Source: Basidiobolus meristosporus CBS 931.73 (taxonomy: Eukaryota > Fungi > Basidiobolomycota). Taken from it: a stretch of 64,000 nt of DNA. The translations under genes and the position numbers were made by a program. The stretch spans positions 1-64,000 of the forward strand of contig MCFE01000290.1 of NCBI GenBank assembly GCA_002104905.1, written 5' to 3'. The notes beneath the pieces are model-generated. The model worked only from the letters and a program-made list of their open reading frames with translations. It was not told where the DNA came from and did no database searches. Shown in pieces: positions 1 through 64,000 of the stretch. Within the stretch, counting starts at the first letter, position 1; each line of letters begins with the position of its first letter.

Positions 1-135
1 CGAATATGCAATAAATGTACGTGAGGATATGCAAGCTATCTCAAGTAAATAAAAAATGTGATCTTTGCTTATTGCTTCATTGAGTAAGTGTATAGATCAC
101 TACATAATTGCTACTATAGTGGTAACATTGAGAAG

Positions 136-1521
136 CTAGAAACTATTGAGGAACGTAACGTAATCAGAATCTTGAATATCTAATAGGCTAAGTGCTGCCT
201 CACGAGATTCCGTACTGATGCGCTCATAAAGCTCCCGATCGTTCAACAACAGGTTTATCTCATCAATCCAAGGTTGAATATCGTTCTGGGGGATTTTAAG
301 CGGGCCGTGGCGTTTGATTTCCTCTTCATCGAGTTCTCGTTCGTTGGTTGCTAGCACCACTGGAATGGTTCCTCGAAGAATGCCACACTTGGCTTCTGGT
401 ACTCCGCCGGCATTACTGCACACTACTGGGATACCCCTAAGCATAGCTTCCACTACAACATTACCAAAAGTCTCCAGCCAAATTGATGGGACAACTAGGA
501 TCTTGGTACGCTGCCAGACTGGTTCCAGAGTGGGCATTGGAGCTAAGAGCTCAACATTTGGCAGGTCAGCTAGCTGAGATGCTTGGTACTCTGAGACGTC
601 CCAACTTCTTACGGCAAGGAATTTGGTATCTGGCATAGCCACGGCCAATGGATAAAATATGGAGAAGCCTTTCAGAGTCCCCGGGTTTATAGCCAATACA
701 CGAGCCTCTGGATTATCAAAATTTGCGTATTTTGGGGCGTTGGCAACGTCAAAGCGACTGGGGTGCAATGGAAAGTGCTTTACGGGGATACGAGTACTGC
801 CGTACCTATAGATATACTCTTGAACTGCCTTACTAACGGCCCATACCCCCGTTACCTTAGATTCCAATAGCTTCGTGTAGGTTGGATTGAAATCCTCCGG
901 CCACGTAGCAGATATTACTGGATTCACGTCTTGAGGGCCAAATGGCAAAATGTTGGTAACATGCGTGATGGCAATGGTTTTGATACCACTTTTCTCTTGT
1001 GGCATGAATTCCGAGGCGGCAAATTGAGAAATGAGGTCGCTATATAAAAAATGGGATGGCTGGAACTGGCGTACTTCCTTACGGATTAAGTTCGTGTAAA
1101 AATCCAGCATCTTATTTTCACCCTTTCCTAGTAGCCACTCGGATGGGAACATTTGTGGGAGAAACCCGTTACCCCCAAGGTCATCAATACAGTATGCGAC
1201 CATGGAGATTTGATTTACTGTCAGTCTGTAGAGGCGCACCTCCTTGGGTTGTTCTGTTGGTGGGTGGATGATTTCAACGGAGTTGATTGTTACTTGCTTG
1301 TCCTCAACTTCATGAGCAAAACAGCCAAGAAATAAAAGTGCCTCATGGCCCTGTAAGCTTAATGCCTCCAGTAATGACTTATCCGAGCGCGGTCCTCCAG
1401 CGGCTGCGAATAGTCCGGGGAATACCTGAACTACCATAATACGGATATGGTCATCTTCTGAAAGGTGCCCACTGCTTGCTGAGGACAGATGCTCACTACT
1501 GGGCTTGAGGGTTGTCAACAT
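136..1521 (-). CDS. Glycosyltransferase, GT-B fold, family GT4-like (intronless, 461 aa)
   Basis: ATG at 1521, uninterrupted ORF. Retaining GT-B signature ILVVPSIWLETFGNVVVEAMLRGIPVVCSNAGGVPEA (E-x7-E), N-terminal GG..KSLLEALSLQGHE loop, and NPGTLKGFSIF motif. Confidence 0.9.
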   Translation of the reverse strand: MLTTLKPSSEHLSSASSGHLSEDDHIRIMVVQVFPGLFAAAGGPRSDKSLLEALSLQGHEALLFLGCFAHEVEDKQVTINSVEIIHPPTEQPKEVRLYRLTVNQISMVAYCIDDLGGNGFLPQMFPSEWLLGKGENKMLDFYTNLIRKEVRQFQPSHFLYSDLISQFAASEFMPQEKSGIKTIAITHVTNILPFGPQDVNPVISATWPEDFNPTYTKLLESKVTGVWAVSKAVQEYIYRYGSTRIPVKHFPLHPSRFDVANAPKYANFDNPEARVLAINPGTLKGFSIFYPLAVAMPDTKFLAVRSWDVSEYQASQLADLPNVELLAPMPTLEPVWQRTKILVVPSIWLETFGNVVVEAMLRGIPVVCSNAGGVPEAKCGILRGTIPVVLATNERELDEEEIKRHGPLKIPQNDIQPWIDEINLLLNDRELYERISTESREAALSLLDIQDSDYVTFLNSF

Positions 1522-2127
1522 TGATGTATTGAGCTACTATAGGCGCTATCACTTTCCAGGGTGGGCTATTTATAGCGTCAATAGCACTAACACGACTTGA
1601 TTCAGCCCAGCTCTTATTTTATCTGTGTTGGGCGAAAGGAATAATGAATAGCAGCCATGTACTGAGTCAACAGTACCTTGTATCACATGCAGGCTGCTGG
1701 CTCTCTAATATGGCTATATTTGCTACGTTTCCATAGATATGGAGCTGCAAGAAGTCCTAAAATTCAGGTATTTTCAATACAATATCCCACTGGTGTAACT
1801 CCTAATTGTGTGAAGTGTAACCTAGAGTAAAATTCTTGTTGGGTTAGTAGACTTCATTTGTGGACCAAGTGCGTTCACTTCGACTGGCGATTATCGCTGC
1901 TATATTGAGTGTATGTGCACAAACACTGAATTAGAACTCCATTAACAACAAGCAATTAGTTACGTGGCTAGAATACTGCGGCTTATTCGATGAAGTCTAA
2001 TTTCAGCAGTTTATCTTAGCTTTGCTGAGTGGATTTTGTATGGACTGAGGTGCCAAATATGTTTAGAAAATAAATTTTCCCCCTTTAAGACCTAGTGTTT
2101 TATTATCGATTCTGGAGTGAGCCAGCC

Positions 2128-5100
2128 CTATTGAAGGTATCGTGCAATTTTGGAAATATGAGGGTCAAACATTAGCTCGTGGTGATGAGCGTCAATGGTG
2201 TGAATGGCTACTCGTGAGGAGTACTTCGACCATCCATAACACACTGACTCGTTGTCATTGACTCGCCTGTTTGAGGTGGCTTTAACCAAAACAACTTTGG
2301 CATTCAGCTTCTTCTCTGGTGGGCGGTATTTCCTCATCAAGCGTGTGTTGCACTCAATTTTGTTGCAGATCATGTGAGCTGCAGATTCGTCAATGTTCCA
2401 TTGGCCCAAGCGCGAAATCAAATCGAGATACTCTTGGCTGGAATAAATATCCATATTGACTTTTGTGGAAGCTATTGGAGCTAGAGCGTCAATAACAGTT
2501 ACTCTTGCTACCTCCGAGCCCTCCGCCTCCAGTTGACGTGCGGCCTCGAATGCTACTAGTCCCCCAAAAGAGTACCCGTGCAGGTGATAGGGTCCTTCTG
2601 CCTGAACCTGGCGAATCGCCACCAAATATCTGGCTGCCATCGCCTCGATAGATTCGAACGATACGGTTGTACCTAGAGTTGGGTCACTAATCGAATAAAG
2701 GGTATGGTTCATATGCTCACGGAGCAACTCGAAATAGCTTGATATCCCAATGACACAATGTATGATAAACATAGGTGCACCGGTCGCTTTACAAATGAGC
2801 GATAAACACTCATCTAGAGGGTGTGTGACTGAGCTGCCAGTGGTAGCGTTTAAGAAGCAATTTTCTGCGGATTCGGCAGGACTAATATAGGCTCCGTCGT
2901 ATGGAAGCAAGGTCGAATTTGAGGTATTCCTGGGAATTCCAGGATCCTCCTTTGATATGGATACCACTGCGTCGATCATTGCTGCCTCCCAGGCATTAAC
3001 CCAAGTTTGCACCTGTAGTTCAGAGTGTAATTCTTGGCTGTAGACAATGGTCGCTTCAAGCTCCTCGTCTATGTATCTCGCTGCGCAGTTGAAAATCTGC
3101 TGGCGTCTCCATTCTGGTGCGACACTTTGCAAGTCAAAACTGTATTTGGACTCCGATGTGATTGGCTGCAACAACTGGTGGCTTTCAAGTTTAAACGATT
3201 TTGGCATGTATCCAAAGGAGATTTGCAGTGGATCATGATCATGCTCGTCGTTGGTCTTATTACAGTATCTTTGAAGCCCATAAACTACCTCATTTCCTTG
3301 AATTTGCCGCCTCTGAGCCATGATTTGACGAATTACATCAAGAATGGTATCTTTTGCTGTGACTGAGACAGACACAGGATAGATATTGGTGAACCATCCT
3401 ACTGTTCTGGAGATATCGATGCTACTATCCCAAGCTTGGCGACCATGAAACTCCAAGGCCACTAAAAGCGAATGTCTTTCAAACACAGAGCAAAAAGAAT
3501 ATGCCAGAGAAGCAATAAGCAAATCCAATACTCCTACAGAGGCAGAATAGCCGCAAAAACTGTTGGCCAACTTGGAAAAGTACGCGTTTAACTTAAATGA
3601 GAGGGAGCGTGAGGATCCAACGGTATTTTTGGCAAGTAAAGAAGGATCGGAACACAACGGCTCAACAACTGGTTGCTTTGGCCACAAAGAGCTATCCAAA
3701 CTCCTTCCGTAGTCGGCAAGCATCCTACTCCACTTCATGAATGACATCGACTTGTAGTTGCACTCCTTTCCTTGAAGCAGCTGCTCAAGATCGTCCCATA
3801 TTATGCGCCAGGAGACAAGATCAATGATGTAGTGGTGAACAGTCATGAAGATCAGCTGCTCTCCCTCGGGGGTGTCGTATAAGGCAAACTGGAACAGAGG
3901 CCCGGTCACGATGTTAAGGCTGCGTTGAAGCTGATGAACATGAGAGCGGATCTCATCAACTGACTCTATATGGCGATGGTGCACTTGAATCATATCTTCA
4001 GCCACTGGAAAGATTTTTAATTCCCAATTACCATTAGCAATAGCGAAACGGGCTCGGAGTATATCGTGCTTTTCAATCAACTTGTATATGGATTTAGTTA
4101 AGGCTTCGCTACTAATAGGCTCCCGGACTTGAAGGAGCCAAGCTTGATTGAATTGATTGACATTCGTTTGTTTAATTCCCAAAAACATTCGCTGATTGGG
4201 TGTCAGTGGAACCGGCCCTTCGGTTATATTATCCTCGGAATGCTTCTCCGTTTTGTCAGATTCCAAATATTGAGCAAGCCTGCCAATCGTCTGATACTGC
4301 AGTATGTTTTGTACTGAAAGATGCATATTTGCTTTACGGCAACTAGAGGAAACTTGAATTGCAAGAATAGAATCTCCGCCAAGGCTCTGGAAGCTTTCAT
4401 TGATGCCAATCTTCTCCTCGGGGCAATCAAGAACCTCGGACCAAATCTTCTGAATAGAACTTTCAACTGCCGTACGAGGTGATATAGGAGTAATGTTGCG
4501 ACGGAAACCAAAATTGCCTACTCCCTCAATATTGATTTGCTCAAAGATTGTACTGAGAGATCTCCGATCGACCTTCCCGCTCGAGTTGGTTGGCAATCTG
4601 CTTAAAGGTACCCACTCGACAGGCACCATGTAGTGTGGTAGCTTATTCTGAACATGGGCTCGAATTTCTTCCATGTAAGTTGAAAAGTGGTAGTCCTGTA
4701 TTACTTTCACGTCCATGTCTTCGACTCGCTCATTCAAAGAAACAAACGCTACTAATACCTTGCGGTTAGTTGTTTTGTCAACCACTAACAGCAAAGTACA
4801 CGCGCGAGCGACCTTAGGATGTTCATGTAGGGCGTGGTCAATCTCATCCAGCTCAATTCGTAAGCCGTGCAGTTTGATCTGGTTGTCTTTCCTGCCATTC
4901 AATTCGATCGAACCATCCGAGTTGAAGCGTGCTAAGTCCCCTGTACGATACATGTATTTGCCATTCCCAAATGGATTCTTGACAAATACAGACTCCGTAA
5001 GAGTGGGCCTATTTAGATACCCACGAGCAAGTTGTGGGCCTGAGATGCATAGTTCACCTACAACTCCTGTTGGTACTTGTCGCAAGTCAGAGTCAACAAT

Positions 5101-8100
5101 GTGCACAATGTTAAAGCCTATTGGCTTTCCGACATTACTACAAGATGTATTTGTACTAAGCGATTGTTGAATTGTTACCGCAACTGCAGCTTCAGTCGGT
5201 CCGTAACCATTACTCAATTGAACATGCGGCGCCCAGGTATCACGGATTGTTGTAGTCATCATCTCACCACCAAGTTGCAGTTTTTTGAGGCTGGGGACTG
5301 ATTTCGGCCGAATTTTACCGGCGATCGTTGTAGTAAGGTTCGCGCAGGTAACATCCATAGATCGCATCACGCTGTCAAGTGAAGAAAGAAGCGCGGGTCT
5401 TGATTCCATACATACACGGGCTCCTGAGAGTAGCGAACAATATATATCAAGAACTGAGGCGTCAAAGGTGTAGCTCGCAAATTGTAACACTGCATCTTCT
5501 TCAGTCAGATTCCATATTTCTTGCTGTGCACGGACAAAGCTGAGCACAGCAGAATGCTCCATCAAAACGCCTTTCGGGGCTCCGGTAGATCCCGATGTAT
5601 ATATGATATAGCATAAGGCTTCCGGTGTTAGATTGCTGACAACGGGATTATCGGATGAGTACTTTTCTATAGCCTCCTGGTCTTTGCTGAGCAATACTAG
5701 AGTCTGACCTTCGAACTTCTCTTTATGATCCTCGGCAGTAACAATTATTGTAGCTTTAGTGTCCTTCACTATAAATCTGACGCGTTCAATAGGATGATCA
5801 GGATCAATTGGCACATAGGCCCCGCCCGCCTTTAGGATAGCCAACATTGCCACTATCATATCTATAGACTTATCAAAACATATGGGTACCATGGATTCAG
5901 CAGTGATCCCAAGACTGAGGAGATAGTTTGCTAGGCGATTGGCTCGTTTGTTGAGTTCTGAATACGTGATGAACATGGTAACTCCAAATTGTACCGCTAT
6001 ATTGCTGGGAGTACGCAATACTTGGCGCTCGAACTCGTTGTGAATACAAGATTTTGATAGCGCGTCGCCCAATGAAGCATTAGTCGAAGCATAGACGCAG
6101 TCATGCAATACGCAACTTATATCTCCAAGTAGAGCATCTGATTTGGCATGAATCAAACTATCGAAAAGCTTTGAGTAATCCCTAGCAATAATTTTAGCAT
6201 TGGCTGTATCAGCGATCTTCCCACTAATATCCAGACGATACGTTAGTCTTGAGCTATCTGGACCAATTAGTAGAGTTAGTGGGTACTACAAGTAAGAATA
6301 AATGATCAGTATATAAGCTGCATAGAAGATGAACTATTACGAAGTTACAAACCTCAGTAGTCTCCGCATCTTGACAAGGAACTAATTTTAGTCGATTTGC
6401 ACTAATTTCCCCCAGTTCAGAATTAGTAGAGAGCATACTAGAAGGTAGATAGTTGATGGCAGTATCGATAAGTGGTGAGGTTTCCGTCCAATGCTCAATA
6501 TTACGAAGACTGCTTTGCTGGTACGAAATAGTTGAAGCATAATCTTGCTGTATTTCTTGGAGCCAGCCATGTATTGGCGCTTGTTCGTCGTATCGAATGC
6601 GACATGGTAGCATATTTATGCAAGGCCCCACTATTCTGTCGATGCCTTTGATCTCACTATTTCTCCCATCTACCACATACCCGAAAGTTACATCCTTAGC
6701 TTGAGTGTACATTTTCAGTAGCATTGCCCAAGATGCCTGAATTAGTGTAAATAGAGTTACACCCGACCTTCTGGCAAATTGCAGTATCTCAGATAAAGGT
6801 GTCTCAATAGAGCTATATATCTGTGACTTTTCGCAGTCTGTACGATGGACACTCAACTTTGGAAATGGTAGATTTTCGACACCACTCAACTTGTTTTGCC
6901 AGAATTGCGTTTCTTTTGTGGAACTTTCGTGAGTTCGGAGTAGCATGCGGGAGATGAAGCTCTTAAATGGGTATGTCACCGGTCGTAGAGTTGAGTGATA
7001 TACAGCCTCAAAGTCAGCAAGAATCAGCTTCCACGACGTTGCATCCAGGATAGCATGATGCCAGCTAATAACTAGTTCACTGATACCGGTGTTTGTTTCC
7101 AACAGTGCAAATCGCATTGCCGGCTCCCCAAGAGGAAAGCTCGCAATCTTATCTTCTGCAAGATACGCCATCCGCTCACTCTGGACGCTATCTTCGTCAC
7201 ATACGATATGGACCCATTGATGATCAGAGTTCTTGACAACCACTTGGAGGAATATAGGGCCGTTCTTTTGGATGATAGGGTTCTGCACAAAAACGGTACG
7301 TAAAATAGGATGTGTATCAACAACAGTTTTCCACGCCTTTTTAAGTTGGGTAATGTTGGATGAGCCAATAAGCTGATATGTCTGCTGCACATGATAATAC
7401 TCGGGGTTCTTTAGCATTCCTGCTATAAGGCCTTCTTGTAGATGTGTACATGGCAAGATATCATCAACCGCCGTGGTATCGATACCGCTCTCCGGAAGTT
7501 TTTGATGATAAAGAAGATGAAAATCTGCCTCCGAAAGAGGAAGTAACGGAAAATCACTTCGAGTGTGCTCACTCCGACTAACATGCACACAAAGCTCGAT
7601 TATAGTATGCAGAGCCTCTTCCCACTCCTTAAGCCATAAAGAAACAGTCTCTTGTGAGTGTAACGCCGTGCTAAAAGTGATCGTTGCCTCTAAAAGGCCG
7701 CGATTCACACCAACCGAAATATCAAATACATGATTCCTCTTCCAATCATCAGAGATTTGGCAAGTATCAAAATCGTATTCATCATCCGGTTGTTGGAAGA
7801 AGGCATCTGCCTTTTCGAGTTGCTGAAATCGACCAACATAATTGAATCCAATTTGAATTTTGTCATTTCTCAGCCTGTTGTCGGGGCCGCTCAAGTGACT
7901 TAGCAAACCGTAGGAAAAACCGTTGTTTGGTATCATCTTTCTTATGTCCTTGACATTTTTTAAGGTAGCGAGCGCATTTTCCGTTTGTGCTGGTTTTATA
8001 GTTATAGGGTATATCGACGTGAACCAACCAATCGTTCGAGATGTATCAATATCTTCGCACCAAGCTTCTCTACCATGGCTCTCCATTCCAATTGTCAAAG

Positions 8101-11100
8101 ATTCTGAATTGAATACATTGCAATATGCAATAGCTAGTGAAGAAATCATCAAATCGAGGGCTTCAGTTTGAAATGCATGATTGCATACTCCAAATAGGTT
8201 TTCAGTTTGCTCGTTACTTATGTTGAATGAAATCATTTTCGTGGTTGACATTAGATTCTTTTCAAGTGCGTAATCATCAGCTACTGGTTGCACCACAGGA
8301 TATTTCGTCCATAAACTTATATCCAATGTCTTAGCATAATCATTTAGCATCCTGCTCCACTTCATGAATGACATCGACTTGTAGTTGCACTCCTTTCCTT
8401 GAAGCAGCTGCTCAAGATCGTCCCATATTATGCGCCAGGAGACAAGATCAATGATGTAGTGGTGAACAGTCATGAAGATCAGCTGCTCTCCCTCGGGGGT
8501 GTCGTATAAGGCAAACTGGAACAGAGGCCCGGTCACGATGTTAAGGCTGCGTTGAAGCTGATGAACATGAGAGCGGATCTCGTCAACTGACTCTATACGG
8601 CGATGGTGCACCTTGAACTGTACCTCAGCTGGTGGGAGCACACTCAACACTGGGTTCTCTTCAATATTAGAGAAGCGGGCACGCAGCATATCATGATTAT
8701 CAACGATTACTCTTAAGGCGTTCAAAAGTGCGTTGTGAGTAGTTGGTTTTTGCAGCCGAAGTAGCCAAGATTGGTTAAAATGATGCACATTTGTTTGTTT
8801 TTGCTCTAGGAAGTATGCTAGAATAGGTGTCAAAGGCACGAAACCATTGAGGTCTTCTGCTATCATATCAGTTTTTTCGGTAATCTGTGTGGATGCCAGC
8901 GCTAATTCTCGGATAGTGGAATTTTGCATGATTTGCTGAACACTTAAGAAAATGCCTTTTTGTCGACATAGCGAAGAGACACGAATTGCTGATATCGAGT
9001 CACCCCCTAGGTGATAGAACAAATCATTCACACCAATGCTTGTGACATCGATGTTAAGTGTTTCTGCCCATATCGCTTGCAGCGCTTTCTCAAGTGTAGT
9101 CGAGCACTCTGACTTCGTCTGATTCGAAGATGAAAAGATCAACATACTTTCTCTGCTCAAGTCAGCAACGGTAGCGGATAGGGCTTTGCGATCAATCTTT
9201 CCACTATTATTTCTTGGCATTGTGTTAAGTGGCACCCAGAGGCTAGGGATCATATACGGAGGAAGCCTCATTATAACAAGCTCTCTAACTTCCTTGATAA
9301 AATTGGCAAGCATCCCGGAGTCGGCGTTAGTAAGCATTCTGACATCGCCAGCGTCTTTATCAAATCCATCGAACGTCAGGAATGCCACTAACGTGTTATG
9401 ATCCATATTAGAACCACTATCCATCAGAACAACACAAGCTCGTTTGACTTCTGAGTGCTCATGTATAGCATGTTCTATCTCATCCAACTCTATTCTTAAG
9501 CCACGTAACTTTATCTGGTTGTCTCTTCTTCCCATCAACTCAATAGAACCATCGAAATTAAAACGGGCCAGATCACCAGTACGATATAAACGTTCTCCAT
9601 CTAGATATGGATTCGGTACGAACGCCGCTGCGGTTTGCTCCGGTCGATTTAGATAGCTACGAGCAAGTTGAGCTCCTGAAATACATAGTTCACCAACAGC
9701 TCCAAGCGGGGTCAAGCGCAATTTGGAATCCATGATATAGATCCTATTGTTTGATAGAGGTTTGCCGATATTGCTACATGAGGTTTTAGCGCTCAATGAC
9801 TTGTTTACAAGCACCGCAACCGCAGCTTCGGTTGGCCCATATGCATTGCTTAATTGAACATGGGGGGCCCAAGTATCGCGTATTGTAGCGGTCATCATTT
9901 CCCCACCGACACATAACTTTCGTAAATTTCGAAGATTATTCGGGTTCAGGAGGCTCAACACTGTTGGGGTAAACATTGCGGAGGTGATATTCATCCCAGA
10001 AATTGCTTCATCGATATTCTCATGGAATATTTTCTTGCTTGCAATACAGGCTCGGGCTCCAAATAGTAAGGGAACATATACCTCAATTACAAACAGATCG
10101 AACGTGTAATTAGCCATTTGTAGTACTGAATCATTAACAGACAGTTTCCATATATCCTGCATCCCATTAATGAAGTTTGCTACAGAGCCATGCTCTAAAA
10201 GTACGCCTTTGGGAAGTCCGGTGGATCCCGATGTATAAATGGCATAGCACAGATTTGCTGCAGTTATGCCTATCACGGCTGGATTCGGAGATGAATACTC
10301 CTCAACTGGCTGATCTTCGATGATCACAACTGTCGTCACAACTCCGTCAAACTTGTGCCTATATTGGCTGTTGGCGACCACGATATTTGATCGAGTTTCC
10401 TCGATGATGAACCGATTACGATCATCCGGGTTACCAGGATCCAATGGAACATACGCACCTCCCGATTTCAGAATGGCCAACAAGGTGACGATCATGTTCA
10501 CCGATCGATCAAGACACACAGGCACGAGGGTTTCTATGTTGACACCGATATCTATCAGATGGTGTGCAAGTCGGTTGGCGCGACAGTTCAGCTCATGGTA
10601 CGTCACGAATTCCTCATTCTCGAACTGGACTGCGATGTTGTCTGGCGTACGTAGGACTTGTTCCTCAAATAGTGTATGGATGCAGCACTCGGGCGAGTTT
10701 CTGGTGAACGAGCCGCTCCACTGTCGCAGCAGCTCATACTCCTTACTAGAGATGATGCCGAAGTCATCAACCCGAGTCTCAGCGTTGTCTGGTATGGACA
10801 GTAGTGCTGTCTTCATATGCTCGAAAATCCACTTGGCCTCGTCATTGTGGATGAGATTCTCGTCGTACAGGATTGACAGCTCGTGCCCATCTGCCCCGGT
10901 GGCGAGTTCCACCACAACGGCATAGTTGCTTGGCATTGTTGCCTTGACAACCTCCATCCCAATCGAGTGCAGGCCATGTCCCAACTGGTCAATGTCGAGA
11001 TTCTGCACTGCCAACAAAGAGTCGAATAACGAGCTACCAAGTTCACCGACACACAGCTTCTGAATATCCTGCAACCCAATATTCTGGAATCGATGTTGCT

Positions 11101-14100
11101 CCACCTGTCTCCTGTGCATACCAGTCATCACCTCGAGCATAGTTGAATTATCGCTGAGGTTGACACGGACTGGCAGTGTGGTGATACAAGGCCCACATAT
11201 TTGATCGATACCCGCCACAGGTACACTACGTCCGGAATTGACAACCCCAAATACAACATCCGAGTTTCCAGTATGGCACTTCAGCACCAAGGCCCATGCT
11301 AGATTCACGATCGTAGCCAAGGTCAAGCTGTGGGCGCCCGTCAATATGGAGAAGTCAGCACAGATTCTCTCTCGGATCAAGGTACGTGCTTGTGGTTTGT
11401 ACGAGTGTACAGTAGGCTTGGCAATGTGTGTGGCGGTGACTTGATCCAGAAGCTGTGCCCAATATTCGATAGCTTCCTGTCTATCCTGATCGATGACGTA
11501 TTCGATGAACCGAGAATAGGCTGGTCTTTTCGCCAGCTGCGCGCCTCGGTAAGCAGTAACAAGATCCTCGATGAGTAGTCCCATTGACCAACCATCGTAC
11601 AGCGTGTGATGGATGGTCCAAATGAAGAATGTTCTGCATTGATCATCCCTCAGAACAGTGAAGCGAGCTAGCAGTTTCCCCATCTCAATCCCGCGTTCTT
11701 GATCTTGTTTGAGTACTTTCGATAGCTCCGTGGTAATGTCAGTGTTGCTTGGGCACTTAATCACTGTCCAGTCCATGTGCCCACCAACTAGGACTACCTG
11801 CAGCCCACCCAGGTGCGGATGACCAGAGTTTGTGAAGACGATTGTTGTGCGAAGGATTGGATTTGCCTCGATCACCGACGCCCATGCTGACTTCAGAAGG
11901 GCAAGATCAACCTCGGGTTTGCAAACGAACACCTGCTGGGTCAGATAATCGGAGCTCGATCGCATCCCCAGCGCAAACAGGCCTTCCTGAAGGGGTGAGC
12001 AAGGGTAGATATCTTCTACATGTTCGGGAGTAATCCCATTCTGGGCAACATCCACATCCAGCAACCGCTCCAAATCGTCTGGGTTGAGCTGAAGCAGCGA
12101 GCACTTGTCAGCCTCTGCTATCTCCGCCGCTTGCACTTGAAGTGGCTGAGCCAGCGAAGCTAACCTGGCAATGGTAGGATGTTCGAAGACTTGCTGCACG
12201 GTGATGCAGCAGCCTGACTGGCGAGCCAACGATACCAGTTTGATGGCCGAGATCGAGTCTCCACCAAGGCTGAAGAAGGAATCGTTGACTCCAATCTCAT
12301 TCTCAGGGACGTTCAGCACCGGTGACCATATTTTCAGCCATAGGGACTCCCTGTCGGTGGGCGGAACATTATCTCGGCCTCTCTGCGATCGACTGAATGC
12401 ATAGAGTTGCTCTTTACTCGCTCCGCGCACATGCGCCTCTAGCTGCTTGCGATCTATCTTCCCGCTCACATTGGTTGGCATCTGACTCATTGGTAAGAAG
12501 ATATGAGGCATCATATAGGGTGGCAATTTCGATGTGATCAGATCTCGTATTTCGCTAATCCATTGAGCCCCCGATGCCAGATCTTCGAGACGGAGTATGT
12601 GAGTCTCTGGCCCAGACTCAGACTTCGTGTGGAAGTATAGGAATGCCACTAGTACTTTACGGCTATCCAGCTCATCAATGATCAGCGGAAGTACGCAAGC
12701 ACGGGCTACCTCAGGATGTATATGAAGCGTGTGTTCTATTTCATCCAACTCGATACGGAGACCGTTTAACTTGATCTGGTTGTCTTTTCGTCCCAACAGC
12801 TCCACTGTACCGTCCATATTGAATCGAGCCAGATCGCCAGTGCGGTACATGCGCTCCCCTTTCCTGAACGGGTTTGGCACAAAAGCCTTCTCCGTAAGAT
12901 CTGGTCGATTGAAGTAGCCCCGAGCAAGTTGACAACCAGCAACGCAGAGCTCACCAACTGCGCCCATCGGGGTCATTCTTAGTTTAGGATCCAGAATATA
13001 AATTTCGTTTCCGCCAATTGGTCGACCAATATTGCTACAGGACGTTTTGTGATTGACTTCCGAATTGATCATAAAAACGACGGCGGCTTCAGTAGGACCA
13101 TACATGTTACTAAAGCTTACTTTACGGCTCCAGCGATCTTTAATTTCGGTAGTCATCATCTCGCCACCAACACTTAGTTTCCTCAAGTAGGCGTCGCATT
13201 TGGAGTTGAGTAGACTGGCTACACTGGGTGTTAGCCAAGCAGCAGTAATATTTGTATCGGATATGATTTGATTCAAATTGGAATATAGAGCCTCTTTACG
13301 TGCAAGTACGGTTCGAGCGCCACATGCCAATGGATTGTAAACCTCCATCACAAACATATCAAAGGTGTAGCTAGAGAATTGAAGCGCACGGTCTTCATGA
13401 ACTAACCGCCATCTAAATTGAGAAGAGACAATGAAGTTAACTACAGAGCCATGCTCTAAAAGTACGCCTTTGGGAAGTCCGGTGGATCCCGATGTATAAA
13501 TGGCATAGCACAGATTTGCTGCAGTTATGCCTATCACGGCTGGATTCGGAGATGAATACTCCTCAACTGGCTGATCTTCGATGATCACAACTGTCGTCAC
13601 AACTCCGTCAAACTTGTGCCTATATTGGCTGTTGGCGACCACGATATTTGATCGAGTTTCCTCGATGATGAACCGATTACGATCATCCGGGTTACCAGGA
13701 TCCAATGGAACATACGCACCTCCCGATTTCAGAATGGCCAACAAGGTGACGATCATGTTCACCGATCGATCAAGACACACAGGCACGAGGGTTTCTATGT
13801 TGACACCGATATCTATCAGATGGTGTGCAAGTCGGTTGGCGCGACAGTTCAGCTCATGGTACGTCACGAATTCCTCATTCTCGAACTGGACTGCGATGTT
13901 GTCTGGCGTACGTAGGACTTGTTCCTCAAATAGTGTATGGATGCAGCACTCGGGCGAGTTTCTGGTGAACGAGCCGCTCCACTGTCGCAGCAGCTCATAC
14001 TCCTTACTAGAGATGATGCCGAAGTCATCAACCCGAGTCTCAGCGTTGTCTGGTATGGACAGTAGTGCTGTCTTCATATGCTCGAATATCCACTTGGCCT

Positions 14101-17100
14101 CGTCATTGTGGATGAGATTCTCGTCGTACAGGATTGACAGCTCGTGCCCATCTGCCCCGGTGGCGAGTTCCACCACAACGGCATAGTTGCTTGGCATTGT
14201 TGCCTTGACAACCTCCATCCCAATCGAGTGCAGGCCAGGTCCCAACTGGTCAATGTCGAGATTCTGCACTGCCAACAAAGAGTCGAATAACGAGCTACCA
14301 AGTTCACCGACACACAGCTTCTGAATATCCTGCAACCCGATATTCTGGAATCGATGTTGTTCCACCTGTCTCCTGTGCATACCAGTCATCACCTCGAGCA
14401 TAGTTGGATTATCGCTGAGGTTGACACGAACTGGCAGTGTGGTGATACAAGGCCCACATATTTGATCGATACCCGCCACAGGAACACTACGTCCGGAGTT
14501 CGCAACCCCAAATACAACATCCGAGTTTCCAGTATGGCACTTCAGCACCAAGGCCCATGCTAGATTCACGATCGTAGCCAAGGTCAAGCTGTGGGCGCCC
14601 GTCAATATGGAGAAGTCAGCACAGATTCTCTCTCGGATCAAGGTACGTGCTTGTGGTTTGTACGAGTGTACAGTAGGCTTGGCAATGTGTGTGGCGGTGA
14701 CTTGATCCAGAAGCTGTGCCCAATATTCGATAGCTTCCTGTCTATCCTGATCGATGACGTATTCGATGAACCGAGAATAGGCTGGTCTTTTCGCCAGCTG
14801 CGCGCCTCGGTAAGCAGTAACAAGATCCTCGATGAGTAGTCCCATTGACCAACCATCGTACAGCGTGTGATGGATGGTCCAAATGAAGAATGTTCTGCAT
14901 TGATCATCCCTCAGAACAGTGAAGCGAGCTAGCAGTTTCCCCATCTCAATCCCGCGTTCTTGATCTTGTTTGAGTACTTTCGATAGCTCCGTGGTAATGT
15001 CAGTGTTGCTTGGGCACTTAATCACTGTCCAGTCCATGTGCCCACCAACTAGGACTACCTGCAGCCCACCCAGGTGCGGATGACCAGAGTTTGTGAAGAC
15101 GATTGTTGTGCGAAGGATTGGATTTGCCTCGATCACCGACGCCCATGCTGACTTCAGAAGGGCAAGATCAACCTCGGGTTTGCAAACGAACACCTGCTGG
15201 GTCAGATAATCGGAGCTCGATCGCATCCCCAGCGCAAACAGGCCTTCCTGAAGGGGTGAGCAAGGGTAGATATCTTCTACATGTTCGGGAGTAATCCCAT
15301 TCTGGGCAACATCCACCTCCAGCAACTGCTCCAAATCGTCTGGGTTGAGCTGAAGCAGCGAGTACTTGTCAGCCTCTGCTATCTCCGCCGCTTGCACTTG
15401 AAGTGGCTGAGCCAGCGAAGCTAACCTGGCAATGGTAGGATGTTCGAAGACTTGCTGCACGGTGATGCAGCAGCCTGACTGGCGAGCCAACGATACCAGT
15501 TTGATGGCCGAGATCGAGTCTCCACCAAGGCTGAAGAAGGAATCGTTGACTCCAATCTCATTCTCAGGGACGTTCAGCACCGGTGACCATATTTTCAGCC
15601 ATAGGGACTCCCTGTCGGTGGGCGGAACATTATCTCGGCCTCTCTGCGATCGACTGAATGCATAGAGTTGCTCTTTACTCGCTCCGCGCACATGCGCCTC
15701 TAGCTGCTTGCGATCTATCTTCCCGCTCACATTGGTTGGCATCTGACTCATTGGTAAGAAGATATGAGGCATCATATAGGGTGGCAATTTCGATGTGATC
15801 AGATCTCGTATTTCGCTAATCCATTGAGCCCCCAATGCCAGATCTTCGAGACGGAGTATGTGAGTCTCTGGCCCAGATTCAGACTTCGTGTGGAAGTATA
15901 GGAATGCCACTAGTACTTTACGGCTGTCCAGCTCATCAATGATCAACGGAAGTACACAAGCACGGGCTACCTCAGGATGTATATGAAGCGTGTGTTCTAT
16001 TTCATCCAACTCGATACGGAGACCGTTTAACTTGATCTGGTTGTCTTTTCGTCCCAACAGCTCCACTGTACCGTCCATATTGAATCGAGCCAGATCGCCA
16101 GTGCGGTACATGCGCTCCCCTTTCCTGAACGGGTTTGGCACAAAAGCCTTCTCCGTAAGATCCGGTCGATTGAAGTAGCCCCGAGCAAGTTGACAACCAG
16201 CAACGCAGAGCTCACCAACTGCGCCCATCGGGGTCATTCTTAGTTTAGGATCCAGAATATAAATTTCGTTTCCTGCAGTTGGACGGCCAACATTACTACA
16301 GGATATTTTGGTATCCACCTCTGGATTTACCATAAAAGCAATGGCGGTCTCAGTCGGTCCATATGCGTTTGTCACGCGAACTCTTGAAGCCCATCGATCG
16401 CTAATATCGGTTGTCATCATTTCACCGCCTATGATTAGTTTGTTGAGATGTGGCAAGCTCTTGGGTTGTAGTAAACTGGCTAGCGTAGGTGTAAGTGAAC
16501 CAAGCGTAACATTCATTGACTGTAGCACATGAGTGAGATCGGTGAGAAGCAATTCTTTCCTGGCCATACAAAGACACCCACCAGTAGATAGTGTTGAGAA
16601 TATGTCTAGTATAGATGCATCAAATGTATAGCTTAGGAATTGTAGTACTCTGTCATCTGATGTTAGCCGCAGTATGTGCACCAATTCGTGAAGATAATTT
16701 GCGACAGAGGAATGCTCTAGCATCACACCTTTCGGAGCTCCAGTAGATCCTGAGGTGTAGATTATATAACATAAGTTCTTTGCACCATGATTGCTGAGCA
16801 GGGGATTATCGGTAGAGTATCCACAAAGCAGCTGTCTTTGGCAATCCATATTTATGATCGATATCCGTCTAAACCTGCCTTTTAGCATATCTGTGGTGAT
16901 TACAACCTGAGCGTTGGTTTGCTTCACAATAAATTCGTTTCGTTCTAACGGATTCTCTGGATCAATCGGGACGTAGGCTGCACCGGACTTGAGTACACCA
17001 AGTATCGCTACTATCATATCTACTGACTTTCCCAGGCATAAAGGTACTACAGTTTCTATGTCGACACCGATATCTATCAGATGGTGTGCAAGTCGGTTGG

Positions 17101-20100
17101 CGCGACAGTTCAGCTCATGGTACGTCACGAATTCCTCATTCTCGAACTGGACTGCGATGTTGTCTGGCGTACGTAGGACTTGTTCCTCAAATAGTGTATG
17201 GATGCAGCACTCGGGCGAGTTTCTGGTGAACGAGCCGCTCCACTGTCGCAGCAGCTCATACTCCTTACTAGAGATGATGCCGAAGTCATCAACCCGAGTC
17301 TCAGCGTTGTCTGGTATGGACAGTAGTGCTGTCTTCATATGCTCGAAAATCCACTTGGCCTCGTCATTGTGGATGAGATTCTCGTCGTACAGGATTGACA
17401 GCTCGTGCCCATCTGCCCCGGTGGCGAGTTCCACCACAACGGCATAGTTGCTTGGCATTGTTGCCTTGACAACCTCCATCCCAATCGAGTGCAGGCCATG
17501 TCCCAACTGGTCAATGTCGAGATTCTGCACTGCCAACAAAGAGTCGAATAACGAGCTACCAAGTTCACCGACACACAGCTTCTGAATATCCTGCAACCCA
17601 ATATTCTGGAATCGATGTTGCTCCACCTGTCTCCTGTGCATACCAGTCATCACCTCGAGCATAGTTGGATTATCGCTGAGGTTGACACGAACTGGCAGTG
17701 TGGTGATACAAGGCCCACATATTTGATCGATACCCGCCACAGGAACACTACGTCCAGAATTGACAACCCCAAATACAACATCCGAGTTTCCAGTATGGCA
17801 CTTCAGCACCAAGGCCCATGCTAGATTCACGATCGTAGCCAAGGTCAAGCTGTGGGCGCCCGTCAATATGGAGAAGTCAGCACAGATTCTCTCTCGGATC
17901 AAGGTACGTGCTTGTGGTTTGTACGAGTGTACAGTAGGCTTGGCAATGTGTGTGGCGGTGACTTGATCCAGAAGCTGTGCCCAATATTCGATAGCTTCCT
18001 GTCTATCCTGATCGATGACGTATTCGATGAACCGAGAATAGGCTGGTCTTTTCGCCAGCTGCGCGCCTCGGTAAGCAGTAACAAGATCCTCGATGAGTAG
18101 TCCCATTGACCAACCATCGTACAGCGTGTGATGGATGGTCCAAATGAAGAATGTTCTGCATTGATCATCCCTCAGAACAGTGAAGCGAGCTAGCAGTTTC
18201 CCCATCTCAATCCCGCGTTCTTGATCTTGTTTGAGTACTTTCGATAGCTCCGTGGTAATGTCAGTGTTGCTTGGGCACTTAATCACTGTCCAGTCCATGT
18301 GCCCACCAACTAGGACTACCTGCAGCCCACCCAGGTGCGGATGACCAGAGTTTGTGAAGACGATTGTTGTGCGAAGGATTGGATTTGCCTCGATCACCGA
18401 CGCCCATGCTGACTTCAGAAGGGCAAGATCAACCTCGGGTTTGCAAACGAACACCTGCTGGGTCAGATAATCGGAGCTCGATCGCATCCCCAGCGCAAAC
18501 AGGCCTTCCTGAAGGGGTGAGCAAGGGTAGATATCTTCTACATGTTCGGGAGTAATCCCATTCTGGGCAACATCCACCTCCAGCAACCGCTCCAAATCGT
18601 CTGGGTTGAGCTGAAGCAGCGAGTACTTGTCAGCCTCTGCTATCTCCGCCGCTTGCACTTGAAGTGGCTGAGCCAGCGAAGCTAACCTGGCAATGGTAGG
18701 ATGTTCGAAGACTTGCTGCACGGTGATGCAGCAGCCTGACTGGCGAGCCAACGATACCAGTTTGATGGCCAAGATCGAGTCTCCACCAAGGCTGAAGAAG
18801 GAATCATTGACTCCAATTTCGTTCTCCGTTATGTTTAGAACTTCCAACCATAAGTCTTGGAAATACTTTTCGTTCTTTGTTATAGGCTTAGAATAATTAC
18901 GTCCTTTGATTTGAGTAAATGACTGAATGGTGCTCCAATTAGTGGCTGCGAAAATATTTGCTAATTTCTTTCTATCCAGTTTACCAGCAGAACTCCTTGG
19001 CATCCTACTTATTGGTAACCATACAGCTGGGACCATGTAAGATGGAACTTTTGATCGAACTAGATCCCGCGCCTCCGCAATCCAGTTGACGAATCGTTCA
19101 TTGTTTGTTGTGATTAATTTACACTCTGTCTCGGTTTCTTCGAACTCGGAACTGAACGCAAGGAATGCGGCCAGAATTTTCCGTTTTGGCGTCGTATCAA
19201 TAGTCATAGCCAAGACGCAGGCTCCGAGAACCTTTGGGTGCTCATGAAGTGCATTCTCGAGTTCATCCAGCTCGATACGCAGGCCGTTTAGTTTGATTTG
19301 ATTATCTATTCTTCCTATCAACTCAACCGAGCCATCCAAATTGTAACGCGCCAAATCACCAGTGCGGTACATCCGCTCCCGGTTATCGTAAGGATTGAGA
19401 CTGAATGCCTTTTCAGTAATTTCAGGTCTATTAAGGTATCCACGCGCCAATTGATTTCCAGCCACACATAATTCACCAGCTACACCCAGTGGAACAGTTT
19501 GTAATTGTGAATCAAGAATATAAATCTTATTACCTCTAATCGGTCTTCCCACATTGTTGCAGGCCGTACCCACTTGGACTTTTGGATTCATCATAAATGC
19601 CACTGCGGCTTCTGTTGGACCGTACAAATTAGTCAATTGTACTCTAGACGCCCAAGTATCACGGACGCTTGTGGTTAACATTTCTCCACCCACTAAGAGC
19701 TTCTTCATACTTGGCACCATCCAAGGCCGCACAGTTGCAGCGACAGTTGGAACAAGTAGAGAGGCTGATACCTTCATAAGCTCAATTGTACTTTCCAATG
19801 CGTTCAACAGCTTTTCCCTACTTGCTACTGCTACACGTGCCCCCACCATAAATGGTGTGAAGATTTCTACTACTGATGCATCGAAAGTATAACTGGCAAA
19901 CTGAAGGACGCTGTCTTGATCATTCAACTGCCAATTTTCTTGATTTGCAAACAGGAAGTTTGTAACGGCTGAATGCTCCAATATCACTCCCTTTGGTACA
20001 CCTGTAGAACCCGAAGTGTACAATATATAACAGGGATCACTTGGCTCCAAATCGATTGCCACCGGATTTTCACTGGAATATTGGCAGATAGTCTCCTCTA

Positions 20101-23100
20101 CTTGGTCAATCGTGACTGCTGTATATCCATTGAATAAAGTATGATGAGCGCTTGTTGTCACAACAATATTGGCTTCCGCTTCTTGAAGGATAATGCGAAT
20201 TCTGCTTGTTGGGCTCTCCAGGTCCAATGGCAAATAGGCACCCCCGGCCTTGAGCACAGCCAGCATTGCAACTATCATCTCGACGGACTTATGGAAGTAT
20301 ATAGGTACAACTGATCTGGACCCTATACCCAGATCTCTCAAGTAATGCGCTAGATTGTTGGCTTGCTTGTTTAGAGACTCGTAAGTGACGCAGTGGCCTT
20401 CTTCAGTTTGAACTGCGACATTTTTTGGTGTGGCTTGTACTTGTCTTTCAAACAGTTTGTGAATGCATTCGTATTGCCCCACAGTACTACTACCGCCAAA
20501 GGAGATTATCATTTGTCGCTCGTATTCGGAAATTCTTGGGATCGCCAAGACCTTTGTATCTTCACGAACGTTAAGGAATGCTTGCAGTATGGCTTCCAAT
20601 CTGTTGATAAATAGACTTGCCAATGCGGGTGGTAATGTGCCACGACTATAATCTAGGCGGTATTTGAACACTCCCTCATGGATCCAGATATTGAGTCCCA
20701 GAGTGTATTCTGTTGGCTCAATAGTGTTTTCTAACTCGAAATATAGGTCACAATCCGCTCTAGAGGCCGTTTCTGACTGCTCTACTGGCTGGAAGTTCAA
20801 AATTGAGTCGAACTCAGGTGCACAGCCACTTGCTTTGCACCATCCCTTTATCGTTTGTAATCCAATCTGTTGGTAGGGGATCGAATCAATCATATGCTGA
20901 TGAATTCTTCTCAACCACATGAATACGGGCTCCTCTTCCTCATACGAGATTCTTAGTGGTAAAGTGTTAAAGCATGGGCCAACAACTTCATCAATGCCCT
21001 TCATGGATATGTTTCTACCATTGACGAGAACCCCGTAAATGCAGTCGCCTGCGCCATAATAAGGTCGAAGCACCATCCCCCAAGCTGCTTGAAACAGGGT
21101 AAATGTGGTTACTCCTGCTTTCTTGGCAAAGGTTTTCAGGCTCTCAATTTGTAAGCTGCATGTCGCCGTTAACTGGAATCGCTCGTCCTTTGGAAAATCC
21201 GGACCACCTAACTTTGGGAGCAAGCATGGCTCAGCATTGGACAAGTAGCGACACCAAAACTCTCTTCCTGCCATGTCTGTGTACTCTTTCTGCTCTTCTA
21301 TGTAATATTTGATGAATTCCTTGAATGGCAGTGCTGCAGGCTTAGGAATTCTGTTGTAAATAGCATGAACGTACTTCATGATTATTCTGTCTGACCAGCC
21401 ATCGTTCGTTGCATGATGACGACTTATGATCATCCGCGAGCAGCCGTCGATTTCACGGATAACGCATAGCCGTATGTTTGGCTTCCCAAGGGGAAACCCT
21501 TTGGTTATGTCTGTAGCGAGGTACTCCATTAAAGCTTCATCAGCCATTCCATTTCGTGCGGATATATAATCGGTAGTAATCTTTATCTGTCTCAGGACTA
21601 CTTGGACATACAACCCCGACGAGTGTTTAGTGAATGGACTGCTGAGGAAAATGGTTCTTAATATGGGCAGGTCTTGGATCGCAGTCATCCAAGCAGAGTT
21701 CAGCTCTTCGAAACTCCAATGACCTCTGAGCTGGTATACATCTTGTACATGGTATAACTCGGGTGATCTCATATTGCCGATGATCAATCCTTCTTGTATA
21801 GGGGAACATGGATATATGTCTTCAACGTTTTGAGCCAAGTTTTCATCATATTGAGGTAATATTTCGAACTGAAGCTTGTCTGCCTCCTCTTTTGTTAGAC
21901 CCAATAGTGGAAAGTCTGAATTTGTGAACCGGGATGTGGTTTGATTGGCGCACTTTACTATGACCTCAATAAGGGTATCTCTCCAAGTCTGTAGCCACTG
22001 CTCCATTTCAGGTTTTTCATGTAAGGCGTTGCTATACGAGATGGAAGCGCTCAGCTTCTGATGCTTCATAGTCACCTCAACCTCAATGGCGTTCATTCTT
22101 TTCCATGTTGGACCGATCATACCCAAATCAAACTTATACTGATCACTCACGTCTTGTAGCAACGCGTTCGCTTTTTCGAGGTGTTGAAACCGTCCCAAGT
22201 AATTGAACCCGACTTGAAAGAAGTCGTTACGGAAGTTTGAAGCGGTTTTCTCGTTTAGATAACGAAGTAGTCCGTAGTTAAAACCATGATAAGGAATATT
22301 TCTACGGATGTCTTTGGTACGCATCAGCACATCGATCGCAGATTCCTCTGGGTAGACCTGGATACTAACTGGATATATGGTAGTAAACCAACCAACGGTT
22401 CTGGAGATATCAATGGAATCCTTCCATGGCTCCCGGCCATGTCCTTCGGCTGCAATGGTCAACGATCGGGCATCAAAGGTTGTACAGTAAGCTGTCGCAA
22501 GTGAAGAAAGCATAAAGTCTACAGCCTCTGTTCTGTACGCATCGTTACTCACTCCAAATAGAAGGCTGGTGTGCTCCTCTTCTAACGAAAAGGATAGTGT
22601 GTGTACTGATTCCATAGTGTTCAAATCTAGCTTCGATATGTCGACTTTCAGAGGCTCCATAAGCTCTTGTTTAGGCCAATCGGTAAGGTCCAACGAGGCC
22701 GCACGGTTTCTCAGTAGCTTGCTCCAAGTCAAAAAGGAGATTGATTTGTAAGATAATGTACCTCCGTTCAACAAGTTCTCAAGATCTTCCCAGATAATAC
22801 GCCACGAGACAAGATCTATTAGATAGTGATGAATGGTCATGAAGAGCAGTTGCTCACCCTCCGGAAGATCGAAGAGTGCAAATGAAGAAACGGGCCCTGA
22901 TTCCAGATTGAGACTACTCTGAATTCCATGAATTCTCCTCTTCAAATCCTCTATGACCTGAACTTCGGAACGTTCAACCTCTATGTTTTTTTCGCTTTTT
23001 TCTATCAGCTGTTGTTTCCAGCAACCGTCTACACGAGAAAACCGTACACGTAGCATACTGTGGTGCTCTACGAGTCTGTTGAGCGCGTCTACTAGCTGCC

Positions 23101-25886
23101 ACTTCTGCAGAGGATACCTCACTTTCACTAACCAAGACAAGTGAAAATGATTGATGTTGGACTGCTCAACTCCTAGAAACTGTTGCTGAATCGGTGTTAA
23201 AGGAATCAAGCTCTTAGTCCCCATTTGGTCATCCCAATCGGTGGGTTCATATTCTATTGATGTGTCGGTAACCAACTGTGCGTAGTCAACAGCTTGTTGA
23301 ATGGTTGGATATTGTAAAATACTCTGTACGGACACCTTAACTCCCATTTGACGACACATCGATGACACCTGAATGGCGGAAATGGAATCACCGCCCAGAT
23401 GATAAAAGGAGTCGCTAGTACCAATGCAAGATTGTTCTATGTTGAGCACTTCTGCCCAGGCTTTTTGCAAGATTTTCTCTATGGGAGAATTCGGCTGCGT
23501 CTTCAGTTCATTATACTCATTGGTACGACTATGCATGTTCTTCGAATAACTCTTAAAGAGCTTTTCTAGCAGCCTGAAGTCCGTCTTTCCGCTTGTGTTG
23601 ATAGGGATTCGAGTAAGAGGGATCCAGAGAGTAGGCACCATGTATGGGGGTAGCTTTCTTCTCGTTAGCTCTTGTATTTCCTCCACCATTGCACTGATAT
23701 CGCCATGTCTGTCTCCGCTACTTAAAATTTCCGTCTCATCCTCGACAGCTACGCTTTTGAATGTAACAAAAGCCACAAGCGCTCTATTCCTCTCTGTCTG
23801 GTTGGAGGGCTGTTCTATATTCAGGAGCCTAGCTGAAGCTCTTGCTACATTCGAATGTTGATGTAAGACGTGCTCTATCTCATCTAACTCAATTCGTAGC
23901 CCATTTAGTTTTACCTGGTTATCCTTTCGCCCAAGAATAACTATTGATCCATCGAGGTTATATCTCCCCAAGTCTCCTGATTTGTAGAGGCGCTCTCCCA
24001 AACAGAACGGGGAATCGATAAACGCCGATTCAGTCAGCTCTGGTCTATTCAAGTAGCCACGAGCAAGTTGAGGGCCTCCGAAATAAAGCTCCCCAACAGC
24101 ACCCAACGGAACCAGTCCAAGTGTGTCATTCAGGATGTATACTTTGTTTCGGCCGATTGGCCAGCCAATGTTATTGCAGGCTGTGGCGGTGCTTAATGAT
24201 TTTCTAACCATGGTGTATACTGTGGTCTCGGTAGGCCCATACCCATTATGCAGATCCACACTTTTGCACCAGGTATCGCGGATCGGTTTGGTCATCATCT
24301 CACCTCCTTGCTGGAGTTTTCTAAGAGTGGGCACTTCACTAGGCTTTAATAAGCCAGCCACTGTGGTTGTTAGCTGGGCTGCGGTAACCTTCATCATATG
24401 TGCCATTTCAGACAGATTAGTGAGCAAGTTGTTTTTGGAAGCCAGGCAAATTCGCGAGCCAATTGTGAGATTTACAAATAGGTCGAGTATAGAGGCGTCG
24501 AAGGTGAAATTGGAGAATTGGAGAAAGCGATCACTTTCGTCCAGACTGAGTATGTTTTTATGGCTTGCTGTGTAATTGACGACGGCCCGATGCTCTACCA
24601 TGACACCTTTAGGTGTTCCTGTGGACCCAGATGTAAATATCACATAGCAAAGACTAGAAGAGTCAAGCTGAGGAACCACAGGGTTTTTTTCTAACTTCCG
24701 GTGGCTTTCAATGTCGCCACTGTCTAACAAAGTCAGCAGGATATTGGTACAGGCGGTAAAAACACTTTTCAAGTCGCTCGTAGTCAAAACAATAGTAGAC
24801 TTCGTTTCTTCAAGGATAAAAGATACCCGCTCTTTGGGATATTCCGGATCCAAAGGAACGTAAGCAGCTCCTGACTTTAACACGGCTAAGATAGCCACCA
24901 CCATATCAATAGATTTGTCGATGCAGATAGGCACAATTTTCTCAGGCCCCACTCCAAGATCAATGAGGTAGTAGGCAAGTCTATTAGAACGACGATTCAA
25001 CTCAGCGTACGTAACAAATTCTTTATCCTCAAATTGTAGCGCGATGTTGAAAGGAGTCTTATCCGCCTGCTCTTCCACAAGTTGATGAATACAACGATCA
25101 TCCAATTCCGGGATATAATCAGGCTTTGCGTGCTGCCATGTATTTAGAAGTAGGATCTTTTCCTTGTCGGAAGTCCAATCCAGAGATCTTAGAGGTGTGT
25201 TGAGATTGCTCACTATTTTTTGCATTATGTAGACGAATTGGTCGGCATAAAGCCGGCCTTGATCTTGCTGAAAATGAGTATTGGATAGGCTTAGCCGTAT
25301 ATTGAGCTCCCCATTGACCAACCAACTGACTGCGTACGCGGCAAACTTGATGACCGAGTTTAAAAATCAGCCACTTGTGTTCGAGAAGATACAATATTTA
25401 ACTTCTAAAGTATAGTACCTGCTGGTTGATATCCATTTCGACTATTTCATCGTCACTGGCAAAAAGGACTGATGTGTTGAACGTATGCTCTACATTGCCA
25501 GATTCAAGGTCGACTGACTCCACGGGAGATGTATTGGCTAACTGTCTTACCCATTCCACTACCGAGAGAGATTTGGTTGTTTCATCGATGCTAGAGTGAA
25601 ATACCTGTATGTTGTTCGCAAGCGAAGAGGAGGACTGATTACGGATGCTTGTGCCAAAGGAGATTTGGGGGTCTCCAGTGTACAAGTTGAGCAAAATAGC
25701 CCAGGCTGCATGAACAAGACTTATCTCAACATTCAGGATATCCTCTGGCATGCCGTTTTTGTAGACTCTATCCACCGATATAACATTGGACTTGGTAACA
25801 TGGAACCAGCGCTTCTCGGCAGTGTCTAAGACTTCAGAGCTGGATGATGGCAAGAGAAGACAAGCGTTCGCTGATGGGATGTTCAT
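2128..25886 (-). CDS. Hexamodular nonribosomal peptide synthetase, about 7,872 aa: C*(truncated)-A1-T1-E1-C2-A2-T2-C3-A3-T3-C4-A4-T4-C5-A5-T5-E5-C6-A6-T6-E6-TE; exons 25419..25886, 6353..25345, 2128..6285
   Basis: Six A domains (YxxYTSGSTGxPKG, YGPTE, YRTGDL, NQxKLxGLRIEL) and six T domains (LGGDSI). Five C domains (HHxxxDGWS/HHAILDATS), three E domains (HHYxIDLVSWRI plus ExHGRE/Q and SRTxGWFT) and a TE (GYSFGG, IDA, HHELM). The three ORF-track ORFs join in frame through two phase-0 introns; exon lengths 468+18993+4158 are all divisible by 3. Confidence 0.93.
3719..3984 (-). repeat. 266-bp block of E6 nearly identical to 8346..8611 of E5
   Basis: Both encode VHHR(R/H)IESVDEIRSHVHQLQRSLNIVTGPLFQFALYDTPEGEQLIFMTVHHYIIDLVSWRIIWDDLEQLLQGKECNYKSMSFMKWSRML with almost identical DNA; the flanks are diverged. 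Confidence 0.92.
6286..6352 (-). other. Intron 2 of the NRPS (67 nt, phase 0)
   Basis: GAG|GTTTGT donor and CTTGTAG|TAC acceptor. Splicing gives ETTE|YPLTLLIGPDSSRLTYRLD, collinear with EPTE-YTLGLNIWIHEGVFKYRLD of C2. Confidence 0.85.
8346..8611 (-). repeat. 266-bp block of E5 nearly identical to 3719..3984 of E6
   Basis: Direct sequence match; see partner block. Confidence 0.92.
10180..13012 (-). repeat. Intragenic NRPS repeat copy C (A4 C-terminus, T4, C5, A5 N-terminus)
   Basis: Near-identical to 13441..16273 at offset 3261 bp; antisense ORFs recur with the same offset (10320/13581). Confidence 0.95.
13441..16273 (-). repeat. Intragenic NRPS repeat copy B (A3 C-terminus, T3, C4, A4 N-terminus)
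   Basis: Near-identical to copy C (-3261) and, in part, to copy A (+3261); only scattered substitutions (e.g. GVANS/GVVNS, GPGL/GHGL, DKYS/DKCS). Confidence 0.95.
17052..18805 (-). repeat. Intragenic NRPS repeat copy A (T2 core, C3, start of A3)
   Basis: Near-identical to 13791..15544 (offset 3261); identity starts at the DSFFSLGGDS codons of T2. Confidence 0.93.
25346..25418 (-). other. Intron 1 of the NRPS (73 nt, phase 0, AAG acceptor)
   Basis: CAG|GTACTA donor, CTGAT branch-like site, CATCAAG|TTT acceptor (the only AG after the in-frame TGA). Joins INQQ|FAAYAVSWLVNGELNIRL. Confidence 0.75.
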
Positions 25887-28400
25887 TTCCAGGGCTGTAT
25901 TTTCCTATTCGATAGCTCCTAGGCCTACCTTCTCCTGGTACTTTTATAGGCGGAGGATCTAGTCTCTTGGACTCAAACGTACACCGATTACCGGTTTTTT
26001 AAAGTACGGTAAATTTCATATCCCGATTTCCAGTGTACAGGTATAACATAATTCGTGGTCACTTTATTGGACTCGTAGACTTGAGAAAGAGCCATCAGTT
26101 CAAAAAGACCATTAAATTGAATAATAATGAAGATCGGTGCACGATGAAAACCTTCTTGTACTTCATACTTGAATTTCTCAGCTTCCTCATTAACACTCCT
26201 CTGGATACCACTTGCTTTGGCCAACCATTCGAGTACATTACAGCGATTCATCATTAGTACACTATAGGCTCGCCAAAGCAGTTACCCACTAGTTTGGACA
26301 TGTTTTTAATGGTATTGATTAGATGGGAACTATCGAACAGATTAGAATTAGAAAATACTTGCATATTGAGTGAACGTTTTCTTGGTCGTACGACGATGTG
26401 GGTAGGTAGAATCATCGGGGGCAACTCCAAACACTGGATCATCTTTCATCTTTGATTTAGGGGGATTAACTCTATATGCGAGTTTAATATGTCCAAATAC
26501 GAAACCTCGTGATTGATTGAGTTTTCCTGATCAAGTGGTCGGAGCTCCATATTTGGCTAGTGGGATATTCAGATTCACACATGAGCAAATAGGTGCATTC
26601 AGATTTGCCATTTGGGCATTCTCTTCATACAGGTTTGTAAGAAACGGCAGTAATATCACATAATTCCCTAGATAAGCAGCCATCGGTGGCGATTATTACT
26701 GTGAGCATGTAAATCATCCATCTGCCATCCGAGGAAATCCAAGTATCCATGACAGGATACAACAATCCTCCGGACCACCATGCAAATCATGGGTACAAGA
26801 GTGGTGTTGTCAAGCATGGTAAGAATATCTAGAAGACTCATATGGTTAAATGCTGGGAATGTGAAAATATTTTTCTTGCCACATTAATAATTACTTTTAC
26901 CTTGTTTGAACCTTGGTGGGAATCGGCTGGAAATTGGTTTGCGCACAATAGTTTCGTGGCCGATGTTGGCTGTTACCTCAATAAAAGCGCTGGGTGGGGA
27001 GATTGATTGAGTTTCCCTTTTCCAGCATCTGCACTAGGTGACATTGATCCCATGTTCATTTCTGGATGGGTCTCTTGGTTGCGCAGAGTAGCCTACACTG
27101 GTAGGATCTTCCGACCGTCCACAATGTGTATTCGCGATATTTTTCATTTATGCCCTGGTCATTATCGGTTGGTAGTTGTCACCTTGACCTGTGTTACATT
27201 TGTCAATGCATGTCTGGTTATACAGTGAGCTACCTTGACGTTCGTCGATCTGAGCCTGGTAAAATATCCCAGGCTCAAACTCAGTGGATACATTTTGGTG
27301 AGTATTCTAGTACAGAGTACTTCTTGGATACATGACAGTCTAATGTGTCTATCTAGTTTGAAACATTTGCATTTGGCAGATCTCCTACAACCCTGAAAAC
27401 GTAAGCATATCTTCACAATGAGCTAAACTGCCCGTTTTTAACCTCGCATGTCGCGGTCCCTGTTGCATGCCAGTTAAAAGTTGGCCAACATACACAAACC
27501 ATCACTTCGTGGCATCCTTTCATTAATTTAGCTTGCCTGACATAAAATGGGATGCTGAACAGTTGGGTTGATACACCATTGGTATATTTTCTGCCAAACG
27601 CACTGTATTCCTTATTTTAGGATGAAAGTACGTAGCAATGACCAACATAAATTTAATTCTGCAAGAACAATAGTTGCTTTAGTACCTGCAAATTTGTAGC
27701 ATCATATAATGCTGAATAATCATGTTTATCAAGAATATGAATGATAATACTATCCAAGTTGTGAAGTTTATTAGCAGAATAGTATGTGATAAATGAGCAA
27801 CGGCTACAGAGCTAATTGGTTGAAAGGGATGTGATAGTATAGCTGTGAGAGTTCTAGATGTTATAAAATTTGTAATCACACCTGAATATTCCATTAACTT
27901 AGTCACCGAGATTAGTATCTACAAATCTTCGGATATTTTGCCAAATTCCTTGTTGAGATTTACCTATATCAGGTACCTAGAACAAGAAAAATTGGTAGCT
28001 GTCTAATGGCCCCTAAACTCTGCACACATGCTCTTGGGACCTTTCTAAACATATTCTACAGGCGTGCTCTGTCAATGACCATATAAGTGTATAGATACCA
28101 CCTTTATACTCAGTAAATCATTAAGTGAAAAACACTTTATCTACTTGTTCCCCAATCATTTCCGATATCTCTAAAGCTCTTACAACACTGTAGATGTGGG
28201 AAGTTCTGGCTAGCCGGTATATTAGAGAGGATATTCTAAATCAGTTCTAACTCGGATTCTTGGCAGGATTCAATATTCTCCTGGCAGAAATCAACTGTAC
28301 ATATGATCACAACAGTGGTTTCAAATATGATTTTAAGCATGAAGTCTAAGATATTCCCTATGAAAAATCTCGTACCTGGAAATCATCCAATAATCTGCCG

Positions 28401-29318
28401 GTATCTGCTGACTTTTTACTGGTTTTTTGCTGGCAAATTTTTAGTTGTAATTCCTTGTGGAAGAAGTTGGTAGCTTATTGCCAAAAATGGTATAAGTGCT
28501 ATTCAGCCTAGTCTCCTCCTAGAAATATGTCTGCTTGTCTGCCTAATAGCTAATACCTAAGATATTGATAGTTATAAGTTTGGAGAAACTTACAATTTAG
28601 TTGATATCATGATGGTATTCTGCTGGCCTTTGGATTTTTTTCTTAAGGATTACCACTTACATAATTCCCAATTTATGACTAATAATCATTGCAACTGTCT
28701 TGACTTGGGAAACAATGAGTGCATATACAACTTGGCAGTCAATAGGACTAATATAGCAGCTTTAAATTGTTTTTGATATTGAAATCAGCTCTTGATATAA
28801 AATTGTCTTGACAACAGTAACACCTGGGCACCACTTAGAGTGACTAGAAGAATATAGATCCCATTTGTTTGTTTCTTGCAATGAAGTTAGGTATTTGAGC
28901 TTCTGAGCAGGTTTTCCAAGAAAAAACATTCAAGGAGCAATGACAACAAAATGAGTTATGACAGCTTGGAGATATTGGGAGTGATTGAGTTAACAAGTAG
29001 ATTGTGTGGCTTTGCCAGAAGATTTTCTAAATATGAAGTAGTTCTGATACTTTAGCATGTCTGAAGTAAAGCACACTGATGGAATATACATAAAAAGGCT
29101 TCAAGAGCACTTGTGCAAAGCTTGGGGGCCTTTGGATAGCTTTTTAATCTTACATGTCCTAGGTACCAGTTATTTAGGTGTTATATGCCAGGTACATCCC
29201 AACAAACAACTTGGGCAGAATGTCCAAAGACTTGTAAACTACAATCTAAGTGACCAAGCTGATGGAATATTTAAGTGTAATTACAAATGTTACAACAGAA
29301 TGCTGGATATGGTATATT
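28401..29318. mobile_element. CpG-free, AT-rich decayed sequence, probably a repeat or transposon relic
   Basis: No CG dinucleotide seen by eye over about 920 bp and no intact ORF. No family-diagnostic motif recognised. Confidence 0.35.
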
Positions 29319-32300
29319 CGAGATTTATGGTTACTTTAAGTATAAAATACAGCACTAGTTAGTCAGTAATCCCAGGAATAGAGATCACAATGTGTCATGT
29401 CAGAATACAAATAATAATATACTGAGCTGATTTTTGAAAATTCTCTAAATCAGTGATATTACAAAATCCATTATTTACATTCGGACATCTACATCATCTT
29501 GGTCACTCAAAGCGTAACCGATGAGTTTCATTATTTCCTGGCAAATTACTCGAAATATTCTCAATTAAATGTTAGGTCCAAAAGCCCCCAAACTATGTGC
29601 ATATGATTTTGGGATTCTTACCACTCAATGAGCTTGTCTTGTCAGGACCTTGTAAGCATACAATACCACTTTTACATTCTGCAGATCCTTAAGTAGACCC
29701 TACTGTTGGTTCTCTCAATCATTTATTATATCTCACAAACTCAGACAAGTAATACCTCATTAAGGTTCTTGTTTTAGGTGGCATCATTTGCTTACCCCTA
29801 TATTTGATAAAGACTCAATTATTTTAGTTTGTGGGTATAGCAGGTTGAGGGTCAGTAAGAAGTCTAGAGTTCTATGATTGCTTGCAAAGCCCAACTAACA
29901 TAGTGACATCTTTCGTAATACTTTATGGTATGGATTAGTTGTGGAAGGTTCTTGGACGTGTGCAATATTTCAAATCTTTTTGGTTGCTTTTTTCAGGATC
30001 TATATCAAAATTTTTTGATAGACGCCACCAGAATACCATATGAAAATTAGCAGAAATCCAGCTTGTATTAAACTCAACTTCTCAAACATATTGTGCTAGG
30101 GTTCATAGGTATAATAATATTCCATGCAATATACAGGCCAAGTAGGGCGCTTGCAACAGTTCAAGTATAACACATAATGCTACGCGTAATATATAACCTA
30201 GCATATACGTTATTCCCAGGAAGAGTATAAAGCCTGGTTGCTATTTTGAAATTTCTGATAGGGGTTATGTTGCTAGGCGACTTGGACGATTTTGAGTAAT
30301 TGCTAAGATATTTAAATACACAACTAATCAATTATTAGGTGCTACGTTAATTACTTGCGACAGTAAATAACAGACCTCCATGATTTAGATTAAATCAGAG
30401 TAGTGATGAATATTGCGCAATATACTCCTGCCAGTAAACCCAATGTTCAGGTATTTGCCATTTCCCCGTCTGTCACGTTGCTTTTTATGCAAAATCTTCA
30501 GGAAATACTAACCAACCTTATAGAAAACAATCAACTCTGCGTATGTTTCACACAGTATTCAGATCGATTCAATCAAGAAACCACCGTGTCCGTGCTTCAG
30601 CGGTGCACATCGCACAGGAAAAATGGGTGGGTATTTGGTTGTGGAATTCGAACTAGGACTTGAAAGTGATTCGGGCAAATGATTATCACTAATAATCAAT
30701 GACTCGTTGGATGCGGAAATCGTGAGTAAGGGGAATCGGATATCGCAATAACCCAGTACTCGACTGATATTACTGGCATTAGGCTTGCAAATCCCAGGCT
30801 ATGAGCTTCTTTCTGAATCAATGATCGCCGGCGATTGCAAGAACCCAATCACTTCTGACCCCAACATAAAATGGATGGTATTAAGTTCTGAAACCACTCA
30901 ATAAAACCTTAGATGGGAGAATTGCTATGCATGTAGAGTAAACATTGATGGTGGACTTGCTACAGTTCATAGATACAAACGAAGAGGCAGTCTACGAAAC
31001 ATCATAAGGATGTGTGTATACCCATCGGGTGTCGGTCATCGAATGTCTGTCGAGGCGAATGATCAGAACAATGGCCAGAAATGTGGCACATAATGTTGGA
31101 GTATTTGGCTAGTGTTGAACACCATCCACCATACCGAGTATCAGAAACACCCAGCACACGCATGAGCAGTTCGATTCCCTTGTGGATACCGTAAAGGGGG
31201 GATATTGCTAAATTCGAAGAAAATCGGTGCTGGTTTATTTAACTTTAGTTGACAGGCCCGGCATCACCACCCATGATTCGACTCCAGCGCTGTGAGCACA
31301 TTTGCCTTTCCAAGAATCACTCTGCCTATAATCCCAACGTATGCTCGAGAATTCTTCCTGGATCATCCAGAACTGTTCCCAAAGTGAGTGCGTAATTAGG
31401 CGCCACATCAGACGGCATAATTGCATATAAAGATATATGCTTCAATATATCCAATCTGCCCTCCGATCCGTATCGCATTCAGTTAGACGATGGTTCCCGT
31501 TGAGATATGGAACTTCTTGAACAACATCGGGCCATGGTGTACGGCAACGAATCAGGGGAAGGGGAATTGTTCTGGGCATAGCTTCAAACAACCAGCTTCA
31601 GGCCACGCACGTAAATCCAGAAAACAGTGTGGAGAGACAATGAAACACGGTGCATCCATCGGGCTATTTCCATAGGTACCTGGCGTCACTTTTCCTGCTC
31701 GTACCCGGCTACGAAATGGGGGATGTTACGAAAGACGAAGGTTATCTGAGTTAAAAAACATGAGACCAATAACCAGTCAAGATATTCCCAGGATTGTGGA
31801 GCAACAAGCCTGCCATTTCTAGGGCAATCCGAGGCCAGCGCCAATCAGCGGCCTCCGCTGGGTTATTGCATACATGGCCAACATCCATGGAAGTGTGCGA
31901 TGCCTGAATAAACATGCAGCGGGCTTGTGGAACCCTAAACTGAGCGTTTCATAATAATCGTAGAATCCTGTGGCCCTTGTTGGGCCTCATCTATTCTTCG
32001 GAACACAAACGATTGTTCCTAAGAACTGGCCACATCTCAAGTGAGCATATCCTGGTAGCCTGCTTCCATCCGTCCAATAGCTTCTGCGGCTAAACGAGTG
32101 TTCATAAAGCTATATCCTGATCAGAGATATTCCATTTTCTGCTGACTGCCGCCAAATGAGGCAATCTGCTTTGTTAATGATCTCAAATACAAGCAATCTT
32201 TCCTAAACGAACCAATGGCGGAGTGGATTGGCTATATTTCTTTTGCTGAGCAAGGCTGGTTAGGGGTTACAGCCCTCAATCGGGGTTTTCCATTGGCATA

Positions 32301-32571
32301 GGCAAAAAGGTTAAATAATTTTCAGTGTCCACTTTTAGTATCATCATGGCTTAATACTGTATCTCCTTATGCGTTTGAGTTGTGCGTCTGGACCCATGCT
32401 CATCTTGATTGGCTCGGGTGCCACCCACCCATCCACTAATAAAATTAGATTCAAGAATTAAGCTGCGCAAAGGGTAACCCATTGTTTTACTTATTCCATT
32501 TCACTTGTTTAAACTTTCCTTCCTTCCACCTTGCACTTCCTTCCTAACACTAGCCTCCCTGACAAATAATA

Positions 32572-33305
32572 ATGGCTGACATTTCTGAGTACTGCCCTTC
32601 CTTCGCACCTTTCTTTGGCTTTGCTGGTGTTTTCGCCGCCATGGCTATGAGTTGTGAGTATTTGCGCGTATTCTTCTGTCTCCTCCGACCTTCGTTCCAC
32701 ATGCGCCCCAGAATCAATGGCTTTCCTTGATGCGATACTTATTCAACTTTGTTTCAATCTACAGCTGCCGGCGCTGCTTATGGTACTGCAAAGGCCGGTA
32801 TGGGTATTGCCGGCATGGGTACCTTCCGACCAGAGCTCATCATGAAGGTATGCCTCATTCAGTATATGCCAAAATACACACGAATCTAACCGCTCGGATT
32901 GCTATAGTCTCTGATTCCAGTAGTTATGGCTGGTATTATTGCCGTGTACGGCCTTGTGACTTCTGTATTGATCTCTGGCAGTAGTAAGTGATCTGATATT
33001 TTGAGTAATATCGTCGGTACTCGTCCCTAATCGCCTGTTTGTTAGTGTCTCCAAGTGACCCTTACTCTCTCTTGTCTGGTTTTGTTCATATGGGATCCGG
33101 CATAGCGGTTGGTAGCACCGGCCTTGCTGCTGGTTATACCATCGGCATTGTGGGAGATGCCTGCGTCCGCGGTTATGCGTTCCAACCCCGTCTGTTTGTT
33201 ACCATGGTCTTGATTCTCATTTTCGCTGAAGTCTTGGGACTTTATGGACTCATTGTTTCGCTGATTATGAACACCAAGTCTGACAACACCATGTGTCGCG
33301 CATAA
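32572..33305 (+). CDS. VMA11: V-type ATPase proteolipid subunit c' (4 exons)
   Basis: [27 protein letters not shown] / [28 protein letters not shown] / [17 protein letters not shown] / ...[19 protein letters not shown], with GT-AG introns. [17 protein letters not shown] is the c' type; the catalytic Glu is in FAEVLGLYG. Confidence 0.9.
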
Positions 33306-35526
33306 TCCCTCCATCTATTCCCCTCCCTTACCGGCATCCACAGCATAGCAAGTTGTTGTACTTGGGGACATTATCTCATGGTTGTTCGTTTTGTTTTCAA
33401 TTTACACCTATCACGAGTTATCAGAAAATGACTTGTAGTAAACAAGTATACTCTTGCATAATACTCTCGCTTTATAATTTTAATTAAAAGTTTAATTAGA
33501 TTTCAAAAGATCCACTTCCTTTAGGATTGACTGAGGAGCGATTACTGCCACCATGTTGCTCTATGGTACACACACGGTAGCTGATAAAACTCATCATTTT
33601 AAGCTTTAGGCTTGTTGGGTGACAAGACGGGGTTTTTCGATTTAGAAATGATTCGTGGAACATCGAATGATCTACACAAAATCTTATTTTCCTGCCGACA
33701 AATTGTATTCTGAAGGGAGCAATAGCTCTTACATGGATCGGAGCAGTGTAAAACTCGGAGTCCCTACGTCAGGACATTGAATCCCCCATATACTCGCGTC
33801 ATGACTTCATTTAACTAAAAACATTTTAGAATTCTTTCAAGCCGGGGCCCTGTATCTGAAAATGTAATCGACGACCGGCTTCCATATATGGAGTCAATAG
33901 TACTTATTCACAGCGTACAGTGAGTGTCGGTTAATATAGCCGAATCAGTCTTTCCCTCGCCTATCAGATCCAGGCTCCCTCAATTTCGATTCAGCTAGCC
34001 CGCGGCCACAGTGCCACATTTCCCTCAAATCTAAGCTTACAAATACCCACCTATGGCGGATTCCCAGCCCTGAGGGAAGCGACTGGAGGCTATTTATGTA
34101 TCTTCGGGTGGTTCACTTGCATCATTGCTAGTGGCGAATATTTCATTTGTGAGTGGTTCAGATCTTCAAATCATCACATGAATATCCAGTCGTTCAGACA
34201 TACTACGTCATTCGTTTGTAGTTGAGAATAATAGCTCTTGATCAAGCTATGTAGTGCTTGCGCTAACAATATACAACTTTTTTGAGAATGTCTATTGCTG
34301 AGCAACAAGTGGACCGAGTCAAAAAAAAGTTGTTATGGCTGTGCAATGGGCCCATGCGGTCAGACTGGGATGAGAGCCATGCTTTCTCACCCTTCATGGC
34401 CTATAATGTTGAAGCAAGACACAAGTGCCATTCTACTGTGTAGTATTGTTAATTCAACCACTTGTTGGAATTTACACCATAATGTACCCGACTTGAGTGA
34501 GGAAATCTCTAGTTTATAGGCAACATGCTACACATAGTAAGTCTACACCCGACTATTGTCCATATACTGCATTACCTTCAGCTTCAGTGATATTTCACAT
34601 GCGTATGATGCAGGCGACATCAACATCAACATCAACGTAGTTGTAAAATATGAATGAAACTTATGCCCATCCACAATCCCACTAGATATAACATGTCACT
34701 AGAAATAGTGCCCTACACGAAACAACAATCCAGCCAGCCGTTAAGTGATTCGTTCGCTCGCTAAACACAAGTTTAACAAGTTCCCTGTTTGGATATGCTG
34801 TTTCTATTGCACAAAAATATCCATGCAATGTGATCAATAGCCCCGAAATTCCCATGGTTAATATATCCGCAATTTCTGGAACGACGATGATGATTCATCC
34901 ACTCAAGCTCATATAGCGCTGAATCCGAAGTGCAGCCAAAACAAATCAATGCTCTCGCGAGATTCTTGACCATCCCCGAGACTAAATACCGTTAGAACCA
35001 CCCTCTCGCAACTTCCTTGCCATCCCATTCCAAAACCAACCCACAATGAATGTGCGAGATGCGAGCCTGGCTACATGCGGATTAGTGAGGTTGTTTTGGA
35101 TGAGCCCAATGAATGTTTGATTCCAGGAGATTTCCTGCTGTTTGAGTCAAACAAATATCGGAAAAAAAAATAGAGATCATTATGGGCGAATGCCGTTCAC
35201 CCTATGGTCACTCTGACTAAAAATTTTTCAATCAACGGGATTCGTGTCATATGGGTGGGTTAATCTTCGCTCAGAATGGCTGTTTTGTCACCCTACCCCT
35301 TACCCAACTCATATCCCTGTCGCAGGATTTTCATTTATTATTATTTGGCTTGGTCGTAGAGCCTCACTTCGTTTCAAGTAAATTCTTGTGTTTTCTCAGT
35401 TTTAGACACTAGGTAACTATCCCAACTTGAGATACTTTTCTCTATGAAATGCTCTCTTGCTGTACACCGAACTAATAATAAAAATATGGGTTATCTTATT
35501 TCTGGCTGTCTCCATTCAAATAGGAA

Positions 35527-37137
35527 ATGACCGCTACAACTAATAGCGCTGATGCTTCTAATCCCCCTCAGAAAATTGAATCGTACGAGGTGGGTTGGAT
35601 GTTCGTTCAAGAGTACTATACTTTTTTGAACAAGGATTCCTCCCGCCTTCACTGTTTTTATAATAAAAAATCTACCATGATACATGGCACCGAGGGCGAA
35701 CAAGTCAAACCATACCACGGCCAACAGGTTCGTTCGACTAATCTAGTTCTCGGAGTAACCCGTTCCAACTAATCGCCCCTTTTCTTCCATAAATTTATAG
35801 GAGATCCACTCGAAGATTCTTGACCTTGGCTTTGATGACTGCCGCGTCCTGGTTTCCAGCGTTGACAGCCAAGCCTCCCTTAATGGAGGTATTATCATCC
35901 AAGTTTTGGGGGAAATGTCCAACAAGGGTGGTCCATCCCAAAAGTTCGCTCAAACCTTTTTCTTGGCTGAGCAGCCTAATGGGTACTTCGTGCTCAACGA
36001 CATTTTCAGATATCTCAAAGATGAAGTCGATGAGGAATTTGACTACGAGGCTGATATCGCCGAGGATGTTGCCGCTGAGGCCCTTTCCGAGCCAGTTCAG
36101 GAAGAAGAGTCTATGGCCAAACAGGAGGTCGCGCCCATTGCGGAAGAGGCTCAAGATGTCCAAGGGGTAGCCACTGCCCTAGAAACTGAACCCAAGCCAA
36201 GCCAACTTGAGGTTGCGGAAGTGCCAGCGGATGTGAGTGCTTCTGAGAAAACCGAAGCAAACAGCGTTTCAGAACAACAGCCCAAATCAGTCGAGCCTAA
36301 AGCACCTGTGGAGCCGGCCAAGCAACGTGACTCGCAGCCCAATAAGGGCGAAACCACACCCTCAAATGAAACGAAGCCCGCGTTCAAGTCCTGGGCTAAT
36401 TTAGCCGCTAATGGGCGCGACAAGTGGGGGAGCAAAGTCTCTGAAGTGCGTGGTCCTTCTGCCAAGAATCAACAGCCCCAACCAGCTAGCCAGCCCTCTC
36501 AACCTCAACCTCAACCTCAACCCTCACTGCAGCCACAACCACAGCAACAGCAGCAAAAGCCCCAGCAGCCATCGCAATCAAGCCAAACGCAGCGTAATTC
36601 TCGACAAGATATCCCTTTGACCAGAAGCAATGGATACAAACAAGGTAAGGATCCACCACCTCTCACCGATGTTGAAATGGCATCAATTGACGGACGAGCA
36701 TTGAATTGTAGACGAAAACCTCTCGGTGTTTGTCAAGGGAGTTCAAGAAGGTATGACACCCGAAATGTTTAAAACCGCATTTAGTTCCGTTGGTCCAGTC
36801 AAGGCGGTTGATGTGATTGTCCCCAAGGTATGTAATGCATGCTTTGAAAGAATGAAGCCATCCACGTATGCTAAAGGGTTAATCCCAGAACTGTGCGTTC
36901 GTTGAGTTTACCACTGCCGAGGCGTACAAAAGCGCCATCACTCAAAGCACCTTCGTGGTGAACGGGGAAAACGTCTATGCTGAGGAGCGTCGCAAAAGTT
37001 TCCGTCAACCTGGTCGTCCCAACTACAACCAAGGTGAGCGTCGTGGCGGTTATCATCAGAACAGTGAGCGAGGCGGACGTCGTGGACGCGGTGGTAGACC
37101 GTTCAACAGAGCCTCGGCGGATAAGCTCAGCAAGTAA
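35527..37137 (+). CDS. NTF2-RRM-RGG protein (G3BP/Bre5/Nxt3 family), multi-exon
   Basis: NTF2 domain (VGWMFVQEYYTFLNKDSSRLHCFY...QKFAQTFFLAEQPNGYFVLNDIFRY), acidic/PQ linker with KSWANLAA, RRM (VFVKG...CAFVEF), C-terminal RGG. Confidence 0.92.
36497..36575 (+). repeat. CAACCT/CAG-type coding microrepeat (QPQPQP...QQQQ)
   Basis: ctcaacctcaacctcaacctcaacc and cagcaacagcagc inside the G3BP-like linker. Confidence 0.7.
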
Positions 37138-38254
37138 CCAGCAATGAAATTAACCGAAAAAAGGAATGGACAACCCTGTTACACGTGACGAGCGAGTGTC
37201 TGGTTTACAATTCACTCTTCTTGACGACGACCCATTTTAATGATTTTCTGTTTCATTTCGTTCTACGAAGTTTTCTTTTAATTTTAAATTAAAATTGATG
37301 TATAATTACTCTTGGCATACCTTGGGATCCCGATATCTAGTGTGGCAAATTACGTTAGGCTGGTGGCTTCCTGCACCATCGACTTGGTAATGGGCTGATC
37401 TAGTAGCTGAGTTAATGGCACTCAGCATAAATATATGTATTGGACTGGGCTGGTGCGACATCGCTAGGAATGGGACTGCTGGATCTTGCTTAAACTTGAA
37501 CTTTCGCGTAAATCACCTTCTTAGAAGGACAATACGTCAAAGGGCGAGAATCTCCACTACCAGACACGGTGGCTGATTCTATTTCATATTCGGGTATGGC
37601 ATGCAGCCGATGCCGTAGGAGGATCTTATGGTTGAATCGACCGGGTCCAGGTAAACTCAGTCATGGCAGCATTTTAACATTGTATCGCAGAAACATGGTA
37701 TTAGCCTAGGCTTGACCGTAGTTGGCAACCCGCCAAACACCATGCATTTAATCATCTGAGGTGGTTGGAAAACGTGGACTGGTGGAGATTTGGTGTCGTG
37801 ATTGCTAAATTGATGGGCAATGCGGAGGAAGCAATCATAAAGACAGAGAATATATGTGATGGTGGGTGACTCGGTTCCTGAGAGTTTATTTCTCGTTTCG
37901 CACAGACAGCATTGGTGTCCTTCTATATTATCCGCACCGATGGCGGCACGTTCTGACCTGTGCTTCATATCGGTCGTTTTGTCTATGCAGCAGTAGATAT
38001 TCCCATATCTCTCTATAGTTCACACTCTTTGGGCTCTTGTGAATTCACACGGCATACCATGACCGAATCTTTTGCCAAATGGGTATGGCTTAGATACTCT
38101 TGCTCATCGGCTCCTAAAACAACGTTACCAAGCCATCCGTTGAACCGCTTCAGGGTATTTTGGAAATCGGATCATATCCGTGTATTGATTCCGATAAATT
38201 ATTGAATCTGGAGGATTGAAATTTACACCAAGTTGCCTTGTAGATACTCAACTG

Positions 38255-39143
38255 ATGACTGACAGGACAGCCGACAAAGTTTCTTCGGAGGGAAAAAAGC
38301 GCACTTCCGGAAGAACGAAGGGTCGCCAGAATGATGATCCGGACGTCAAACTCTCCAAAAGTCTGAGTTATGTTCTACGACATGGTGCGGAAAAAGTTGG
38401 GTTAGAGTTACAGGAGGATGGCTACGCTTCACTAATAGATCTGGTTAGTGATGCCTTACATACAGACTGAGCTTCGAACAGAATTGTCAAGCTTAGTATT
38501 CGACGCATATTAACTGACCCGTTCTCCAACTAGCTCAAATTACCGAACTTCCAAAAACACTCGTTATCAGATATTCAAAGGGTAGTGGATAATAACGACA
38601 AGAAGCGGTACACTCTAACCAAGGACGAGCAGGGAAAGTATTGGATACGTGCCAACCAAGGGCACAGTCTCAAAGTAAGCTATACTTCTGTGTGAATTCC
38701 CAGGGTTTGCTGCCTGACAAGTTGCATTGCAGGTAAAAAATCTGGAGCTGGAGGAGATCACCGACCCCTCGCTATACCCCAACGTTATCCATGGAACCTA
38801 CTTGGAGAAATGGAAAGTGATAGGTAAGCCCGACCTTTCGTCTACTTTTGACCCCGCCCCAACACTCATATCTGCGCTCGATTCAGCCGAGAGTGGCCTC
38901 TCAAAGATGTCTCGCAACCACATCCATTTTGCCAGTGGACTGGTCGGCGAGGAGAAGGTGATTAGTGGAATGAGACGAAACTGTACTGTCTTCATCTACG
39001 TTGACCTGAAAAAAGCCCTGGAAGATAAGGTCCGATTCTTTAAGTCCTCGAACGGAGTGATCTTGTCGGAGGGGATTGATGGCATCTTGCCCGTCAAGTA
39101 TTTCTCCCAAGTATTGGATTCAAACGGTGCTAGTTTACTGTGA
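38255..39143 (+). CDS. TPT1: tRNA 2'-phosphotransferase (KptA/Tpt1), multi-exon
   Basis: LSKSLSYVLRHGA, NDKKRY, IRANQGHSL, IHGT, SKMSRNHIHF, SSNGVILSEG motifs; GT-AG introns. Confidence 0.93.
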
Positions 39144-39329
39144 TCTCACTGAATCGTTTTTTGGTGAATAAGTGTTTATTGAATTAGGGGATGGGTGATG
39201 CTCCCATGGAAGCATCAATAAACGAACGATCAAGTGAACATTCGTTCTTCCTGGATTGAATATTGTTCTTTACATGGGTGGCGTGAGCTGATATATTGGA
39301 TATTGAGGATGCATTGAGACTCGCGGGAT

Positions 39330-39836
39330 TTAGTCGTGAAGCTCCTCGTGTGTCAGCGCATCAAGCTGGGACCGTAATTCGAATATCTTCAAGCCAATCT
39401 TGCGCTGAACATCATTTTTCTGGGCCTCGTTGAGGCGTTCAAGTAGCGCGTCATATGCCTTTAGGCACTCGGTAACGGCCTGAAGGTACAAGCGCAGATT
39501 AGAGGTGGAAGTGAGGAGCTTTGGTGTTTGGGCGGGACTAACCTCTTGGGCTGCGGCTTTCTCGTCATTATAGTAGACAGAGCCCTTGGATTCGGTAGCA
39601 TACTCCAACTATTAAGCAAACAACCATTAGCATTGTCCTTGGTTGAGCTGTCTGATTGCTATTTCAAAGCTACCCACTTCGTCTCTTGCTTCAAAGAACA
39701 AGTCGGTGATCTTGTCTATCTCAGACTGAACATTGACCTGAGAGGAGTAGAACCTTTTAGCGTAGATCGTGCTTCGGGAGGCACACAGGGAGCGTTTTAA
39801 CAGCCCAAAGGTCAACACTTTGTTTAGTTGGCTCAT
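39330..39836 (-). CDS. Small helical protein with probable mitochondrial presequence, multi-exon
   Basis: Arg/Ser/Leu-rich, acid-free N-terminus (MSQLNKVLTFGLLKRSLCASRSTIYAKRFYSS), then FEARDE|MEYATESKGSVYYNDEKAAA...KIGLKIFELRSQL across GT-AG introns. Confidence 0.65.
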
Positions 39837-41018
39837 TCTCAGACTCTATTTAAGAGTCATATTGCATATCATTAGTGTTCAGTAAATGGTATTGGATGCA
39901 TATAAACGAAGAATACTCAGATATGCACCTTGAATATTGCAAAAAGATAGTCGGTTGAAGTCTAGAACGAGCAATCAGCGATTTTAAAGAATATTCGTGG
40001 TTGCCGGTCATCAATGGTTCATCTGGATCAAATTTTTCTGAGTAGCATGGGGAGATGAAGGGGGCTGTCATACGAGACTGGGGTTTCAATGAGCGATACC
40101 AAGTGGCATAATTGGTGATATAGGGTAATTGATATATGCACAAGATGGATCATGGTTAAATTAATGTTACTCAATCGAAGGATTGTTGCCTAAACCCATT
40201 GATTATCCGGTTCAATTGAGGAGACCAACCGCTCTTGGTCCAGGAGTGTTAATCTTGCACTTGTACCCTCTTCTTGACAAACATGGGGAACGGAACTAAC
40301 CTTTTGGTTTTAATTACGGCCGGTGTGGCTCTAGCCTCGAATCCCGATGAGGCCTCCTTCAAGCTCTACATGGAGAAGACACTCCAACGGTAGGTTCTAA
40401 ATCCCAAGTTCACCAGCCCCACCCCATCTGACCCTTTTAAAATGGCCAACTTAGCTCAGGCTCCTCCTGGTTCGAGCGTAAGCTCATTTCTCAGGTATCT
40501 GCAATGGTTTACAAGCGCAAGGTATTTATTGTTGTGGCGAGCTGTTGAGTGCATGTTAACTTAGTATTTGCTTTATCAGGACTACAAGTTTTTCTCCTTG
40601 ATTTCCATTCCAGAGACCGAAACAACGTACTTGGGTGTTTTCGGGATTTGGGTGCCATTGCCTTTGATCAAGTAAAATAAAGATCCTTTTCCAAGCATAC
40701 CCAGCTCCTGTATCTTGATTCCACAGGAAAGCGAAGTAAGATAGAATCACCTATTCAACACGTGTGAAGCAAGTTGAGGTCAGTGGCGGAGCGCTTTAAC
40801 CAGACAACTCGCATCAACTCGTGGTTGTATAGACAAGTAGATATGCTTCCAGAGTGCTTGATTCCCGAGCCGAAACAGGTCATGTCCTTAGATGGACATT
40901 TTTTACATGGGTGGCCTAAGTACCAGACAGCATTATAGTTTATTTAGCATTGTCTTGTCTGAGGAATACGGCTATTACGAATCATGGCATGGCTGTACAG
41001 GGCTTTGGGTTTAACAAT

Positions 41019-41833
41019 TCAGGTTCTTCTTTGATAAGAGGGGTTTATGTAGTGTTCAATCAATTCCTGCTTTCGACCTGCTTCCCAGGGCTCATTCTCG
41101 GATGGGTTAATAATCGAGGAGGACGTGGAGCCAGTTTCGATAGAGTTTTCGTCGACACTTTTGTACTTCTGCTTCAAGCGGCTTCCTACTCCCAAGATAC
41201 GGGTCCACGCGGAGTCTGGATTGACGTTGCCTCCCTCTTCATCAAAGGTCCATGGCGTGCTAAACGAGATTCGTCTGGAGGAGCGCGAGAGCAAGTATAT
41301 TTTTTCTTCGTCTGTGGAGAACCAATGGCTGAGAAGGAGGTACACAATATAGAGTGTGGTGAGGCCGAGCAGTCCACCTAGTATGAAGATAGCTATGCTA
41401 AGAATGTGTACGTTCGGAACTACAAATCCGGAAGGGGGGCTTTGAGTTAGTGACTTCGGGAGGAGTCTCTTGGTTGTGTTTACCATAACATTGTCCGTAT
41501 AGATAGTCTTCTGTGGTACATTCTGCCTCGTTGCTAGGCTCGAACCAACTTCCTTGAATGCATTTGTGGCTCTGAGAGATTGGTTATTTCCGGGGTTTTG
41601 GGAGGAAATTCGCTGTGTATACCTTGGTACAGAACCCACACCCGCTTATCGTCCCACAGGCGGAGCAGTCTGTGAATGCAGAGCAAGGATCTTTGCGAAG
41701 CCACTCAGTAAAGTCGACCACGTGGGGTTGGGTTTGGATTGAACTTACCTTGTATCACGCTGTTTGTGATATTAGCAGTCACAACGAAGGTTGGGATCAG
41801 GAGGCTGTAGAACAATTTGCATAATGTTAACAT
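41019..41833 (-). CDS. Single-pass membrane protein with PSI-like Cys domain (PTTG1IP-like), multi-exon
   Basis: Signal-like MLTLCKLFYSLLIPTFVVTA. Spliced ectodomain DPCSAFTDCSACGTISGCGFCTK|SHKCIQGSWFEPSNEAECTTEDYLYGQCY, then TM ILSIAIFILGGLLGLTTLYIVYLLL and cytosolic tail. Confidence 0.7.
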
Positions 41834-43050
41834 CAAACGGGAGAGAACAAAGAGATGGGTTAACGGATAATACAAGCAAGGGTAACAAGAGTTAAGTTTA
41901 AGGGTAAAGTATACGACCACAATGAAGGAATGCCGCTTGGTAAAATATCTAGTCAATAATCAATCGTTTCAGAATCAAGGTGGTGGGAGAAGCTGACACC
42001 ATCGTTTACATCATGTAATACTCGGCTCAATTTTGGAGGTTGTTTCGAAATTACCATCTAAAAGGGTGAAAACCGCCATTAGAAATCATGCTGATATACG
42101 TACGAATTACAATTCAACCGAATGACTCAGGTCTAATTGGAACAGAGGGCAACAGAGGGCATTTGTTTCAGCTCTGGGTGGAGTAGAATTCCCCCAAACC
42201 ATTATCCTATTGAGGCAACGAGCATACATTGCGGGCCTCGCGCTATGCAACCGGCAAAGCCACCACTCAGTCTGAATCTCCAGGATGCAGCACACTTCTT
42301 CCAAGGCAGGTGGAGTTTTCGATGCTGTAGTAGATATGCTCGTGCGGGTAGCAGGCAGCGTTCAGGGACTACCCTCGGGGAACGAGAGCGATGTCTCACC
42401 TGATTGGTATCACTCATCGCCTCTTAAGGAATGCACTTTTATTTACAATGCGATGGAAGATAGTGATCACGTACTGTGCATTCCAGATCACGGCCAGTAA
42501 TAAAGCATGGGTGTCAGCGCTTCCAAGCCTAAATCGGAATCGTGCCAACACGACCCCTGTTCTACTCATGAATCCTGCAATGGTCGTGGTGCTACATGGA
42601 TTGATACGGAAGTTCCCTACTCACAATAAAGTCATTCAATCTCAGAGAATGGTTGCCAAGTAGCAGCCTTCACAATCCGTGGCAGGATGATCCGCTGGAT
42701 ATCCTGTGACGAGTTGGTGCACGCAACCCAGAACAAGCATCGAAATCACCAACACAGGCAACGCATGATAGCGACAATGGTGGAACATCCAACCACTACA
42801 CTCAAAAATCCTTTTGCTTAGCCACCCCCTTCGCCTTATGGCTAGCTCTAGCTAGCCAGAGTATGGATCGAATGACAATGGGACCAATTACTCACGAGGA
42901 ATGGAAAATTGCCGTTTAGTAAAATTGTTTATTATCATTTGTGCTCGGCCTATGTAAGCGTGTGGATAGGACCCATACGGGTAGTCGTGATTACGCTAGA
43001 TTATGTAGAAGCCTAGCCCAACCGGTCTTGGCGATGTATGCAGTGCCTCC

Positions 43051-43984
43051 TTACCAATCCAATCTACCACGGTATAATTCCTGAATAATATGCTCATCGA
43101 GGAGTGTTTTCTCGACAATGGCTTGGGCATGGCAAGATTTGACTCGGCCATACCACACACCGACTACATGAAAGTTCCAGGGTTAATGAATGAACTTTTG
43201 GCAATGTAGCGATTTTGACGATTTACCTGGATAGATTATAACGTTGCCAGCAAACTTATGACCTATACTCCTGCGGATTAAATACGAGCCGAGAAAACCG
43301 TGGGTTACTTGAAGACTTACCTCCGATATGGCTGACCATCAGAATTTCAACTTTCTCCTCTATGCCTTTCTCTTTGACTACCCGAAGGAATTCTTCCACC
43401 AGGATGGGTGCAGTCACTCCGCAACGCTTATCTCTTCTCTTGTGCGAACAGACCAAAATAAAGCTGAGTTCTTTAGGCAACTGCTTCACTTCAAATTCCT
43501 CCATATGTTGCTCTTCGCTATAGATATAGGTGTCCAGGAAGCAATCCAGGTTCTCGATGTTGACATTGCGCACGAGCTTATTATCGGGCAAAATGATGAT
43601 CTCGTGGTCGCCTTCCTTTAGACCTTCGGGCACCTTTCGGTTGGTATTTGTGATGATCACTCTGGGTCCCTTGCGATTGGCAATTCTCTTGGTCAACTCC
43701 GCAGGTAGGCTCCCTTCCACCTCCTCGATACGCTCTGCCCAGTCATGCTTTCCGGTAGAAATCAAGAGCTGCTTGAAGTAGGGCTTCACTGTGCCTTCCA
43801 TGGTCTCTTCCCTGTCTATTTTCAAATAACTGGGGAATTGTTTGTGCTCTTCACAAGGATTTTCGCAGTTCACACAATCACTCTCGTGAATGAAGTCATA
43901 ATCCTGTGGTAGGCTATAAGTATCCGGCTCTGCACTTCCACTGCCGGTCAAAGTACGCTTGATGGTGTTTAGAAACCAACTCAT
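43051..43984 (-). CDS. APD1: Sucrase/ferredoxin-like 2Fe-2S protein (Apd1/Aim32 family), multi-exon
   Basis: CVNCENPCEEH, LLISTGKHDW, ILVCSHKRRDKRCG, SHIGG|HKFAGNVIIYP, GVWYGRV (last two in spliced downstream exons). Confidence 0.85.
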
Positions 43985-44747
43985 GTTGCCGATGTATTCT
44001 ACACAAACCTAAGCGTTTAGTGCGCCTTCTAAAGCCAATCTTAACAGGATGATGGAAAATTATTCTTCGAATCACCCATTTTTTTATGACATCGTTTTGG
44101 CAATTTGTCAAGGGATTTCTCCACTGTGGGAAACCCCCATAATATTCGGTGCACAAGGATTTGGACTAATTTCCAATGCATATTGCCACCGGCTGACCAA
44201 TGTAAGTAGCCTTCAGCAACCCACTAGCTATTTACCAGATTGGTCGAACTGTATGACTGGAGTTGACTGCATCCATATGGAGAACTTTGTTCACATTCAT
44301 TGACTCATGCCTATGACGTTTTTCTGGTGAATGATATGCTTGAAGGCTACATTTTATGGTGATTATCGGGGTACAAGGACTTTTACAGAAACCCCCATCC
44401 AGCCAGCAAATGAAATGCCATGTCAATGTAACTTCGCTACTGGTTAAACCCCCAAGATTCTGAAAGTCGACAATATTTGCGTCGCAACGATGTTGGAACC
44501 CATTTGCAAATCTTGCTCATCCATTACCACATTCAAGTGTGCTTGTGTGGCAAAGGCCAGATCGATGTTACTTACCATATTGATGTGTTGCTATTTATAA
44601 GCGATTGTTATATACACTATTTATTTTGTTTAGTTGGCAATGGGTTGATAAATCAGTCAAGATAATGGTTATCCTTAGGCCAAGATCGATCCAGGCGCAT
44701 TGGACACGAGCCAGCACTGTAGGTCTGCTCTTTAGAGGTAAATTATA

Positions 44748-45047
44748 TCAAGAAGGGAGGATGCTTTCATGATCACCTAGACGAATCTCGTGCACTTGGA
44801 CATCGTCCCGGTGCCGGTGATGTGTCCGACTGTTAAGCTTGTGATACAGTGAAGAGGAGCGGGAGGCAAACGCCTCTTCATTCCATATAAAGCCATAGGA
44901 TTTTTTGGTGATTAGGATAGGTGTGTGATCGTATTCGCTGAAATATTCTTTGACATGAATGTCGCTTGAGGTGGAAGCACTGGAGATTGAGGATGTAGGG
45001 GAAGTCTCCCGGTGGACTTTCTGTGGAAGCGAATCAAAGTTGGACAT
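44748..45047 (-). CDS. Hypothetical small protein (99 aa)
   Basis: ATG-started, protein-like ORF with Ser-rich N-terminus and motifs KKSYGFIWNEEAFA and VQVHEIRL; family not identified. Confidence 0.55.
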   Translation of the reverse strand: MSNFDSLPQKVHRETSPTSSISSASTSSDIHVKEYFSEYDHTPILITKKSYGFIWNEEAFASRSSSLYHKLNSRTHHRHRDDVQVHEIRLGDHESILPS

Positions 45048-46857
45048 ATCGAATTGGTTGATGAGCGAAATGGGGAGGGTGAAGGAAGCTCTCTAACTCA
45101 ACTCTATAAAGGTAGCTTGGCCACTGGACTTGGAATCGTCAGGCTTTTTATACACGACATCGTGCTTCATTGAAGCTCGCCTACACATTTATATTAAGCT
45201 ACTGTATAGGATCAGTATTCGAAACTTATCTTTATTTTAAAAACCTGTATTCCACTCTCCCTGATTGAGCCCAGGTATGATTAGAGTGCTTCCAATCAAG
45301 TGAATGCGACGTCAACTACGCAGCTGTGAGCTGCAGCTTACATCTCTCTGCGAGAGATTATTTGTCATGTATTGGAATGAACTCACTCTGAATCAGATGG
45401 TTTCACCTGGCAAGACGGGTCATGACAGCAGTGCACCAATTCACTTCAGGCTATTAACCAAGTTGCCACTATCAGGCTTCCAATTTGGGCTGATTTCTAT
45501 TGATCGAGAAATCCATCCAGAATCCAGAAGGGCTGCTAGCGGTGTACTACCAATCCCGTGAACACAGTTCACCGAAGTAGTGTGCGATGTAGCGGATCAC
45601 CGGGCTGTGACTGCTCTCTATTTTTACTGTTATCGAAGGCTATATAAAGGGATATTTTTCTAGATCCAATACTCCGATCGGCCTTGCGAGCTTTTCTGAG
45701 CCAATTCGGATAATCAGTTTCTAGCGCTATCTGGTGGAGACTTTTTCTTCATGAGCAGACTCTCTTACAGGTGAGTTTTCGGAGTCGGTGAATTTCTCAT
45801 GTGGATTGGTGGCAGGCCGATAAATCGTTGATTGATCAGTCGGCATTCTCTGCAAGTGTTCTGTATGTTGAGTGATCTCGATTGCACACGAAGAAGGGCA
45901 GCCGGTTCGATGTAGAGATGTGATCGATGCCTATTCTGCTTGCGGGTAATGATGGCCTCTATGCTGTAAGCATATACACATGCGCCACCTTCAAAGCAGC
46001 TTATCGCGCCAACCAACCAACTCGATACTGACATTCGGGTTTCAAATATCTACAGTCCAAAGTAGGGATAGATGCAAGCCTTGCCCTCCCGAAGGACCAG
46101 TCGACCAATCAAAATGGAGCACATGCGTGGAGTTATCAAGCCAGAGAAAGTCCGTTTTCTTGGAAACTATATATATGATCCATCACCAACCACAACTCAC
46201 CAGTGACAAGGCTCCTCTTACACGGCAATCCCCCAATACATCAGACATCCTTGACCCAGGCACTGTTGGTCAAAGCTCTAGTTCAAAATTTGGAGATTGG
46301 GATCTTCATGGATTTTCAAATCCATTTCCATCTTCGTCTCCGTACCTTCATCGGTATATGGTCTATATGGCTTAACACCCTTGGTGGTTTGTGGCCGGGA
46401 TAGATGGCAGTGGGTGTGAATCATCTGGGCAATTGTAAGACATGGGACACCACTTGAATCTTATTCCATTGAGAATAGTCACCAGGGCGTTTCTCGCAGT
46501 GACCCTTCCAATCCCCACAACGCGGGTGCCATGCACCACTCTTTTTAGACTATCTTACTATATATGTATAAAATCCAGGAGAACATCGAGTGCGATCATT
46601 TTATAGCTCTGTGTACATCACTGCAACCACGAGCTTAAAAATACCTTCAAGTAAATTACAAACAAACAGGCACACTGTGGTGGTGTGTTTCGATAGATTG
46701 CTCACACAGATCTCGCTCGGAACCTTCCACAATGGTTTGAGTATGAAGGATGTACCATGGATATGATCCAGTTTGATGCAAGGTGCTCCTTTCAGGCGGT
46801 TAAGGCGCCCAATTACTGATTTCCTCCCTTATGTATACTTGCCGACAACAACCATTT

Positions 46858-47862
46858 TTACTGATGTTTTTCATGTAACTGGGCGCTGGCTTTTTGCTGG
46901 TCGACGGTCATCTCCGGAGGATCTGATAGATAAATCAACAGAGAGGGCACCGACGCTTGGCCTAGTACGAAAAAGAATGGGCCTATGTAGGGAACATACA
47001 TCAATGAATAAAACAAAATGGCAAAGGATAGGGTGACGGTTTGTCTGGGTGAAAACCACAGATATCTTTCTGAATTGGTGACCACAACCCGGGAGAAATA
47101 AGGCTCCAAGAGCTCCCAGGCCAGAGCTCTGCAGCCATAAAAGTAACTCAAGGCGTAGACACTATAAGGTTTCAGCACCGGAAATATAAAGGTAGCCAAT
47201 GCAAACGTATATCCGACAGGTTTGCCGAAGGCTCGTGAAGTTAACCAAGCAGAGGCAAGTGGCGTTGCCAAAACTCCGATAACCGGAAGTAAAGATAATG
47301 CATAAACCGTTAAAAGCAGTCTTAAGCGACGGGTAGTACGAGCAAAGTAACGTTTCATCTCTTTCCAATAGGTGTAGCGGTATGGAACCCTAGAAAGTCG
47401 CACGAAATATGTGTATGAAGATGCCTGGAGTGAGGTCATAAATACACGATCAAATGGTTGGGGATATAGATAACGAACGAACAAGAGTCCAATAAAAGGG
47501 GTGGTTGAGATTGCGCTTGACACGCTTAACATTACAGTATTCAAAGTGGAGTCAACCGTGGAGTAATCGTAGCGAAATAAATACCCAAAAAATAGGTTTC
47601 CCCACTTGACAAGTTTTAAAGGAAACAATATCAAGTTGTGGGTAACAAAATAAACGACAACCAAGAATCCGAATAGGATCAGGAACGACCACAAAAGCCA
47701 CACGCGTAACTGAGGATTACGAAAAGATGCGACGGACCCTTCACAGGCGAGTTCAAATCCTTTGATGATATCAAAAAACATCTTCGTATTGGTTATGATC
47801 TGAGGGTATGATGCTGGTGACCGCGGTGGGGAAATATGTGGACTAGCGCTTCTCGAGTCCAT
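46858..47862 (-). CDS. Multi-pass membrane protein (EI24/CysZ-like, resembles fungal UsgS type)
   Basis: 334-aa intronless ORF with several hydrophobic helices and FVRYLYPQPFDRVFMTSL, LAWELLEPYFSR, IGPFFFVLGQAS segments. Confidence 0.6.
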   Translation of the reverse strand: MDSRSASPHISPPRSPASYPQIITNTKMFFDIIKGFELACEGSVASFRNPQLRVWLLWSFLILFGFLVVVYFVTHNLILFPLKLVKWGNLFFGYLFRYDYSTVDSTLNTVMLSVSSAISTTPFIGLLFVRYLYPQPFDRVFMTSLQASSYTYFVRLSRVPYRYTYWKEMKRYFARTTRRLRLLLTVYALSLLPVIGVLATPLASAWLTSRAFGKPVGYTFALATFIFPVLKPYSVYALSYFYGCRALAWELLEPYFSRVVVTNSERYLWFSPRQTVTLSFAILFYSLMYVPYIGPFFFVLGQASVPSLLIYLSDPPEMTVDQQKASAQLHEKHQ

Positions 47863-48188
47863 CGTATCCCTAAATGCCTTCTATCTGTAAGAGAGCTTCC
47901 ACTCTTTCAGCAGCCTTTATAATCCCCCAGTATCAATAGTACCAGGAATCCCACAATACGTCATGTCCGAAAAAAATAGCATTACATCAGGTGCCGCAGC
48001 AACCCTGGATTGCACATCGATACTTTATATGCCAACCTTTATTTTTCTATGGAGTACGGCAGCTCTTTAGATGAGTAGTCTTAAGTACAACTAAATCCTA
48101 TATTGAAGAACAGGGCATAGAGTATGGTGGTGAATGAGGCGTTGGTACATGTCAAAATTGATCAGATGCGATGGACTAAAATGGTGTA

Positions 48189-50338
<2,150 letters not shown>

Positions 50339-51239
50339 TTTGACTAGGAGTGCTAAGAAAAGCTGGATGATGTTGCAAGCCCGTCCAGCGGATATTTATA
50401 AGATTTCACCAACATGGAATGGCATTTTAGATAAGGTACAAGCTTCGGTTTGTAGTACTCCAAGTGCACTGAAACCCAATTCCAATATATCCTATGGTCT
50501 TTATTAAGCAAATTGATTGACATTGCCAATTTCAACAATGTAGGTACCCTGCCCAAACAAAGAAGGCATATAATCTCTCGGATTAGCCTTGAATTGCGCG
50601 CCCACTCTCCTCGTAGTGGAAATCCATCGATAGTACCACTCCAAACGTTGCAAGGCCCAATTAATCTTGCCATTCGATATTATATCACTACAGGTACATT
50701 TCGACCGCTAGATCGAACCGGAATATCGAAAGGCGGTCACACTGAGACCTGGAAATCATGACTTTGGCCGCTATTCATCTTCGCCTAATTATTAAACGGC
50801 CACTCATATCAATTGTGGTTGCTCATGATCTGAATTGAATATGTGAGCCCTCAGACTTCATTGGCCACGGCCCACGCTGGCGCTCGACAAAACCATCTGC
50901 GAATCTATCTGAAACATCCTATTCATAATGGTAGCCTAAGCGGGTCATCCATTAGAACCCGGATATGAGTCTGGATATTGTTAGGCATCCTCTTTATAGA
51001 CGAATGTCTTAACTATTTCTGTCGACATTGTGCCCCAATCGTATAATTTACCGTGGGCCATCCAGCATGGACCAAAACATTCCATGGAATCATGATAGCC
51101 TGTCGCATATGCCATGCCATCTGTATAGGGATGGATTTTATTATACTGCGACGGAGCAGATGAGATCTCAATATTACAGATATGGAGTTGGCGTGCTATT
51201 ATTGGGAGGATGCCGGGCGGTAGTTCACATCATTTACAC

Positions 51240-51535
51240 TAGGAGCAGGGCTGATAATCAATCCCCCAGCACACCTTCCATCTCAAAGAAGCTTCGGTCA
51301 GGGTGCCAGCAAGGGCCCTGGACAGCCCGCCTCAAGGCGAAGCACCTGCTGGGTATGCACCGCCAGGGTTTCGCCGGCCCTGCCGTCCAAGCAGCTCGTA
51401 TAAGACAGCCAGCCTCGTTGACTACTCTTTGGTATAGTGCAGCGCGGCTAGTGGGTGGCAGTAAGCCAACAAAGCGTTGCACTGGGAATACAGTTATCTC
51501 GATTGTTCCGATAAACAACCGGATTACGAAGGATT
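51240..51535. ncRNA. Candidate structured non-coding RNA of about 290 nt (unidentified)
   Basis: GC-rich island with several hairpins enclosed by a long-range stem (51253..51273 with 51478..51498). No exact family motif confirmed. Confidence 0.3.
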
Positions 51536-52128
51536 ACTAGCGCGCTAATTAATAGCAGCAATGTCTGACAGATGTTTGCCTCAGTGCATCGCTGGCCCTC
51601 AAATCATAGCACAGTGCAGAGTGCAACAATAACTTACAATTATGGTTGTGTAACTAATTAGATTAATGCTTCAATCATCTTTCCCTCATGTTCTAGCCAG
51701 AGTTAATCCATCTTGCTAATCAGATGGGGAAGGCTCTCCTGATATATTCGTGATATCGCCTCAATAGCACATGTGTTCACACGCCCTTGGAAAGTATTGA
51801 GCCCAATGTCATACCGCACTTGATCTATACTACGATATATTCTAGACACCAAGTCTAACAATCGAGGCCAATCAGATGCTGTTCCAATTGTTTGCAGCCT
51901 GATGCAATTGTGCCTCTCGAGCATTAGAGATGCCCAGAAACACAAACTGATAGCAGTGGCCGACAAATATGGTGTATTATGAGGGCAATCCTCGCAGTGT
52001 TTATTTTAGTCACGTAGTATTCTACCAAAAACAAATATAAAACCTGATAACCTGTTGGGAACTATACAGTAGAGAAATAAATAAATAAATAATCAGCGGA
52101 GTAGATAGAAGCCTCGGCGATGTTGGGG

Positions 52129-52639
52129 CTATTCGATTGAGATGTCAGCACAGTTTACATAGGTTTCGCCGGTGAGTTCGGCGTACCAGAGAAAGCGAAG
52201 GGCACACTGCTCACAAGTGACACCTTCAGGGAGCTGAACCGATGTCTGGAACTCGCCGGAGACGTCGGCGCAATCCCAGCTTGCTAGTGTATCGAAATTC
52301 GAATCGAGATGGGTAGCCAGATCTATTTGGCAAGGCCCGCGATGAGCAGCACCAATTTCCCAGCCAATGGTTATCATCTCTCCCGAGGAATAGCGAGCGG
52401 TTGTAGGGCCAGGTGGGTTTCCTCCGCAGGGCATATGGCTATTGGGGCCACGGGTGAGGGAAAGGCCGACATTTCGATCTCCCGGTGGAATTCGGACCTC
52501 AGGAACTGTCTGATAAATTCAAGGTTATGATTGACGTGCTATGTATTAGTTGAGTAAACCAGCCTACCATGTGCCCATGGGCCATAACATTAGCAACAGC
52601 GAAGGCTAGCGACAGAGTGATTTTGAACATGGATTTCAT
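52129..52639 (-). CDS. Secreted histidine-brace, LPMO-like protein, 150 aa (exons 52568..52639 and 52129..52509)
   Basis: Signal MKSMFKITLSLAFAVANVMA followed by HGHM. A 58-nt GT-AG phase-0 intron; then TVPEVR...PCGG...AAHRGPC...CEQCALRFLWYAELTGETYVNCADISIE. Confidence 0.8.
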
Positions 52640-53322
52640 TGTTGAAACGATTATGAGCTGATTCAACTGTAACTACAACGCACGGGTATATATACTGATC
52701 CACCAAGACACGAGAATCTCCTGCTGAGCATTTCATCCTCCGATTGCATATCACCGACGGCGAATGCCAAGGAACGGTTAGACATGCATCCACAAATGGC
52801 TCAGAGGGTCGCCATGTTAATCAGTAGCATCATCAAGGCAATGATACTGCTTTTGAAAAATCCCTTGAGCTCTAATCCTGTATTGATGTGTATTCTGTGT
52901 AAAATACCGAGCAGAATATAACCCGTTGAAGCAGATCTAGTGCATCGGTGCATTTACTCGGCAGAGGGATTGCTGCTTTGGGTAGTCAAGTATCTGAACT
53001 TGAAGAGTTCATACATCCTCACAAAACCCCCGCCCGCCCTCCAGTTTCTGGGGCTACGTGCCGATGATTTCGAGGCACCATAGCAAGCAAGCTTGCAATA
53101 CTTCAACAGCCTGTTCAAGCATTAGGATTGGTTATATATGTGTCAAAAATCCTATAGGTCCCGAGCAAGATCTACCAGGAAATTTTATTAGCTCCATGAG
53201 AACCATTGGTGCTATTGTGTACTTTAGCCCAATAAAGTGTGTACCTCGATGGATGATTTCCTTCTCTCACCCGAAGTCCTCCGTCACGCATCAGTTGGAC
53301 TTTGTATTCCATTCATCTAAAA

Positions 53323-53849
53323 ATGGTCGGTATCAAGTGGATAGTGCATCTATACCTCAACTAAAATGACCGAGAAATTGATTAACAACAGCACCCAGCT
53401 AACTCGCCCTCTCGACTAGGCTAAAGTTAAGGCACACGAACTTCGCAACCAATCCAAAGAGGAGCTTAAAAAGCAACTCGACGAGTTAAAGCAGGAGCTC
53501 TCTTCTTTGAGAGTTCAAAAGGTTGCTGGTGGCGCCGCCTCAAAGTTGACTCGCATGTAAGTGATTGGGATATGCCTGGCTCAGATTACTGTTCTCATCA
53601 CCACTCTTCAGTAACGCTGTCCGCAAGTCTATTGCTCGCGTACTTACCGTTATCACTCAAACCGAGCGCCAAAACATTCGCCTTCTGTACAAACAAGAGA
53701 ACCGCAAGTACCTCCCTCTTGATCTTCGCTACAAGAAGACTCGTGCTATCCGTCGCCGCCTGACCAAGTTCGAGGCAACTCGCACCACCGTTAGACAGCA
53801 TAAGAAGAGCATTCACTTCCCTCAGAGAAAGTTCGCTGTCAAAGCTTAA
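53323..53849 (+). CDS. RPL35: 60S ribosomal protein L35 (uL29), 3 exons
   Basis: M|[38 protein letters not shown]...|...[12 protein letters not shown]...[17 protein letters not shown]...[10 protein letters not shown]. Confidence 0.96.
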
Positions 53850-54128
53850 CCATTCTTGTTTTATGAATTTTGTACCAATTCCTGATCAATAAATAGTAAA
53901 ATAACACACTAACCTATTCGTCACCTGTACTTAACTTCATACTAGAGATCAGAAATGGCACGAGATCCACTCAAAGCGGATGATTATTGTTTGGTCTGGG
54001 TTCCAAAATTACTTTGAAAACTCATGTTGTTCAGAACATATTTTAAAAATACGACGAATAATCATTCATCTTTGAATAACTTCTCCAGATTGCTCTTTTT
54101 CCTTGGATACTATTTAGCTACCTCATAG

Positions 54129-54971
54129 ATGTTGACGACTCCCGATGCACGAGAGCTTGAGTACAATTCTTTGGAGGTGATTGATCTTACTGAAATTCAT
54201 GACAACATCCAACCGAACCCCATTACCCAGCAAGTCATATGCCTTTCTGAGAGAGCACCATACGCAGCTCGGGACTCCACTGACCGCACCCTCATAGTTT
54301 TAAGTGATGAAGAAGCTGAGACTACTAGTATTGCGACAGTCACCGAAAACAACCGGAGCACTACCAATAGAGCCGGTAGGTGTTTTTGCCTTGATTCCTC
54401 CTGATCTCCAACGTTAAGTATTTCTTTGATAAAAGGTGCTAACACTATAGCTCCCTTCAGAAATTATATGAACGCTCCTGTATTTGATTATGATTTTATA
54501 CGGGATCTTCACATGGACGAAGCAAGTAGCGAAGGCTCTGTCTATTTCCCTAGCAGTGAATCGGACTTGGATCCGGAAGACGGTGACCTGCAGCCCTCTG
54601 AGTTCAATGGGTTCCCGGAGACCAATACTTCTCTGGTAACCGAAGGGGCCGCTCTTCCCGAACCGTTTTCAGATGGAAAACCCACGGAAGGTGGAGAGAA
54701 CAATATGGGCATTAAGTGCTCCATTTGCCTGGACAATCCTCAAAAACTGACCACCACAATTTGTGGTCATTTATTCTGTGATGAGTGTATCCACAGGTCT
54801 ATCAAAACACCAAGCAAAGCATGCCCTGTATGCCGAAAGCCATTAACTCTGAAGAAGATGAGGATCTTGCAACTTCGTGTCCTGCCGACTGCCAAAGGTC
54901 AATTATCAAGAAGAAAACGGAGCACTTCCGAAGAAAGCGAAAGCAAAAAGAGAATGAAATCTGCTAGTTGA
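54129..54971 (+). CDS. SIM-containing C3HC4 RING E3 ligase (RNF4/Slx8/Rfp1-like SUMO-targeted ligase); 5' end uncertain
   Basis: SIM-like EVIDLT, VICLS, LIVLSD with acidic flanks; RING CSICLD...CGHLFCDECI...CPVCR; basic C-terminal NLS-like tail; one intron near 54380-54430. Confidence 0.8.
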
Positions 54972-56598
54972 CTTTCCCGATTGGCATATAGAGTAATTTT
55001 TACTAGCATTCACTAGATTAGTTGCTTCGGCCACTGTATATAATCCTGGGCTCTCAGTCAACGTCTATTCCCAAAAAACCTTCACAATTCTCTTGTCCTC
55101 TACAAGCTCTGTATATTATGACACACTTTCCTGGGAAGTAGATTAATCCTCATTAAACACACTCATCACCGATAACCCTGTCTGAACCCATCTCCCTTCC
55201 TAACCGCTCTTTCAAGTTATTCTGTATCGGTTGGTTATATTTTGCCAAATAAACCAAACACTGATAACTATGGTCTAGCATTCAAAGAGGGTATGGGTGT
55301 TTCTGTCGACGGTTCAGATAGGGAAACCAGAGAGGAAGGTTAAGCAAGGATACTACCAGGTAGTATACATATGACCGACAAGGACTGAATACTCTTCGTA
55401 TGAAATGGCAAATATTTAGAACCACGAAGGAATGGGTAAGGTGCAGATGCTAAATAGTAGTGTTGTGTTGACACTAGATCCGTAAGTGGCTTAAATGAAT
55501 GGAATCTGGTAAACTTTATATCTATAAAATGGCCTGGCTTTTGATCCTTGATCTTCTGTACCAAGCCCACCTTTAAGGACTTGTAGTTAGATCGTCTATT
55601 TGATCAACAGGATACTTCGGTCGCACTGACAATTACTAACATCTCATTTGCCTAGCATTCAGATATAGTCTAATAATTTTCGCCATACCAATTCAATATT
55701 CTAAGTATGTTGAAGATGCTCAGTGCTAGCATCTTCCGCCAGAGAATAGATGTTCTCTATCGAACAAGGATACACTAATCTGCGCAACTTATTCACGTGC
55801 TCAGCCAGGCTAAGCGATATATAAACTAGTCTGATACAGAGTAGATCAGAGCACTACTGTGGGCCTGTCTGACAGGGCTTAACGCTCCAGGGGTAAACAT
55901 GGATTGTATCACTTAAAGTTAGGCCATTACTCCACTGAAAGATCTATAACGTTCCAAAACCAACCTCAGGATCCCATTGAGAGAAAACTGCAGTGAAAAT
56001 ATCCTAGCGATCATTCCTTCATTTGGACAACTGATAATTACCAGCGAATGAGACCGCTACTTAATCGCTTTCCTCTAAATTAGGTGATACATAATTTCAT
56101 CATTCGAGCCGTGATTGGCTTTTCTCCATATATACATGTACATATTTCGAAGTTCACAGAAATAATGAAGTCCCAGTATATCATTCATGTTGGTGTCTGA
56201 ATATCGCCAGTTTACCTTTTGCAATAGCAATATATTACCTATCCAGCCTTAATGTGTAGCTTTAAACCCATTAATATCTACTGTGTGCAAACCAGTTGTA
56301 TTGAGGTTGGGTCCTAATCTTTAATTATTTTCATCCCATATCTTGAGCTTTTTTGCATTTTTCAGCTTGGTAGTTCTTTGTTCTTTCTTGTTGCCTGTAG
56401 ACCAAATACCCATTCTCGTATCTAATTTTTATCGCTGGAGAGTACTATCAATTCTCGAGACTCGCCTCTTGGAGGTCCTTGGCTAACTCATATCTAGACG
56501 CTTTAACATACTGGGTCCGTTATCCCTGATCATTCACTTGGTGAAGTATGTCAATGTAAACTATTCGTAGGATAGTAACATTCGCAGCAAATACTACG

Positions 56599-59500
56599 AT
56601 GAATGGCCAATACAACAATCGATATAGCTGCCCAGTATTCAATAAGGAGCTCAAACAAGAGTTAAGAGAGGATCTGCCAAGCAAAGCAGGTGTAGAATGC
56701 GCCTCTACCGTTAGTGTAAGCGGTTTCTCAACTCCAGAGCAATCCAGAACGGCAGCCTCGACTTCAGAACAACCTTCATTCCCCACCAATCTACCATATC
56801 CACCTGATACTCGACCACCAAACCTATTGCTGGTAAAGCCTCACAAGCGCAAAGAACGCTCCCTCGTACTCAACCGGGCCCACCAAAATCAAAGCAAGAA
56901 GGAGAATACATTTTCACTCCGGCGTGAAGGAATGTACTCATCTTCAGATTCAGAGATGGAGAGCCAGCCAGTGCAATCCCCCATCTCGCCCTCACCATGC
57001 GTGAATCCCAAAAGGAACAAGATACTACGAAATCGGCCTCGACCTATCCCGCTCACCATCACAACCACAACCAGAAGTTTCTCTGACGCGCCAAAATCGG
57101 GAACGTTCGCTAAACGCTGGCGAAAAGATGTTCAATCACCGCCTGGAACCCCAACAAAGCGGAATTTTGCCGTCAGGTATGTTCAATGGGAGCACCGACA
57201 GCTGTGTATGATTATCAACCAAAGTAGCTGATGTTTTTTGCCATATTTCAAGGAGTCCAAGAGCCAAGCTCAAACTCACTCCCAAAAGCAGCATGACCCA
57301 CTCAAGCCAGCCCAAAAAATCCCATTATCCCCCGAATTCCCCAGTCACCAGTACCTTCAGTTACGATGCAACCCCTACTCCTCAGCATGTACGACGCCGA
57401 CATAATTCCATGGTGATGCCACATACAAAGGAGTATGAGAGATTGGCGAACCTGTTTGGATGGCGAGGGGAGGAGATCAAACAAAGCAAATGGGAATTCA
57501 TCAGTTCACCGGCGTACGATGATCAAGAGGCCAGGGCAAAGCTACGAGTGGTGAATCCGTGGCGTAAGCCCTCCAAAAGGTAAGCAATCAATCATCTTCA
57601 ACTGCACCAACCCGGGGTTAATCGGGCTCTATTTACTAGCTCGCTGAAGGAAAGAATATTCATCCCAAGCAGCGGGCATGAGATTGATGATGATGATGAT
57701 CAATCAGAGCGAAAAATATCGATATCGTTCACTCAATTCGATAGGATTCCCCAAAGGTTCGACGTGGCATCTCCGCGATCTGCCACATCTACCATCAGAC
57801 ACCTGTGCCGACTATCATTTGGTGAGGATGATCTGGATCCCACCATCTTCGATTCCATTATGTCTGGTAATGGCCCTGCGTTGATCGTATGGTCGGAGGA
57901 GAGCCCGCCCTCAGCACCGCCAAGCAAGAAAGCACTTAGGCGCCGATTTAGCTCTGGAAATAAATCGCACGGATTACTGGCGCCCCTCGATGTGCGCAAA
58001 ACAATCATGTTTGCCACCATTGAAAAGCTGATCGAAAGCATGACCATCGATATCGACTACAGCCTTTTGACCGACTTCTTCTTGACCTACCGTTCGTTCG
58101 CCTCACCCCTGAAGCTCTGCCGTTTGCTCATTCTGAGATATCAGTGGGCGTTGCTTGATGACACCCAAGACAGATGGGTGGTACGCATCCGATTGTTCGT
58201 GGTACTGCGGCACTGGGTAGTGAACTATTTTTCCTTGGATTTTCTCCCATCCAGGGAGTTGCGCGAGACGCTGGCCAAGTATCTGCTAAGCCTGACCACC
58301 TCATCCCCGGTATTGCGCTCACCAAGGGATCAGCGGGTTGTATTCAGTTTGCTTAGAATCATGCGCAGCCTGACAATCTATTATCGCTATGGGGTGCCGC
58401 CAGCTGACGAAGGCAGCGTGACATTCGTTGCCGAAGGGATCGAGGAGGCTCGTGATGAATTCTGGGGGGTTCAGATCCCGGAAGAGGAGGAGCTGGTGAT
58501 TCAGGTAGAGCCTGATTCATCCAACAAGGATTCTCAGAACACGTGCCAGGCCGAGAATTTGAAGCCAAGAAAAACCGACGACTCGATGCTGAGCGAGGCG
58601 CACACAAGAGAGGACGGAAGCCCCTTGCTTCGATTCGTGTTGCTCTCGCAACAAAAGCAAAACGAGGTCGAGACCGACAAATCGAGGAAGTTGATGATCA
58701 AGCGGTTCTCCTCTGCTAGCCTAAACAAAATGCGTTCCGCTTTGAAGGGGAGCACGAAGCTGGGCAAGGATGCCGCTGTTGTCACCCCCCAGAAGGAAAA
58801 CAGGCCGGGGCCATTTTCGTACGACGATTTGAAGTTCTCCACCACACCAGCAGGCAACCACACACCGGAGCGTACGTCACCACATTCCCGCGACGACACT
58901 GCCCGGAAATTCAACATCAACTTTCTCTCTACGCTTCGACGTCGTAAAAATCGCAGCTCCACGAGTTCTGCATCAACACCTGACTTATCTACAGCCGTCT
59001 CACTTAATTCTTCGGCCAACTCGACCCCTTACTCGTCCCTCTCTGCCTCTACTGTGCAGTCCAGAATATCTGTGGAGTCGCTGTTTGAGTACTTGCCGGT
59101 CGGGAATTCCTACGAATCCCTTGGACAGGTCCAAAATGGCTCAGAGAGCTACAAAATGCATCATGACAACAGTGATGGCGCATCAGTGATCGTTCACAAT
59201 TTCGAGAGCGGATGCCAATCCACACCCGAGAGACGCTCCGCAGAGTCCACAAATGCCAACGTGCCGCGACAAAAATGCCAATCTGCGCCACCCACTGCTA
59301 CACAGCTTCCACCGCCGTTGCCGAAAGATACGCGATCCAAGAAGAGAGTCTCCCTGCCTCCGAAAGGGAGCTCGCATACCGTGGAGCCCAAGCCGGAGAA
59401 GCTTACTATACGAAGATCTGTTTCCTCTTACATTTCCAGGAACAAAACCACTTCGTCAGCCAAGCTGCACACCTATCCAAAAGCGAACCCATCCTCAGCG

Positions 59501-60926
59501 GATGTGACGAGAGCCTTTGTCACGAACACAATAGGTAAGTTCACTCGTGTACGACGTGCCGTCCACGAGAACTTCAAGCACAAGAAGGAGGATGATACGG
59601 ATTCGGAAGAGGTCGAATGTGCAGGCTGCGACTACTGTCGTGAATACACCCCATTTCCAAACTCTGCCCAGACATCGCCACAGATGGCATCGAATGTCAG
59701 CGAACACCCAGAAGTCACTCCAGGCTGCCAGTCCTCCCCCGGGGAATATTCACTAGGTCATTCCTACATGTCAAACAACAGCTCCTTTGGTTCGCCGAAC
59801 TCTGGCGACGAGGTTGATTATGGTCATACCATAGATCCCACGTCTACCCCAGGCATGACCCATGGCTTGAGTGGCAATGCAAGGGTGGCGGTTGGTGCCC
59901 ATTCGACTTCTCCAAAGAATGCTGCAAGCCACACGGGGCATCACGCGCTGCCGAAGCGACAACCAAAGTCGTTTATCTTAAAATACAGATCGGAAGTTCT
60001 CGCCCAGCATTTCACTATTATTGAGCGGGACGTGTTTCATGGCGTTGTCTGGGAGGAGTTGATCAAATGGACCAAGAACGCTGGCCAAGACAAATCCATC
60101 CGTGGGATCCAAAACTTGATCGAGCGCTTTAACCAGGTTAGTTCTTTCTCGCGCTAAACAACCATCCTTCTGGTGCTCAGTCCATCTTTGTCCTTGTAGA
60201 CCTGCCAATGGGTTGTCTCGGAAATCGTGTCAACCAAGGATATCTCCGTCAGGGTCAAGGTGATTGAAAAGTTCATCCGAGTTGCCTTGGTGGGTTCAGT
60301 TAGTGCGAACTGTTCTCTCCAACTATCATGCTAACCACGCTTTCATCGGCTAGAAATGTTACCAGTATCGAAATTTCGCCACTGTTACGCAACTGACGCT
60401 AGGCCTTCAGAATCCAGTAGTGGATCGCCTGCACAAGACTTGGTCCCGTGTGGGTCTTTACGAGCTGCGGCTGCTTGCAGACCTGGAGAGGTTCACTCAG
60501 CCATTCAAGAACTGGAAGAATATCCGTGAGGCCATGGACATCATAAGTGAAGATTGGGGTGGGGACGGCGGTGAGGAGCCTGCGCTTGGTCCAGAGTCAT
60601 CATCCAGCTCGGTGATAGGGGGCTGTATACCATTTCTTGGCCTATTTCTATCCGATTTAGTTTACAATTCCGAGCTACCATCCACCGTGGAGCCTGAATA
60701 CACCGACCAGGAAAGTGCCCAAGAGTACCAGAATGCAGAGATTCAGCTGATCAATTTCCACAAGTTTCGCACCTGTGCCAAGATCATCAAAAGAGTTCTT
60801 GCTTTTCAGACGCTGGCTCAGAAGTATCATTTTCAGCCAGAGGTTGCTATATACTCGAAGTGCCTAAACCTCCACTGTCTGGATAATGTCACTGTCCGTG
60901 TACTAAGCTCCGAATGCGAGCCTTAG
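56599..60926 (+). CDS. Ras guanine-nucleotide exchange factor (REM plus CDC25 domains with long disordered insert, Lte1-like layout), multi-exon
   Basis: ORFs 56599, 57293, 57764 and 60420 join in frame via GT-AG introns. REM (FATIEKLIESMT...TDFFLTYRSF...VLRHWVVNYFSLDF) and CDC25 (LAQHFTIIERDVF...NFAT...GCIPFLGLFLSDL...INFHKFR). Confidence 0.85.
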
Positions 60927-61915
60927 ATCTATTTCAACCACGGTAGGGTTGTTCGAGGTATCCCGTAGCTATCTAGCTCCTCAGTTTAGACGCTGCAGTC
61001 AGAAGGCTTTTCCACTTCAACTTAATCCGCCCTTGTTGTCCCAATTCGCTGTAGAATGTTGAGTCGTTATTTCATACGCCGTGTAATATAGTGCCTTTTC
61101 CAAATCTAATAATCCCAAGGGTTTCCAATGTAATCCTTAGGTCACTACTAATGATGAGTATGGGTGCCGATCTCATTGTGCATCTCGTGGCACATGCCGT
61201 AGCCTTGCTGGCGGCTCGAGTCCGATGGGATAGGTATCTCTAGAAATAAAATTAGATCACTACTCTACGCAAATCGCTTTGAATATGTGATGATGGAATA
61301 CCAGATATTATGGAGATCTCATCATAGAAAATAGAGTTGGTGTTCGTATGGTATCTAGGTCAAACAGACAACATTGCGTTGTTTCAGCCAACTTGTTGTC
61401 AGGGAGTTTGATGAGAGGTTGAGTCTTTAGCGTGCGCCCAACTGGTCAGCGTGAATATATTAACTAGCCCTAAGATTGGTCCAACTTTGGTATCTTGCTT
61501 AGAGAGTAAGCTGAGAGCAAGTACTAGTTAGGTCATGGATCACCTGATATGGCCCATTTGCTCTTTATGCACGTGTCTGAGCCTGGATTGACTGCTTTTA
61601 CCCAGCACTCACTGATACTTCTTTGATCACTTGTTGATGCTTCTCTGATTCAGATTCGATGGCGTTTCTCGGGTAACCGCTCTTTACGACAGCAGTTACA
61701 AAACATACCGGTTGTTGATAATGGCATGGCTGAGCCCTTCGAAATCGGGCCAATAGTCGATGCGGTGAATATGAAGGGCCATCCATTTTCACAGCTGGCA
61801 TCCATAGCATACTAAATACTTTGCTAGCAGCTTGAGGATCTGCCAAGATATAAAGGTGGCGAATCTATTCGCATCTTATATCATTGTATCCAGCCCTCAG
61901 ATCCTTAACAACAAC

Positions 61916-62452
61916 ATGATCTCCAGGAATACCTCGGTGATGCTAGCTATCAAGATCGTTGCCGTTCTCTGCTATACCCTCTTCGCGTTAGGCCAGACAC
62001 CCCAATCTGCCCTTCCAGATACTGCTGAATGTAACTCGTGTATTGCTAATCTGGCCTCAGGTTGCTCCACTTTGTTGGGCCAAAGCTCTGTCGAGGCGAA
62101 CACCAAATGCGCCTGTACCTCCGCTTTCGTAAACAACTTCGCCAACTGCGGAGTGTGTTCGCAGCAATTCGGTGGATACACAGATATTCAAATACCAACT
62201 GATGCGGATAAAGCGGAGTACATTCAAAGCTGTGCGAACGACGGCTTTCCTATTGAAGGAGTAGTATCTTCCTCTTCAACTGTAGTAACTTCCAATACGC
62301 CTACATCATTGCCTCAGCAATCGCAGCCTACTAATGTGCCAACTACGTCCCCCCAACCTAAATCGGAGGGTGGTTATAGTACCTCGGTTGGGTTGATTCA
62401 GACTTGCATGGGGATGCTGGCGTTGGGTGCCATTGCCATGGAGCATCCTTAA
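61916..62452 (+). CDS. Secreted 8-Cys (CFEM-like spacing), Ser/Thr/Pro-rich, probable GPI-anchored protein
   Basis: Signal peptide, CxxC...C...CxC...CxxC...C domain, S/T/P stalk, hydrophobic C-terminus (SEGG...LIQTCMGMLALGAIAM). Confidence 0.75.
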   Translation: MISRNTSVMLAIKIVAVLCYTLFALGQTPQSALPDTAECNSCIANLASGCSTLLGQSSVEANTKCACTSAFVNNFANCGVCSQQFGGYTDIQIPTDADKAEYIQSCANDGFPIEGVVSSSSTVVTSNTPTSLPQQSQPTNVPTTSPQPKSEGGYSTSVGLIQTCMGMLALGAIAMEHP

Positions 62453-62896
62453 CACTGAATATGGAATGAATGCCAGATAGCTATCCCGAATGTTTGCATG
62501 ACAATTTCAATTATGTAAACCGTACCAAACAAACAATAAATGGAACCATAGGTTTAAGCCATCTTTCGACGAGCTGCGTAGCTCCCCTCAATATAATGCC
62601 GCCGAAAAGTAAATTGTGTGGTGGGATAACTAGCCAGGCTTCATGTCAGCATGCTCGTCGAGGTCAACATAGTATGGTTACGTTGCCATCCGAAATTGGT
62701 AGATAGCCTCGACCCCACCAAGTTTCATGTGTTATGCGCCGAGCTTTCTTCAGGCGTCATTACTATCTCCATATACGAATACGCCAATCTCAGCAATATA
62801 TCAATAGAATACACAGAAATAGCAGAATTATAGTATCCAATACTCCAAGAGAAGCCCTCACTTCAAGGCCTAGAAACTAAGTGACTCCTTACATCG

Positions 62897-64000
62897 GTTA
62901 TGGATCACCATATCTGAAACAAATGTAAGCTATTTCTTTTCCAAAGCACTACCAATTGTGCACAACACAGGCCTGAATACAATTGCCTATACCTGATTGG
63001 CCTCCATAAAACCTGGGAATGCTGTGATAGTGATGGCATGTAGCTATTTATACCTTATATATGCTGATGAACTACCTTTGCAGGTGTGTGCAGAATATCT
63101 GGGATGTTCAGAGTGTCACAGGGTACAATGGATGCTGCAATAGAATTAAGAGAAGGTCACAGTGGATATGGATGCAGTGGTATCCTTAGAGGAGGCTTTT
63201 GCCACAACTTTGTGGTCAGATAAGAAAGTATCAGAGGTGTTGGAAGTGATTTGGGAGACTCATAGAGTTACAAGCTACCCACATACTCTATGGGAAATAA
63301 CTGAGTTGGTCTCATCAAAAGGCCATCACAAGATTTAAATCTTGTAGCCAAGAGGTATGGATGCCATCAGAACACTGTGTAAAAACTGTTAGAACAAGAT
63401 TGCACCCTGTATCCCCAAAAAAATTAAGTTAAAATTTTTCATCTCAATGGCTCCCAAGTTACTTTTGATTGGTTCTCTGCCATTGTACCCACTTACTGAT
63501 CCTGCCCACTCAATCATCTCCTATGTTTGTGTACATTGACTGGCTATTGCCTTTTTCACACTTCTTACCTCCTAACTCAACTGGTGCTCTTTCTTTTCAT
63601 GCATTCAAATTGGCTTACATCTGTTGAATTTTCAGATGTGACTCACTTGTAATATATATTGACATATATAAGTCCCAATACTCAGCACTAACATTAAGCC
63701 CAACCACACACTCAGCAAGTAACTACATTAGAATCCACCATTCAATCAGTATTTCTGCTGTAACACCATTTTTCCATGACTTTGGCCAGAAACCTGTGGC
63801 TTTACATCATAGTTCATTCCCTGATTCCCATACATCCTTGCAATATTCAAATGCATTTTCTTGAGCACAGCTCTTGAAGAAATGCTGTAACCTCTTGGTG
63901 TGCCTATTAATGTTTCAAAATTCCTCTGTAGGTATTTTGTTAATCCTCTAATTTCTTGATATTCTGCATTGTCTGTCAGAGGGATCTCTACTCTATTTAC
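62897..64000. mobile_element. CpG-free decayed sequence, probably a repeat or transposon relic (runs off window end)
   Basis: No CG dinucleotide seen by eye in about 1.1 kb despite abundant C and G; TG/CA-rich; reading frames broken by stops. Confidence 0.35.

Follow-up and report, generated by a model that had tools for sequence, protein, structure and literature searches.

A nonribosomal peptide synthetase paired with a GT4 glycosyltransferase in the fungus Basidiobolus meristosporus: a candidate two-gene unit for a sugar-decorated peptide

Does a glycosyltransferase encoded next to a large nonribosomal peptide synthetase (NRPS) in the gut fungus Basidiobolus meristosporus act on the product of its neighbour? 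Glycosylated nonribosomal peptides are important bacterial antibiotics, and a confirmed glycosylated product would give fungi a new class of compounds. The only metabolites published for the genus are non-glycosylated cyclic pentapeptides (PMC10964425). The two genes lie in the terminal part of a contig of strain CBS 931.73, within a stretch of 64 kb that was analysed as a whole (the window). The reading favoured here, to which we give a probability of about 0.6, is that they form a two-gene unit, in which the synthetase would make a D-L-L-L-D-D hexapeptide and the adjoining GT4 enzyme would work with it, most likely by glycosylating the peptide.

The NRPS gene runs from 25886 to 2128 on the minus strand, as do all features described below, and its three exons, separated by two short introns, combine into a single frame of 7,876 residues. 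Exon 1 (25419-25886) opens a truncated C-like domain, C*, and is followed by an intron of 73 nt (25346-25418). Exon 2 (6341-25345) encodes the end of C*, modules 1-5 and most of C6. After the 55-nt intron 2 (6286-6340; GTAATA...CTGAT...TAG), exon 3 (2128-6285) supplies the end of C6, A6, T6, E6, the thioesterase (TE) and the stop codon. The public annotation (P0062, 7,872 residues) differs solely in the donor of intron 2, placed at 6352. Pfam finds six AMP-binding, eight Condensation superfamily, six PP-binding and one Thioesterase domain in the gene, and self-comparison gives the order C*(1-225)-A1-T1-E1-C2-A2-T2-C3-A3-T3-C4-A4-T4-C5-A5-T5-E5-C6-A6-T6-E6-TE. C2 to C5 carry HHxxxDG, C6 carries HHxxxDA, and GGDSI is present in all six T domains. 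The protein is thus a multimodular type I NRPS, with repeated C-A-T modules (6 A, 6 T, 5 C) and intact core motifs. C* (residues 1-225, exon 1 and the start of exon 2) is truncated and without HHxxxDG; this half domain, devoid of the catalytic histidines, is probably inert. Self-comparison also reveals that modules 3-5 (10200-18800) form a repeat with a period of 3,261 nt, in which blocks of 1.7-2.8 kb covering T, C and the flanks of the A domains are 98-100% identical and alternate with diverged A-core cassettes. Because these repeats are near-identical, the number of modules in the assembly is less certain.

Three epimerisation domains are recognised by self-comparison and by their motifs: E1 (residues 870-1284; 21962-23206), E5 (5657-6068; 7610-8845) and E6 (7181-7598; 2965-4218), the last with a weak TIGR01720 match. 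They share HHY(L/I)IDLVSW, an EGHGRE-like (E/S/F)HGR(E/Q) and RT(V/I)GWFT..YP, the latter degenerate in E6, and in the tree they cluster in an E-domain clade apart from the C domains. The TE (residues 7662-7864; 2167-2775; PF00975, 99 bits) displays the serine motif GYSFG and a C-terminal His-rich motif, as a type I TE does, the Asp of its Ser-Asp-His triad being assigned by position only. The six-module architecture described in the first-pass annotation, with E domains in modules 1, 5 and 6 and a C-terminal TE, is therefore confirmed by Pfam, self-comparison and motifs, and the D-L-L-L-D-D pattern that it proposed is what the positions of the apparently intact E domains would predict.

The same annotation had placed a co-oriented, intronless GT4 gene 606 bp downstream, and this is also correct: 606 bp separate the NRPS stop (2128) from the GT start (1521), and the gene (P0001; 136-1521) encodes 461 residues on the same strand. 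The contig ends 135 bp beyond it, so that the limit of the cluster on this side cannot be set and further cluster genes may be missing. This contig end, the two NRPS introns and the truncated C* are additions to the first-pass annotation. The protein scores 50.8 bits with Pfam Glycos_transf_1, against a cut-off of 26.4. Its AF2 model (pLDDT 86.7) adopts the GT-B fold, with MshA, BshA, glycogen synthase and sucrose-phosphate synthase as nearest structures. The EX7E motif (E350...E358) and every family-invariant residue are kept. By domain score, fold and motif, the enzyme is thus of the CAZy GT4 type of retaining GT-B glycosyltransferases. Comparison with the B. ranarum ortholog (pN 0.12; pS 0.80, saturated) shows that the gene is under purifying selection.

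One alternative is that the GT4 is a mere neighbour, with an unrelated role in the cell wall or on a small-molecule glycoside, and that adjacency was inherited through segmental duplication. Conservation of the arrangement bears directly on this idea. In B. ranarum, an orthologous pair shows a TE end 69% identical, a spacer of 607 bp and a GT 80% identical. A paralogous pair consists of a four-module NRPS ending in C-A-T-E-TE (49% identity), 472 bp, and a GT (64% identity). The GT is thus syntenic with an NRPS in a relative, as the first-pass annotation required of a dedicated enzyme. Adjacency, orientation and spacer length have been kept despite saturated synonymous sites, and the pairing persists in paralogs as distant as those just described, which argues against mere neighbourhood. 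The pairing is also specific: a further B. ranarum paralog with a T-E-TE end has no adjoining GT, and no thiotemplate gene lies within 10 kb of the four other fungal GTs examined in the clade. The 13 fungal GTs form one clade apart from 119 bacterial or metagenomic GTs (SH-aLRT 99-100). Those four lie among housekeeping genes, so that in fungi the family can work without an NRPS, as the alternative would have it. The NRPS-linked GTs, however, make up a separate subclade, whose long stem (1.1) would fit a change of function.

The pocket codes of the synthetases may also be considered. The codes of A1 (23714-25075) and A6 (4669-6033) are DALQQGGVY and DALNQGGVA, respectively, and such fungal codes match no known substrate assignment. 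The B. meristosporus NRPS and its GT-linked B. ranarum paralog agree in their first (QQGGVY) and last (NQGGVA) modules, a comparison limited to six readable positions as the first three are mis-anchored. In the TE-bearing paralog P0063, the last module reads DAMVMGGVA.

The spacer (1522-2127) shows that the GT has a promoter of its own, with a TATA-like box near 1566-1575, which could fit an independent gene. It also contains the 9-mer GCCAAATAT at 2052-2060. The NRPS promoter region (25887-26686) carries a TATAAAAG box near 25940-25947 and GCCAAATAT (minus strand) near 26549-26557. This 9-mer is common to the NRPS promoter and to three GT promoters, one from B. meristosporus and two from B. 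ranarum, and the motif held in common by NRPS and GT promoters speaks against mere neighbourhood. Any 8-mer common to all four promoters arises in only 4% of shuffles, and background sites number 6 in 64 kb; the significance is modest for a motif found post hoc. Shared regulation of the two genes is possible. Altogether, the link between NRPS and GT is supported but not proven by these genomic comparisons.

Bacterial relatives of the GT provide the strongest new argument, though an indirect one, since their family is strongly embedded in NRPS loci. Among 80 bacterial loci retrieved with peptide patterns of the GT only, thiotemplate domains lie within 10 kb in 66, and A as well as C domains occur in 45. 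The usual operon reads A-T | GT4 | C-A-T-TE-MFS. Stop and start codons overlap by 4 bp in Herpetosiphon, and gaps of 8-35 bp separate the genes in Paenibacillus. Fusions also occur, either GT4-C-A-T (locus L017) or GT4-TE. The family is found, for example, in Herpetosiphon aurantiacus DSM 785 (CP000875.1, ~3.947-3.956 Mb), Paenibacillus, Chloroflexota and Acidobacteriota. The bacterial GTs are homologous to the Basidiobolus enzyme from end to end, with 28-39% identity and tblastn E values of 1e-41 to 1e-51, keep the same invariant residues and, like it, adjoin an NRPS on the same strand. There are nevertheless differences: the bacterial GT4 follows the first A-T and precedes the next C, unless it forms a fusion with C-A-T or TE, whereas the Basidiobolus GT stands as a gene of its own behind the TE and falls in the distinct fungal clade. 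No paper on this bacterial family was found in the literature searched, and it appears to be uncharacterised.

The A domain directly upstream of the bacterial GT has a recurrent specificity. In 29 of 30 cases, its code belongs to one of three groups, namely DASTVAAVC/DASTIAAVC (23), which corresponds to Tyr in the Stachelhaus table, DVWHISL(V/I)D (5), of the Ser family, and DFWNIGMVH (1). The last is a code of the Thr family (PMC12283262). The A domains downstream have diverse codes. As the bacterial GT follows Tyr/Ser/Thr-code modules, a side-chain hydroxyl is suggested as its acceptor. The family could be useful for glycopeptide engineering.

A conserved GT beside the fungal NRPS, together with bacterial relatives residing inside peptide assembly lines, indicates that the Basidiobolus pair is probably responsible for a sugar-decorated peptide that is still undescribed, and we consider it rather unlikely that the GT4 is a mere neighbour. 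In the proposed mechanism, six modules would activate six amino acids, residues 1, 5 and 6 would be epimerised, and the C-terminal TE would release the D-L-L-L-D-D hexapeptide, in a linear or a cyclic form. The GT4, presumably a cytosolic, retaining GT-B enzyme acting with the synthetase, would most likely O-glycosylate a hydroxyl-bearing residue, in the released peptide or at a stage when this residue is still attached to a carrier; acceptor and sugar are putative. More tentatively, it may be imagined that the GT4 represents an undescribed assembly-line class that O-glycosylates Tyr, Ser or Thr residues and is directly associated with NRPS carrier domains, a class that Bacillota, Chloroflexota, Acidobacteriota and fungi would share. 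Should this doubtful extension be true, the Basidiobolus pair would yield the first known O-glycosylated multimodular nonribosomal peptide from a fungus, and the producing synthetase would combine C and E domains of fungal type with a TE of bacterial type.

The last point raises the question of origin. The NRPS gene corresponds to model 377413, which is listed among bacterial-transfer candidates, with a best match in gamma-proteobacteria (Table 3 in Tabima et al., 2020). A recent transfer of the whole NRPS-GT unit would agree with its few introns, with a GT family that is mostly bacterial and NRPS-linked, and with a TE whose closest relatives beyond Basidiobolus are bacterial. However, these relatives are T-TE-TE ends only 31-36% identical to it, and the fungal GTs stand as one clade apart from the bacterial ones. 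Beyond Basidiobolus, the nearest relatives, for the whole protein as for each domain, are Pezizomycotina NPS4-type synthetases (A 38-40%, E ~34%, C 30-33% identity). In trees including 20 long bacterial proteins, none from gamma-proteobacteria, the Basidiobolus E domains join the Pezizomycotina E domains in one clade (support 100, stem 0.93) and all fungal C domains form a clade free of bacteria (support 100); the A-domain tree shows an uninformative three-way split. Moreover, the pocket codes are not of a bacterial type, and 84 residues lie between the A4 and A5 motifs, against 86 in GrsA. With this bacterial sample, a recent bacterial transfer of the unit is therefore improbable, and the domain trees question the published label. 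Among the NRPS domains and the GT, only the TE looks bacterial-like. These comparisons suggest that the synthetase, although it ends in a TE, is related to the Pezizomycotina NPS4 lineage, a kinship that bears on the evolution of fungal multimodular synthetases and of their release domains.

Members of this NPS4 or 'WARP' lineage include Fusarium NRPS4 (fusahexin), Apiospora NRPS4, HcpA and Pes1, and their products are D/L peptides 4-7 residues long (bioRxiv 10.64898/2026.07.13.738209). As in the Basidiobolus NRPS, their E domains are discrete and precede a distinct subtype of C domain. In contrast, their E domains occur in every other module rather than in modules 1, 5 and 6 only, and they have a C-type releasing terminus and an ABC transporter partner instead of a TE and a GT4. 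PF00975 is absent from every Pezizomycotina NPS4-type match, and no ABC transporter was found among the ORFs at 25.9-64 kb, a look based on ORFs that intron-rich genes could escape. A second comparison is offered by MpcA and MpbA, the malpicyclin and malpibaldin synthetases of Mortierella alpina, which are NRPSs of an early-diverging fungus. Like the Basidiobolus protein, they begin with a truncated C domain without HH and end in a type I TE, and their product contains D-amino acids, as that of Basidiobolus would. However, they have dual E/C domains of bacterial type and group with bacterial NRPSs, whereas the Basidiobolus NRPS has discrete E and fungal-type C domains, and the Mortierella genes are not reported to have a GT. 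The Basidiobolus NRPS departs from this bacterial-like type in that dual E/C domains were not found and the C and E domains do not fall among bacterial homologues in the limited bacterial sample. ACV synthetase, also found in fungi, is likened to the Basidiobolus NRPS by architecture, since it ends in T-E-TE. Its TE takes the peptide after C-terminal epimerisation, but the enzyme has three modules, its product is a linear LLD tripeptide, and it lacks a GT.

In the light of these systems, two earlier statements need qualification. The view that fungal multimodular NRPSs usually end in C(T) or R domains, TE release being mainly bacterial, must allow for early-diverging fungi, where TE ends are known in Mortierella MpcA/MpbA and in Basidiobolus model 387529. 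The proposal of a candidate new pathway stands insofar as no matching characterised pathway was found in the literature searched, but the NRPS gene itself had already been catalogued as 377413.

Still less probable than a recent transfer is the idea that the GT makes a small glycoside serving as off-loading nucleophile for the TE, thereby giving a peptidyl-sugar ester, or that glycosylation of the product serves no other end than self-protection or export: the small-molecule glycosides made by its nearest solved GT4s (MshA, BshA and sucrose-phosphate synthase), the fusion of bacterial relatives to TE and a distant similarity to the TE of Pks13, which transfers an acyl chain to trehalose, would agree with it, but this similarity is generic to the family, the top PDB matches being FAS and NRPS TEs, and the Tyr/Ser/Thr-code modules preceding the bacterial GT favour a side-chain hydroxyl.

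Finally, no fungal NRPS of several modules was found to have its own dedicated glycosyltransferase in the literature searched. The epicoccamide (EpiB) and burnettramic acid (BuaB) pathways are fungal thiotemplate clusters that encode their own GT and place a sugar on the product (PMC9685919). They are likened to the Basidiobolus pair by cluster content, and they differ from it in making single-module PKS-NRPS tetramates, in which the polyketide part is mannosylated.

The NRPS gene is read on the minus strand from three exons (25886-25419, 25345-6341 and 6285-2128), separated by introns of 73 and 55 nt and joined into a single frame of 7,876 aa. The public model, K493DRAFT_377413 (P0062), has 7,872 aa and differs solely by the donor of intron 2. 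In 6286-6352, the public model uses GTTTGT at 6352, whereas the GTAATA donor at 6340 yields the 55-nt intron and a gain of four residues (VCNF). Pfam scans and self-comparison give the domain order C*-A1-T1-E1-C2-A2-T2-C3-A3-T3-C4-A4-T4-C5-A5-T5-E5-C6-A6-T6-E6-TE, where C* (aa 1-225) is a truncated domain corresponding to the C-terminal half of a C domain only, without the His motif. The HH motif and the E-specific motifs are found in all three E domains, HHxxxDG in C2-C5, HHxxxDA in C6 and GGDSI in the six T domains, and the TE carries GYSFG and the C-terminal His. The GT gene (1521-136, minus strand, 461 aa) starts 606 bp past the NRPS stop; it is intronless and has its own TATA-like box. 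Thus, the exon frame, the domain layout and the position of the GT confirm the observation made in the first-pass annotation, namely a six-module NRPS with E domains in modules 1, 5 and 6 and a C-terminal TE, followed 606 bp on by a co-oriented intronless GT4.

A functional link between the two genes is favored, with a probability of about 60%. The interpretation given in the first-pass annotation is partly supported: synteny, specificity, constraint, promoters and the bacterial relatives of the GT favor the pairing, while the view of TE release as mainly bacterial needs correction. That the GT should be syntenic with the NRPS in relatives is borne out by two pairs in B. ranarum. In the orthologous pair, the TE end of the synthetase is 69% identical, the spacer measures 607 bp and the GT is 80% identical. 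In the paralogous pair, the synthetase has four modules, A-T-E-C-A-T-C-A-T-C-A-T-E-TE, with an end that is 49% identical, and a GT with 64% identity lies 472 bp further on. No GT lies beside another B. ranarum T-E-TE paralog, where Band_7 and BAG genes are found instead. Likewise, thiotemplate domains are present within 10 kb of none of four loci encoding other members of the fungal GT clade (B. ranarum P0010, Glomus, Rhizophlyctis and Thermothielavioides). Between the two Basidiobolus species, the GT displays a pN of 0.12 and a pS of 0.80; these values are given rather than dN/dS because synonymous sites are saturated. Every family-invariant residue is kept, including the EX7E motif. The AF2 model (pLDDT 86.7) has a GT-B fold, nearest to MshA, BshA, glycogen synthase and sucrose-phosphate synthase, and searches of NCBIfam and PDB sequences returned only generic C-terminal BshA/MshA matches, far below family cut-offs. 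An NRPS with a tailoring GT is already a known type; the present case is fungal, involves a GT4 and has a TE terminus.

The promoters bring modest evidence, found post hoc. Four promoters share the 9-mer GCCAAATAT: that of the NRPS, that of the GT in the window and those of the GTs at the two B. ranarum loci. In the form (A/T)(A/G)GCCAAATAT, it is present once per promoter in all four cases (2052-2060 and ~26549-26557 in the window, ~529 in locus L002 and ~9788 in locus L001). Any 8-mer common to the four promoters is obtained in 4% of shuffles, and the background amounts to 6 sites in 64 kb. The motif is similar to one half of a CArG-type box. All four promoters further share another 8-mer, TGTGTGAA.

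The most informative evidence comes from the bacterial relatives of the GT, which were studied at 80 loci fetched by GT-only peptide patterns, with domains scored within 10 kb. Thiotemplate domains are found at 66 of these loci, T domains at 63, and A and C domains together at 45. The commonest layout is A-T / GT4 / C-A-T on one strand. Pocket codes were read by alignment to the A domains of the window. The A domain directly upstream of the GT has the code DASTVAAVC or DASTIAAVC at 23 loci, the Tyr code of the Stachelhaus table. At five loci, the code is DVWHISL(V/I)D, of the Ser family, and at one it is DFWNIGMVH, assigned to the Thr family (PMC12283262). Hence, Tyr, Ser or Thr codes precede the GT at 29 of 30 loci, distributed among Bacillota, Chloroflexota, Acidobacteriota and one cyanobacterium; downstream A domains have diverse codes. 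In view of these upstream codes, the bacterial NRPS-linked GT4 family appears to consist of O-glycosyltransferases that act on hydroxy amino acids on the assembly line. Literature searches on NRPS-associated GT4 domains or on tyrosine O-glycosylation in NRPSs retrieved nothing relevant.

The bacterial arrangement may be very compact. In Herpetosiphon aurantiacus DSM 785 (CP000875.1, L039:8097-16761), successive genes overlap by 4 bp at their stop and start codons; downstream of the GT4 is a C-A-T-TE-MFS protein, with the TE fused to an MFS transporter. A Paenibacillus operon (L016:8101-16892) has the same order with gaps of 8-35 bp. The codes read A(Tyr code)-T, GT4, then C-A(DLTKIAHVS, Asp/Asn-like)-T-TE plus MFS. 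Judging from sequence, this operon, conserved across Bacillota and Chloroflexota, is a candidate glycosylated-dipeptide pathway; no published description of an A-T / GT4 / C-A-T-TE-MFS operon was found in the literature. Among other layouts, a Chloroflexota MAG (L017:6438-15304) encodes a formyltransferase-A-T protein and, after it, a fused GT4-C-A-T, and Acidobacteriota (P0030 and P0037) have GT4-TE fusions adjoining stand-alone carrier proteins. Many stand-alone bacterial GTs end with the tail 'LSxEK..LLA'.

In the proposed pathway, the NRPS modules would activate six amino acids, residues 1, 5 and 6 would be epimerised, and the TE, which comes immediately behind E6 (an arrangement also seen in ACV synthetase), would free a D-L-L-L-D-D hexapeptide, linear or cyclic. 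The GT would attach a sugar to a side-chain hydroxyl of the freed peptide or of a residue still bound to its carrier. The pocket codes of the six modules are not of bacterial type, so that no substrate is assigned to them. The first-module code is DALQQGGVY and that of the last module DALNQGGVA, with pocket position 278 placed by motif anchoring that relies on the GrsA sequence. At the readable positions, QQGGVY (first module) and NQGGVA (last module) are common to both GT-linked Basidiobolus synthetases; the last-module code of the TE-bearing paralog P0063 is DAMVMGGVA. These common codes, although not assigned to a substrate, hint that the acceptor may be an end residue.

As for the origin of the GT, both trees unite the 13 fungal GTs in a single clade (SH-aLRT 99 with 55 rows and 100 with 132 rows), apart from every bacterial and metagenomic sequence included, and the three NRPS-linked Basidiobolus GTs have a long stem within it. 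Thus, the GT was not recently acquired along with a bacterial NRPS. Its association with an NRPS is either ancient and preserved by the fungal family in Basidiobolus alone, or it arose when the synthetase recruited a fungal paralog.

The synthetase itself, 377413, is one of the NRPS genes for which Tabima et al. 2020 (PMC7466969) report evidence of bacterial transfer; its best hit there is gamma-proteobacterial, and no product is assigned to it. Searches with E1-C2-A2 and T6-E6-TE return Basidiobolus paralogs first, then hundreds of Pezizomycotina NPS4-type synthetases, from which PF00975 is absent, and few bacterial proteins. The best per-domain matches outside Basidiobolus are from Pezizomycotina (A 38-40%, E ~34% and C 30-33% identity). 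FastTree trees were built from 20 bacterial, 19 Pezizomycotina and 7 Basidiobolus proteins, including the NRPS of the window. In the E tree, 15 Basidiobolus and 49 Pezizomycotina domains make one clade (support 100, stem 0.93), and all 127 fungal C domains are in a single clade without bacteria (support 100), where C2 and C6, each after an E domain, belong to a different subgroup from C3-C5. The A-domain tree shows a three-way split between Basidiobolus, Pezizomycotina and bacteria, which, in an unrooted tree, is uninformative as to origin. In an exhaustive TE-only search, close relatives are from Basidiobolus only, followed by bacterial T-TE-TE termini (31-36% identity). Kinship of this TE with that of the bacterial GT4-TE fusions was discarded, the best matches being T-TE-TE ends of GT-less bacterial NRPSs. 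The NRPS therefore appears as a mosaic, with C and E domains of fungal type and a TE of bacterial type, and a recent wholesale transfer from bacteria fits poorly with these affinities. Considering the small bacterial sample, in which gamma-proteobacteria are absent, the trees challenge the published transfer label rather than refute it.

TE release had been regarded as unusual in fungi. A TE is indeed present here, but it is not new for early-diverging fungi, since Mortierella MpcA and MpbA, as well as Basidiobolus model 387529, also have one. MpcA and MpbA resemble the present NRPS in their C-terminal TE and in their starter C domain, which is truncated and lacks HH, but they use dual E/C domains. 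Metabolites published from Basidiobolus are limited to cyclic pentapeptides (basidiosins and meristosporins) and an undefined compound from a patent (PMC10964425).

The window lies at the end of contig MCFE01000290.1 of Basidiobolus meristosporus CBS 931.73 (GCA_002104905.1), which extends only 135 bp past the GT gene, and the B. ranarum contig with the paralogous pair stops 1.3 kb past its GT. Upstream of the NRPS, about 7 kb (25900-32700) are AT-rich (GC 0.36-0.40) and ORF-poor, and no ORF with a recognisable product was seen there. Farther upstream are housekeeping-type genes: a V-ATPase proteolipid-like ORF (33039-33305), an NTF2-domain gene (~35.5-36.8 kb) and genes for a Suc_Fer-like protein, GFAT, RING and RasGEF. 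ORF-based inspection of the window revealed no obviously biosynthetic gene upstream of the NRPS. The GFAT ORF (glutamine-fructose-6-phosphate amidotransferase, 48189-50183, minus strand; GATase and two SIS domains) corresponds to the first step towards UDP-GlcNAc; located 22 kb upstream of the NRPS amid housekeeping genes, it is probably unrelated to the GT.

Large NRPS genes reach contig ends in both Basidiobolus assemblies (loci L001, L008, L012 and L013), as exemplified by a 4,932-aa partial protein of B. meristosporus (P0065) and by B. ranarum fragments (P0146 and P0261). Such breaks are likely caused by near-identical modules disrupting assembly, and a second NRPS-GT pair may therefore be hidden in B. 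meristosporus. In the present gene, modules 3-5 (10200-18800) repeat with a period of 3,261 nt, which makes the assembled module number less certain. DNA identity reaches 98-100% between 10200-13000 and 13461-16261 and between 13800-15500 and 17061-18761. These blocks span the C-terminal part of A, T, C and the N-terminal part of A, whereas the A-domain core cassettes (~0.8-1.1 kb) are only 45-60% identical. This pattern suggests gene conversion, or else a very recent duplication, with swapping of the specificity cassettes. Finally, a 300-nt block common to E6 and E5 (3665-3964 and 8292-8591) is 92% identical, with nearly identical proteins around the HH motif, which suggests gene conversion between these two domains as well.

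Follow-up and report, generated by a model that had tools for sequence, protein, structure and literature searches.

A specificity core with an ortholog in Basidiobolus ranarum lies between homogenized flanks in an NRPS gene of Basidiobolus meristosporus

Concerted evolution of NRPS and PKS domains has been described in bacteria by Medema et al. 2014 (PMC4256081), who proposed that diverged functional segments escape it through stabilizing selection or reduced recombination. In a study of bacterial NRPS by Baunach et al. 2021 (PMC8097286), the core of the adenylation (A) domain was the predominant unit of recombination, while the C-A linker, the A C-terminal subdomain, and its interface with the T domain were retained. 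Natural A-core swaps were also found by Crüsemann et al. 2013, as cited in that paper (PMC8097286). A related unit used in engineering, the flavodoxin-like subdomain of Kries et al. 2015, extends from midway between motifs A3 and A4 to the G-motif, according to the border definition given in PMC10212144. A published survey of Basidiobolus NRPS genes makes no mention of recombination or gene conversion (PMC7466969).

Here we describe an NRPS gene of Basidiobolus meristosporus in which the fourth A domain, A4, carries a short specificity core of its own between flanks that are nearly identical to those of neighboring modules. The case resembles the model of Medema et al. 2014 (PMC4256081), in which the domains of one synthetase are homogenized and group by gene while diverged segments escape. 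Unlike the cases treated there (PMC4256081), it is eukaryotic (Zoopagomycota), lies in a spliced gene, and is resolved to the base; moreover, the escaping segment is only 143 codons inside an A domain, and B. ranarum has an independent border nearby. As in natural A-core swaps (PMC8097286), the differing segment falls within the A core, and the scaffold retains the C-A linker, the A C-terminal subdomain, and the A-T interface. In natural swaps, however, it is the core that arrives from elsewhere, and it resembles another module or pathway more than its ortholog, whereas the A4 core of B. meristosporus is nearest to its positional ortholog and the piece that moved appears to be the scaffold. 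The probable process, gene conversion, is a known one; the example is a new, base-resolved one from a fungus.

The window analyzed is the whole stretch of 64,000 nucleotides from contig MCFE01000290.1 of strain CBS 931.73, which has a GC content of 45% and few long ORFs. It contains the following gene, delimited by its ORFs, introns, Pfam domains, and core motifs:

2128..25886, minus strand: NRPS gene K493DRAFT_377413

As read directly from the sequence, the coding sequence is join(25886..25419, 25345..6353, 6285..2131) plus the stop codon, with two GT..AG introns (25418..25346 and 6352..6286). The three exons sum to 156 + 6,331 + 1,385 = 7,872 codons, exactly as many as there are residues in the database protein P0001 ([quoted passage not shown]; 7,872 aa). 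We searched the exons separately, P0001 being the database's own spliced model; it matches the A4 core at 100% identity. This gene model, 377413, is among the NRPS candidates for transfer from bacteria listed by Tabima et al. 2020 (PMC7466969).

Pfam matches and motif positions gave the architecture partial C, A1-T-E-C-A2-T-C-A3-T-C-A4-T-C-A5-T-E-C-A6-T-E/C-TE, that is, six modules as assembled. The adenylation domains match PF00501 (E = 2e-148 to 9e-230) and PF13193 (AMP-binding_C), and in A4 the core motifs A3, A5, A7, A8, and A10 are found at residues 3944, 4072, 4159, 4177, and 4286; the best solved relatives are LgrA and GrsA. From A2 to A5, motif A3 recurs every 1,087 residues, which equals 3,261 bp and agrees with the period given in a preliminary description of this DNA.

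Directly downstream of the NRPS gene, an ORF on the minus strand (136-1521) encodes a GT4-family glycosyltransferase (PF00534, PF13692). On the upstream side, about 10 kb (25,900-36,000) contain no ORF of at least 200 aa, the GC content falls to 0.36-0.40 at 26-30 kb, and TATAAAAG is found about 50 bp upstream of the NRPS ATG at 25886.

The blocks that make up A4 and its neighborhood are as follows:

13013..13440, minus strand: A4 specificity core, the unique block (428 bp, 143 codons; ORF residues 3961-4103, P0001 residues 4125-4267)
10180..13012, minus strand: homogenized tract S2, comprising the A4 C-terminal part (from GNEIYILD), T4, C5, and the A5 N-terminal part to just past motif A3
13441..16273, minus strand: homogenized tract S1, the twin of S2, comprising the A3 C-terminal part, T3, C4, and the A4 N-terminal part
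17063..18805, minus strand: third copy of the inner tract b, comprising T2, C3, and the first ~43 residues of A3; equal to 13802-15544 and 10541-12283
16274..16701, minus strand: A3 specificity core, in register with the A4 core, to which it is 57% (nt) and 46% (aa) identical
9752..10179, minus strand: A5 specificity core, likewise in register with the A4 core
16702..17062, minus strand: A3 N-terminal part, not homogenized with A4 or A5 (43-56% nt identity)

A4 is thus a chimera of an A5-type N-terminal part, its own core, and an A3-type C-terminal part. The preliminary description had already read it as a mosaic equal to A5 as far as KGVLLEHGSV and to A3 from GNEIYILDPK onward, and the motif positions and exact runs bear this out: the former peptide is found at ORF residues 3951 (window 13442-13471) and 5038, and the latter at 3017 and 4104 (window 12983-13012). 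An exact-run analysis at an offset of 3261 found 19 mismatches in 2,833 bp between 10180-13012 and 13441-16273, with a longest exact run of 814 bp, and the identity collapsed exactly across 13013-13440, so that the extent proposed earlier for the unique block was correct to the base. The third copy of the inner 1,743 bp, at 17063-18805, emerged from exact runs at offsets of both 3261 and 6522. With a background identity of about 55%, chance is ruled out as the source of the contrast between flanks and core.

Both borders of the core are sharp rather than gradual. On the N side, identity to A5 drops from 1.00 over the last 13 flank codons to 0.49 over the first 13 of the core. On the C side, a weak shoulder precedes the sharp rise: over its last 26 codons, the core is 0.69-0.72 identical to A3, compared with 0.50-0.57 for other pairs, before identity reaches 1.00.

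The A4 core begins 10 residues after the PKG of motif A3 and ends one residue beyond the G-motif, whose equivalent here is ..IGRPI.. between motifs A5 and A6. It contains motifs A4 and A5 and, by motif alignment, the nine pocket positions 235-331, in keeping with the earlier statement that the block, taken to run from just after motif A3 to just before A6, holds all variable pocket residues; K517 lies outside it, within the shared C flank. In holding the nine variable pocket residues, the block is like the engineered flavodoxin-like subdomain as outlined in the accounts of Kries et al. 2015 and Thong et al. 2021 (PMC8616955). The match to this subdomain that had been proposed is roughly right. 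It is close at the C-terminal border, which falls at the G-motif in both, and looser at the N-terminal one, where the A4 block starts just past motif A3, earlier than the "middle of A3 and A4" of the engineered borders as defined in PMC10212144. Its start falls in the helix given by Thong et al. as HKGISNLKVFFENSLNV in GrsA (PMC8616955), so the natural block, unlike the engineered subdomain with the borders of PMC10212144, includes the preceding helix.

Nei-Gojobori estimates of dS within the gene set the flanks apart from everything else:

A4 vs A5, N flank (163 codons): dS 0.00
A4 vs A3, C flank (240 codons): dS 0.03
A4 core vs every other core (143 codons): dS saturated; 49-57% nt and 43-52% aa identity
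Every other A-domain pair, all segments: dS saturated

Since dS is 0-0.03 in the flanks and saturated elsewhere, the six modules must have diverged anciently, and the near-identical tracts are a recent overlay on them. The homogenization of the flanks claimed in the preliminary description is therefore real, and a dS comparison of the kind that it had proposed, made by segment, separates flanks at 0-0.03 from a core that is saturated against all other A domains.

The closest non-self match of the A4 core, in a search with the core only, was the B. ranarum protein P0002 (K7432_009943), at 72% aa identity. Its contig, L001 (10,995 bp), starts within A4 and is colinear with the B. meristosporus gene. 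The cores of P0002 are 72, 73, and 76% identical in amino acids to the A4, A5, and A6 cores of B. meristosporus, respectively, but only 41-56% identical to nonorthologous cores, and the A4 core and A5 core are spaced 3,261 bp apart in the same order as in B. meristosporus. The pocket codes, read by hand from the alignment, also agree: the A4 codes, DMMSSGMVVK (B. meristosporus) and DMMSNGMVVK (B. ranarum), match at 9/10 positions, and the A5 code, DLITCGAVAK, is shared by both species at 10/10 positions. The A3 code of B. meristosporus, likewise read by hand, is DALTIGAIAK. Divergence between the species is uniform, with dN near 0.20 whether in cores or in flanks and dS no lower than 1.7 (saturated); the dN/dS of the core is about 0.1. 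An orthologous core at the same position indicates that the A4 core has been resident since before the species split, under purifying selection (dN/dS ~0.1). Apart from this ortholog, the A4 core is at most 57% (nt) or 54% (aa) identical to anything else.

The flanks behave differently. They are 99.3-100% identical within B. meristosporus, compared with 60-78% nt identity between the species, the latter range holding in every 50-codon window of the alignment. Flanks that are orthologous yet far more alike within a species than between species are a signature of concerted evolution.

A similar pattern was found within B. ranarum itself, where the N-terminal parts of A4 and A5 are the same: L001 1-104 equals 3262-3365 at 100%. 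The next 58 nt in L001 carry seven differences, all synonymous, up to ..PKGVLLEH, after which the two sequences diverge fully. This N-side border lies ~20 codons (~60 nt) from that of B. meristosporus. As expected of a short-read assembly, L001 breaks within this repeat, so the tract seen there is partial; the comparison of borders across species covers the N side, and that of the modules covers numbers 4 to 6. The upstream half of the B. ranarum gene with the A3 ortholog was not found, the best matches being 49-52% with the A3 N part plus core as a query. One candidate for this half, P0271, was rejected as a paralog, its cores being 69, 52, and 57% identical to those of A1 and A2.

We consider it likely, with a rough probability of 80%, that ongoing gene conversion homogenizes the scaffold of modules 3, 4, and 5 and that the A4 core is an ancestral resident that escapes it. 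Modules 3, 4, and 5 would undergo concerted evolution through nonreciprocal recombination within one gene, with conversion tracts copying the scaffold, i.e., the A C-terminal part from the G-motif, T, C, and the A N-terminal part to motif A3, and halting at the edges of the specificity cores. Conversions that overwrite a core would alter the peptide and hence be purged by selection, and the ~45% divergence between cores may also block the extension of heteroduplexes; the persistence of the A4 core may be due to both. Judging from the comparisons above, the core appears to be the old resident and the flanks the new part, and the resemblance to a swap appears to have arisen in the reverse direction.

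The placement of the borders may also be telling. As a rough estimate, if a 2,833-bp tract could fall anywhere in the 3,261-bp period with equal chance, the remainder would cover the 291-bp pocket span (235-331) with p ~(428-291)/3261 = 4%, and the probability that another species has an independent border of its own no more than ~60 nt away is also about 4%. Taken together, the two figures suggest that selection, a mechanical stop where the sequences diverge, or both are at work.

The homogenized tracts bear marks of repeated events. The three-copy zone has 15 variable sites at which private variants are interleaved (8 in copy U2, 5 in U1, and 2 in U3), and the 1,743 bp present in three copies are nested inside the 2,833 bp present in two. 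Interleaving and nesting together point to several short events rather than one. With identity higher within the species than between species and variants interleaved among three copies, both signs of concerted evolution are present.

The GC content at third codon positions (GC3) differs among the parts of the gene:

Tract b (three copies): GC3 0.585
Tract a (two copies): GC3 0.519
Tract c (two copies): GC3 0.483
Cores and nonhomogenized flanks: GC3 0.36-0.42
Other T/C/E regions of the gene: GC3 0.42-0.46
Orthologous tract b of B. ranarum: GC3 0.41

GC3 thus climbs with the copy number in the B. meristosporus tracts, and plain GC is 0.48-0.52 at 10001-18805, compared with 0.42-0.45 elsewhere in the gene; the raised GC3 is absent from the B. 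ranarum tract. This pattern is compatible with GC-biased gene conversion acting over a long time, which may be what raised GC3, although other causes could raise it as well.

Elsewhere in the gene, the Condensation-family domains after T6 and T5, which are probably epimerization domains, share a stretch of 300 bp at 92% identity (3665-3964 vs 8292-8591, minus strand). The corresponding pair in B. ranarum (L001 5001-5285 and 9626-9910) is only 78% identical. The B. meristosporus pair is probably another conversion patch in K493DRAFT_377413.

A donor of the A4 core was looked for in two large searches, a word-index search limited to the 143-aa core within the 6,355-aa product of exon 2 and an exhaustive HMMER search of 1.84 billion representatives. 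Neither found a donor or anything closer than the B. ranarum ortholog, with the proviso that each 50% cluster is represented by a single protein in the library, so that a near-identical core could sit in a clustered protein. The best paralog in the same genome, in which a search for a donor of the 428-bp cassette had been proposed, was P0121 (ORX94727.1) at 54%, below the 72% of the B. ranarum ortholog. The A4 core is thus 72% identical to its positional ortholog and less so to every other match, which is not what an imported core would show. Of the earlier suggestion that specificity was either kept or introduced by cassette exchange, the first part is supported by the ortholog, while the second is not supported.

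P0121 itself, encoded on another contig of CBS 931.73, has two consecutive modules with identical core identity profiles against the six B. meristosporus cores. By these profiles and by eye, its two cores appear near-identical in the printed sequence, and its T-C-A(N) blocks occur three times. In P0121, either the core may not have been spared or a whole module may have been duplicated.

Homogenization could instead proceed by cycles of unequal crossing-over, with whole modules being gained and lost, a process that tandem in-register repeats favor. The paralog P0121, with its two modules of seemingly identical cores, looks as whole-module duplication would leave it. However, unequal crossing-over would duplicate or delete the full period, including the core, yet every core in K493DRAFT_377413 is both old and unlike the others, B. 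ranarum keeps the same module period and order, and the interleaving of variants takes the form of short patches. We therefore regard it as an improbable substitute for conversion, albeit the one that fares best among the alternatives.

Slightly more improbable is an assembly artifact, in which near-identical tracts of 2.8 kb were misjoined or overexpanded, making the mosaic A4 or the number of modules unreal. Long tandem repeats of this kind are prone to assembly error, but PacBio reads underlie the B. meristosporus assembly (PMC7466969), and the three cores fit into ~7 kb. We checked the reads as Logan contigs of two runs, X1 and X2, which are probably from the same sample as the assembly. 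These read-derived contigs cross both borders of the core (a 488-nt contig spans 12983-13470) and give the branching implied by the assembly, which demands three or more occurrences of tract b on a single molecule. In addition, 21 variable sites have copy-private alleles, several of which are present in the read-derived contigs, and the independent assembly of B. ranarum shows core-S-core at a period of 3,261. The depth of the X1/X2 contigs might seem to speak for an artifact, with 108-118 for the core and 120-176 for the repeated tracts at 10541-13801, just 1.1-1.6x that of the core where 2-3x is expected. However, Logan depth is not a copy number, and these values break flow conservation under any arrangement, so we used them neither for nor against; the module copy number accordingly rests on the assembly, with no independent confirmation from the reads. 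Older runs with the same species label (X4-X6) contained none of the sampled words, which is no proof of absence.

A reading along the lines of the preliminary description, a recent tandem duplication of the 3,261-bp module that extended the assembly line, followed by import of the 428-bp cassette through double recombination as a true subdomain swap, is very unlikely: identical flanks, a unique core, and an exact module period are the trace it would leave, and A-core swaps are widespread in bacteria (PMC8097286), but the A4 and A5 cores are already present in B. ranarum in the same order and spacing, the core has diverged between species as much as the flanks, neither large search found a donor, and the A4 core, saturated against all others, is as distant from them as any old module pair.

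Gene conversion of the scaffold around a resident core thus remains our preferred reading. Beyond it, we tentatively raise the possibility, which we hold to be rather doubtful, that a conversion-proof island extends from just past motif A3 to the G-motif, that its borders are held by selection in two species separated by saturated dS, and that the graded GC3 is a footprint of GC-biased conversion in a zygomycete.

A swap-like mosaic can form by replacement of the scaffold around an old specificity core, as seen here with a dated ortholog. Such mosaics are poor evidence for cassette import or recent duplication unless an ortholog or a donor is known. In A4, nature also supplies evidence that foreign N- and C-terminal parts can be tolerated by an A domain when they are joined shortly past motif A3 and at the G-motif, near the cut sites of engineered flavodoxin-like subdomain exchanges. 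If the segment proves to be a conversion-proof island, conversion would keep refitting foreign scaffolds to resident pockets, and both borders would be naturally validated fusion points for A-domain engineering, from a eukaryotic host.
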